Positions 1 through 32,000 of a stretch of 32,000 nt of DNA are shown here, one piece after another; position 1 is the stretch's first letter, and the number at the start of each line of letters is the position of its first letter. Both the position numbers and the translations under genes were made by a program. The stretch spans positions 1-32,000 of the forward strand of contig WBXG01000011.1 of NCBI GenBank assembly GCA_008932965.1. The letters are read 5' to 3'. The notes beneath the pieces are model-generated. The model worked only from the letters and a program-made list of their open reading frames with translations. It did no database searches and was not told where the DNA came from. The DNA comes from Verrucomicrobiota bacterium. Its GTDB lineage: Bacteria; Verrucomicrobiota; Verrucomicrobiia; Chthoniobacterales; UBA6821.

Positions 1-213
1 ATACTGCGTCAGTCTCGAATTGCTCCTCGGGCAGTATGAAACATACAGCCGTCGTCGCAATCCATCACCTTCGTTGACTCGCTCGCTCCCGCTCGTCTCG
101 CCCTTTCAGGCCTGTCTAAAGACAGTCTCCACCGCGGTCTCCCGACCGCCGGTGGTGTCTGCATCAGGATTCACGGCGCCTCGCGACGAACCAGTATGAA
201 ATATGCGGGTCAA
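1..213 (+). mobile_element. MITE-like palindromic element, copy A (long variant; left arm cut by window edge)
   Basis: Collinear with copy H (30957-31140), from actgcgt..gtctcgaattg through the apex hairpin ggcagtatg-aaa-catacagcc (30-50) to the right terminus gtatgaaatatgcgggtcaa (194-213). It carries an extra nested module at 73-156. Confidence 0.8.
73..156 (+). repeat. Nested GC-rich hairpin module inside copy A (second copy at 7043-7135)
   Basis: 73-110 (38 nt) and 126-156 (31 nt) are identical to 7043-7080 and 7105-7135. The module is absent from the otherwise collinear copy H. It contains two hairpins: ctgtc-taaa-gacag (112-125), and ccaccgcggtc-tccc-gaccgccggtgg (129-155; 11 bp with one bulge). 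Confidence 0.8.
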
Positions 214-269
214 TAGTATCTGTTCAATGATATTGCAAGAGTCTCTTATCAAGGTATCATTGCAAATTA

Positions 270-1634
270 ATGATTGTGTCTCAAAAAAGCTTATCCTTCT
301 TTGCCCGTTCTTATCGAAAAACAGTTGCTCACTACCTCAATCTCATCATTCCCAAAGAAGCCTCTCTCCTTGAAATAGGATGTGGAACTGGTTTTTTACT
401 CAACATGCTTCATGGAAGTAAAAAAATCGGGGTCGAGTCTAGTGAAAAAGCGATGAGTGGTGCCATTGCTCAAAACACCAGTTGTGATTTTTTCGTAGGG
501 GATGGAGAAAATTTCATTCCACCCATCTCACCTGACTATGTCGTGCTCTCTGACATGCTCCATCACGAAGAGGATGTTCAGGCTGTGTTAGAAAAAATTC
601 GTTCCTATGCAACCCCTTCCACGCGACTTGTCATCAATTGTTACAATACGCTTTGGCGTCCAGTACTTTCTTTAGCAACATTTTTTGGCCTGCGTGTTCC
701 AGAAGCCCCTGCCAATTGGCTTTCACGGCATGATCTAGAAAATCTTCTGGAGTTAGCATCATGGGAGATCATTCGAAGCGAAGCACGTATTCTTTGCCCT
801 ATCGATATTCCCTTGATTACTTCCTTTCTCAATCGCTATGTAGCTCCGCTTCTTCCGTGGTGTTGTCTTGCTCTTATTTTTATTGCACGTCCACGGCCCT
901 CATCCTCTGGGAATTCTAGAAGTGTCTCCATTATTATCCCTGCACGAAATGAATCAGGAAATATTGCTGCGGCTCTCGCACGCACTCCAAAGATGGGCTC
1001 CTGGATGGAATTTATTTTCGTGGAGGGTCATTCGACAGATGATACTTGGGAGGCCATTCAAAAAATCCAGAAAGATTATCCAGAAATGTGTATAAAAATG
1101 ATGCAGCAGTCAGGCCGGGGAAAAGGAGATGCTGTGCGTGCCGGTTATGCTATGGCAGAAGGGGAGATCTTAATGATCTTGGATGCTGATTTAACAACCC
1201 CTCCGGAGGACCTTCCGAAATTTTATCATGCTATTGCAAGTGGTCATTGTGAATTTGCCAATGGGAGTCGCCTTGTGTACCCCATGGAGGAGAAAGCAAT
1301 GCAATTCTTGAATCTCTGTGCGAACAAATTCTTTGGGATCGCTTTTTCATGGCTCCTAGGACAGCAAGTCAAAGATACCCTTTGTGGCACTAAAGTCCTC
1401 ACCCGAGAGAATTATTTAAAAATTGCAGCCAATAGAAATTATTTTGGAAATTTTGATCCCTTTGGTGACTTTGATTTGCTCTTTGGGGCTAGCAAACTCA
1501 ATCTCAAAATTCGTGATATTCCAGTCCGTTATCGAGAAAGAACCTATGGGTCAACTAACATTAGCCGTTGGAGCCATGGAGTATTGCTATTCAAAATGCT
1601 TGCCTTTGCTGCAAGAAAATTGAAATTCGTTTAA
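270..1634 (+). CDS. Bifunctional class I SAM-dependent methyltransferase / family 2 glycosyltransferase (DPM1-like polyprenyl-phosphate sugar synthase type)
   Basis: 454-aa ORF with an ATG start. The N-terminus has the SAM-binding motif LLEIGCGTGFLLNML. The C-terminal half has GT2 hallmarks: VSIIIPARNESGNI, ILDADLTTPPEDL and a YGSTNISRW tail. Confidence 0.85.
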   Translation: MIVSQKSLSFFARSYRKTVAHYLNLIIPKEASLLEIGCGTGFLLNMLHGSKKIGVESSEKAMSGAIAQNTSCDFFVGDGENFIPPISPDYVVLSDMLHHEEDVQAVLEKIRSYATPSTRLVINCYNTLWRPVLSLATFFGLRVPEAPANWLSRHDLENLLELASWEIIRSEARILCPIDIPLITSFLNRYVAPLLPWCCLALIFIARPRPSSSGNSRSVSIIIPARNESGNIAAALARTPKMGSWMEFIFVEGHSTDDTWEAIQKIQKDYPEMCIKMMQQSGRGKGDAVRAGYAMAEGEILMILDADLTTPPEDLPKFYHAIASGHCEFANGSRLVYPMEEKAMQFLNLCANKFFGIAFSWLLGQQVKDTLCGTKVLTRENYLKIAANRNYFGNFDPFGDFDLLFGASKLNLKIRDIPVRYRERTYGSTNISRWSHGVLLFKMLAFAARKLKFV

Positions 1635-1648
1635 CCCGGATATTTCAT
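1631..1648 (+). repeat. Solo left-TIR relic of the MITE-like family
   Basis: ttaacccggatatttcat is 18/18 identical to the reverse complement of 9098-9115 (terminus of copy C). Its TTAA contains the TAA stop (1632-1634) of the upstream CDS. No matching right TIR lies downstream. Confidence 0.7.
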
Positions 1649-1653
1649 TTCTT

Positions 1654-3378
1654 GTGAGTAAAGTGTTCTCTATATTTATTTTTTCCATTTTGACTGTTAC
1701 AGCGGTTTTTTGGCCCCTTTATTTTGCAGATCATTTTTTTCTCTTCCTCTGGCCCTCGATGCTCTGGGCTCTTGCTATTGGGTTTGCGAGTTCTTATCAA
1801 TGTTGGCGAGCTCCTCTGTTTACTTTTTTCTTGGCTTTATTGCCTATTGTGGCAGGAGCCCTTTATTTTGGAATGGCTCATGCTTCCGATGATTCCTTTC
1901 TACTTGCAGGAGTGATTCCCTGGAGTGATGCCGCCATGCATTTTCGCCAGGCAGCACAAATGGCTGTTTATGGAATCACACAAACAGGAATGAACGGGCG
2001 TTTTCTTTACCCTGCCTATTTTTCTTCACTCCTAACAATCTGTCATTACAATCTACTGATGGCAGAAACCCTCTGTGGATGCCTTTTTGCAGCGGGACTA
2101 GTTGTTGCCTTACGTGAGACAGCACGTGTCATTGGAGTTTCAGGAGCAAGCGTCGTTGCGCTTGTCTGTTGGCTTTTTTTTCGCGAACGCTGTGCGGGTC
2201 TTATCATGACCGAAAATCTCGGGATAATGTGTGGGGTGCTTTCTTTAGCTGCCTTTCTAAGAGGGCTCCATGGGAAACATTTTTACTTAGTAATAGTGGG
2301 AATTTTCATGCTCTCCTTGGGCCTCTGTGCACGACCTGGAGCTTTAGTTGTTTTGCCACTCCTCATTGCTTTTTCTGGATGGCTCGGATGGCAAGGAGGA
2401 ATCTCAAAAAAATGGGGCCGACTGATTCAATCTCTTTTAGCAATGGTTCTTGCACTAATCGTAGTGCTCCTTGCTTTTCATTGTAACAGAATCCTTGCTG
2501 GTTCCCTCTACGAAGGGAAAGTCATTACTAATCAGAATTTTTCCTTTACCTTGAACGGTTTGCTCACTGGGGGGAAATGGTCTGATTGTCTGGGTTGGTC
2601 CCATTGGGATTCCAAATTAGTGATGCGTGAAAATTTAAGACTGATTCAAGAACAACCCCAACTCCTTTTTCTTGGAGCTCTACGCGCTTATAAAGAAGCT
2701 CTTTCCCATCGTACTTTATTTCAATTCCACCAGGAATCACGCCTTGCGACATTTCTGTTGATCATGGCATTTATTGGTTTGGTGGCTCTCTGGAAAAGAG
2801 AACAACTTCGACCTTACGCACTTTGGTTGACCTTGATAACAGTTGGAATCCTTCTCTCCATTCCTTTTGCTCCCCCTTGGGATGCTGCAGAGAGGCCTTT
2901 TGCAGCAACAGTCCCATTCCAAGGCCTCCTTGCAGGTGTTGGATTTTTCGCACTTGCACACCGTTTTTTTGTTTTTGATAGGAGTTTGCCTCTCCCTCCC
3001 TCAACGATGCCTCGTAGTGATCTTGGTATACTCCTTCTTCTAGTATCACTCGTTTTCTTTCTCACGGTTCCATGGCCTCTGATCCATCAAAAAAATCTTT
3101 TTAACAAGGAAGGAACAACCTCATCGATGGCATTATATCCTGGTTCTTTTGTACTAGTAACTCCGGAAAACCGTTTTGAGTTAGAGAGTCGTATGATTCC
3201 TTTCCTACGTCATTATCCAAGTGAAGGTGAATTTCTAATGCATCTTCCATCCCATGTTTTCCTAGGGATTGATTGGAGTAATAAAAATTTTGATCGCTCT
3301 ATTTTTCTCAATAGTGTAGGAGAGACAGTTCCTTTTCGGGGTTGGAATGTAGATCAGCGATTACTTCCTAAAAAATAG
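1654..3378 (+). CDS. Polytopic membrane protein, possibly a GT-C / ArnT-PMT-like glycosyltransferase
   Basis: 574-aa ORF with a GTG start. The N-terminal two-thirds contain many hydrophobic helices, followed by a soluble C-terminal domain. It lies 20 nt downstream of a polyprenyl-P-sugar-synthase-like GT2. The family assignment rests on topology and context only. Confidence 0.6.
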   Translation: MSKVFSIFIFSILTVTAVFWPLYFADHFFLFLWPSMLWALAIGFASSYQCWRAPLFTFFLALLPIVAGALYFGMAHASDDSFLLAGVIPWSDAAMHFRQAAQMAVYGITQTGMNGRFLYPAYFSSLLTICHYNLLMAETLCGCLFAAGLVVALRETARVIGVSGASVVALVCWLFFRERCAGLIMTENLGIMCGVLSLAAFLRGLHGKHFYLVIVGIFMLSLGLCARPGALVVLPLLIAFSGWLGWQGGISKKWGRLIQSLLAMVLALIVVLLAFHCNRILAGSLYEGKVITNQNFSFTLNGLLTGGKWSDCLGWSHWDSKLVMRENLRLIQEQPQLLFLGALRAYKEALSHRTLFQFHQESRLATFLLIMAFIGLVALWKREQLRPYALWLTLITVGILLSIPFAPPWDAAERPFAATVPFQGLLAGVGFFALAHRFFVFDRSLPLPPSTMPRSDLGILLLLVSLVFFLTVPWPLIHQKNLFNKEGTTSSMALYPGSFVLVTPENRFELESRMIPFLRHYPSEGEFLMHLPSHVFLGIDWSNKNFDRSIFLNSVGETVPFRGWNVDQRLLPKK

Positions 3379-3394
3379 GGAACGCTTTCCTAGT

Positions 3395-4411
3395 ATGAAT
3401 CCAAAAATAATTCTTGTCACTGGAGGTGCTGGTTACATCGGTTCGCATACCTGTGTGGCCTTGGCTCAGGCTGGCTACAGGCCGCTGATCTTGGACAACT
3501 TCAGCAATAGCAAGACCTCTGTAATCGATCGATTAGCAACACTCATGGGAGATCCCCCTCTTTGCGTGGAGGGCGATATTCGTGACGCTGCGTTAATTAA
3601 GAAAATCTTTCACGATTATTGCTGTGAAAGTGTGATTCATTTTGCTGGCCTAAAAGCTGTTGGAGAGTCTGTGAAGCAACCGCTTCAATACTACGACGTG
3701 AATGTAGCAGGATCCCTCACTCTGTTTGCAGTAATGAAAGATTTCGGTATAAAGCATCTTATTTTTTCCTCCTCAGCTGCTGTTTATGGAGAGGAAAAAG
3801 AGCCTCCACTCCATGAGGAATCACTCCTCCATCCAGTAAATCCCTATGGTCGTTCGAAACTAATGGTAGAGGAAATATTGGAAGATCTTTATCACATGGA
3901 TTCCCACTCAAGCATCGTACGCCTTCGCTATTTTAATCCTATTGGAGCTCATCCTAGTGGACTCATCGGAGAAACTCCCAGTGGAGTCCCCAATAACCTC
4001 ATGCCCTACATCACCCAAGTTGCTGTGGGGATAAGAAAAAAACTTTCCATTTTTGGGAATGATTATCCAACTGTTGATGGAACAGCCGTGCGTGATTACA
4101 TTCATGTGATGGACTTAGCGGAGGGACATGTGGCCGCGCTTCAAAAAACAGAACGCTCTTCGGGGCTCTCCACGTTGAATTTAGGAACCGGTCGAGGTTC
4201 CTCCGTGCTTGAGCTAGTAGAGGCTTTTGAGGCTGCCACCGGAAAAAACATTCCTTATGAAATCGTAGCACGCCGTGCAGGTGATGTCGCTGCTTGCTGG
4301 GCCGACCCTAGTGCTGCTCAAAAGCAATTAGGATGGGGGGCAACACGCGATCTAAGAACCATGTGTGCTGATAGTTGGAATTGGCAACTGCGGGCTAGTT
4401 TTATTATTTAA
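3395..4411 (+). CDS. galE: UDP-glucose 4-epimerase
   Basis: 338 aa. It has the NAD-binding motif VTGGAGYIGSH, the SDR catalytic YGRSK, and full-length resemblance to GalE. Confidence 0.92.
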   Translation: MNPKIILVTGGAGYIGSHTCVALAQAGYRPLILDNFSNSKTSVIDRLATLMGDPPLCVEGDIRDAALIKKIFHDYCCESVIHFAGLKAVGESVKQPLQYYDVNVAGSLTLFAVMKDFGIKHLIFSSSAAVYGEEKEPPLHEESLLHPVNPYGRSKLMVEEILEDLYHMDSHSSIVRLRYFNPIGAHPSGLIGETPSGVPNNLMPYITQVAVGIRKKLSIFGNDYPTVDGTAVRDYIHVMDLAEGHVAALQKTERSSGLSTLNLGTGRGSSVLELVEAFEAATGKNIPYEIVARRAGDVAACWADPSAAQKQLGWGATRDLRTMCADSWNWQLRASFII

Positions 4412-6833
4412 TGGAACTGGCATTAGAATGGATCTTGGGCAATGCAATATATTTGGGTCTCCAGGTGGGAGTTTTCATAGAACCATCCCAGACATATTCA
4501 AATAATTTACTCACTGGAAAGAGAACTAGTCCAGGAAGTCCTTTAACATTAAGACGCATTTGCATGTTAATATGATCCTCAAGGTAAAAGATATCTCCAT
4601 AGCCAATCATGCTAAATTCGGCACTTTGAATAGAAAGGTTTTTGGTGTGAATAATGCCACGTTGCACTGTAAAATCTGCGGTTGCCTGGCGCGCTGCTTG
4701 ATATCCTAAGCCTGGGTAAATATCGTTCATCAGTGTTGAGAGAGGACCAAAAATTGGCATTGCCAATACATTCCCATTTTTAATAAATAAATGCCCTTGG
4801 CCCTTCATGGCATAGTCATCCTTAGCTATTGTAGAAAAGTGGTAATTACCACTTAACCTTCCTTCAGATGTGTCGTGGTCAAAATAAAGTTTAGTGATGC
4901 TTTTAAAATCAATACTATCAAGATCGACATCAGCAGAGTAATGACCGTTGTCAGGTGCAATGGAGGCCGCAACTTGAAGTTTTACATTGCCGCCGAAAAG
5001 GGAGGCATCAGGAAGATAAATCAGAAGATCTTGTTTTTTAATCTGAATGGTACCATCTACTTTCGTGAATGTGAGGTTGCGCTTTATTAAAGTATAATCA
5101 AGGCCTTGAGGGGAATGAATTCGTAAATTCAAATCATTTTTTAAAGGATCCTTCAGGCCTAGTTTTCCAGTAACTTGAATTTCTGGAGGAGCGTGAAAGC
5201 GATAATCCTTTAGTGATTCTGCAATGCGAGGATCAATCCACATGAGAACAGTAATAGGATCGACTGCAGATTGAATTTTAGGAAAAAGAATTTCTTGATT
5301 TTTAAAATCATAGACACACTCACCTGATGCCATTTTGCCACCAATTTTCGCTAAGATATTTTGAAAATCTAAAGCCCCCTCTTTCATTTGAAATGTAGAC
5401 ACAAGAGAATCAATCCAAGCCCCTCGCACCGAAGAAGAACCTAGGTCCAGTCTTCCTGAACCTGAAAAAGCAAGAGGGTCAAGCTTGGGAGCACTTCCTT
5501 CGAAAGTAACTTGAAGGGGATCTTTAAAATTGACCAAGGAGAGAAAATTTTGCAAAGAACCTTTTGCAGCAGGGAGAAGAGATTGTGGGAGGAGCGATAG
5601 ATGAATTCTAAGACGATTATCTTGGGGGGCTATCATCAGATCGGCTTCTAAGGAGCCTGGCTCCCCAGTGAGTTGCAAATCACGAACAAGAAAACGTCCT
5701 CCTTGGTAAGTGCATCCAAAAGAAAAATGATCCATAGAAATACCCCTATAGATAAAACGTCCTGATGCTACATGAGCTTCCCCTTGAAGGACCGGAACCC
5801 CATTTTTCCAATGTGTAGCAAAGGCTCCTTCAAGATGAGGTGGGTCAATCCAAACAGACTCAGAAAGAGGATTTTTTGATAGAACAAGAGCAGAGAGAGA
5901 CCCAATGTCACACATCCCTGAAAAATTCAAAGCAGCTTGACACTCTTTAAAGTCGGCATTTCCGGAAGCATGAAGCTCTCCTTTGCTATCATCTATGAAT
6001 AGCTGGTTCAGCTTTAACAAGCCATTGGCGAATTCTAAATCTGCCCTGATTGCTGTGAAATTCCATGGACCATAATGACACGGTCCTGCAATGAAAAGTG
6101 CATGATCAATTCGTAGTAATCCAGTGTTAGTTAAATCACCACTTGCTTCAATATCGAGGGTCGGGGCTCCTCCCTCCCATTCCATGCGTTGTAAGAGTTG
6201 CTGGACACGTTCAATAGTTTGAGCAATTTTTCCTGGCTCCTGAGAGGAGACTGCTTGTGGAGCAAATGTTTTGGGATTAAGAAAATTACCGCTTGCATGA
6301 ACATGGATGCCACAGAGATCAAAATGAGCATTACTTAGGGTCAACTGTCCTGGCGGAGAAACAATTTTGGCATCGACATGATCCAGTCGCAAACGAGGCT
6401 CTTCCTTATTTCCAAGAGGAACATCAATAGAGGTGCGATTGAGCTGAAGTAAATCAATTTGAATGCTCCCTCGTGAAAGTGCTGATAAATTGGGGAAAAT
6501 CGTTATTCGTTTGGCATGCACTAGAAGACGATGCGAAGGGTTTTTTTCTAATAGCTCAAGGCCCTCGGCAATGAGTCCATCGCTGAGACTAAAAAGAAGA
6601 CGATGAATTTTTACTTCATAAAATTGACCAGCAAGTGCATTTTCAACACGGTGACGAACGCCATTTCCTAAGCCATAAAAACGGGCTGTTAAAAGAAAAA
6701 GAGGGGTGCCTGCTAAAATCAAGATAACCACAAGCTGAGCAAAGCGCGCGATAACATGACGCAGCATGGCTTCAGTATGATCGAGTATTAAGCTGAGGTT
6801 TTTTTTATTTTTAATCATCTTAACTATGCTCAT
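4404..6833 (-). CDS. AsmA/TamB-like large envelope protein (N-terminal membrane anchor followed by a long beta-rich periplasmic region)
   Basis: 809-aa ORF with a single N-terminal TM segment (LVVILILAGTPLFLLTA). The rest is long and repetitive beta-strand-like sequence, typical of AsmA-family proteins. Its 3' end overlaps galE by 8 nt (convergent). Confidence 0.65.
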   Translation of the reverse strand: MSIVKMIKNKKNLSLILDHTEAMLRHVIARFAQLVVILILAGTPLFLLTARFYGLGNGVRHRVENALAGQFYEVKIHRLLFSLSDGLIAEGLELLEKNPSHRLLVHAKRITIFPNLSALSRGSIQIDLLQLNRTSIDVPLGNKEEPRLRLDHVDAKIVSPPGQLTLSNAHFDLCGIHVHASGNFLNPKTFAPQAVSSQEPGKIAQTIERVQQLLQRMEWEGGAPTLDIEASGDLTNTGLLRIDHALFIAGPCHYGPWNFTAIRADLEFANGLLKLNQLFIDDSKGELHASGNADFKECQAALNFSGMCDIGSLSALVLSKNPLSESVWIDPPHLEGAFATHWKNGVPVLQGEAHVASGRFIYRGISMDHFSFGCTYQGGRFLVRDLQLTGEPGSLEADLMIAPQDNRLRIHLSLLPQSLLPAAKGSLQNFLSLVNFKDPLQVTFEGSAPKLDPLAFSGSGRLDLGSSSVRGAWIDSLVSTFQMKEGALDFQNILAKIGGKMASGECVYDFKNQEILFPKIQSAVDPITVLMWIDPRIAESLKDYRFHAPPEIQVTGKLGLKDPLKNDLNLRIHSPQGLDYTLIKRNLTFTKVDGTIQIKKQDLLIYLPDASLFGGNVKLQVAASIAPDNGHYSADVDLDSIDFKSITKLYFDHDTSEGRLSGNYHFSTIAKDDYAMKGQGHLFIKNGNVLAMPIFGPLSTLMNDIYPGLGYQAARQATADFTVQRGIIHTKNLSIQSAEFSMIGYGDIFYLEDHINMQMRLNVKGLPGLVLFPVSKLFEYVWDGSMKTPTWRPKYIALPKIHSNASSIK

Positions 6834-6910
6834 GAGCCTGGCTATTTTATACTAAAACATACATCGAAATTGAAAATAGGCCCTCTTGATTTCTGTTTGG
6901 GTTCAGGTTT

Positions 6911-7175
6911 TTAGACCAAATATTTCCTATCAATCACCTGCAGAAGCTAGGAAGCTAGGAAGCCAGGTCGATGCTGCATTAGACTCACATTGTGGCTTGA
7001 GCAGTATGTATGGCTACAGCCGTCTTCAAAATATGTGTCTGCGTTGACTCGCTCGCTCCCGCTCGTCTCGCCCTTTCAGGGCTGCCCCCTTAAAGCCAGG
7101 GCAGTCTCCACCGCGGTCTCCCGACCGCCGGTGGTTGCCCCATCAGTCTTGGCGGCCTCCTCTACCACGATCCAT
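6911..7175 (+). mobile_element. MITE-like palindromic element, copy B (long variant; right TIR missing)
   Basis: The left end ttagaccaaatatttcctatcaatcac aligns with the copy C (reverse complement) and F left arms. The apex is gagcagtatg..ctacagcc. The right arm ccccatcagtcttggcggcctcctc aligns with F and E. It contains the nested module 7043-7135 and an 8-bp tandem gaagctag x2.75 (6943-6964). Similarity fades at or through the stop codon of the TPM gene. Confidence 0.75.
7043..7135 (+). repeat. Nested GC-rich hairpin module inside copy B
   Basis: The flanks are identical to 73-110 and 126-156. The central hairpin is ctgccc-(11 nt)-gggcag (7082-7104), where copy A has ctgtc-taaa-gacag. Confidence 0.8.
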
Positions 7176-7905
7176 CAGCACCACCACCACCGCTCTCACC
7201 ACCTCCCCCAGAAAAGCCGCCCCAATCATTACCACCACCAGTGCCTCCTCCAAGACCACCCCCTCCGATAAACCAGCCTCCACCGCCCCCATTTTTACCT
7301 CCAGAAGATCGCTTTTGAAAAAAAGAAATAATGATGATGAGTAAAAAAAACCCGATTGGAGAAAAGAGAAGCCTTTGCCAAGAAACGATTTGTTTCTTTT
7401 TTAAGGGGTTCTCGTTTTTATATTCCCCTGCTGTTGCTTTCATAATGGCATGGATGCCATCTAGGAGAGCTTGATTAGGGTTTCCTTGTTGAAAAAGAGG
7501 AGTCATTACCTCATCGATAATCTGCTTGCAAAGGGCATCTGGCAGTGCTCCTTCTAATCCATAACCAGTCTGAATATGAATTTGATGCTCCTTCGCAAAG
7601 ATGAGAAGTAAGACACCATTGCTATTTTTTTTCGTTCCCAAATGCCAGGTGCTATAAAGTTGTTGTGCATAATCATCCAATGAAGTCCTGCTCGAAAATG
7701 TAGGTTCAATCACTACGACAATTTGATTCGAAGTCTGTTGATCAAAGCGTTCTAGTTGAGTATTGAGCTCCATAGCTACTTGAGGAGAGACCATACTGGC
7801 CTCATCATTAAAATAGTTTTTGGGTGATGGGGGTAATCCCTCTGCTCCTTGAAGAGGAATAAAACTCCATATTAGAAGAGCAAGAAAAAGGGTCAAGCGG
7901 GCCAT
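7162..7905 (-). CDS. TPM-domain (YgcG-like) protein with signal peptide, TM helix and Gly-rich tail
   Basis: 247 aa. It has an N-terminal signal-like segment and TPM-domain sequence (NQIVVVI..., GVLLLIFAKEHQIHIQTGYGLEG). A TM helix follows, and the Gly-rich C-terminus ends in GGGADGSW, which is typical of this family. Confidence 0.85.
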   Translation of the reverse strand: MARLTLFLALLIWSFIPLQGAEGLPPSPKNYFNDEASMVSPQVAMELNTQLERFDQQTSNQIVVVIEPTFSSRTSLDDYAQQLYSTWHLGTKKNSNGVLLLIFAKEHQIHIQTGYGLEGALPDALCKQIIDEVMTPLFQQGNPNQALLDGIHAIMKATAGEYKNENPLKKKQIVSWQRLLFSPIGFFLLIIIISFFQKRSSGGKNGGGGGWFIGGGGLGGGTGGGNDWGGFSGGGGESGGGGADGSW

Positions 7906-8129
7906 AGAGTTTTATATATATAGTCCAATTACTTAGAAATTACAGGCAGTTGACTTGATCTTCATAGAAAAAGGGAGCCTTCTCATTCCTTCATGATATC
8001 ACAAGGTGCGTTGATTCTTTGGTCTCTTCGCAAGGGGTACGCATGGTGCTTCCATCGACAGTAGATAAATGTTTCTAGCAGGAGATGCCGGCTACCAATA
8101 CCGGTGAGCATTCGCGTTGGAGAGTGATC

Positions 8130-8756
8130 TTATTTCTTATTGCTAAAATCAAACTTGACTGAAGGGGCTGTCTCTGAGGTTGGATTTGCAGTAAAATAAG
8201 GCTTTGGTCCATACCCCATGAATCCTGCAAGAAAGATTGCTGGAAAGGAACGTACTTTAATGTTGTAGACTTGAACTGCGGTATTGAAACGCTCACGTTC
8301 TACAGAAATGCGATTTTCAGTTCCTTCAAGTTGTGCTTGGAGATCACGAAAATTCTGACTCGATTTAAGATCTGGATAACGTTCACTAACAACTAAGAGG
8401 CGTGAGAGAGCCGTTCCAAGCTGTCCCTGTGCCTGTTGAAAAGCGGCAAGCTGGGCAGGGTCGGTCGGAGCTTGATTGGTATTGAGCTGAGCACGTCCGA
8501 CTGAAGCACGTGCCTCGGTTACCTCTACCATTGTAGATTGTTCAAACTGAGCGGCTCCTGCAACTGTCTGTACCAAGTTAGGGACTAAGTCAGCTCGGCG
8601 TTGATAGACATTTTGTACTTGTGCCCAGGCAGCATCTACCGATTGAGAAGCGCTCACAAGACCATTATAAATTCCTACAACAAAGACGACGGAGGAAATG
8701 GCAAGGAATACTACAATAGCTGCGATAATAAGTAGGATACGAAACGAATTGTTCAT
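8130..8756 (-). CDS. LemA family protein
   Basis: It has an N-terminal TM helix and a conserved LemA core (VDAAWAQVQNVYQRRADLVPNLV, ERYPDLKSSQNFRDLQAQLEGTENRI). I prefer the ATG at 8756; the ORF track extends to a GTG at 8807. It lies upstream of a TPM gene, which is the usual pairing. Confidence 0.85.
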   Translation of the reverse strand: MNNSFRILLIIAAIVVFLAISSVVFVVGIYNGLVSASQSVDAAWAQVQNVYQRRADLVPNLVQTVAGAAQFEQSTMVEVTEARASVGRAQLNTNQAPTDPAQLAAFQQAQGQLGTALSRLLVVSERYPDLKSSQNFRDLQAQLEGTENRISVERERFNTAVQVYNIKVRSFPAIFLAGFMGYGPKPYFTANPTSETAPSVKFDFSNKK

Positions 8757-8931
8757 AATAAAGAAGATCTCGGACAGGTTGTTCTTGGTAGTGTTAACAA
8801 GTGACACATGGTCGCCGTGAAATCAATATCCTTACTTGGTTCTGCTAGTGTGCACAATATTTTTATCTAAATCCTAGAATATCTATGAAATTGACATTCT
8901 AAGAATCAATCGAGTAGCTTAGAAAATTCTA

Positions 8932-9115
8932 TTAATCCAGAAACTTCATACTAATCGTAGCGAGAGGGCCGCGAAGCTAAGGTGGGCAAGGCGAGACCTG
9001 AATTCTGACGACAGCTGTGTAAGTATGCACTGCCCGAGGAAGGCTTCGAGATCAACGTAGTATCCAGTTGGCTTCCTACCTACCGTAAGTGATTGGCATG
9101 AAATATCCGGGTTAA
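8932..9115 (-). mobile_element. MITE-like palindromic element, copy C (184 bp, inverted relative to the other copies)
   Basis: The ends are ttaatccagaaacttcatac and gcatgaaatatccgggttaa. The reverse complement aligns along its whole length with copies B and F (ttaacccggatatttcatgccaatcac..ggaagcc..gttgatctcgaagcc..gggcagtgcata..acgattagtatgaa). Confidence 0.85.
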
Positions 9116-9202
9116 AGCACAATGCTCGTTTTACGAACGTTCATGTAAAAATAGAAATGCTCCTTGGGCGCTTTTAACTTTTCAAATTCCTCAATTTTTC
9201 AA

Positions 9203-10501
9203 ATGAAACTCTGTATTATTGGATCTGGCTATGTTGGTCTTGTGACGGGGGCGTGTTTTGCGGAGGTCGGCCACCACGTTATGTGCGTCGATAATAACCC
9301 CAAAAAAATAGCGATGTTGTTGGCTGGCGAAATTCCTATTTATGAGCCAGGACTTGAAGAGCTCGTCACGCGTAATGTGGCCTCAAAACGTTTGATGTTT
9401 ACAAGTAGCATTCAAGAGGGAGTTGATCATGGAGAGGTTGTTTTTATTGCAGTTCCAACCCCACCTCAACCCGATGGCAGTGTCGATCTCTCCTATATTG
9501 AAGCGGTCGCCCGAGAAATTGCTGGTGTCCTCAAAGAATATCGAGTCATCGTTGACAAGAGCACGGTCCCTGTGAAAACCGGAGAGAAAGTTGCTGATAC
9601 GATTCGACGTTACAACAAGACCGGTTCTCAATTTGATGTGGTGAGTAATCCTGAATTTCTTCGTGAGGGATGTGCTGTTGCTGATTTGATGAAACCAGAT
9701 CGTATTGTCATCGGAAGCAACAATGACCGTGCCGTTGCGCTCATGAAAAAGATTTACGAACCTTTCATGTCTCCCATTCTTGTCACCGACATTAATAGTG
9801 CAGAATTAATTAAACATGCAGCCAATTCATTTTTAGCGCTAAAAATTTCCTACATTAACGCTGTTGCAGCTATTTGTGAGGCTAGTGGAGCCGACGTGGA
9901 AAAAGTTGCCGATGGTATCGGCACGGATAAGCGTATTGGCCGTAACTTCCTCAATGCTGGTCTTGGCTATGGTGGCTCATGCTTTCCAAAAGATATCGCA
10001 GCCTTCATCTCCATTAGTCGTCAGCTAGGGGTTCCCTTCACCTTGTTAGAAGAAGTAGAGCGAATTAATACCTCTTCCTTAGAACGTTTTCTCACCAAGG
10101 TTCGTGAAGCCCTTTGGGTTTTACGCGATAAAAAAATTGCTGTTTGGGGATTAGCGTTCAAACCCGATACTGATGATATTCGCTGCTCGGTCGCTATGGA
10201 TCTTGTTGTTCAGCTACTCAAGGAGGGGGCACAGGTAACCGTCTATGATCCCAAAGGGATGGAAAAAGCTCAGGAGCTCGGAACTATTTCTAAGGCTATT
10301 TTTGCTACCTCTCCTCTAGAAGCCGCCAAAGATGCGGAAGCCCTCATCATTGCTACTGAATGGAGTGAATTTGCAAATGTCGATTTTAGCTCTTTGAAAG
10401 AAAAAATGCATACCCCTTTGATTTTTGATGGTCGTAACCTACTCCATCCTGATGTGGTTCGAGAAGCTGGATTTACCTATGTTAGCGTAGGAAGAGCATA
10501 A
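9203..10501 (+). CDS. ugd: UDP-glucose 6-dehydrogenase
   Basis: MKLCIIGSGYVGLVTG Rossmann N-terminus and the catalytic GGSCFPKD motif. I prefer the ATG at 9203 over the TTG at 9164 listed in the ORF track. Confidence 0.92.
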   Translation: MKLCIIGSGYVGLVTGACFAEVGHHVMCVDNNPKKIAMLLAGEIPIYEPGLEELVTRNVASKRLMFTSSIQEGVDHGEVVFIAVPTPPQPDGSVDLSYIEAVAREIAGVLKEYRVIVDKSTVPVKTGEKVADTIRRYNKTGSQFDVVSNPEFLREGCAVADLMKPDRIVIGSNNDRAVALMKKIYEPFMSPILVTDINSAELIKHAANSFLALKISYINAVAAICEASGADVEKVADGIGTDKRIGRNFLNAGLGYGGSCFPKDIAAFISISRQLGVPFTLLEEVERINTSSLERFLTKVREALWVLRDKKIAVWGLAFKPDTDDIRCSVAMDLVVQLLKEGAQVTVYDPKGMEKAQELGTISKAIFATSPLEAAKDAEALIIATEWSEFANVDFSSLKEKMHTPLIFDGRNLLHPDVVREAGFTYVSVGRA

Positions 10502-10579
10502 ATCTCATCTCCCAAGGGATCATATGAAATCCCATGATCGATTCATGCAGCCAATGGTTCATTCATAAAACCCAATCCT

Positions 10580-12436
10580 ATGGAACCCAAGAATAGGAAT
10601 TCAGTTTCAGATCCCTGTTCTTTTCAGTACCGAGCTCCCATCGATCTTGAGATCGATGAAATCGAAATCAAAAATATTCTGTTGCTTGGTTCCTGTTTGG
10701 CGAATTGCCTCTGGATGGGGTTGCACACTCATTTACCAACGCTCCGAGCGAAATATAAAATTGATCATTTGTTAATCAACAACATCGCTCCCCTTCCTTC
10801 AAAATTGCCAAGACCGATCCAAGAGTACTCTTTTCAAATCATTCAGCCTCCACTGAGGACAGTTTTTCCCGAGAGTTTTTTTTTACGTTGTGATTATCAG
10901 GATACTAAAGCCGCTAAAAAAGCTTTTAAACAGTCGGTGAAGCTTCTTGAGTTATTTTTAGATAACGTTCTTCAATACCACAGAAAATATAGCCTCACCA
11001 CCTTCATCACTAATTTTCTTGTACCTCAACAAAATCCCCTCGGAAGGCTTTTTCCTAAATATGACCTTAGGAATATTCCCTTTTATGTGGAGGAACTCAA
11101 TCGGCACTTATCAGCATTGATTGAAGAAAGAAACAATCTGTATCTTATCGATATCAACGAGATTGCGGCTAATTTTGGACGACGTTACATCCAAGATGAT
11201 GTGCTCCATATCAGCAATCACGGATCGGTTGTGGAGGACTCTGATTTTGCATTCGATTTAAGACGTATCGAGAAGCCAACTCGCTTTTCCAAACAAAATG
11301 TTTTAAACACCTCTGGTTTTATCGATGCCATCATTCATGAAATTATCACTCATTATAAAATAGTCCGTCAGCATCATTCTGTAAAAATTGTCATTTGTGA
11401 TCTTGATGATACTCTTTGGCGAGGCGTGCTTGCAGAGGATGGGATCCATCTTGTGGGGCTGGAAGGCTGGCCCTTAGGTTTACTAGAAGCCCTTCTAGTT
11501 CTTAAAAAACGAGGTATTCTCCTTGCTATTGCGAGTAAAAATGAGGAGAAGCTGATCATTCAAAAATGGCCTGAGATCTTTGGAGGTCACTTGCGGCTCG
11601 ATGATTTTGTGGTTAGAAAAATTAATTGGAAGGAAAAGGCAGAGAATATTGGTGAGATTTTAAACGAGGTCCATCTTCTTTCAAGTAGTGCCTTGTTTAT
11701 TGATGACAACCCTTTAGAGAGAGAAAAGGTGCAGCTTGCATTTCCTGAAATGAGAGTTCTAGGAGCCAACCACTACACATTAAGAAAAATTCTCCTTTGG
11801 GCTCCTGAATTACAAGTTCCCCAAATCACACATGAATCCCACCAACGCACGGAGAGTCTTAGAAAGAGAATCCCTCAAGCCAAACAGGGAATGAACATCA
11901 GTCGTAAAAAATTCTTAGATTCTTTAAAACTCAATATGGAATCCCTGAGGATAGATTCCATAGAGCATCCAGATTTTCCACGTGCTTATGAATTACTCAA
12001 CAAAACGAACCAATTTAACACCACTGGCCAACGATGGAGATATGAAGAATGTCGCCTCTTCTTTGAAAAAAAAGGATTTTTTGATGTTTTTAAAGTTAAG
12101 GATAAATTCACTAATTATGGATTAGTCGGGATTGTAGTGGTCAAGGATTACCATCTTGTACAAGTAGTCATGAGTTGCCGAGTAGTAGGGCTTGATTTAG
12201 AGAAGGGAATGCTTGTTCATGTGCTCAACCATGCCAATGGTCATCCTCTGACTGCCAATTTTATCAAGACAAAATCTAATCTTCTCTGCCATACCTTTTT
12301 TTCTGATTCGGGTTTCCTTAAAAACGGGAAAATGTGGTGCTATGATCCCCTTTCTAAAAAAAAATCAGCAAATCACATTTCTGTTGATACCATTCCCACG
12401 TGCAAAGGCGGAAAAGCTCATTCGGGCACGGCTTAA
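10580..12436 (+). CDS. FkbH-like HAD-superfamily (subfamily IIIC) protein with C-terminal acyltransferase-like domain
   Basis: 618 aa. The central domain has the HAD motif ICDLDDTLWRGV, LAIASKN and FIDDNPLERE, as in FkbH-type domains. The last 72 nt overlap the convergent fmt gene. Confidence 0.75.
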   Translation: MEPKNRNSVSDPCSFQYRAPIDLEIDEIEIKNILLLGSCLANCLWMGLHTHLPTLRAKYKIDHLLINNIAPLPSKLPRPIQEYSFQIIQPPLRTVFPESFFLRCDYQDTKAAKKAFKQSVKLLELFLDNVLQYHRKYSLTTFITNFLVPQQNPLGRLFPKYDLRNIPFYVEELNRHLSALIEERNNLYLIDINEIAANFGRRYIQDDVLHISNHGSVVEDSDFAFDLRRIEKPTRFSKQNVLNTSGFIDAIIHEIITHYKIVRQHHSVKIVICDLDDTLWRGVLAEDGIHLVGLEGWPLGLLEALLVLKKRGILLAIASKNEEKLIIQKWPEIFGGHLRLDDFVVRKINWKEKAENIGEILNEVHLLSSSALFIDDNPLEREKVQLAFPEMRVLGANHYTLRKILLWAPELQVPQITHESHQRTESLRKRIPQAKQGMNISRKKFLDSLKLNMESLRIDSIEHPDFPRAYELLNKTNQFNTTGQRWRYEECRLFFEKKGFFDVFKVKDKFTNYGLVGIVVVKDYHLVQVVMSCRVVGLDLEKGMLVHVLNHANGHPLTANFIKTKSNLLCHTFFSDSGFLKNGKMWCYDPLSKKKSANHISVDTIPTCKGGKAHSGTA

Positions 12437-13312
12437 AGGTTGTACCTCCTCTAGCAAAAGAGCTCCCTCTTTGCAGCAAAGAAGAATCTCTTGTTCCTCC
12501 GAGAGAAAAAAGGAGCCAGGTTGAGACTCCTTATTATGGGAGGGTCTCACTAGTGCAGAGAAAATTTTGAGCGCACTTTTTTTTCCAGAAGGAAGGGTGA
12601 CTACTCCATGGGCCCCTGGCTTTGGGTTCATGGCACGTATAAGGCGCTCTACTGCAATAGCAGAAGAGGACCAATCCAGAGCGGCATCCTCATAGTGGAT
12701 GCGATGGGTGATGCTCCTTTCATTTTCAGTCTGAGGAAAACGAGGAGCAGATCCCTTTTTCAATAAATCCAATGCTTCTAAAAGAGCTATGGGAGAGAGC
12801 TCAGCAAGATGCTCACTCAACGTCCCAGAAGTTTCACGAGAAGTGATTGGGATTTTTTTTGTTAATAAAATATCTCCCGTATCTAAACCCTCATCCATGT
12901 ACATAATTGTAATGCCACTATGAGTATCTCCAGCAATAATTGCCGATTGAATCGGGGAGGCACCACGATGTCGTGGCAAAAGAGAAGCATGAATGTTCAA
13001 GCAAGCATGAGTCGGTAACGTTAGAATCTCAGGGGGGACAATTTTACCATACGACATGGTTACGATCACATCGGGATGTAAGGCTTGCAGGGAGTTAATA
13101 GCCTCAGCACTGCGTAGATTTTCTGGTTGAAGAATGGGTGCACCTGGGGCAATTTTTAAAAAGGATTCTTTGAGTGCAGGCGGTTTGAGCTCTTGATGAC
13201 GTCCTACTAGCCTATCAGGCTGCGTTAATAAACCGATAAGTTCATAGTGAAGTGCAACGGCTCTCATTGCTTGTTCTCCAATACTACTCGTGCCAGCAAA
13301 AAGAATACGCAT
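12365..13312 (-). CDS. fmt: Methionyl-tRNA formyltransferase
   Basis: 315 aa, with the N-terminus MRILFAGTS, the formyltransferase motif NIHASLLPRHRGASPIQ, and a C-terminal Fmt domain. Confidence 0.9.
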   Translation of the reverse strand: MRILFAGTSSIGEQAMRAVALHYELIGLLTQPDRLVGRHQELKPPALKESFLKIAPGAPILQPENLRSAEAINSLQALHPDVIVTMSYGKIVPPEILTLPTHACLNIHASLLPRHRGASPIQSAIIAGDTHSGITIMYMDEGLDTGDILLTKKIPITSRETSGTLSEHLAELSPIALLEALDLLKKGSAPRFPQTENERSITHRIHYEDAALDWSSSAIAVERLIRAMNPKPGAHGVVTLPSGKKSALKIFSALVRPSHNKESQPGSFFLSEEQEILLCCKEGALLLEEVQPLSRARMSFSAFARGNGINRNVIC

Positions 13313-13344
13313 AAGGGTTCAGGTGCAACTTCTCATCTTGAGGG

Positions 13345-13557
13345 TTAGCCTGATCTTCTCATAGAGGCCATCCGTGCCATTCTTAAATCTCCTAGAGAAA
13401 CTTCACGTTGACCTAGGGAGGAAGCACAGCCGGTGCAGAGGTAATCATAAATTTCTTTCTCAGGAAGAACAAGGAGCAGTCGTTCTCTCACTGGCATCGC
13501 CTTAGCACAACGCTGACAATAAAGAGAGGATGCTCGAAGATTTTCGAACTGATTCAT
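13345..13557 (-). CDS. Small hypothetical zinc-ribbon protein
   Basis: 70-aa ORF with two CxxC pairs (CQRC and CTGC). It is tightly packed between adk (7-nt gap) and fmt (32-nt gap) on the same strand. Confidence 0.5.
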   Translation of the reverse strand: MNQFENLRASSLYCQRCAKAMPVRERLLLVLPEKEIYDYLCTGCASSLGQREVSLGDLRMARMASMRRSG

Positions 13558-13564
13558 GAGGCCA

Positions 13565-14149
13565 TTAGGAATTCAAGACGCCGCCTAGAATTTGGTAAAG
13601 GACTTCTACGGGAGAGAGAGAGGCATCGATATCATGCCTGGTCAAATTTTTATAATAATGAAGCATCGGCTTGGACTCTTCTTCATAAACTAATAATCGA
13701 TTTCTAATAATCTCTTCATTAGCGTCATCAAGACGATTTTCTTTGAGTGCACGGTTTTTGAGACGAGTTACTAATTTGTCACGATCTGGACACGAAAGAT
13801 GAAAGATATGCTGAACATCGATATGATCTTTCATCAGCTCGGCCTGCTCCACATTTCTGGGAATACCATCGAGGATAAGAAAATCCCGATTGGGTTTAAA
13901 TTGTCCTGATTCTACCATGGTCTCGATCCATTGAGCCCAAAGCTGTACGGTAATTTCATCAGGAACTAATTTTCCTTTACTTGAGTATTTCAAAAATTCC
14001 TGACCTAGCTTGCTTTGAACATCAAGACCTCGAAACACATCTCCGCAGGCGCAATGGTAAAATCCTGGAATGGAACCGAGCGTACGCCCCTGGGTTCCTT
14101 TGCCACTACCTGGAGCACCAAAAATAAGTAGAGTTTTAAAACGTGTCAT
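13565..14149 (-). CDS. adk: Adenylate kinase (short, lid-less type)
   Basis: 194 aa with the P-loop GAPGSGKGTQ and a typical adenylate kinase core (DGIPRN, LKNRA..RLDD). Confidence 0.88.
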   Translation of the reverse strand: MTRFKTLLIFGAPGSGKGTQGRTLGSIPGFYHCACGDVFRGLDVQSKLGQEFLKYSSKGKLVPDEITVQLWAQWIETMVESGQFKPNRDFLILDGIPRNVEQAELMKDHIDVQHIFHLSCPDRDKLVTRLKNRALKENRLDDANEEIIRNRLLVYEEESKPMLHYYKNLTRHDIDASLSPVEVLYQILGGVLNS

Positions 14150-14177
14150 TATAAAGGGAATAATTTTGAGAGTTCAC

Positions 14178-14360
14178 TTCGCTCGCCTATTTCATACTGA
14201 TTCTGAAACACCTTGCTAGGGCCTGATGTATACTCTTTCTGGATCGAATGCTCCTCGAGCAGTTTGCCTCACACAGTGGTTGTCAGGCTTCATCGCTCGC
14301 TTTGTCCTATCAGCATTGGCCTTCTCATCGTCACAATCAGTGCGATATATCAGGGGATAG
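14178..14360 (+). mobile_element. MITE-like palindromic element, copy D (183 bp, more diverged)
   Basis: The left end is ttcgctcgcctatttcatac. The core ggatcgaatgctcctcgagcag..cacacagtggttgtc aligns with copy A. The right arm atcagcattggccttctcatcgtcacaatcagtgcgatatatcaggggatag aligns with F and G1. Confidence 0.7.
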
Positions 14361-14427
14361 ATCTTAGTCATAAATAGTCGTGAAGAACACCAAAAAATGT
14401 GGTTTTGAAATCGTTTTTTATTCTGAA

Positions 14428-14463
14428 TTCGCCTATTTCATCCAACGAGCCGAAGCCTCTTGC
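14428..14463 (+). repeat. Partial element (left-TIR-like fragment)
   Basis: ttcgcctatttcatcc repeats the copy D left terminus. The following cgaagcctcttgc resembles the cgaagccttcctcggg core of copy C. Confidence 0.4.
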
Positions 14464-14523
14464 ATTATCACCAAAGACTTTTAAAATAATATCTCTATTC
14501 TAGCTTGAATTACACTAAGTACT

Positions 14524-15498
14524 ATGTTTAACAAGAAATCCCCTTCTTCTCGTCATCATCTCCCTGATTTTTCGATTGGCCACTGGCGTCTAGATATGGT
14601 GACGTTCATCATCGGCATTCAGGGTGTCTTCATGGTTCTTACCGCCACCCTCATAAGCCTAGGTCATACTTCCTGGGTCAATGCCCTTTGCTATAATAGT
14701 GCTGGCGTTTGGCATGGACAGGTGCTGCGTCTCGTTACCTATGCCTTTGTAAATCCTCCAAGCCTTTGGTTCGCACTAGAGATGCTCATGCTTTATTACT
14801 TTGGCCGTGAAGTAGAAAAAATCATTGGACCCCGTAGGTTTGCTACACTTTATATAGGGCTCATTCTTCTTGGTTCATGCTTGCTACAGCTATTAAGTCT
14901 CTCAGGAGTATCAGAAAGGATGAGTGGAGCTCAGTCGGTACATTTTGCCATCTTTACTGCTTTTGTAGCAATATACCCAGGGCTGCCATTTTTGTTTGGC
15001 ATTGCAGCACGGTGGATGTTGGCTGTTTTCCTAGTCCTTTCTACACTTCAGTTTTTAGAGGGACATCAATTCGCATCACTGGTGATTTTTTTATCAGAAT
15101 CAGTGGCCGCCATCTTTTTTATGATAGTGCAAGGATATCGTGATTTACTTCCTCAAAATGGGATCTCCTTTCTCTCTCGCTATTCACACTATTTCGCTTT
15201 TTTTCGTAAGGGTTCAAAAGTTTCCTCCCCTGTTTCTCAAGGATCAGCGAGCTCTTCTTCCAACAACTCTGTTTTGGAGGCTTTCTCTACAACCACTTCA
15301 TTTGTTCCAATTTTTGCAAATCAAAAACCTGCTGAGAAAACAGCACCAACGCCTCGTCCACTAGCAATCAACATTGATGCTTTACTTGAAAAAATTAGCC
15401 AAGCGGGTATGGAAAGTCTCACTTCCAAGGAAAAAGAAGAGTTAGAAAAAGCAAGTAGTGCCCTTGTAGAGCGTGATCGCATAGTGATTGGATCATGA
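14524..15498 (+). CDS. Rhomboid-family membrane protein, apparently non-canonical at the catalytic positions, with a soluble C-terminal tail
   Basis: 324 aa. It has a rhomboid-like TM core (LRLVTYAFVN..EMLMLYYFGREVEKIIGPRRF). By eye, SGAQSV sits where GxSG is expected. The Ser/Thr-rich linker is followed by a helical tail (IDALLEKISQAGMESLTSKEKEELEKA). Confidence 0.65.
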   Translation: MFNKKSPSSRHHLPDFSIGHWRLDMVTFIIGIQGVFMVLTATLISLGHTSWVNALCYNSAGVWHGQVLRLVTYAFVNPPSLWFALEMLMLYYFGREVEKIIGPRRFATLYIGLILLGSCLLQLLSLSGVSERMSGAQSVHFAIFTAFVAIYPGLPFLFGIAARWMLAVFLVLSTLQFLEGHQFASLVIFLSESVAAIFFMIVQGYRDLLPQNGISFLSRYSHYFAFFRKGSKVSSPVSQGSASSSSNNSVLEAFSTTTSFVPIFANQKPAEKTAPTPRPLAINIDALLEKISQAGMESLTSKEKEELEKASSALVERDRIVIGS

Positions 15499-16281
15499 TT
15501 GACTATCGCTGAGCTCAGATATCACATGCCACTTCCTCTCTCGATTGCGCTTATTTCCTACAATGAAGAAAAAAATCTACGTCGCTGCCTGAGCAGCGTT
15601 GCGGATCTTGCCCGAGAGATTGTGCTCGTCGATTCAGGATCAACGGATGCAACACTCACTATTGCTAGTGAATTTGGAGCGAAAATTGCTCATCAAGAGT
15701 GGCTGGGTTATCAAGATCAAAAAAATCATGCTCTTGATTTTTGTACTCAAAAATGGGTTTTAGCACTTGATTGTGATGAGGAACTCTCATCCGAACTAAA
15801 AAAGAGCCTGATCCAATTTTTTGAACATGGAGATTGTGATCGTTTTCATGGAGCGACCTTTCATCGATGCACTTGGTTTTTAGGTCGCTGGATTAGGCAT
15901 GGGGATTGGTATCCAGACACAAAGCTGCGTCTTTTTCGTCGGGGTGATGGTGTTTGGGTGGAACCCATTCATGAAACAGTGAGCCTCTTTGGACCAACTA
16001 CCCATCTTAAGGGTGATTTACTTCACTATTCGTTTCCTTCGATGGAATCCTACATTAAAAAAATCCATCCTTTTGCTGAAGAGTTTTTTCAAAAACAAAA
16101 GAAAAAAAAATGGTCCCTTGGATCAACTATCCTACGACCCCTTTGGCGTTTCTTTCGTGCCTATGTTTTGCGTCGTGGCTTCCTAGATGGATTTCCAGGT
16201 TTGTGGATTGCAGTAGCAACCGGCTTCTCGGTGTTTGTACGCTATAGCAGAAGTTATGAAGCAGAATCAGATAGAAAATAG
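15499..16281 (+). CDS. Family 2 glycosyltransferase, WaaE/KdtX-like (LPS core type)
   Basis: LSIALISYNEEKNLRRCL, VLVDSGSTDAT, QKNHALD and LALDCDEELS match the WaaE/KdtX-type GT2 pattern. The start is either the TTG at 15499 or the ATG at 15526. Confidence 0.82.
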   Translation: MTIAELRYHMPLPLSIALISYNEEKNLRRCLSSVADLAREIVLVDSGSTDATLTIASEFGAKIAHQEWLGYQDQKNHALDFCTQKWVLALDCDEELSSELKKSLIQFFEHGDCDRFHGATFHRCTWFLGRWIRHGDWYPDTKLRLFRRGDGVWVEPIHETVSLFGPTTHLKGDLLHYSFPSMESYIKKIHPFAEEFFQKQKKKKWSLGSTILRPLWRFFRAYVLRRGFLDGFPGLWIAVATGFSVFVRYSRSYEAESDRK

Positions 16282-16325
16282 TTCATCCTTTACCCATCTC
16301 ATCATACTCATTAATATTTAACTCT

Positions 16326-17246
16326 ATGTCTTTACTCGTTCTTGGCTCGATTGCTCTTGATACCGTTAAAACCCCAGTGGAGGAGCGTTTAGAGCTCTTT
16401 GGTGGGACTGCTTCTTATGCAACCATCAGCGCATCTTTTTTTACTAGGTCACATCTTGTGGCTATTATAGGGGATGATTTTCCGAAAGAATATTTAGAGG
16501 ATTTCAAACAACGCAATATCGACCTTTCTGGTCTTCAAATAGTTCCAGGAAAAACATTTCGTTGGTCAGGAGAATATTTCAACAATATGAACAATCGCAA
16601 AACACATTCAACCGATTTGAATGTCTTTGCCAATTTTACTCCAACGTTACCTAAAGCCTATCGCGAGCTTCCGTTCATTTTATTGGCTAATATTGGTCCA
16701 GATTTACAATTACATGTCCTCGATCAGCTCCAAGCTCCTCGCTTTGTGATCGCAGATACCATGAACCTCTGGATCAATATCGCTCGTGCTGATTTGGTAA
16801 AGCTTTGCAAACGTATTGACCTCCTCTCTATTAACGATAGTGAAGCTCGTGAGCTCACCGAGGAAAACAACTTAATTAAAGCTGGGGCTCTTCTACGTGC
16901 GATGGGACCTCAATATGTTGTTATCAAAAAAGGGGAGCATGGCTGTTATCTTTTTGGTCCAGATCAATTTTTTAGCTGTCCTGCATATCCTCTAGAAAAT
17001 ATTAAAGACCCTACCGGAGCAGGCGATGCTTTTGCAGGGGGACTGGCTGGTTACTTGGCAAGCCATTCAAATGATAGTAACTCCAAGAAGCCTGTTGATT
17101 TTGAAACATTGCAACAAGCTGTTGTCTACGGAAGTATCATGGCCAGTTTTACCGTGGAATCCTTCGGTCCAGATCGCTTGCGTTCTGTAAAACAAGAAGA
17201 GATTGAAGAAAGATGGCAGGCATTCAAGAAACTGAGTGCTTTTTAG
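16326..17246 (+). CDS. PfkB-family carbohydrate kinase
   Basis: 306 aa, with the N-terminus LVLGSIALD and the C-terminal PfkB signature DPTGAGDAFAGGLAGYL. Confidence 0.85.
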   Translation: MSLLVLGSIALDTVKTPVEERLELFGGTASYATISASFFTRSHLVAIIGDDFPKEYLEDFKQRNIDLSGLQIVPGKTFRWSGEYFNNMNNRKTHSTDLNVFANFTPTLPKAYRELPFILLANIGPDLQLHVLDQLQAPRFVIADTMNLWINIARADLVKLCKRIDLLSINDSEARELTEENNLIKAGALLRAMGPQYVVIKKGEHGCYLFGPDQFFSCPAYPLENIKDPTGAGDAFAGGLAGYLASHSNDSNSKKPVDFETLQQAVVYGSIMASFTVESFGPDRLRSVKQEEIEERWQAFKKLSAF

Positions 17247-17291
17247 AAACCTATCTCAAAAATAATGGTAGGTACCGGTTGAATCACAACT

Positions 17292-18515
17292 ATGGCTCAA
17301 CGATCTCCCTCCTCTGTCCTGCTCATCAAGCTACGGCATCATGGAGATGTCCTTCTTGCTACACCGGTTGCCAGAGTGTTAAAGGCTCAGTTTCCCAATT
17401 GTCAGATCGATTTTCTCGTCTACGAAGGAACAGAGGCACTGCTAGAACACAATCCTGATCTACGTCAGGTTTGGATCTGGCATCGAGCGGCCCGTGGGTG
17501 GAATCGTCTTAAAAAGATCCTTCATCTTTTTTTTCAACTACAGCACCAGCATTACGACTTGGTGATCCATCTTTCCGACCAGATGCAGGGGGCATTATTG
17601 GCAGCGCTTTTAAGGCCGCACCAATCTATTGGTATTGACTATCCCAAACGTCGTCATTTTTTTTGGAGCTCCTGCTTTACAACATTAGTTCCTCTGTTTC
17701 CAAGTAACACTCATCATACTGTAGAACAAAATCTAGCTACTCTAGCAGCAGTATTTCATGCTAGTCATGACACCATAGGTGAGAGTACACACTCGTCAAG
17801 GAGGGCTTCGAGTTCAACACCCCATCAGCCTTCACAGCTTCCTCGTTACGATCAGTATGAATTATCCGGTCCAGAGATAATTTTCAACAAGAGGTTCGTT
17901 CCCGAATCCCCCAATCACATGACGGATCCTATGTTGAGATGCCGATTGGTTATTAGCCAAGAAGACCGCTTATTTATTCAAGAGCAGCTTCAAAAAACCT
18001 CATTTTCCACTCCCTATCTTCTCATTCATCCAACAGCACGCTGGTTTTTTAAGTGCTGGGAAGAGGAGTCCTTTGCAAAACTCATCGCCCATTTTGCCAA
18101 TCAAGGCTGGTCTATTCTGTTAACCTCTGGCCCGGCCGTTGAAGAGCAAGCTATGGTTGCTACAATTTTAGAGAAAGTTCATTCCGACCGCATCTACTCA
18201 CTTGCAGGTCAGTTAACATTAGGTCAGCTTGCAGCAGCAATTGAAGGAGCCACTCTTTTTATCGGTGTTGATTCTGTCCCAATGCATATGGCTGCAGCAT
18301 TAGAGAAAGATGTCGTTGCTCTTTTTGGTCCAAGTAAAATCAATGAATGGCATCCTTGGATGACCCGCTATCACCTAGTGAAAGCCTCTGATTATGGTGA
18401 TTTGATTGATCCAGATGATGTAAGAACAGAGACAGTAGTGCGCTATCTCTCTATGATTCCGGTGGAGGAAGTTATTTCAAAAGTTGAACAAATGTTACAC
18501 CTTTCTTACTCGTAG
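17292..18515 (+). CDS. Family 9 glycosyltransferase (LPS heptosyltransferase, WaaQ-like) carrying an in-frame MITE-like insertion in the interdomain linker
   Basis: 407 aa. GT9 motifs are IKLRHHGDVLLATPV, HTVEQNL, LIHPTARWFFKCW and GVDSVPMHMAAAL. Residues about 151-194 are encoded by element copy E. Confidence 0.85.
   Translation: MAQRSPSSVLLIKLRHHGDVLLATPVARVLKAQFPNCQIDFLVYEGTEALLEHNPDLRQVWIWHRAARGWNRLKKILHLFFQLQHQHYDLVIHLSDQMQGALLAALLRPHQSIGIDYPKRRHFFWSSCFTTLVPLFPSNTHHTVEQNLATLAAVFHASHDTIGESTHSSRRASSSTPHQPSQLPRYDQYELSGPEIIFNKRFVPESPNHMTDPMLRCRLVISQEDRLFIQEQLQKTSFSTPYLLIHPTARWFFKCWEEESFAKLIAHFANQGWSILLTSGPAVEEQAMVATILEKVHSDRIYSLAGQLTLGQLAAAIEGATLFIGVDSVPMHMAAALEKDVVALFGPSKINEWHPWMTRYHLVKASDYGDLIDPDDVRTETVVRYLSMIPVEEVISKVEQMLHLSYS
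17742..17874 (+). mobile_element. MITE-like element, copy E (about 133 bp), embedded in frame within the GT9 CDS
   Basis: The left terminus is ctagcagcagtatttcatgc. The core ctcgtcaaggagggcttcgagttcaac matches copy C. The right arm ccccatcagccttcacagcttcctcgttacgatcagtatgaattatccggtccag matches F and C. No stop codon occurs in the host reading frame. Confidence 0.8.
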
Positions 18516-18530
18516 CGTTTCATAAATCCC

Positions 18531-19649
18531 GTGACAGATTCTCAACAACAACAGAATATTCTTTTTCTCATCGATGGACTATCAGGTGGTGGAGCTGAGC
18601 GTATCCTTCTGAACTTGGCGGCTGAAATGGTACAACAAAACCATCAGGTTACGATTATTTCCCTGCGTGACGATCAGGCTTATCCCATTCCATCTGGTGT
18701 CGATTATATTCTTCTGGAAGATCACTATCGAGGACCTTTCTGGCGCCAAACCGAAATCACACGACGTGCACGGACGTTAGATCGATTTCTTGATTCTTTT
18801 TTTCTTAATAAAAAGATCGATCTTGCTGTTTCTCATCTTCCCAAGACAGATCGTATTGTTGCTGCTTCTCGCTTTTTAAAAGAAGCCTGGATATGCCTTC
18901 ATTGTGCACTTACAGCTGGAGAGCTCGAAAATAAAAAAGGATTTCAACGCTGGAGAAAACGGAAGCAACTCATCACTACATATTCTGGCAGAAAATTGAT
19001 CACTGTCTCACAAGCCTTACAGGAAGATGTGCATGCTATCGGCATTCGACCAACAGTCATGACAACTATTTACAATCCACTCGATCTTGAGGATGTAGCT
19101 CATAAAGCTCAGGAAAAGTCGTCTTTTGAAAATGAAAAATTTCTTCTTCACGTAGGACGTTTTAATAAACAAAAACGTCATGATCGTCTTTTTGAAGCTT
19201 TTAAATTAAGCAGCTATCCAGGAAAGCTGATTTTACTTGGCTCCGGAAGTGATCAAGAAATAAAGAGCATCCATCTGCTTGCAAAGAAATATCATATTGA
19301 AGACCGTCTTGTTTTGCCGGGATTTGTGAACAATCCTTATTCCTGCATGCGTGCCGCAGAAGCCTTAGTGCTCAGTTCCGATTATGAAGGACTGCCTAAT
19401 GTCTTGGTTGAAGCACTTGCCTGTGGCACACAAGTCGTAAGTACAAATTGTCCTTTTGGACCTGCAGAAATTCTCCAAGGACCTTTATCTCAGGGGCTCT
19501 GTGATCTGACTCCGTCAGCCTTAGCAGCAGCTATGAGGCGTGTCCTGACCTCCCCTGTTCCTATTACCAAAACAATGATTGCTCCTTTTTTGCTCCAAGA
19601 AAGCGTGCACCATTATTTAGAACTTTCCAATGATGATAAGAAAATTTGA
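18531..19649 (+). CDS. Group 1 (GT4-type) glycosyltransferase
   Basis: 372 aa with a GTG start. It has an N-terminal GGGAERIL motif and the C-terminal motif YEGLPNVLVEALACG. Confidence 0.85.
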   Translation: MTDSQQQQNILFLIDGLSGGGAERILLNLAAEMVQQNHQVTIISLRDDQAYPIPSGVDYILLEDHYRGPFWRQTEITRRARTLDRFLDSFFLNKKIDLAVSHLPKTDRIVAASRFLKEAWICLHCALTAGELENKKGFQRWRKRKQLITTYSGRKLITVSQALQEDVHAIGIRPTVMTTIYNPLDLEDVAHKAQEKSSFENEKFLLHVGRFNKQKRHDRLFEAFKLSSYPGKLILLGSGSDQEIKSIHLLAKKYHIEDRLVLPGFVNNPYSCMRAAEALVLSSDYEGLPNVLVEALACGTQVVSTNCPFGPAEILQGPLSQGLCDLTPSALAAAMRRVLTSPVPITKTMIAPFLLQESVHHYLELSNDDKKI

Positions 19650-20074
19650 AAAAATGATTGACTAGCCTTTTTTCGTTTTAGCATCATAGAAAAGATGTAC
19701 AAACCAAGTATCCAAGAACATTTATCGCTGATATCACTGTCACTACCTTTTACAGTTATATCTTGCATGGTACTGTTCTTCTTTCATCCCTGTAAATTAA
19801 GTCACGAGCGAATGTGATTGCGTTCGACGGAACGCCATTAAAAAGAGGGATTTTATCCATTACTGGCTTCGTATTTAAACGAATCTATTAATCCCTACCG
19901 TTCAAAATTCATCTGATTAAGTCAATCAATCGTGTTGATCGTTAGTGAAATACTAATTTTCTTCCTTTCCTTTCTCACTTGTTAGCAACGGAATGCTTGC
20001 TACCACTGACCAGGAGTCATGGTGCATTTTCATATCACAAAAAAACAATACTAATCCCTTTCAATATTAACAAA

Positions 20075-21946
20075 ATGTCTGCTTTAACTCAAAATTCATC
20101 CCCTAAATTCAATCTCCAGGTAGAAAGAAAAAGGCCTGTATGCTCTTCATGGCTAGCGCACAGATCGCTTCTTTTCATAGCATCCTTATGGAGTATAGGG
20201 AGCGCCTCTGCTATTTTTATGATACTATTTTCTCAATCTCTCCATGCGCAGGAAATAGATCCAAAAACCGATCCTATTGACACTGAGCTTTCAGGGCCAC
20301 TTGCCGTAATTCCAGAAATGATCTCTGTGGAAGATGCTGGAAATCTCGCTGATCCTATTACTGGATTGGGCGCGGTACAAGAAGCATTCCACATCGGAAA
20401 ATACCCTGTAACTAATTTACAATGGACAACTTTTCTCAATGCTGTGCACGTTGTTGAGCAAAATCCTGAAGATCCCCGCAATCTTTATCATGAGGAGATG
20501 TTTCAGAAAAATATTGGATCTGCTCCCTTATCTAAGTTAACCGATGTTATAAGAACCAGAATTGATGCAACCAATTTTCTAGGTCACAAGATCACGGTTT
20601 TTTTCCCAAAAGACTGGGGAACTCCCTTAGGACACTATTTTGGTTCGCTTCCTGTGACAGGAATAAGCCTAGATGACTGTAAGCGCTATCTCAATTGGTT
20701 ACATCATGGGGCTCCAGATTTTTTAACCTTATGTCGAAAAGACCCATCGTTAGATCCCTTTACTTTAAGTGAAAAGCTCTTAGCTATAACAGAAACTGGA
20801 GCCTATGATTTTACAAATGGCAAAAATGGAGAGCTTATGGAAGGAGCGCGCTATTTTCTCCCTAATTTAAATCAGTGGTACAAGGCTGCTTACCATTACG
20901 GTGGAACAACAGATGCTACCTACTGGTCTTATCCTACTCAAAGCAATAAATTACCAACTCAAAGCAATAAATTACCAACTCAAACAATCATCCTTGAACT
21001 CTTCAAAAATCCTTCTAGTGCTAAAACAGGAGCTAATTTTGCACAAGTTTTTTATAATTATAAACGATATTATATAGATGGATGTTATGACATGGAGCAT
21101 TTATTTAGTGATGAAACCATGCCTTCAAAAGAAAATGAATATTATCTTGCAACACCTGTCGGTTTTTTCACAGATTCACCCAGCTCTTATGGAACCTATG
21201 ATCAAGGAGGAAATGTAAGAGAATGGACGAGCGATTCTGTAATAACGTTGCAAGGAGAAGAAATGATTGCTCCAGGAGGATCATTTGAAGAGTCCAGTGA
21301 TCAATTATTAAGCACTAATGCAAACAAAAAATCTTTTCCCCCGTCCTGTAGAATTAAAACTATCGGTTTAAGAGTATGCTCATTAGCGACTGTTGGTAAT
21401 CTTAACAAAGATCCAATTTTGTCAGATGCTGCCTCGAACTCCCTTAACAGTTCCTTAATTCTTCAGTCATTTACAAATGTAGCCATTGCACAAACGACAG
21501 CTTATGGTCTTGAAGCTGCTTTAGCAGTTGGTATTAAATATGTTAATACGGGAAGGATAATGACTCTGAGTGAAATAGTGCGCCCTTTTACCTATCAGCG
21601 AAATATTGTAAATGGTATCTTAAGTGTTGTTCTTGTCATGGGTGAAACAGGTCGAGCAACAGTGGCTCCAATAAAAAAAGAGGACTTATGGAATATAGGA
21701 TTCGTTGTTGCCTCTACCATAGCTACGATGCTCCTGACTGAAGGTTCTGCTTTCTTTGTTGAAGCCGCCGTAGGAGAAGTGCTCAACCTGCTCAAAAACT
21801 CTAATTTGATCACAATGACAGTTCAAAATAGCGTTACTGAATTAGCATGGCCCAGATTGATTACCAACATGTGGTACATTGGCCTGAATACTTATCTGAC
21901 AACAAAATCAGATTTAAAATATTTTGAAGAACAACAACTCAATTAA
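20075..21946 (+). CDS. FGE/SUMF1-domain protein with N-terminal anchor and C-terminal hydrophobic region
   Basis: FGE-sulfatase-family motifs are present (FHIGKYPVTNLQWTTFLNAV, YGTYDQGGNVREWTSD, APGGSF). There is an N-terminal hydrophobic segment (LLFIASLWSIGSASAIFMILF). The C-terminal roughly 170 aa contain several hydrophobic segments. I prefer the ATG at 20075 over the TTG at 19979. Confidence 0.75.
   Translation: MSALTQNSSPKFNLQVERKRPVCSSWLAHRSLLFIASLWSIGSASAIFMILFSQSLHAQEIDPKTDPIDTELSGPLAVIPEMISVEDAGNLADPITGLGAVQEAFHIGKYPVTNLQWTTFLNAVHVVEQNPEDPRNLYHEEMFQKNIGSAPLSKLTDVIRTRIDATNFLGHKITVFFPKDWGTPLGHYFGSLPVTGISLDDCKRYLNWLHHGAPDFLTLCRKDPSLDPFTLSEKLLAITETGAYDFTNGKNGELMEGARYFLPNLNQWYKAAYHYGGTTDATYWSYPTQSNKLPTQSNKLPTQTIILELFKNPSSAKTGANFAQVFYNYKRYYIDGCYDMEHLFSDETMPSKENEYYLATPVGFFTDSPSSYGTYDQGGNVREWTSDSVITLQGEEMIAPGGSFEESSDQLLSTNANKKSFPPSCRIKTIGLRVCSLATVGNLNKDPILSDAASNSLNSSLILQSFTNVAIAQTTAYGLEAALAVGIKYVNTGRIMTLSEIVRPFTYQRNIVNGILSVVLVMGETGRATVAPIKKEDLWNIGFVVASTIATMLLTEGSAFFVEAAVGEVLNLLKNSNLITMTVQNSVTELAWPRLITNMWYIGLNTYLTTKSDLKYFEEQQLN
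20936..20984 (+). repeat. Perfect 21-bp tandem repeat (2.3 units) inside the FGE-domain CDS
   Basis: actcaaagcaataaattacca occurs at 20936-20956 and 20957-20977, followed by actcaaa. It encodes PTQSNKL-PTQSNKL-PTQ. Confidence 0.95.
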
Positions 21947-22127
21947 CCCGTATGTTTCATCCCGATCTACTGCGTAGATCGGGAAGTCATATGGATGCTG
22001 CGTTAGACTTGCATTTTGATTTGGGCAGTATGTACAACATACAGCCCTGCATCAAAATGCTCGCCTGCCTTACCCCATCAGCCTTCGAGGCCTCCTCGTT
22101 ACGATCATTATGAAATATGCGAGCTAG
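21943..22127 (+). mobile_element. MITE-like palindromic element, copy F (185 bp), filling the gap between two convergent genes
   Basis: The ends are ttaacccgtatgtttcat and ttatgaaatatgcgagctag. The central imperfect palindrome is at 22011-22060 (gcattttgat..ggcagtatg-tacaa-catacagcc..atcaaaatgc). The TAA stop of the + strand gene (21944-21946) and the TAG stop of the - strand gene (22124-22126) lie in the element tips. Confidence 0.88.
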
Positions 22128-22795
22128 CGTGCAAGAATCTGGTACTCCTCTTGCTTTTTTACAATGCTTTTTTCAGGTAGGATCCCATGCCATGAGACCA
22201 TAGGATAGATTAAGCTCTCCCTTCCAATAATTGATCCTGGGCTCAATACAGCATTGCATCCAATTTCAACATAATCACCAAGAATAGCACCAAATTTTTT
22301 GAGGCCAGTGGAAATTTTGAGGTTCTCTATTTTGATGATAATTTCCTGCCGATCTAATCGGACATTAGAAAGAATAACACCTGCCCCAAGATGAGCACGG
22401 TAGCCTAAAATAGAATCGCCAACATAGTTAAAATGGGGGACCTGGACTTCATCAAAGAGGAGTGAATTTTTTAATTCACACGAGTTTCCAATAACCGAAT
22501 TATTTCCAACAATAACATTTTCTCGAATATAACACCCTTTACGCAACTGACATCCTTCCCCAATCCAGGCAGGACCTAGAATTACAGCCCCCTCCTCAAT
22601 AATGGTATTTTTCCCAATAAAGACATTTTTTCCAATATAAGAATTTCCATTCTTAATTCCATAATTTGCTGGAGTGAGGTAATCAGCAAGATAAGAAGAA
22701 ATATTGGAAAGAATCTCCCAGACTCGCGAATTTCTGTTGATCAAAATCTGATGATCTGTATGGCGAAGATCAAGGTAAGCATTAGGATGAAACAT
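22124..22795 (-). CDS. Left-handed beta-helix (hexapeptide-repeat) transferase, GlmU/G1P-nucleotidyltransferase C-terminal-domain-like
   Basis: It carries repeated hexapeptide motifs (IGKNVFIGKNTIIEEGAVILGPAWIGEGCQL..., VGDSILGYRAHLGAGVILSN). I prefer the ATG at 22795; the track start at 22900 would overlap the upstream GT9 by 50 nt. Confidence 0.75.
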   Translation of the reverse strand: MFHPNAYLDLRHTDHQILINRNSRVWEILSNISSYLADYLTPANYGIKNGNSYIGKNVFIGKNTIIEEGAVILGPAWIGEGCQLRKGCYIRENVIVGNNSVIGNSCELKNSLLFDEVQVPHFNYVGDSILGYRAHLGAGVILSNVRLDRQEIIIKIENLKISTGLKKFGAILGDYVEIGCNAVLSPGSIIGRESLIYPMVSWHGILPEKSIVKKQEEYQILAR

Positions 22796-22850
22796 AGAAT
22801 TTAAAGGTACTGTATGAGGGCTGTTTGTTAGGAAAATAAACGAGATTATT

Positions 22851-23948
22851 TTATTTTTTAAAATGAAGTATCCGCTCCATTGCATCAAAAACTTTTTCAA
22901 AAGATATCTGACTCATCTCACTAAGCTGAGGATCTTTTTGTTTAAGTAGAAGTTCTTTTTCAGGCTTGGCAAGTTCGATGATTTCATGGCCCGGGGTATT
23001 GTCTAGTGGACCATACATACTAGTGGGGCTGCGGTAGTGGAGTAGCGCAAGAGTGGGGCAACCCACTGCAAAACCAAGATGCATCACGCCAGTATCTGTG
23101 CTCACAAGCATGGAAGCCTCCTTGAGGAGTGCGGCTGTCTCCTCTAAGGTTGTTTTTTGAACAAGATTGATGACCCAAGGAGTTGCTTTTTCAATAGCTA
23201 TTCCTACCTCGTAATTGTCATGCCCCCCCGTTAAAATGATCTGATGAGGATATCTCTCCTTAAACCATCTGATGGCGTGAATATAAGATTCTACGGGCCA
23301 GTTTCGCCAGGAGAGTGTTTTACCTCCTCCTGTTTGAAAAATAATAAAAGGTTGTTTTAAAGCAGGGTGGTGTTGGTAGAGAAGTTTTACCTCCTCCTCC
23401 CTTACCTGATAAACCATACCTCGATCGACCTTTGCCCCACCGGCGGCAGTAGCTACTTTCAAGATTTCTTTCACAATATGGGGTTCATCTTTCGTAACCA
23501 CTGGATGTGAGAGAAGGAAGGAAAAACGTTGACAGCGCTCCACAGCGCCGAAAAAAGCATGTCGATTCAAAAGGTATCCTAGTGGAACCGCCTCTTCATT
23601 GACATGCAGGGCAACAACTAGATCTGGTTTACTATTTCGAAAGTGCTGTAAAAGCTTGAATTGAGAAAGAGGCGATTTACTCAGTGGAAGGACTTCATCT
23701 ACGAATGGATGGTGACGTGCTACTGACCCACGTCGATGGTGTGCTGCGACAATGAGTTTGGACTGAGGATACCCCTTTTTTAAACTTTTTATTGCTGCTG
23801 AATCAAAAAGACTATCTCCAATTCCAGTTGTGCTAAAAACTAAAATGAGTTTAGGGTTCTTTGGGAGGGGCCATGGAACTGGTGGGAAGACCAATGCAAG
23901 AAGACGAAAAAAATGCTCATTAAAAAATCGAGTAATCTTGTTCCACAT
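22851..23948 (-). CDS. Family 9 glycosyltransferase (heptosyltransferase-like)
   Basis: 365 aa. GT9 features are ILVFSTTGIGDSLF, a short linker after the HIVKEILK motif, FQTGGGKTLSWRNWP and STDTGVMHLGFAVG. Confidence 0.85.
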   Translation of the reverse strand: MWNKITRFFNEHFFRLLALVFPPVPWPLPKNPKLILVFSTTGIGDSLFDSAAIKSLKKGYPQSKLIVAAHHRRGSVARHHPFVDEVLPLSKSPLSQFKLLQHFRNSKPDLVVALHVNEEAVPLGYLLNRHAFFGAVERCQRFSFLLSHPVVTKDEPHIVKEILKVATAAGGAKVDRGMVYQVREEEVKLLYQHHPALKQPFIIFQTGGGKTLSWRNWPVESYIHAIRWFKERYPHQIILTGGHDNYEVGIAIEKATPWVINLVQKTTLEETAALLKEASMLVSTDTGVMHLGFAVGCPTLALLHYRSPTSMYGPLDNTPGHEIIELAKPEKELLLKQKDPQLSEMSQISFEKVFDAMERILHFKK

Positions 23949-24092
23949 AAGTGAGCTGTTTTAACCTGAGTCGGGCTGTTGAAGAAGGTGATCTGTTACA
24001 ACAAAAATCAGCTTCTGCATCCGTAAAGGAAACGCATGAAGGTAATATTTTATCAGCAAGAAGCAAATAATTGGGACAGGGGTATGAAAAAA

Positions 24093-25658
24093 TTAAGGTT
24101 TTTTGAGTCTCATTCTGTTCCAAAAATGTTCTACAAAATAAGTCAATTGTTTGTGGGGTTTTTTAGGACGATTGCATTCAATATAAACACCGCTCACTAA
24201 CGTTTCGATTCCAGAAAGACCATCAAGTCTGATTTTGGGCCGCACAATAGAAAAATTAGTGTCATGTTTACGAAGTGAGTCATACCCCGGAGCAATATAG
24301 GCAGTGACCTCCACACGGTGATGTGCTACATGCACTTCCTCTACTAAGCCAATGGGAACCCCCAGATAGCGAACTTGTGTTTGTCCAGCCAGAAGCCCCT
24401 GGCCATCTTCAAAGCTCATCTTCAGTGGCTCTGGACTGAGTCGAGCGACTTGTTCACTCGAAAAAAGAGCAAAAGATTTTCCTGATGTGGCAACAGGAGC
24501 TTGTTGAGGGCTCCAGGAATCATAAGCAATTCCCCCTTGAAGGAGCGATTGGAGGCTATCAACTTCCATGCTCACGACTCCAGGTCCTGCTTGAATTCTT
24601 GTACCAGGAAGACGCCAGAAGAGGCTGTTCTCATGAACTGTATTGGCAAACTCTTTTTTAATGAAAATGGTGAGGAGCGGTTCTCCATTGTTGTTGATTT
24701 CTTTTTTGGTGACTTTCCCAACAACAATGCCGCGATAGAGAACGGGGGCATCAACGTAGAGTGTTGGAATTTCGTGAGCATACAACTCAAAGGTTATTCC
24801 TTCATTTCCCGAGCGTGCCTCTTGTTCGTTTGAAGCAAGATGAAATGACTCTCCGCTTTTCGCTTCTGCTGTTGGTGCTTCAAAGGTATCTATAGCAACC
24901 GTTCCTAAAAACATATTTTTAAGATTTTGAATATCTGCCTGAACACCCTTAGGGCTGATCTTAACGGAGGCAGCAGGAAGCATCCAAAAATGACTATTCT
25001 CATGAATAAGTTCGACAAACTGTTTCTGAATAGCAGCAATCACAACAGAATTTCCATCTCCCATTAGCTCTTTGCGCATGATTCCCCCAATAGTGATCCC
25101 TCGATAGGTAATTGAAGAGCCCTCCTCGAGATAAGGAATCTCTTGAGCAATAAGTTTAAGAACCAGTCCAGGAGCTTCTAAGGGGTGAAGTGGCATTTTT
25201 TCCATTCCTACAAAATGAGTGGTCTTGGGTCCTTCACCCAGACGCGCCTGGATCGAGTTTCCTTGAATAATAGAACTGAGCCCCGAGGTTTTAGCTAAGC
25301 TGATAACAGGTTGATCGATCCAGTAGAGTGTTCCTGCTTGTGAAAGGAGTGCGGCAAATGCCTTCAACCTAATTTTCACAATAGCTTTGCTCAAATGCTC
25401 ATCTAGTCTGACATCAATGACCTCTCCTGCTGCAACTCCACGGTAAAAAAGAAGTGTTTTGTGCGCTTGAATTCCTGGAGCTTCATGAAATTCCACCTCA
25501 ATGATAGGTCCCTCTGACTTCCAATTATCCCAAAAAAACCAACCTGTTGTGAGAAGTGCTAAGAGTGGAAAAAGCCAGATCCAAGAGAGACGGGTGTTAG
25601 CATGGGCAATAATTTTCCCATGATCAACCAGGTGAGAGGAATGGTTTTCTGGCTGCAT
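24093..25658 (-). CDS. PqiB-like multi-MCE-domain protein
   Basis: 521 aa. An N-terminal TM (WIWLFPLLALLTTGWFFW) is followed by repeated MCE-like modules (YRGVAAGEVIDVRL, YRGITIGGIM, YRGIVVGKVTK, YLGVPIGLVEEVHV). Confidence 0.8.
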   Translation of the reverse strand: MQPENHSSHLVDHGKIIAHANTRLSWIWLFPLLALLTTGWFFWDNWKSEGPIIEVEFHEAPGIQAHKTLLFYRGVAAGEVIDVRLDEHLSKAIVKIRLKAFAALLSQAGTLYWIDQPVISLAKTSGLSSIIQGNSIQARLGEGPKTTHFVGMEKMPLHPLEAPGLVLKLIAQEIPYLEEGSSITYRGITIGGIMRKELMGDGNSVVIAAIQKQFVELIHENSHFWMLPAASVKISPKGVQADIQNLKNMFLGTVAIDTFEAPTAEAKSGESFHLASNEQEARSGNEGITFELYAHEIPTLYVDAPVLYRGIVVGKVTKKEINNNGEPLLTIFIKKEFANTVHENSLFWRLPGTRIQAGPGVVSMEVDSLQSLLQGGIAYDSWSPQQAPVATSGKSFALFSSEQVARLSPEPLKMSFEDGQGLLAGQTQVRYLGVPIGLVEEVHVAHHRVEVTAYIAPGYDSLRKHDTNFSIVRPKIRLDGLSGIETLVSGVYIECNRPKKPHKQLTYFVEHFWNRMRLKKP

Positions 25659-25696
25659 AGGGGTTAATGATAAGAACGATGTATGGAAGAAGATGG

Positions 25697-25762
25697 TTTA
25701 ACCCGCATATTTCATACTCATCACGGCCTCCTCGTCACGATCAGTATGAAATATCTGGGCTA
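25697..25762 (+). mobile_element. Minimal (66-bp) member of the MITE-like family, copy G1
   Basis: ttaacccgcatatttcatactcatc..gatcagtatgaaatatctgggctag. The two TIR arms are separated by only about 16 nt, with a 13-bp perfect inverted repeat (atatttcatact/agtatgaaatat). Confidence 0.85.
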
Positions 25763-25909
25763 GTTTTTCAGATTGGATCAGGCTGAGTCAACTGCATCGA
25801 TGTATTGTAGAGCAACTAAAAAATTTATAACCCCTAAAAAGGGAGCTCGTCATAGAATGTTCTTTGCGAGCATAAGGAAGACTTGCTTCTCTCTGGTTTT
25901 ATAGGCATC

Positions 25910-26093
25910 TTAACTCGAATATTTCATACTCAATCCTTGCGGCTTGGGGAAAGCTCATTGTCACTGTGCTGGTCTCGATTGCGAGTGGGGAAGTAGGGCT
26001 CCTGCAGCCCCGCATCACAATCTTTCTCCCTCCTTGTACTAATAAGCTTTGCACGGCGCCTCATGACGCTTCAGTATGAAATGCTCGGATTAA
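25910..26093 (+). mobile_element. MITE-like palindromic element, copy G2 (184 bp)
   Basis: The ends are ttaactcgaatatttcatac and gtatgaaatgctcggattaa. The left arm cggcttggggaaagctcattgtcactgtgctggtctcgattg is collinear with copy H. The right arm cacggcgcctcatgacgcttcagtatgaaat is collinear with copy A. Confidence 0.85.
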
Positions 26094-26152
26094 GCCTCAT
26101 AAACGCTACTGCAATTTTCATTCCATCACATAAATAAATAAATTTTTTTCTC

Positions 26153-27208
26153 ATGAGCCTCTTTTCAAAACTCCTTACAAAATTCTTTGGTATTTTTTCC
26201 ACTGATATTGGAATCGATCTTGGAACTGCAAACACACTTGTTTACTTAAAAGATCACGGTGTTGTCGTACGAGAACCCTCAATTGTTGCAGTGAAAGCAG
26301 GAACGACTCACGTCCTTGCTGTTGGTGATGAAGCAAAGCGCATGCTAGGAAGAACGCCAGGTAACATTACGGCAATACGTCCGCTGAAGGATGGAGTCAT
26401 TGCGGATTTTGAAATCACCGAAGCCATGCTACGTCATTTTATTACAAAGGCTCATAGTTCACGCCGTTTAATTCGACCTAGGGTGGTGATTGCTGTTCCA
26501 AGTGGTATTACCGAAGTTGAAAAACGTGCTGTCAAAGATTCTGCATTGCATGCTGGGGCACGAGAGGTTTTTTTAATTGAAGAACCGATGGCAGCAGCCA
26601 TCGGTGTTGGTCTTCCAGTAACTGATCCGGCTGCTAATATGATTATCGATATTGGTGGAGGAACAACTGAAGTGGCTATCATTTCACTGGCAGGTATTGT
26701 TTTTAGTCGTAGTGTTCGTGTTGCTGGTGATGAACTCGATGAGGCCATTACCAATTATATCAAACGCACCTACAATATTCTTATTGGAGAGCGTACTGCA
26801 GAAGATATCAAATTGCAGATCGGTTCTGCATATCCTTTGGAAAAAGAAATGGCAATGGATGTCAAGGGACGTGATTTGGTAGCCGGGCTTCCTAAGACAA
26901 TTCATATTACATCTCAAGAAATTCGCGAAGCACTAAAGGAACCAGTTTCTACTATTGTGAATGCAGTTCGCGTTACTCTGGAACGCTGTCCTCCTGAACT
27001 TTCAGCTGATCTTGTAGATCATGGTGTTGTCCTCGCTGGAGGGGGGGCCTTGCTTCGTGGCTTAGATAAGCTTATTGCAGAGGAGACGGGCCTTCCAGTG
27101 CATGTCGCTGAAGACCCTCTGAGTGCTGTTGTGGAGGGAACAGGAAGAGCTCTTCAAGAAATTGCTTTTTTGCGTGCTGTCGCTTCACAGGATCGAACAA
27201 GGACGTAG
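26153..27208 (+). CDS. mreB: Rod-shape-determining actin homologue MreB
   Basis: 351 aa with [27 protein letters not shown] and [13 protein letters not shown]. Confidence 0.95.
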
Positions 27209-27379
27209 TCTTAGGTGTTGAGTGTAGCAGAGTATAGTGCTCATCATATTAGTGTAACTTTAGACAAATCTTAGTCTTGTGATTTTATTTCAAGAAAAAA
27301 ACTCTGCTTATTGGGGGTCTATTAATTAGGGAGAGCTTGTTGCCGATGACTCTCATTGCTCTTTTATTTTAGAACGATC

Positions 27380-28180
27380 ATGCCGCGCTCTCGAATATTT
27401 ATTGTTGGTGCTCTTATTGGTCTAGCTCTTATTGTTTCATTCTTAAATGTCTCTGGACTTAAGGTGGCTCAAGAGAAACTGCTTACCTTTGTTGCTCCTG
27501 TTTTTTATTCAAGTGTATTTCTCAAAAAAAATATTACTGAATTTACAAAACATCGTATGACCTTGCATCAGCTTGAAGAAGCTAATAGCAAGCTTCTTTC
27601 AGAAAACAGAGAACTTAAGACAGAAAACCTAGTCCTACACGCTGCAGCAGATGAAAACAATCAGTTGCGAAACGCTTTAAACTATCGTGAAAAGTCAGCA
27701 TTTAAATTAGTGCCAGCAACCGTCATTGCCCGAGATAATTCTACATGGTGGAACAGTTTTAAAATTGATCGTGGATCTCGTGACGGCATTGCTCCTGATA
27801 TGGTAATCATCACCGAGTGTGGCCTTGTCGGTAAAACAAGCGTCGTCACACCAGGTCTTTCAACTATTGTTCTCATTACAGATGAAAGTTGTCTTGTCGC
27901 TTCGAAAGTGCAAGGCACTTCAGATCAAGGAATCTGTAGTGGCATCCGTATTCCAACAGGAGGGTTGCAGCTCAATTTTTTAAATAAATTAGCTAATTTG
28001 CAAGCTGGACAAAAAGTTTATACGGCCGGGGTTAGTGGTGGTATTTTTCCATCTGGCATTGAAATTGGTACTGTGAAAAGCTTTTGCCTTCGGGAGCTCG
28101 ATGGACAAGCCATTCTAGACCCCACCGTTGATTTTAGTAATCTAGAACATGTATTTGTTATTGTAGGCGCTAAGGAGTGA
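27380..28180 (+). CDS. mreC: Rod-shape-determining protein MreC
   Basis: It has an N-terminal TM, a coiled-coil (LEEANSKLLSENRELKTENLVL) and a beta-barrel C-terminal region, and lies immediately after mreB. I prefer the ATG at 27380 over the TTG at 27356. Confidence 0.85.
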   Translation: MPRSRIFIVGALIGLALIVSFLNVSGLKVAQEKLLTFVAPVFYSSVFLKKNITEFTKHRMTLHQLEEANSKLLSENRELKTENLVLHAAADENNQLRNALNYREKSAFKLVPATVIARDNSTWWNSFKIDRGSRDGIAPDMVIITECGLVGKTSVVTPGLSTIVLITDESCLVASKVQGTSDQGICSGIRIPTGGLQLNFLNKLANLQAGQKVYTAGVSGGIFPSGIEIGTVKSFCLRELDGQAILDPTVDFSNLEHVFVIVGAKE

Positions 28181-28195
28181 AACATCTGGTTTAGA

Positions 28196-28744
28196 ATGAA
28201 ACCTCTCACCCTTTTTCTTTTTCTTCTAGTAGTGCTGTTATTAACGATGAGTTTAGAAGCTCTTGTACCCTCCCTGGCGTTTCTAGGACAAGTTCATCTT
28301 GTTTTCTTTACGATCATTTTTTGTTTTGCAGCGTTAGCGCTTCCTTTTTTTGGATCCCTTTTTTTTGGGTTTATCACAGGATTAATTGAAGGCTTGTTAG
28401 TGCTAGAAATCCATGGTCAGCACGTTGAAATTCGACTCGGCTGGTTTATAATCTTTTTTATGTTATGGGCATTTATGCTCCAGCTTGTGAGCGATATCAC
28501 TGACGGAGTTCGCTGGGAGCTGCACAGCCTGGGAGCTGGATTATGCACAGCTACTTTTCTTTTAGGAGAGTTCTTTCTTCTCTCGTTCTCAAGAGGAAAT
28601 TTTTTTATCACCGGGGAGGTGTTCTTATTGAGTTTTTTGTCAGCTGGAATCTCATTAATCCTAGCTCCTCTTTTCTACGGATGTGTACAGTTTTGGTTGT
28701 CTCCCCCCAAACAGAACAGTACGACTTATCTAACTCCACTGTAA
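28196..28744 (+). CDS. mreD: Rod-shape-determining protein MreD (polytopic membrane protein)
   Basis: 182-aa highly hydrophobic ORF between mreC and the PBP2 gene, which is the conserved operon position. Confidence 0.75.
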   Translation: MKPLTLFLFLLVVLLLTMSLEALVPSLAFLGQVHLVFFTIIFCFAALALPFFGSLFFGFITGLIEGLLVLEIHGQHVEIRLGWFIIFFMLWAFMLQLVSDITDGVRWELHSLGAGLCTATFLLGEFFLLSFSRGNFFITGEVFLLSFLSAGISLILAPLFYGCVQFWLSPPKQNSTTYLTPL

Positions 28745-28750
28745 TCAAGA

Positions 28751-30952
28751 ATGATTGTACAAAGAGAAGAGACAGCTTCCCATCGTCAGATCTTGATTTT
28801 AAGCAGTATTGCTATTGCTGTTTTTGCCATTTTAATACTCAGGCTTTCATATCTTCAGGTCATTCGTGGCAATCAGTACAAAGCAAAAATTAAAGGTAAT
28901 TCTGAATTAACTGTTCGTATTCCTGCAGTGAGAGGAGAAATTTTTGATCGCAATGGAATCCCTCTTGTAGAAAATCGGGCTAGCCTTCAAGTAGATCTCT
29001 ATTTGCCAGATATTGTTAAAGCTTACAAAGAAAATGAAGGAACCGTTCCAGTGATTACCTATCGGGCCTTCGACCATGGAATGCCTATTAATAAGGAAGA
29101 AGCGGACATCGTTCAAATTGTTCAGACATCTGTAATTCCTCGTCTCGAAAAATTAGGCTTAGCCGGGGATTACAACACGCGAAAATTACAGCTTCAATAT
29201 CGTAACAACAAAGAAGTCCCATTTTCATATCGAAAAGATCTCGATTTTGAAACGATGGCACGCTTTTGTGAAAATAGCCTCAATTTACCGGGAGTGAATG
29301 TCACACTAACGCCAGTAAGAAATTATGTTTATGGCGCCCTTGCTGCTCATCTTTTTGGCTACGTGGGATGGCCTACAGAAATTGATCCTAAGGAAGCTAG
29401 TCAGTTTAATTTTTATGAGCCTGATGTGGTGGGTAAAGCACAGATTGAATTGGCTTATGATACCGTGTTACGAGGAACACCTGGTCAACGCATTTTACAG
29501 CGTAATGCTCACGGAGGTATCGAAAAAGAAGAGGAGCAGATCAAGCCCAAGCAGGGGGCTAATGTTTATTTGACCATTGATGCACGGATTCAATATATCG
29601 CAGAGCAAGCATTACGCGTTGTCGGAAGAGGGGCCATCGTGGTGCTCAATCCCAATAATGGAGATGTTTTAGCAATGGCTTCTGTCCCATCCTTTGATCC
29701 CAATAAATTTGTTCCCACGATTTCTAAAAAAGATTGGGAATCCCTTGTTCATGATGAAACAGATCCTTTAACGAACCGTGCTTTGAGTTCTTATGCTCCT
29801 GGTTCTATTTTCAAACTTTGCACTTCCTTGGCTGGCATTCGTGCCGGGATTGGAGATCGCGAATTTACCTGTACTGGAGGGGTCCAGTATGGCGACAAAT
29901 TTATGAAATGCTGGGTCTTAACTGCGAAGCCACCGCTCCCCCCCCATGGAAAGCTTCATCTCAGCGATGCTATAAAAAAATCATGTAATGCCTTTTTTTA
30001 TCAATATGGAAATGCTGCTGGAATTGATCAAATTGACTCTGTGGGAAAAATGCTAGGCCTTGGACAAAAAACAGGCTTACCTCTTAATAACGAAGCACCA
30101 GGAGTCTTGCCAGGACCGGAGTGGTTAGCCGCTAATGCTCCTCAAGAGCGTTGGAGCGCAGGTTACACGGCCAACGTTGCCATTGGTCAAGGTTTTGTAC
30201 TAACAACACCTATACAGATGGGTCTTGTAGGTTCTACAGTAGCCAATGGTGGAATTTACTATCAACCCCGACTTGTAAAAAAAGTAGTCGCTCAAGATGG
30301 GATGATCCTTTCGGAAGAACCTACAAAAATTCGAAGTGATTTAAAAAAGGAGGGAGGTTTCACCGATAATCAAATTCAACAAGTGCGTCTCGGCATGTGG
30401 AAAGTAGTCAACGAAGATGGTGGGACCGCTCGAAAAGCACGCCTGGAAAAGAATATTGTAGCAGGGAAAACGGGAACTGCTCAATTTTGGCGAGGCCGTA
30501 GCAAAGATAATCATACCTGGTTCATAGGATTTGCCCCTTATGAACATCCTAAGTATGTTGTCATAGTGCTTGTACAAGGTGCTAAATCTGGAGGAGCTGT
30601 GGCAGCTCCCCTTGCATCTAAAGTTTTACAAGAAATCTTTGCTATGGAAGCAGGAAAAGAGGTCAAGCTTACCCCGTTAAAGCCTGCTGTTGGAAATTTC
30701 AAGCATATCTCGAGTATTGATTTTTCAAATGCAACACCCTGCTCCTATGGTCCTGATATTGAACCCGGAGATTCTCCAGTAGACGCTTCTCCAAGATCTG
30801 GCTCCTCCTCTCGGGAGAATATGCCAACTCCTGACATCAGCGAAGATGCTGATGCACGAGGTCATGTCAAAAACAAACAACAAAATCAAGGTGGCCTTCA
30901 AAAATTTTTCAATTTTCTGGGGGGAGGCCGATCCGCTGCTCCCAAAAATTAG
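28751..30952 (+). CDS. mrdA: Penicillin-binding protein 2 (elongasome transpeptidase) with a roughly 100-aa low-complexity C-terminal extension
   Basis: 733 aa. It has an N-terminal TM, SxxK (GSIFK), SxN (KSCNAFF) and KTGTA motifs. It lies in operon position after mreBCD. Confidence 0.9.
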   Translation: MIVQREETASHRQILILSSIAIAVFAILILRLSYLQVIRGNQYKAKIKGNSELTVRIPAVRGEIFDRNGIPLVENRASLQVDLYLPDIVKAYKENEGTVPVITYRAFDHGMPINKEEADIVQIVQTSVIPRLEKLGLAGDYNTRKLQLQYRNNKEVPFSYRKDLDFETMARFCENSLNLPGVNVTLTPVRNYVYGALAAHLFGYVGWPTEIDPKEASQFNFYEPDVVGKAQIELAYDTVLRGTPGQRILQRNAHGGIEKEEEQIKPKQGANVYLTIDARIQYIAEQALRVVGRGAIVVLNPNNGDVLAMASVPSFDPNKFVPTISKKDWESLVHDETDPLTNRALSSYAPGSIFKLCTSLAGIRAGIGDREFTCTGGVQYGDKFMKCWVLTAKPPLPPHGKLHLSDAIKKSCNAFFYQYGNAAGIDQIDSVGKMLGLGQKTGLPLNNEAPGVLPGPEWLAANAPQERWSAGYTANVAIGQGFVLTTPIQMGLVGSTVANGGIYYQPRLVKKVVAQDGMILSEEPTKIRSDLKKEGGFTDNQIQQVRLGMWKVVNEDGGTARKARLEKNIVAGKTGTAQFWRGRSKDNHTWFIGFAPYEHPKYVVIVLVQGAKSGGAVAAPLASKVLQEIFAMEAGKEVKLTPLKPAVGNFKHISSIDFSNATPCSYGPDIEPGDSPVDASPRSGSSSRENMPTPDISEDADARGHVKNKQQNQGGLQKFFNFLGGGRSAAPKN

Positions 30953-30956
30953 AGCG

Positions 30957-31140
30957 TTAACCCGCATATTTCATACCGATCTATTACGGCTTGTGGAAAG
31001 CTCATGATTACTGCGTTGGTCTCGAATTGTGATTTGGGCGGTATGTACTCATACAGCGGTCGTCGCAATCCATCACCTTCCATGTCATCATCAGAATTCG
31101 CTGCGCTTCGTGACGAACCAGTATGAAATAGGCAGGCTAA
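30957..31140 (+). mobile_element. MITE-like palindromic element, copy H (184 bp)
   Basis: The ends are ttaacccgcatatttcatac and gtatgaaataggcaggctaa. The core actgcgttggtctcgaattg and the apex gcggtatg-tact-catacagc, followed by cgtcgcaatccatcaccttc, are nearly identical to copy A (1-72). It starts 4 nt after the PBP2 stop codon. Confidence 0.9.
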
Positions 31141-31354
31141 AAGATTCATTTCCGCTTTTTCTCAAAAACAGTTCACTTTAAAAGAAACTCAAGTTACCAT
31201 AAAGAACTCGTTTGGAAAGAGCTCACCGGAAGATGTACAGCATTCCAAATTTTAAGAATCTCAAAATTTTTCACTTTTAACCGCTGTCTGATGACAGCCC
31301 CTACTACTTTGAATATTATCGATACTGTAAAACGTTTTTTAGGCGTTAAGAAAA

Positions 31355-32000
31355 ATGGGCCCAGAGTTAAACTCATTATTAGTTCTGAAAAGCTCGAGAC
31401 AAGGGTCGCACTCATGGAAGATGGTCTGCTTGAAGAGTACTCGATAGAACGTGATAGCGACCGAAATATCGTAGCCGGTATTTTTAAAGGAAAAGTTCGC
31501 AATATTGAGCATGGATTGAAAGCCATGTTTGTGGATATTGGTTTTGAAAAAAATGCCTTCTTGCATTTTTGGGATGCTGTGCCGGCAGCCCTTGACAGTG
31601 GTATTGAAGCTGTCCATCGCGGTAAAAACCAACAGGCTAAGAAAAAAATTACAGCTAAAGATATTCCATCCATTTATCCAATTGGATCAGAGGTGATGGT
31701 TCAGGTGACAAAAGGCCCTATTGGAACCAAAGGACCACGTGTCACCACCAATATCAGTCTTGCTGGGCGCTACATGGTGCTTATGCCATTTAATGATCAA
31801 TGTGGTATTTCACGCAAAATTGAAGACCCTAAAGAGCGCTTACGCCTTCGTGATATTCTCACCAACTTAGAATTACCAGAGGGTATGGGGATTATTATTA
31901 GAACAGCGGGAGAGGGACAGCGGGCACGTTTCTTTGTACGTGATCTCCATTTTTTACTCGATCAATGGGGTTGTGTGGAGGAGGGGATGAAAACAAAACC
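31355..32000 (+). CDS. Ribonuclease E/G family protein (5' partial; continues past the window end)
   Basis: This ORF is not in the supplied track because it runs off the window. The ATG at 31355 is preceded by an in-frame TAG at 31340-31342. The translation is MGPRVKLIISSEKLETRVALMEDGLLEEYSIERDSDRNIVAGIFKGKVRNIEHGLKAMFVDIGFEKNAFLH..., with the S1-domain signature of RNase E/G. Confidence 0.85.

Follow-up and report, generated by a model that had tools for sequence, protein, structure and literature searches.

MITEs with the ends of IS1380-family insertion sequences in an uncultured freshwater Verrucomicrobium

The repeats scattered in the window (the whole stretch of 32,000 nucleotides analysed here), whose host is an uncultured freshwater Verrucomicrobium, are very probably MITEs: non-coding, deletion-size derivatives of an insertion sequence of the IS1380 family. 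The family is novel, and its kind, the MITE, is already known. An IS1380-family DDE transposase encoded elsewhere would bind both termini and would insert the element at a YTAR tetranucleotide, duplicating those 4 bp; we infer both the acting transposase and whatever present mobility any copy may have. A preliminary description had already proposed MITEs mobilized in trans, a reading supported by full-length IS1380 elements with the same ends and by a window in which no transposase was found.

A profile built from the five copies of 183-185 bp (nhmmer, searched against the window) recovers every element listed in that description and nothing else substantial, the five full copies having E-values of 1e-41 to 1e-51. 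The nine substantial copies are thus confirmed: A (1-213), B (6911-7175), C (8932-9115), D (14178-14360), E (17742-17874), F (21943-22127), G1 (25698-25763), G2 (25910-26093) and H (30957-31140), all on the plus strand save C, on the minus strand. Allowing up to three mismatches, the 20-mer terminus is found 8 times, for 0 expected from shuffles. As announced, the copies cover about 1.65 kb (5% of the window) and are richer in GC (0.44-0.58) than the window (0.426). They do occupy intergenic gaps, 7 of the approximately 13 longer than 100 bp, but copy E lies in frame within an ORF (17292-18515). Identity among window copies is 69-81%. The two subfamilies first distinguished are an oversimplification, the internal sequence being a mosaic of 3-5 alternative modules. 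The window copies are old, species-fixed and partly decayed, and we found no evidence of a present function for them.

The element proper, CCCG...CGGG, is 176 bp long and its terminal inverted repeats (CCCGNATATTTCATACYGATC) measure about 17-22 nt. The shared termini of the preliminary description are real, starting at CCCG, but the outer TTAA or CTAG lies outside the inverted repeat and is the duplicated target, a 4-bp target-site duplication at YTAR (TTAA, CTAG or CTAA). The proposed unit length holds as well: it is 184 as the mode of 62 flanked copies. In these 62 copies, the flanking 4-mers are identical in 34 cases, against 17 +/- 3 (maximum 26) in 2000 shuffles, and TTAA is the left flank in 30. 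A filled and an empty site can be compared: in pheT of two related genomes, L087 reads gggagag-TTAA-(176 bp)-TTAA-tagaaaa and L141 reads gggagag-CTAA-tagaaaa, a base-for-base insertion with YTAA duplication, and the two PheT proteins differ in length by exactly 60 residues. One could think of MITEs of the IS630/Tc1-mariner type, which insert at the TA of NTAN and duplicate only this TA, like RUP and numerous MITEs of cyanobacteria; in favour of this, the flanking 4-mer hardly varies in its central TA, and IS630 classically targets CTAG. However, the outer positions of the 4-mer also match as direct repeats, non-palindromic pairs (for example CTAA..CTAA and GTAA..GTAA) being always direct and never inverted, the empty pheT site has one CTAA where the filled one has two TTAA, and the transposase encoded by each of the full-length elements found to have these termini is of the IS1380 family, not of IS630. 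We regard this alternative as very improbable.

The search for a full-length insertion sequence with matching ends succeeded: full-length insertion sequences of the IS1380 family carry the terminus CCCGNATATTTCATA at their ends and are flanked by the same YTAR duplication. At L039, a full-length element with this terminus encodes an IS1380 transposase (Pfam PF13701, 2.7e-97); a Pseudomonadales MAG carries a 1568-bp insertion sequence with this terminus, an IS1380 transposase and flanks CTAA..CTAA; further insertion sequences of about 1.75 kb with the same termini encode IS1380 transposases of 479-487 aa. The NCBIfam IS1380 equivalog gives 244 bits for L039 and 416 bits for the 1568-bp element (cutoff 180). 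The curated ISPa33 and ISMaq4 have the YTAR duplication in common with the MITE, and their termini agree with its own at about 12 of 16 positions. All termini of these relatives, the uncurated environmental L039 and L130-L138 included, begin with CCCGGA, as does the MITE (ISPa33 CCCGGATTTCTCATGA; environmental insertion sequences CCCGGATATTTCATAG/C; MITE CCCGNATATTTCATAC). Both make 4-bp direct repeats YTAR (CTAA, CTAG, TTAG) and both form head-to-tail arrays with one shared 4-mer; the MITE differs in being only 176 bp long and in having no transposase. Past the first 17-20 nt or so of the terminus, we detected no resemblance of the MITE to the full-length insertion sequences, hence any particular one of them is only a candidate ancestor. 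No insertion sequence of the ISPa33/ISMaq4 type was found in the sampled MITE-bearing genomes, nor any IS1380 transposase in low-GC Chthoniobacterales MAG loci totalling about 380 kb. Since MAG assemblies often drop copies of insertion sequences, their absence is weak evidence.

The scan of related genomes showed that the family is not confined to the window: low-GC Chthoniobacterales MAGs hold about 130 related copies, at different loci in at least 6 MAGs, and other PVC genomes have MITEs of 58-68, about 131, 172 and 209 bp that share the termini but have unrelated interiors. These data bear on whether the repeats could be palindromes of the REP/BIME type, disseminated by a RAYT (Y1) transposase, or immobile local segmental duplications, as their intergenic density and partial palindromy might suggest. 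REPs measure 20-40 bp, lack inverted repeats and target duplications and have GTAG or CGTC heads (PMC3733652), unlike our 176-bp elements with TIRs and a 4-bp duplication, and the copies have mutually unrelated flanks. The spread over at least 6 MAGs and the precise pheT insertion speak against both, and we give them almost no credence.

Two features of the sequence bear on the survival of copies beside and within genes. Every target has a stop codon on both strands, so that an insertion at the end of a gene regenerates the stop and is harmless. Of 124 ends, 12 carry a duplication that also provides the stop codon of an ORF with 80 codons or more; among all YTAR sites the figure is 2.65%. Copy F, of full length, occupies the entire gap between two convergent genes and its 4-mers give the stops of both neighbours (TAA at 21944-21946; TAG on the minus strand at 22124-22126). 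Copy H, also of full length (TTAA...CTAA), lies between convergent genes too, and its frame 0 in reverse orientation is still without a stop over 61 codons. The full-length copy C (184 bp including both TTAA 4-mers) is located between the divergent genes of LemA and UDP-glucose dehydrogenase, and the full-length G2 (TTAA...TTAA) lies upstream of mreB. G1, flanked by TTAA and CTAG, is a 58-bp deletion derivative with the left terminus fused to the right-hand 40 nt or so.

The net insertion, 180 bp, amounts to 60 codons. Reading the target YTA as a leucine codon sets frame 0. Of 52 copies, 19 have no stop in this frame in one orientation and 18 in the other, for about 7% expected by chance; the other frames are stop-free in 0-1 of the 52. 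Insertion into a YTA leucine codon would thus add a predicted peptide of 60 residues, L[TA]RIFHTD...YEI[SC]GL, and leave the gene unbroken. Fourteen of 105 matches, corresponding to 12 elements, fall within long ORFs that have Pfam domains to either side of the match, and about 12% of the copies are in frame within real genes (PheT, GlnD, a PBP1A-type protein and heptosyltransferase III). The last of these is the host of copy E: 17292-18515 on the plus strand encodes a lipopolysaccharide heptosyltransferase III (GT9) of 407 aa, according to the names of its homologs and to Pfam PF01075 (1.7e-41, in two stretches). Copy E, internally deleted, is inserted in frame and without a stop at CTAG (codons T-L-A), in the interdomain linker; its net 129 bp are 43 codons, and the 43-aa insert, absent from homologs of 345-374 aa, is kept in 99%-identical strains. 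Because each insertion adds exactly 60 stop-free codons, copies survive within genes as well as between genes; regeneration of the stop together with the stop-free leucine frame accounts for their persistence in intergenic gaps and interdomain linkers. Survivorship could also explain the frame-preserving copies, with no need for the element to have evolved such a property.

A different question is whether the elements function, from the start or secondarily, as structured RNA or DNA hairpins in transcript stability, termination or regulation and are kept by selection, as has been proposed for ERIC, Correia and REP. This is compatible with a transposon origin and concerns secondary exaptation only. 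A whole-length hairpin model pairs 81.5% of cells against 29-43% with slid partners, a score inflated by the fact that the tested structure was derived from the same sequences; the number of cells with changes on both sides is 201, for 97 +/- 8 after shuffling and 41-75 with slid partners. A structural constraint is thus possible, since the arms covary above controls, which neutral decay alone does not explain. Whole elements have a mean fold z of -5.4, but this weakens to -1.8 for interiors without termini. The imperfect palindromy of the preliminary description is weak in the window's own copies (z from -0.3 to -2.6 in four of the five full copies), with the exception of F (-6.2). Copy D, of full length and the most decayed, has its equivalent intergenic site occupied in genomes only about 70% identical, so its insertion is ancient and the copy has been retained. 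Against selection, the RNAalifold consensus structure is weak (-3.2 kcal/mol), the search for a known non-coding RNA in Rfam returned nothing even at E<=1, and copies occur in both orientations and within genes. A promoter and terminator scan of the window copies gave weak consensus matches in the intragenic copy E only, none in the intergenic ones. Between 99%-identical strains the copies diverge (0.64%) like ORFs (0.56%) and other spacers (0.53%). We therefore hold such a function to be unlikely.

Among the small repeats to which the family had been likened, RPE (Rickettsia palindromic elements) proved an apt choice: RPEs are often in-frame insertions in unrelated housekeeping genes, adding tens of residues and leaving the gene intact (PMC10969869). 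Both are short, partly palindromic and found in frame within genes, but RPE belongs to an obligate intracellular alphaproteobacterium and ours to a free-living bacterium; ours also has clear TIRs, a defined 4-bp duplication and an insertion sequence family with the same ends, and its intragenic share is the roughly 12% given above, against most copies of RPE. The resemblance to Correia and ERIC is only generic. Correia/NEMIS (Neisseria), ERIC (enterobacteria) and RUP (pneumococcus) are likewise small, TIR-bounded or palindromic, high-copy, mostly intergenic and non-coding, but they belong to another host phylum, and our family showed no promoter-like or terminator-like signals; moreover Correia (104-156 bp) and RUP (127 bp) duplicate TA instead of 4 bp. 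The eukaryotic piggyBac elements and their MITEs (for example MER85 and MER75) have a TTAA-type tetranucleotide target, a 4-bp duplication and termini CCC...GGG. The present MITE has a TTAA-type 4-bp duplication and starts with CCC and ends with GGG as well, but its target is relaxed to YTAR; no link in sequence or fold between IS1380-type and piggyBac transposases emerged from the comparisons run. IS1380 transposases are the prokaryotic outgroup in piggyBac phylogenies (PMC10813416). In Coxiella burnetii, QMITE2 (150-190 bp, with 7-11 bp variable direct repeats) resembles our element in size and QMITE1 (300-400 bp, with 2-4 bp variable direct repeats) in overlapping ORFs and encoding peptides (PMC5896051); they differ in host and have no reported link with IS1380.

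The remaining elements of the window are less regular. Of the two relics proposed, r1 (1631-1648, plus strand) stands as a solo left terminus, TTAA CCCGGATATTTCAT (nhmmer E 0.09), whose TAA terminates ORF 270-1634; the ortholog L036, with which the site of copy A was also compared, differs in sequence at this position. The other, r2 (14428-14463, plus strand), a terminus-like fragment beside a conserved non-coding block, is doubtful as a member of the family (E about 4). In copy B the left terminus is degenerate and the right one is missing or decayed, with a short internal duplication and a nested module (7042-7136) between them; ORF 7162-7905 of the minus strand terminates within it. Copy A, its left end truncated by the window start, is a variant of about 235 bp with nhmmer matches at 1-77 and 156-211, a right terminus ...GTATGAAATATGCGGG followed by the 4-mer TCAA, and 93-97% identity to copies in the Tobar2m-G38 MAG. 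Its GC-rich nested module (73-156, plus strand, about 84 bp) contains the hairpin CCACCGCGGTC-TCCC-GACCGCCGGTGG and is probably a second small mobile element: other MAGs have it too within MITE copies, in most cases around model position 130 and twice near 85, and it was found once without a surrounding MITE.

A profile built on the five copies of 183-185 bp gave 10 matches within the 32-kb window; the nine elements listed in the preliminary description were all recovered, and nothing else of note appeared. Copies D (14178-14360), F (21943-22127), G2 (25910-26093) and H (30957-31140) are full, as is copy C (8932-9115), which lies in minus orientation. Copies A (1-213) and B (6911-7175) are each interrupted by a nested GC-rich module, copy E (17742-17874) has an internal deletion and copy G1 (25698-25763) is a mini-copy of 58 bp. 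There are also two relics, r1 (1631-1648), a solo terminus, and r2 (14428-14463), which is doubtful. The 20-nt terminus proposed at the outset occurs 8 times with at most 3 mismatches, when shuffled sequences lead one to expect 0. The copies have a GC content of 0.44-0.58, against 0.426 for the whole window, and their pairwise identity is only 69-81% over most of their length. No Rfam covariance model matched the window at gathering threshold, nor at E<=1, no tRNA was found in it, and searching its six-frame translation with a peptide profile revealed no hidden further intragenic copies.

The element proper is 176 bp long, or 184 bp including a 4-mer on each side, and 184 is the modal length among the 62 copies that have both flanks. 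One end reads CCCGNATATTTCATAC and the other its complement, the terminal columns (5-20 against 186-201 of the alignment) pairing in 87% of cells. The flanking 4-mers, TTAA, CTAG, CTAA or TTAG, conform to YTAR; TTAA is the commonest (30 of 62 left flanks). The left and right 4-mers are identical in 34 of the 62 copies, while 2000 shuffles gave 17 +/- 3 with a maximum of 26. Moreover, 4-mers which are not palindromic pair as direct repeats (CTAA..CTAA, GTAA..GTAA) and never as inverted ones. Because the 4-mers thus behave as a duplicated target, we take the element to be CCCG...CGGG. The unit of defined length bounded by terminal inverted repeats therefore stands as first described, while the outer TTAA or CTAG, which had been counted as the end of the element, is a 4-bp target duplication.

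The decisive evidence for this duplication is a filled and an empty site in pheT. The filled site (L087, a locus of the Chthoniobacterales-type metagenome-assembled genome, or MAG, Kiruna_bin-02438) reads ...gggcgggagag TTAA[176 bp]TTAA tagaaaaacc, and a 91%-identical relative (L141) reads ...gggcgggagag CTAA tagaaaaatc, with a single 4-mer. The two PheT proteins have 849 and 789 residues, a difference of exactly 60. Our initial hypothesis, a TA duplication of the IS630 type, is ruled out by the statistics of the 4-mers, by the empty pheT site and by the family of the transposase.

Some copies form tandems, head-to-tail or head-to-head, which share one 4-bp junction (L045 160-524, L058 5378-5689, L042 4168-4526 and L096 6426-6725). 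At positions -3 to -1, the sequence to the left of copies is rich in G. Taken together, the common junctions and the G-rich flanks suggest that new insertions favour the ...GGG-YTAR boundary of copies already in place.

An element together with one duplication adds 180 bp, that is a net 60 codons. The frame which reads the 4-mer as YTA (Leu) lacks stops in 19 of 52 copies in one orientation, and in the opposite orientation in 18 of 52; the other frames are free of stops in 0-1 of 52 copies, about 7% being expected. The two orientations encode peptides such as LTRIFHTD...QYEISGL and LARIFHTDRDEEAAKADGV...YEISGL. Among 105 testable matches, 14, representing 12 elements, are intragenic, the frame continuing without a stop for 180 nt or more on either side. 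By Pfam, the insert lies between the tRNA_bind and B3_4 domains in PheT, between the HD and ACT domains in GlnD, and between the transglycosylase and transpeptidase domains in a PBP1A-type protein; two PMT/TMEM260-type glycosyltransferases and a TamB-like protein also host copies. In the window, copy E lies within ORF 17292-18515, a heptosyltransferase III (GT9), where it starts at a CTAG formed by the codons T-L-A, adds a net 129 bp (43 codons) without a stop and occupies a variable linker joining the two halves of the protein. Homologs of 345-374 aa do without this insert, and 99%-identical strains retain it.

Insertions at gene ends are harmless as well, since YTAR carries a stop codon on both strands. 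At 12 of 124 element ends the duplication serves as the stop for an ORF of 80 codons or more, while the same holds for 2.65% of YTAR sites overall. Copy F fills the whole gap between the convergent ORFs 19979-21946(+) and 22124-22900(-), and the stop codons of both neighbours come from its two flanking 4-mers; until the element came between them, these genes probably had one YTAR as their overlap. Similarly, relic r1 supplies the stop codon of ORF 270-1634. ORF 7162-7905 (minus strand, a TPM-domain protein) ends within copy B: its stop and the few codons before it fall in the decayed right-hand part (overlap 7162-7175), and hence the C-terminus of this protein is derived from the repeat.

It is a possible, if rather doubtful, reading that the family is built for tolerance inside genes, selection on the element itself having favoured the length of exactly 60 codons and the stop-free Leu frames of both orientations. 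If this were true, these properties would allow the element to settle in linkers of essential genes (pheT, glnD, PBP genes) of free-living bacteria whose genomes are compact, a phenomenon like that of the Rickettsia palindromic elements (RPE) and the first such case in which both target and duplication are defined and a transposase can be proposed. The resemblance to RPE put forward in the preliminary description is borne out as far as preservation of the reading frame is concerned: in both, insertions are in frame, read through without stops and found in unrelated genes (here those of PheT, GlnD, the PBP1A-type protein and the GT9 protein of the window). The likeness is one of function and not of sequence membership, and the host phylum differs. 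The likeness to Correia elements and ERIC, suggested at the same time, is a generic one; Correia/NEMIS elements and RUP duplicate TA and the present family duplicates 4 bp. An identity with REP was rejected, and the QMITEs of Coxiella, which the GC content had suggested, do not fit in size or in direct repeats.

The family has every structural feature of a MITE, including a size within the usual range (about 50-400 bp) and the lack of a transposase of its own. The preliminary description had proposed to look for a full-length insertion sequence (IS) with the same ends, and this search was successful: such ISs belong to the IS1380 family. A locus of Pedosphaerales (L039) contains an element of 1807 bp which has the same termini, CTAG..CTAG flanks and a gene for a truncated DDE_Tnp_1_4 transposase. 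A Pseudomonadales MAG contains an IS of 1568 bp with CTAA..CTAA flanks and a transposase of 440 aa. The NCBIfam equivalog model for IS1380 (NF033539, cutoff 180) scores 416 bits on the latter protein and 244 bits on the former. Close relatives of the L039 protein number in the thousands, with about 480-490 aa and on contigs of about 2 kb; those we examined are encoded by ISs of about 1.75 kb with CCCGGATATTTCATAG termini and TTAG..TTAG or CTAA..CTAA flanks. One of these ISs is present as a head-to-tail dimer with a single common CTAA (L134 2903-6415), just as tandem MITEs share one 4-mer.

The terminus of the MITE is shared outright at L039, at L017+L029 and at L130-L138. The curated ISPa33 and ISMaq4, whose transposases are 50-54% identical, have CCCGGATTTCTCATGA termini, similar to that of the MITE at about 12 of 16 positions, and CTAA..CTAA and CTAG..CTAG flanks. 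As both show them, YTAR duplication and CCCGGA ends are general to this catalogued subgroup of IS1380. The family description in ISfinder gives a target duplication of 4-5 bp and ends beginning with CC. The MITE, with its 4-bp duplication and CCCG...CGGG ends, fits this description. Hence the MITE family shares ends and target with ISs of the IS1380 family, and on the strength of these common ends an IS1380-family transposase is a candidate for the enzyme that mobilises it. In every IS examined, the similarity to the MITE ends after about 17-20 nt, with no shared subterminal sequence. The window has no transposase gene, as was first read from its sequence: none was found by Pfam on the ORFs nor by tblastn (with four IS1380 transposases, best E 0.033). 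No IS1380 transposase was found by tblastn in about 380 kb of MITE-rich loci of low-GC Chthoniobacterales MAGs either, these being sampled DNA rather than whole genomes.

The eukaryotic transposon piggyBac targets TTAA and has CCC ends. Our family resembles it in the TTAA-type target, the 4-bp duplication and the CCC...GGG ends, the target being YTAR and the ends CCCG...CGGG. TTAA-type targeting and CCC ends are also widespread in bacteria, in a catalogued group that is a probable relative of piggyBac. IS1380 has served as the prokaryotic outgroup for piggyBac (PMC10813416), and its transposition pathway has been described as unknown (PMC9330008); by sequence or fold comparison we obtained no link between the two transposases. 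If the IS1380 enzyme acts like that of piggyBac, excision would be precise and the insertions in proteins would be reversible. Full-text searches of the literature found no description of the MITE family, and IS1380, Verrucomicrobia and TTAA all go unmentioned in a 2024 review of prokaryotic MITEs (PMC10969869). As a parent of bacterial MITEs, the IS1380 family would be new. The frame-preserving design and the clear mechanistic handle make the family moderately interesting: most of what is known of such in-frame repeats comes from RPE, whose mode of spread has stayed obscure, and here is a mechanistically defined case, with a terminus, a 4-bp YTAR target and an IS1380 transposase as candidate, so that the entry and persistence of in-frame palindromic repeats in essential genes become testable in a free-living lineage. 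In practice, these repeats fragment MAG assemblies, extend predicted proteins by 43-88 residues and provide stops at gene ends, and they ought to be masked or flagged when genomes of Chthoniobacterales are annotated.

The preliminary description had left room for a similarity confined to the window; copies are in fact dispersed, both within the genome and among its relatives. The window has identical counterparts among the contigs of the freshwater metagenome JGI 3300027969 and is 88% identical over 4.2 kb to the Chthoniobacterales MAG Tobar2m-G38. An exact-match scan with TARCCCGNATATTTCATAC over one genome per species gave >102 loci, mostly in Verrucomicrobiota, some in Planctomycetota and Omnitrophota and several in one Pseudomonadales MAG. 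Judged by its interior, the 184-bp family is almost wholly limited to low-GC (41-45%) genomes of Chthoniobacterales type. The profile matched 56 times in 172 kb of Kiruna_bin-02438 and 43 times in 121 kb of Tobar2m-G38, densities which are biased upward because the loci were picked for containing a match; three other MAGs gave fewer matches and two high-GC MAGs single ones. One clade of IS1380 has probably spawned many independent MITE lineages. Other PVC genomes contain MITEs which have CCCGNATATTTCATA termini and YTAR flanks in common with this family, are unrelated to it in their interiors and measure 58-68, about 131, 172 and 209 bp (L021, L024, L033, L066, L073 and L088 of the AS27 MAG; L019, L047, L072 and L107; L038 6969-7140; L080 6361-6569); several of the 67-68 bp copies of AS27 have no YTAR on one side. 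Viral contigs gave 12 matches to the terminus, which is the chance level, and none contained the body of the MITE; copy F had no match in the plasmid collection. A metagenome scan for orthologous loci, anchored on an MlaD-like gene, matched 175 patterns and gave no relatives.

Strains 99% identical to the window retain every copy, and no insertion polymorphism was seen among them. Their divergence is 0.64% in copies, 0.56% in ORFs and 0.53% in other spacers, with no difference in rate. Presence and absence at orthologous sites appear at greater distances, as at pheT (filled in L087, empty in L141). The more distant syntenic relatives L126 and L127 lack copy E, as do all more distant heptosyltransferase III homologs; they also have no copy downstream of the sulfatase-like gene adjoining copy F, where their neighbouring gene differs. 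Copy D must be ancient, since L127 and L075 (of Kiruna_bin-02438) carry a copy at its site. At the site of copy A, the Tobar2m-G38 ortholog has two 184-bp copies, against one of 235-bp type in the window. Comparing intergenic regions of Kiruna_bin-02438 and Tobar2m-G38, we saw presence versus absence, with flanks so diverged that no empty site could be defined to the base.

Whole elements fold better than their shuffles (mean z -5.4), mostly thanks to their termini, as interiors reach a mean z of -1.8 only; four of the five full window copies have z of only -0.3 to -2.6. RNAalifold on 52 copies gave a weak consensus limited to the termini and a short stem, and we therefore tested the structure with a model derived from minimum free energy folds of single sequences. 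In this hairpin, which spans the whole length, 81.5% of cells are paired, compared with 29-43% in slid controls, and compensatory changes are about twice as many as in the controls; the test is biased because the structure was derived from the same sequences. The arms co-vary, for instance GAAGTCT/AGACTTC in some copies and CATTTTGAT/ATCAAAATG in others. Such covariation may stem from selection on the hairpin, from symmetric transposase sites or from the mode of origin of the subfamilies. Promoter-like and terminator-like signals are not enriched: intergenic copies have none, and weak matches occur inside copy E only.

Some observations concern the surroundings of the copies. The ORFs 1654-3378, 4404-6833 and 10580-12436 (574, 809 and 618 aa), in a neighbourhood of polysaccharide/LPS genes, have no Pfam match above threshold. 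A non-coding block at about 14457-14490 (CTCTTGCATTATCACCAAAGACTTTTAAAATA), upstream of a rhomboid-family gene, is conserved in L127 and L075 despite coding regions that are only about 70% identical to those of the window; it may have a regulatory role or belong to a leader. L127 (3763-5091) and L075, from genomes 92-97% identical, differ by a 1.7-kb segment with an MFS sugar transporter gene, located between the rhomboid and glycosyltransferase genes.

Finally, the GC-rich module nested in copies A (73-156) and B (7042-7136), of about 84-95 bp, also occurs at L054 5755-5846, L058 5299-5382, L087 6256-6351, L089 187-279 and L108 7050-7133. It contains the hairpin CCACCGCGGTC-TCCC-GACCGCCGGTGG, and no terminal inverted repeat or target duplication is visible. 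It is mostly located at about position 130 of the model, in two different MITE subfamilies, twice at about 85 and once without a surrounding MITE. Possibly the module is a small mobile element in its own right, one that favours a particular site; at L060, module and host MITE are predicted to be read through in one frame.

Follow-up and report, generated by a model that had tools for sequence, protein, structure and literature searches.

How does one small, GC-rich segment come to lie at the same internal position of two repeats that otherwise belong to different subfamilies, and is its fold maintained by selection? These questions are raised by a 32,000-nt stretch of a Verrucomicrobiota contig (hereafter the window, meaning the whole stretch that was analysed), in which two copies of a MITE, designated A and B, carry such a segment, here called the module, while collinear copies do without it. 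The original prediction, made from the letters of the window, held that the module was a nested unit, either acquired independently by the two copies or passed between them by recent gene conversion, that its structure was conserved in spite of changes in sequence, and that transcripts might end or be processed at its GC-rich stem. As argued below, we would put it at slightly better than even that the module is a nested passenger copy of a separate small interspersed element, homogenised between MITE copies. In other words, the unit in the window most likely rides along with the MITE as a passenger instead of serving as an RNA signal.

A module nested in a MITE

A search with a profile of the host repeat (nhmmer) finds nine copies of a ~185-bp, TA-flanked MITE in the 32-kb window. 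Copy A (<1-213, + strand) is A-type, is cut on its left by the start of the window and ends on the right in the terminus CAGTATGAAATATGCGGGTCAA. Copy B (6911-7161, + strand) is B-type, as judged from nhmmer and from alignment to B-type copies, and is truncated, with a degenerate left terminus. The remaining ones are copy C (8932-9115, minus strand), copy D (14178-14358), the partial copy E (17804-17874), copy F (21943-22127, + strand, B-type), copy G (25910-26093), copy H (30957-31141, + strand, A-type) and an unnamed 66-bp derivative that consists of the termini only (25698-25763). The termini of the element are 22-bp inverted repeats, TTAACCCGCATATTTCATACTG and CAGTATGAAATATGCGGGTTAA. Its target duplication can be read in a related locus, L135, as GTCAC-TA, then the element, then TA-AGTGAC, and the copies in the window are bordered by TTAA, CTAA or CTAG, consistent with TA. 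With its inverted termini, its short duplication and its small, non-coding sequence present in many copies (9 in 32 kb, plus dozens in related loci), the host repeat is a MITE. Contigs from the window's own population, we note in passing, break off at these repeats.

The two module-bearing copies have had different fates. Copy A is uniformly young, its arms being 96-100% identical to those of other A-type copies and its module 96-99% identical to those of other copies. An exact but empty A-type counterpart of it exists in a sister species (L135:4043-4225) and reads CACCTTC-CT-TGTCT, with CT replacing the module. Copy B, on the other hand, lost its right terminus in a deletion at CACGATC, a microhomology shared with the 3' end of a TPM-domain gene, and it adjoins the native stop codon of that gene (7162-7164). 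In sister genomes the corresponding spacer is free of any MITE and the end of the protein is identical (ADGSW, then the stop). The nearest named relatives of the TPM-domain protein are found in Chthoniobacterales MAGs, at 72-79% identity, and in these nearest relatives the copy-B spacer holds no MITE.

Module A occupies positions 73-156 on the + strand (84 nt, GTTGAC...GGTGGT). It is delimited by the sequence itself, by the host profile, whose alignment covers 2-78 and 156-212 of copy A and leaves exactly the module as a gap, and by a match to the covariance model R1 described below (85.6 bits, E 3e-17). Four parts, all on the + strand, can be told apart in it. A 27-nt pyrimidine-rich leader, GTTGACTCGCTCGCTCCCGCTCGTCTC (73-99), is unpaired in the unit and kept in all unit subtypes. 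It is followed by the hairpin P1 (100-111, GCC-CTTTCA-GGC), which is seen in the fold and corresponds to helix 1 of the family. Next comes P2 (112-125, CTGTC-TAAA-GACAG), in which both arms are changed relative to the common CTGCC/GGCAG. Finally, the GC stem P3 (129-155) reads CCACCGCGGTC-TCCC-GACCGCCGGTGG, its arms at 129-139 and 144-155 forming 11 bp around a TCCC loop, and a single C bulges out of the 3' arm. Module B (7043-7135, + strand; 93 nt, GTTGAC to GGTGGT; recognised from the sequence and by R1 at 88.6 bits) has the same parts, with P1 at 7070-7082, P3 at 7108-7134 and, at 7082-7104, a long variant of P2, CTGCCC-CCTTAAAGCCA-GGGCAG, with an 11-nt loop.

Much of what had been said about these two inserts is borne out. 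Namely, the 84- and 93-nt inserts do lie at one right-arm site of copies A and B, and copies H and F are collinear with them and lack the module, the empty site reading CACCTTC-CA-TGTC in H (CA at 31081-31082) and CCTGC-CT-TACCCC in F (CT at 22069-22070). The left block is identical between A and B at 38 of 38 positions; the right block is identical as well, and yet its predicted length of 31 has to be corrected, as it covers 33 of 33 positions (CAGTCTCC...GGTGG) plus the next T. The small hairpin differs between the two copies just as described, CTGTC-TAAA-GACAG in A as against CTGCCC-11 nt-GGGCAG in B, and the 11-bp GC stem with its TCCC loop is present, apart from the C bulged on its 3' arm. 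Within the window, the cores of the two blocks occur in these two places only, even if 3 mismatches are allowed (shuffle expectation 0.00). Module A folds better than its shuffles, with z of -3.5 on the + strand and -4.4 on the - strand, and for the two modules and both strands taken together z ranges from -3.2 to -4.4, the complementary strand being the more stable one.

A family of free-standing three-hairpin units

Does the module also occur without the MITE? We scanned metagenome contigs with its first 20 nt, so that the hairpins themselves were not selected on. This leader scan gave at least 100 loci, most of the matches lying outside MITEs on contigs of 50-65% GC, and in at least 70 GC-rich metagenome contigs the unit stands outside any MITE. 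The covariance model R1, built from 28 diverse units, recovers 106 units in 100 loci, which again are mostly MITE-free and include variants without the exact 20-mer. The view of the module as a second-order nested unit distinct from its host is upheld. In this family, the unit is ~85 nt long and oriented. The 27-nt leader precedes the three hairpins, P1 and P2 being separated from P3 by a C-rich joiner, (G/A)TCTCCCC, and a brief tail, such as CGGTGGT or CTGGGT, closes the unit. The loop of P3 is TCCC or TTCCC and is kept across subtypes; on the complementary strand, TCCC reads GGGA. Free-standing units and those of the window have the same architecture but different stem sequences. What is more, units may stand alone, form arrays, be built into mosaic repeats or lie within genes. 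One contig alone (L081) holds four of them, with hairpin sequences differing between copies, another (L112) has adjacent units, and in L088, L109 and L058, as well as in L036, L089 and L092, the unit is one part of a longer mosaic.

Compensatory change preserves the three hairpins across the family. In a set of 49 distinct, confidently aligned units, 84.1% of the cells hold standard pairs, as opposed to 60.1% upon shuffling, with 0 of 500 shuffles reaching the observed value and with at most 56% if the 3' partners are slid by 1-3 columns. Likewise, the covariation score is 0.54, versus 0.16 for the shuffles and at most 0.12 for the slid partners. Changes on both sides are seen at 19 of the 20 pairs, i.e., at 3 of the 4 pairs of P1 (96% of cells paired), at all 5 of P2 (92% of cells paired, with CG, GC, AU and UA pairs at each of the five positions) and at all 11 of P3. 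Since the alignment was fitted to the R1 structure, the pairing counts lean towards that structure; the slid-partner control and the folds of single sequences agree with a conserved three-hairpin fold. The claim of a selected fold has to be divided: it is supported for the wider unit family, given the covariation in the 49 units, and it finds no support among the MITE-borne copies, which exhibit drift and uncompensated singletons in P1.

On what molecule could such a constraint act? Wobble pairs in the free-standing units amount to 28 G.U versus 24 A.C, that is, without any strand asymmetry, which fits a constraint on the geometry of DNA hairpins or on both strands and is not usual for a fold read from one RNA strand. 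Judged by eye, many of the loops of P1 and P2 in free-standing units looked like T-N-C triloops on the + strand (G-N-A on the other), but a crude count finds T-N-C in 21 of 67 first-hairpin loops and does not confirm this impression.

The free-standing units behave as genuine insertions, and their ends are sharp. If exactly 85 nt (GTTGAC to GGGAGT) are taken out of L085, an IS110-family transposase is rejoined with no duplicated bases, and the NCBIfam model runs through the junction as one alignment (profile 23-107). L086 has a unit of exactly 84 nt, in frame and free of stop codons, within an RHS-associated core, and excision of this unit leaves zero offset to the NCBIfam profile. In both cases, exact excision restores the ORF and target duplication is absent. 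A further ORF, in L081, is split by a 70-nt unit devoid of the inner part of P3. When the units were conceptually excised from the three ORFs, NCBIfam matched two of them, the one in L081 staying unmatched, and Pfam reported no domains in any of the three. Moreover, L112 and L036 make up a native filled/empty pair: L036 has a single unit in this arrangement, whereas a second one is inserted in L112, with a small mismatch between the two loci.

What could have moved these units? Their ends, GTTGAC... and ...GGTGGT, are non-complementary, i.e., inverted termini are absent. The flank logos of 47 units give no fixed target, with at most 0.4 bit at any position. No recurrent transposase or reverse transcriptase was seen near the units, no RAYT gene recurs within 3 kb of them at 90 loci, and viral contigs and plasmids yielded no copies. 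The only recurrent neighbours are Peptidase_S74 paralogues, with the unit 2-31 nt past the stop codon, on the coding strand. No orthologous MITE polymorphic for the module was found, and exact-protein look-ups gave only the same population. In four close relatives of the L088 locus the spacer is not conserved and the unit is absent, so that L036 and L112 are the one clean filled/empty pair obtained.

As for the carriers, taxonomic placement covers one free-standing locus, L088, in which the SecDF gene adjoining a type I unit matches a Terrimicrobiaceae protein (Chthoniobacterales) at 95% identity. This match puts this one free-standing unit of the window's type in a GC-richer member of the window's own order. 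In the lower-GC lineage, to which the window belongs together with the MAGs from Tobar and Kiruna and the loci L134, L135 and L137, units are found only inside MITEs, and no free-standing unit was detected in ~300 kb of module-bearing or sister genomes. The sister genomes among these (L134, L135 and L137) have 3 MITE copies, with neither a module nor a free-standing unit in 45 kb.

Two ideas about the origin of the unit were dropped along the way. Part of the sequence, ...CTCCCGCCAGCTCCA..., had struck us as presumably resembling tmRNA 3' ends, and this thought was abandoned when ARAGORN found nothing of tRNA or tmRNA type in the window or in 60 free-standing loci. A link to group II introns was considered on account of L088 only, in which an intron-like 5' end gives a weak match. 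This segment proves to be incidental, inserted behind a repeat of 184 nt that L109 also has, intron-free.

Passenger, homing element or working RNA?

The module turns out to have many further copies besides the two of the window, so that the case named as refuting the original prediction, a module confined to these two copies, does not apply. When we scanned one genome per species with the exact 21-nt core of P3, 27 stretches were found, 23 of which come from Chthoniobacterales-type MAGs, the other 4 being chance matches in GC-rich genomes. The 23 belong to Tobar2m-G38, to Kiruna bin-02438 and to a 2-kb contig binned as Burkholderiales, which is probably mis-binned. In every real match, the module lies inside a MITE, A- or B-type, with identical boundaries, and altogether at least 30 MITE-borne copies are known from assemblies of Chthoniobacterales (Verrucomicrobiota), the site always being the same. 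The junctions read ...CCATCACCTTC|GTTGAC...GGTGG|TGTCTGCATCAGG... in A-type hosts and ...CAAAATGYTCGTCTGC|GTTGAC...GGTGG|TACCCCATC... in B-type hosts, whereas empty elements of both subfamilies have C-CT-T at this place. A census of right arms gives the module in 23 of 28 A-type and 9 of 35 B-type elements, proportions that are biased by the way the loci were fetched. None of the recovered copies has the module at any other position of the MITE.

Once inside the MITE, the module drifts much as the flanking sequence does. In 15 A-type copies, nucleotide diversity is 0.064 in the non-bait part of the module, 0.085 in the adjacent right arm and 0.22 in the left arm, and substitutions in P1 of MITE-borne copies are uncompensated singletons. 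Since the module is about as diverse as the arm next to it and its changes go uncompensated, there is no sign of selection on the fold while in the MITE. The single compensatory pair in P2 of copy A, a variant it has in common with L123 and L106, could equally have arisen by templated correction in a quasi-palindrome.

At the same time, module variants do not follow their hosts. Two polymorphisms, the joiner CCACC or CCCCC and the short or long P2, occur in all four combinations, and each state is present in both host subfamilies, even though A/B chimeric hosts number 0 of 29. Module B is identical at 93 of 93 positions to a module carried by an A-type host (L017:2717-2809). The arms differ by ~30% between subfamilies, the modules by 0-3%. 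Independent acquisition or exchange, as had been proposed, is thus needed to account for variants incongruent with host subfamily and for a module B that equals an A-type-borne one; judged from these comparisons, module sequence must have been transferred or overwritten between elements. The left arm of copy B, which never exceeds 73% identity with any relative, would appear to add to this an old host around a young module, but left arms are hypervariable in all copies (0.22), and the argument is weakened accordingly.

What, then, is the most plausible course of events? On the reading that we favour, the unit would no longer stand alone in the lower-GC lineage of the window and would multiply passively with the mobilised composite MITE, the A-type MITE-plus-module probably being a young and abundant subfamily. 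Module sequences would be exchanged or overwritten between MITE copies, also across A and B, in a gene-conversion-like manner confined to the module, and such module-confined exchange would explain why the blocks of the module are identical in A and B although the two hosts are not alike. The hairpins would be a legacy of the unit's own propagation or persistence, most likely reflecting the geometry of hairpins in single-stranded DNA, or else in either transcript, and they would serve neither the MITE nor the neighbouring genes.

Exchange is not the only way of placing the same module in two subfamilies. Suppose that the unit is mobile in trans and has homed at least twice, independently, to the C-CT-T of A-type and B-type elements, replacing 2-3 nt each time. 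This would explain why the boundaries are identical in two subfamilies whose flanks are only ~70% alike, with no host sequence transferred along, and why the replacement of CT by the module is the same in both; it would also be in keeping with the free-standing units being sharp-ended insertions without target duplication, and with the similarly small mismatch at the native pair L036 and L112. Indeed, conversion should often co-transfer flanking host sequence, yet the B-type hosts display none of the A-type flank, and site-specific insertion does at least as well on this point; the exact boundaries, taken by themselves, favour it. On the other hand, homing has to contend with the lack of any free-standing unit in the ~300 kb of lower-GC module-bearing or sister genomes, with the absence of the module from all other positions of the host, and with the fact that units elsewhere have no target motif, which leaves a specificity for one site unexplained. 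What is more, the shuffling of internal variants calls for recombination in any case, and together with the absent free-standing units and target motif it favours conversion. All in all, we consider repeated homing rather unlikely. Still less can be said for the module being an original part of the MITE, with short elements such as H and F as its deletion derivatives. That the association is old is shown by degenerate modules in degenerate B-like hosts (L099:1108-1218 and L119), and some modules have indeed lost internal sequence (L004 and L061). Yet the unit is MITE-free in many genomes, where it is also inserted in genes, module-free elements of both subfamilies share a CT that is not derivable from the ends of the module, the arms of the subfamilies are ~30% apart while the modules are 0-3% apart, and sister species have module-free elements only. 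For these reasons, this account is largely refuted and, to our mind, very improbable indeed.

Could the fold nevertheless be at work as RNA, either as a structured small RNA that pairs with ribosome-binding sites through its C-rich single strands or as an element that stabilises or processes mRNA, with the MITE spreading it? The conserved C-rich single strands CUCCC and UCUCCCC and the loop UCCC would suit such a role, as would the strong covariation of the three hairpins, the folding of both strands (z -3.2 to -4.4) and the gene family that has the unit shortly past its stop codon on the coding strand. However, the wobbles are symmetric, and uncompensated stem changes accumulate in the MITE-borne copies. 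Intragenic copies, met while reading flanks rather than in a systematic screen, are antisense to the UNC-loop strand and disrupt 2 of 3 ORFs. Signals that one would look for near a working RNA are missing as well. Namely, P3 is followed on the + strand by GTGTCTGC and preceded by CAGTCTCC, with no U-tract on either strand and no terminator-like match in either module, no promoter-like signals were found at the modules, and module orientation relative to genes is unbiased. The suggestion that transcripts end or are processed at the GC stem finds no backing here, the symmetric wobbles included. Finally, Rfam 15 gave no match at the gathering score for the window and 20 free-standing loci, and nothing relevant at permissive E-values for the window copy and 8 such loci. 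A function of this kind is, in our estimate, improbable, and we return to the MITE passenger as the reading to be preferred.

Relation to known repeats

The genomes of bacteria owe part of their shape to small structured repeats, REP, BIME, ERIC, RPE and MITEs among them, and it is instructive to ask where the unit belongs among them. ERIC/IRU repeats are imperfect palindromes that, reportedly (Wilson and Sharp, in 2006), come in short and long forms, the latter with ~70 bp extra at a fixed internal position. The likeness to our case is plain, as here too an intergenic repeat has short and long forms with an extra segment at one internal site. The difference is that the extra segment is here a free-standing repeat family with its own three-hairpin fold, and that the host has TA-flanked inverted termini. 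Rickettsia palindromic elements (RPE) are long single palindromes that sometimes lie in-frame in genes, which brings to mind the stop-free 84-nt unit in the RHS-associated core of L086; that said, the unit has no sequence relationship to them and breaks the reading frame in 2 of the 3 intragenic cases examined. Nested MITEs are well known in plants, and the module resembles them in that a non-autonomous element sits inside another one and the composite then spreads. The inner element is not itself a MITE, since it has neither inverted termini nor target duplication.

In being oriented, devoid of inverted termini and of duplication, and provided with subterminal hairpins (27 nt lie between the left end and the start of P1, and 7 nt between the end of P3 and the right end), the unit is reminiscent of IS200/IS605 (PATE) and other HUH elements. 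The IS200/IS605 family requires a fixed tetra- or pentanucleotide target beside the left end. In contrast, the unit has no fixed target abutting its left end (47 flanks, at most 0.4 bit), hairpins that vary even within L081, and no TnpA or TnpB nearby, and because of the missing target it is not an end of IS200/IS605 type. As to REPs, those of the GTAG and CGTC classes are single stem-loops of 20-40 bp with an 8-9-bp stem, a terminal tag and a short tail, usually arranged as inverted dimers (PMC3733652). The unit is like REPs and BIMEs a small, GC-rich hairpin repeat, mostly intergenic, sometimes intragenic, and found in mosaics; moreover, CGTC REPs lack a dedicated transposase (PMC3733652), and the letters CGTC stand just 5' of P1 of the unit. 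Unlike them, it is ~85 nt long, has a 27-nt leader and three different hairpins, and occurs in one orientation without forming dimers, and it fails the definition of a REP or BIME by single palindrome, tag and dimer (PMC3733652). A literature search for a 14-mer of the unit, on either strand and as DNA or RNA, retrieved no record, and a search on Verrucomicrobia repeats and nested MITEs retrieved only the REP classification, the families of which do not fit (PMC3733652). The unit family is apparently undescribed.

What kind of element would it be? The wider family can be characterised as ~85-nt three-hairpin insertion elements, apparently undescribed, of Chthoniobacterales-type bacteria, with one free-standing locus placed. 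We tentatively entertain the possibility that it forms a mobile-element class of its own, i.e., an oriented three-hairpin cassette of ~85 nt with a conserved 27-nt leader that inserts precisely into a MITE, other repeats, genes and intergenic DNA while having neither inverted termini nor target duplication, no fixed target and no transposase nearby. If this were true, it would imply an uncharacterised route of mobilisation, e.g., structure-guided insertion of single-stranded DNA by a host enzyme or a distant one, or an RNA-mediated process, and the MITE-borne copies would amount to a natural experiment in which one selfish element captured another. How the free-standing units move is, in our opinion, the most interesting point of all. 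Given the strong covariation and the definable insertion ends, the family is a tractable system for studying spread without inverted termini or an own transposase. In any event, one repeat family is clearly seen here to be nested in another, with exchange from copy to copy. On the practical side, the family is a source of assembly breaks and of in-frame or disruptive insertions in genes, and its GC-rich structured islands in lower-GC genomes could pass for genes of non-coding RNAs. Lastly, the nesting goes on to a third level, a MITE having been seen to interrupt the P2 loop of the module at its TA.

Probable nesting of the MITE within the module

A set of composite elements was found among the comparison loci, in each of which a complete, module-free copy of the ~185-bp TA-flanked repeat (MITE) is followed by TA, the right half of the three-hairpin module and, finally, the right arm. 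In particular, the right half of the module begins within the loop of its second hairpin, P2 (TA/AAGGCAG...). Elements with this order are present at L024:~1400-1800 and L005:~3300-3560 and, on the minus strand, at L007:5880-6196, L001:~700-900, L123:~1555 and L128:~4431. This order is best explained by insertion of a MITE into the TAAA loop of the module, at its TA, followed by joint movement of the inner-left and outer-right ends, which would amount to a third order of nesting.

MITE abundance, decay and possible recent spread

The density of the MITE in the window is very high, with 9 copies of the ~185-bp element, with its 22-bp inverted termini, per 32 kb (1-213, 6911-7161, 8932-9115, 14178-14358, 17804-17874, 21943-22127, 25698-25763, 25910-26093 and 30957-31141). 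Some of these copies are derivative or damaged. Namely, the 66-bp copy at 25698-25763 retains only the two termini, folds into a near-perfect hairpin and is separated from the full copy G by 146 bp, while 17804-17874 is a partial right arm within an ORF (17292..18515) that may be a genuine gene carrying the repeat in frame. In the region 7136-7175, the right terminus of copy B is missing owing to a deletion at a 7-bp microhomology, CACGATC, which the right arm of the MITE shares with the 3' end of the adjoining TPM-domain gene; this gene retains its native end, ADGSW*, the same as in sister genomes.

In the sister genome L135, the MITE is flanked by a TA duplication (GTCAC-TA-[element]-TA-AGTGAC), which suggests an IS630/Tc1-like transposase as the candidate for mobilising the MITE. 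An A-type MITE of L135 that lacks the module (4043-4225) is 97% identical to the left part of copy A (window 1-72), whereas the TPM-domain proteins of the two genomes share only 72% identity, and this difference suggests that the MITE either spread between species recently or was active in common very recently. An A-type MITE with the module, identical to the Chthoniobacterales copies, also occurs on L014 (CAIKYO010000408.1), a 2-kb contig assigned to an 'uncultured Burkholderiales' bin; given this identity, the contig is probably mis-binned.

Neighbouring genes and other inserts

In L099, the 23S-5S rRNA genes are followed immediately downstream by two MITEs that carry the module (1108-1446 and 1644-2304), one of which is very degenerate. 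Tail-fibre-like paralogues with a Peptidase_S74 domain occur in L031, L093, L094, L102 (three in tandem), L116 and L124, each followed on the same strand, 2-31 nt past the stop codon, by the free-standing unit, which may either have been co-duplicated with them or have a role in the 3' untranslated regions of these genes.

Compared with the IS110-family ORF of L085, the IS110-like ORF of L111 (~2700-3400) carries two extra small in-frame inserts, of 15 and 20 codons, and, on this comparison of sequences, these GC-rich genomes seem to harbour further active families of small insertion elements. In L088 (3158-3338), a 5' end resembling that of a group II intron (GTGCGCC...GGTGAAAGTCCC; Rfam match to D1-D4 below threshold, E 0.012) starts right after a 184-nt repeat (the unit plus 100 nt), and the same repeat is found without the intron in L109 and L058. 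Finally, a 21-bp unit, CCTACTCAAAGCAATAAATTA, is tandemly duplicated in the window at 20933-20974 (2 copies, 95% identity), within an ORF (19979..21946).

Follow-up and report, generated by a model that had tools for sequence, protein, structure and literature searches.

A repeat copy in a GT9 glycosyltransferase gene

Rickettsia is the best-known case of 'selfish DNA in proteins' that is read in frame. A GT9 glycosyltransferase gene of a Verrucomicrobiae/Chthoniobacterales MAG raises the question whether a short palindromic element has settled in a protein there as well, and to which family it belongs. The gene lies at 17292-18515 of the 32-kb window (the whole stretch of DNA analysed, 32,000 nt, 42.6% G+C), and a preliminary description had read the segment 17742-17874 as such an element (copy E), with both TIRs inside the CDS, about 44 encoded residues and no stop in the host frame. 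The CDS is indeed stop-free, its 407-aa translation includes the exact peptide quoted there, LAAVFHASHDTIGESTHSSRRASSSTPHQPSQLPRYDQYELSGP, and the segment is a degenerate MITE copy lying entirely within the gene; the residue count came down to a net 43, as the first Leu is the host CTA codon in the target duplication. The gene, the parts of the insert and the GT9 paralogue are:

17292-18515, + strand: host gene, GT9 glycosyltransferase, 407 aa, intact (open ORF, PF01075 match)
17742-17745, + strand: left target-site duplication CTAG, with CTA as host Leu151 codon (sequence; YTAR rule of the family)
17746-17870, + strand: MITE body of copy E, 125 nt, degenerate, classed as IS1380-derived, read in the host frame as residues 152-193 (blastn, nhmmer, absence in orthologues)
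17746-17770, + strand: left TIR, decayed, CAGCAGTATTTCATGCTAGTCATGA against the consensus CCCGGATATTTCATACTGATCGTGA (nhmmer, AF2)
17846-17870, + strand: right TIR, well preserved, CGATCAGTATGAATTATCCGGT, encoding …YDQYELSG (blastn, nhmmer)
17871-17874, + strand: right target duplication, CTAG decayed to CCAG (comparison with the empty site)
17875-17940, + strand: native linker EIIFNKRFVPESPNHMTDPMLR, homologous to EKIIPKDALPLYPYHGTEPSLR of the orthologue P0003 (alignment)
22851-23948, - strand: paralogous GT9, 365 aa, short linker, no insert (alignment)

The host protein has the PF01075 domain and the two-Rossmann GT-B fold of GT9 enzymes. Its AF2 model is confident (pLDDT 89.5, pTM 0.87), and Foldseek retrieved GT9 structures at TM 0.79-0.87, among them 3tov (TM 0.83-0.87), WaaF (1psw) and WaaC (6dfe). 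A 99% identical protein, P0001, is named 'putative LPS heptosyltransferase III' at NCBI, and from the names of P0001 and its relatives the enzyme is a putative heptosyltransferase III that would transfer ADP-heptose to the LPS core; PfkB kinase, GT2 and GT4 genes as neighbours are consistent with an envelope-glycan cluster.

The element family and its IS1380 parent

When copy E (17742-17874) was compared with the rest of the window by blastn, it matched 22072-22121 (86% over 50 nt, E=2e-10), 25721-25763 (E=2e-7) and 9006-9110 (E=7e-5). An nhmmer profile of 22 copies of exactly 176 nt, 21 of them from other genomes and one from 30961-31136 of the window, with copy E excluded, found 17819-17870 (E=4.8e-11) and 17780-17869 (E=1e-9). 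The two ends differ in preservation: the right TIR is good, with 2/18 mismatches to the consensus, whereas the left one is decayed (7/18 mismatches, nhmmer E=9.2 for this end alone) and only its ATTTCAT core is clear. The profile detected nine dispersed copies in the window; those outside the GT9 gene, given without strand, are:

21947-22123: intergenic full-length copy, 177 nt, flanked by TTAA (21943-46) and CTAG (22124-27), best in-window match to copy E (nhmmer E=2.8e-46)
30961-31136: intergenic copy, 176 nt (nhmmer E=3.9e-46)
25914-26089: intergenic copy, 176 nt, TTAA/TTAA (nhmmer)
25702-25759: minimal copy, 58 nt, barely more than both TIRs (nhmmer)
8932-9114: intergenic copy (nhmmer E=6e-34)
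14182-14355: diverged intergenic copy (nhmmer E=7e-19)
6913-7165: composite copy with an extra G+C-rich module (nhmmer)
1-213: composite copy with the same extra module, cut by the window edge (nhmmer)

The family TIR, CCCGGATATTTCATACTGATCG, is present in more than 102 GTDB stretches, and 99 copies with paired TIRs in GTDB loci have a modal length of 176 nt. Most copies are flanked by direct YTAR tetranucleotides; as these include CTAA…CTAA, the flank is not part of the inverted repeat. A 2-bp TA duplication as in IS630/mariner-like elements was considered, but direct CTAA…CTAA flanks and a CTAG-flanked IS (see below) favour 4 bp. The modal element plus its duplication (176 + 4) amounts to 180 nt or 60 codons, and most copies of the family, intergenic ones included, have one frame free of stops whichever way they are oriented, where 0.7-2.5% would be the chance level. 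Both the 125 nt of copy E and the family mode of 176 nt lie below the limit of about 500 bp for MITEs, and a transposase ORF is impossible in such a length. That copy E has 125 instead of 176 nt requires that its source was already shorter or that 51 nt were later deleted in frame.

An autonomous relative was found in locus L030, where an 1809-bp IS (4912-6720) with the TIRs CCCGGATATTTCATAC and a CTAG duplication gave nhmmer family matches at both ends, so that its ends are those of the short elements. Its ORF matches NF033539 (IS1380 family transposase, E=1.6e-72) and PF13701. Further transposase genes adjoin the same TIR in L105 (transposase 73% identical), in L048 and in a Pseudomonadales MAG; neither the 32-kb window nor the 21 kb of the closest strain showed an IS1380 transposase. 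From the shared ends, the family of copy E is classed as an IS1380-derived MITE with a 4-bp YTAR duplication. The literature searched, which excluded subscription journals, contained no IS1380-derived MITEs and no MITEs in Verrucomicrobiota proteins.

Two other readings of the palindrome were dropped. A functional mRNA hairpin was rejected for copy E in the CDS, which folds no better than shuffled sequences (z=-0.63), against z=-5.9 for the intergenic copy 21947-22123, reflecting a loss of hairpin potential; no known RNA family was found in the whole window with Rfam at the gathering threshold. Integron attC-like ends (RYYYAAC/GTTRRRY) were considered by eye and fitted just one copy.

Comparison with orthologous genes

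Alignment with orthologues, a check proposed in the preliminary description, placed an indel of 43 codons exactly at the segment, and 20 of the 26 aligned orthologues carry no insert in the linker. The nearest empty site is that of P0003, NLATL/EKII, or NLATL/EKIIPKD against NLATL-[43 aa]-EIIFNKR in the window, and P0002 is empty as well. Relative to this site the net gain is 129 nt, composed of the 125-nt element and the 4-nt duplication CTAG, with CCAG as the right copy; the figure is the same under a 2-bp duplication. The protein without its insert would have 407 - 43 = 364 aa, which corrects the earlier estimate of about 363 and falls within the 345-367 aa of insert-free orthologues. The GT9 paralogue, 4 kb away and 22% identical, is short at the linker, as had been described.

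The orthologues with empty sites share 64-66% identity, while the sole close relative (99%) carries the insert; no near-identical strain with an empty linker site was found. Both 99.3% identical strains (the window and L110) have the insert, so that no polymorphism is seen, and it is kept in all 15 contigs with P0001. The element reading had been said to fail if orthologues in genomes lacking intergenic copies carried the same linker; this test does not refute it, as the P0003 contig has an intergenic copy and yet an empty linker.

Linker length varies among GT9 orthologues. Other orthologues have acquired small palindromic elements independently, of this family or of others; these lie either in this linker, which was hit at least three times, or in a single further loop. 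The 176-nt profile gave no matches to the inserts of L003-L007. That of L003 is assigned to the family by its TIR, duplication and phase alone, those of L004, L005 and L006 are other palindromic elements, and that of L007 is flanked by CTAA and measures 144 + 4 = 148 nt, not a multiple of three.

Structure and selection at the insert

The AF2 model places the insert between the N- and C-terminal Rossmann-like domains, directly after HTVEQNLATL, in agreement with the linker position after HTVEQNL given earlier. In this prediction, a check proposed in the preliminary description, the insert forms a disordered loop while the remaining GT-B fold is modelled with confidence: low confidence is confined to about residues 160-210, and the insert together with the native interdomain linker is the sole disordered stretch. 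The left TIR encodes AAVFHASH, which prolongs helix 143-159, and the loop starts at about residue 160. At the right junction, CCA of the decayed duplication is the Pro194 codon, where the family usually has Leu (in-frame copies terminate in …YEI[SC]GL), and the final G opens Glu195. One tryptic peptide predicted from the sequence is ASSSTPHQPSQLPR.

Compared with L110, the host part shows seven synonymous and three non-synonymous substitutions and the insert none and two, respectively; with two changes in 43 insert codons against three non-synonymous ones in 364 host codons, this contrast involves very few changes.

Recurrence in other proteins

Copies inside long ORFs were all read in the same phase (12/12; L[AT]RIFHTD…DQYEISGL). 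In related Verrucomicrobiota, in-frame copies were found in PBP1 (between Transgly and Transpeptidase domains), GlnD (between HD and ACT), a protein with DR2241 and Fer4_23 domains (between the two), LMW phosphatase (LMW-PTP domain split at profile position ~30), aldose 1-epimerase (domain split) and other proteins. A word-indexed search with the 61-aa consensus peptide yielded nothing but spurious ORFs of small size, without any long host protein, so that an exhaustive profile search was needed; among its best 150 hits in 1.84 billion representative proteins, 24 were of at least 200 aa. The family also marks dozens of short 'hypothetical proteins' (45-107 aa) of these MAGs as MITE read-throughs and not genes. 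The intragenic share is roughly 5-12% of sampled copies. In-frame residence is, as judged from these sequences, general for the family and extends beyond the GT9 gene.

Origin and fate of the insert

Copy E is very probably a selfish IS1380-derived MITE that inserted in frame and was tolerated in the interdomain linker of the GT9 protein. An IS1380-type transposase, acting in trans, would have placed the element into CTAG within the codons Thr-Leu-Glu (ACT CTA/GAG), duplicating the tetranucleotide. The gene stayed open and gained 43 residues because YTA is read as Leu, 125 + 4 = 129 nt is a multiple of three and no stop occurs in this phase. The extra residues may have been tolerated as a disordered surface loop in a linker between Rossmann-like domains that is naturally variable in length, their first eight prolonging the preceding helix, and the enzyme is likely to be translated in full length and to retain its activity. 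After insertion the element would have lost its mobility as the left TIR and the right duplication decayed and the hairpin potential disappeared, and the insert would now drift almost neutrally in a gene otherwise under purifying selection. The RPE-like tolerance of a selfish palindromic element proposed at the outset agrees with the orthologue indel, the intergenic family, the TIRs, the duplication and the AF2 loop.

It is unlikely that the GT9 gene is a young pseudogene, killed or crippled by the MITE and still open for want of time. In favour of this reading are the size of the disordered insert (43 aa) and a second GT9 gene nearby, but at 22% identity this paralogue is no backup. The 364 host codons have lost no invariant residue (all 39 invariant columns are present in an alignment of 102 sequences, window protein included) despite the considerable decay of the left TIR and duplication, which itself points to an old insertion event. 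The seven synonymous to three non-synonymous changes in the host codons, the place of GT9 kept in a PfkB-GT9-GT4 envelope-sugar cluster conserved across orthologous loci, and in-frame copies of the same family in genes expected to be important (PBP1, GlnD) also speak against a dead gene. Still less probable is an exapted insert held by selection, for instance for contact with a membrane or partner or for tuning linker flexibility. Its retention in the P0001 contigs and the window, the helix extended by its first residues and the repeated insertions into this linker would fit such a role; the absence of synonymous changes beside two non-synonymous ones in the insert, with the host part constrained, and its low pLDDT do not, and as the independent inserts in this linker are unrelated in sequence, tolerance fits better than a specific function.

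A native, lineage-specific linker expansion, resembling the intergenic repeats by coincidence or gene conversion, would agree with the variable linkers of orthologues and with the weak family match at the left end of the segment. It is highly improbable, as independent copies gave E=2e-10 and an independent profile gave E=4.8e-11, the segment boundaries fall on the TIR ends and the YTAR tetranucleotide, the peptide is read in the phase shared by 11 further copies inside ORFs, and P0003 has the same native linker minus the segment.

Comparison with known elements

RPEs (Ogata et al. 2000, summarised in PMC10969869) are palindromic repeats found between genes and in frame in unrelated protein genes. 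The window family resembles them as a short (about 100-180 bp) palindromic family, intergenic as well as in frame in many unrelated proteins, with a conserved encoded peptide and insertions apparently compatible with the host fold. This is shared behaviour and not membership: its hosts are free-living or freshwater Verrucomicrobiota, here a Chthoniobacterales MAG and not Rickettsia, it has clear TIRs, a 4-bp YTAR duplication and an identified autonomous IS1380 parent, and its intragenic share seems lower than the nearly half of copies in some RPE families. To our knowledge, TIRs, a target duplication or an autonomous parent have not been established for RPEs, nor do we know of a mobilising enzyme or an insertion rule described for them.

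The behaviour, earlier called notable if seen in an unrelated family, is less unprecedented than implied, since in-frame MITEs outside Rickettsia (ERIC, QMITE1, Anabaena MITEs, BOX) are documented in a review (PMC10969869). Intragenic ERIC and other enterobacterial small mobile sequences are reported by Delihas (2007), as cited in PMC10969869. Open frames and in-frame fusions with host ORFs are common to the window family, ERIC and MITEb/MITEe of Anabaena PCC 7120, which are other element families in other hosts. We know of no report of a 60-codon module open in either orientation for ERIC or the Anabaena MITEs.

QMITE1 of Coxiella burnetii (~400 bp, 21-bp TIR, IHF site, Coxiella-restricted, no known parent IS; PMC5896051) is likewise a bacterial MITE, with peptide-encoding copies that overlap annotated ORFs or lengthen them; the window family differs by its modal 176 nt, its Verrucomicrobiota hosts and its IS1380 parent. 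A Coxiella QMITE had been suspected from the G+C content and was rejected, as the exact protein occurs on a JGI lake-metagenome contig, the 99% relative belongs to a Verrucomicrobiae MAG and the QMITE features differ. The IS1380 family (ISfinder) comprises prokaryotic relatives of piggyBac and is its outgroup in PMC10813416. TIRs equal to those of the full-length NF033539 element and the 4-bp target duplication are shared with IS1380 IS, and TTAA-type targets recall piggyBac; unlike these IS, copy E is a non-autonomous 125 nt without transposase. The family is a new one, of the known RPE-like in-frame kind.

In-frame selfish DNA is here tied to a recognisable IS1380 family, a 4-bp YTAR target and a fixed reading phase, and it recurs in many proteins encoded by uncultured Verrucomicrobiota from freshwater and soil. 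The insertions provide a natural catalogue of spots that tolerate 40-60 disordered residues (the GT-B linker, PBP1 between its domains, GlnD between HD and ACT, LMW-PTP, aldose epimerase) and a testable system for the role of MITEs in protein-length evolution. More tentatively, the 176-nt family may have been shaped for coding-compatible insertion, in place of being tolerated by luck, and Verrucomicrobiota would then have an RPE-like strategy that arose a second time, independently and from IS1380, a reading we regard as possible but doubtful: exactly 60 codons, Leu at both junctions through YTAR and a mostly stop-free sequence in either orientation would allow it to colonise coding sequence as an extra niche. 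If this is true, with transposase and target rule known, the mechanism would become experimentally tractable for the first time.

The element in the GT9 linker

The open reading frame 17292-18515(+) has an unbroken conceptual translation of 407 aa, and the peptide that the preliminary description had attributed to an element was found at residues 151-194, with no stop. The window belongs to an organism of Verrucomicrobiae/Chthoniobacterales type; the exact GT9 protein is also encoded on a contig of a JGI metagenome, and the annotation of a 99% relative names a Verrucomicrobiae MAG. Within the 32 kb of the window, nhmmer located nine copies of a dispersed repeat family with the ends TTAACCCGCATATTTCATACTGATCG and CGATCAGTATGAAATATGCGGGTTAA:

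Copies of the repeat family in the window
1-213, family copy truncated at the window edge
6913-7165, family copy
8932-9114, family copy
14182-14355, family copy
17746-17870, family copy E, within the GT9 CDS
21947-22123, family copy
25702-25759, family copy
25914-26089, family copy
30961-31136, family copy

A profile of 22 copies of exactly 176 nt (21 from other genomes and the window copy 30961-31136, copy E being excluded) matched copy E with E=4.8e-11 and 1e-9, and blastn of copy E against the remainder of the window gave E=2e-10, 2e-7 and 7e-5. The right end of copy E is well preserved (2/18 mismatches), the left end is worn (7/18), and approximately 51 nt of the family's left-central part are missing. 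By these matches copy E is a true member of the family, as had been claimed.

When the protein was aligned with 26 orthologues and the paralogue in the window, 20 of the 26 orthologues had no insert in the linker. The most informative was P0003 (64% identity), which has the native linker in common (EKIIPKDALPLYPYHGTEPSLR aligned to EIIFNKRFVPESPNHMTDPMLR) and reads NLATL|EKII at the site where the window protein reads NLATL-[43 aa]-EIIF. In the corresponding DNA, ACT CTA G[125 nt]CCA GAG, the 125-nt element follows a CTAG target and precedes a second tetranucleotide, which has decayed to CCAG. The net gain is 129 nt, and the proposed insertion of about 44 residues stands as an indel, corrected to 43 codons. 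The preliminary description had considered that the same linker might be kept where family copies are missing; instead, the P0003 contig carries an intact copy just downstream (L002 1652-1827, TTAA/TTAA flanks), and therefore a family-bearing genome still has an empty linker. Comparison with this site shows that copy E is an insertion in the GT9 linker.

Origin of the family

Scanning of GTDB representative genomes for YTARCCCGNATATTTCATAC led to more than 102 stretches, mostly in Verrucomicrobiota (Spartobacteria Kiruna_bin-02438; Chthoniobacterales Tobar2m-G38, SMAG_U8253 and Deming_bin.170) and some in Planctomycetota, Omnitrophota and Proteobacteria. End-pairing in GTDB loci gave 99 copies with a modal length of 176 nt, flanked by direct TTAA, CTAG or CTAA tetranucleotides; because CTAA…CTAA pairs occur, the flank is a direct duplication outside the inverted repeat. 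In one locus (L030 4912-6720) the ends lie 1809 bp apart with CTAG on either side and enclose an ORF matching NF033539 'IS1380 family transposase' (E=1.6e-72) and PF13701. In L105 (73% identity), in L048 and in a Pseudomonadales MAG, further transposase genes of this type adjoin this end sequence. The family is accordingly a MITE that descends from an insertion sequence of the IS1380 family and has YTAR as its 4-bp target. The IS1380 transposases are the prokaryotic relatives of piggyBac and have been used as its outgroup (PMC10813416), a kinship that fits the TTAA-type target.

The 20-nt terminal sequence also adjoins IS1380-type transposase genes in L010, L021, L035, L073 (Pseudomonadales MAG OZ241746) and other non-verrucomicrobial loci, where the transposases share only ~35% identity with their verrucomicrobial counterpart; across phyla, conservation is thus far stronger for the end sequence than for the transposase. 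Eleven pairs of exactly 97 nt (e.g. L025 2491-2587, L036 343-439, L075 3796-3892), with one good terminal inverted repeat (TIR), a weak partner and CGTC/GACG flanks, may be a half-size subfamily or a pairing artefact of the TIR with the element's internal palindrome.

A YTAR target contains a stop codon whichever strand is read, which makes the ends of genes natural landing sites for the MITE. Copy 21947-22123 lies exactly between two convergent genes (window 21943-22127), with the TAA stop of 19979-21946(+) inside its left flanking TTAA and the TAG stop of 22124-22900(-) inside its right flanking CTAG, and the duplication keeps both stops. The right end of copy 6913-7165 adjoins the 3' end of gene 7162-7905(-). 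A solo terminal repeat at 1631-1650 (TTAACCCGGATATTTCAT), for which no partner was found (region 1620-1660), provides with its TTAA the stop of ORF 270-1634; the following ORF begins at 1654, 20 nt beyond that end. Copies 1-213 and 6913-7165 contain the same additional G+C-rich module, including CCACCGCGGTCTCCCGACCGCCGGTGG (69-114 / 7039-7084, 96% identity; 123-177 / 7102-7156, 85%), possibly another small element nested inside the MITE.

Reading phase and occurrence in proteins

Together with its duplication a 176-nt copy amounts to 180 nt or 60 codons. In the phase where YTA of the duplication encodes Leu, the consensus has no stop in either orientation (forward LTRIFHTDRDEEAAKADGV…DRYEICGL; reverse LTRIFHTDLLRRPGSQMD…PHQPSRPPRHDQYEISGL), the two readings sharing this phase by symmetry because the ~55-nt arms are mirror images. 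Of the 22 exact-176-nt copies, 17 had no stop in the forward phase and about 14 had none in the reverse phase, whereas 1-8 stops occur in the remaining four frames. By shuffling, both readings would be open by chance in 0.7% (plain shuffle) or 2.5% (null preserving the palindromic arms) of cases, which suggests, without proving, selection on the element. Copy E reads LAAVFHAS…SSRRASSSTPHQPSQLPRYDQYELSGP in the family phase. A TIR in the wrong phase gives a stop: the MITE copy of P0003 entered a TTAA that lies six codons short of the GT9 gene's end and is read in another phase, the C-terminus …VNSDISC* being encoded by a TIR and ending at its TGA (L002 1648-1670).

Twelve of the 99 copies lie within long open frames, all 12 in the same phase, on either strand. 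Pfam recognised genuine domains that flank the inserts or are split by them:

Proteins with in-frame copies
Class A PBP: Transgly 85-251, insert 359-447, Transpeptidase 457-
GlnD: HD 554-636, insert 853-914, ACT 932-
LMW phosphotyrosine phosphatase: split at profile position about 30
PMT-family glycosyltransferase: domain upstream of the insert only
TamB-like protein: weak domain match, upstream of the insert only
Aldose 1-epimerase (P0198): split by the insert
P0217: DR2241, insert, Fer4_23

A profile of the encoded peptide had 229 matches among 1.84 billion representative proteins; 24 of the best 150 were at least 200 aa long, and the rest of these 150, shorter 'hypothetical proteins', are MITE read-throughs. 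In the annotation of Chthoniobacterales and Verrucomicrobiae MAGs, dozens of 'hypothetical proteins', 45-107 aa long (P0121-P0177), translate intergenic MITE copies in the open phase and are very likely spurious gene calls. In P0214 (576 aa), with a Vut_1 transporter domain at 26-164, the MITE peptide at 336-401 and an FtsX permease C-terminal domain at 455-561, read-through may have fused two adjacent genes, or their gene calls.

Probable tolerance by the host protein

The GT9 linker has been hit repeatedly, and other GT9 orthologues have independent inserts:

Inserts in GT9 orthologues
P0030 (L003): CTAG[92 nt]CTAA, 96 nt = 32 codons, TIR motif and reading phase (L-ARMFH…) as in the family, the site being three codons downstream of that in the window
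P0004 (L004): different small element of ~95 nt with near-perfect 28-nt arms; two intergenic copies in the same locus (E about 1e-10)
P0008, P0022, P0037: each with a TIR-flanked insert in a second loop, which follows the helix ending at window residue 295

Unrelated inserts in the same two loops argue for structural tolerance over a specific function. The CTAA-flanked, TIR-bearing insert of P0037 (L007 10758-10909, GAACCTGTATTCATGC…) is in a different phase and, with 144 + 4 = 148 nt, not a multiple of three; the frame must have been re-established by additional indels.

AlphaFold2 modelling (102-sequence alignment) gave pLDDT 89.5 and pTM 0.87, with ten-residue block means below 60 only at residues 161-210, a stretch that takes in the greater part of the insert (152-194) and some of the native linker. 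Helix 143-159 passes through the first eight insert residues. Foldseek retrieved the GT9 structures 3tov (TM 0.83-0.87), WaaF 1psw and WaaC 6dfe, in agreement with a sequence search of the PDB, and all 39 columns invariant across the 102 aligned sequences (window protein included) are conserved. Over 21 kb the sister strain L110 (GCA_029981535.1) has 99.3% identity with the window and shares every MITE copy; the two differ by 7 synonymous and 3 non-synonymous changes in the host part of GT9 and by 0 and 2 in the insert, small counts that fit a constrained enzyme with a drifting passenger. The RNA of copy E folds no better than shuffles (z=-0.63), compared to z=-5.9 for an intergenic copy.

Relation to known elements

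The observation is confirmed, and its interpretation as an in-frame element tolerated in the GT9 interdomain linker is supported. The phenomenon is functionally like that of the RPE (Ogata 2000, as summarised in PMC10969869); the family is not an RPE by host, and differs in its clear TIRs, target duplication and identified parent IS. The same behaviour in a family outside Rickettsia, which had been called notable in prospect, was indeed found; however, in-frame fusions are also listed for ERIC, QMITE1, BOX and Anabaena MITEs (PMC10969869), so that MITEs read in frame were already known beyond Rickettsia. No papers on IS1380-derived MITEs, or on MITEs in verrucomicrobial proteins, were found in the literature library searched. 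The MITE family is new and its kind already known; its mechanism is unusually explicit (IS1380, YTAR target, 3n module, fixed phase), and the phenomenon is widespread in an uncultured lineage.
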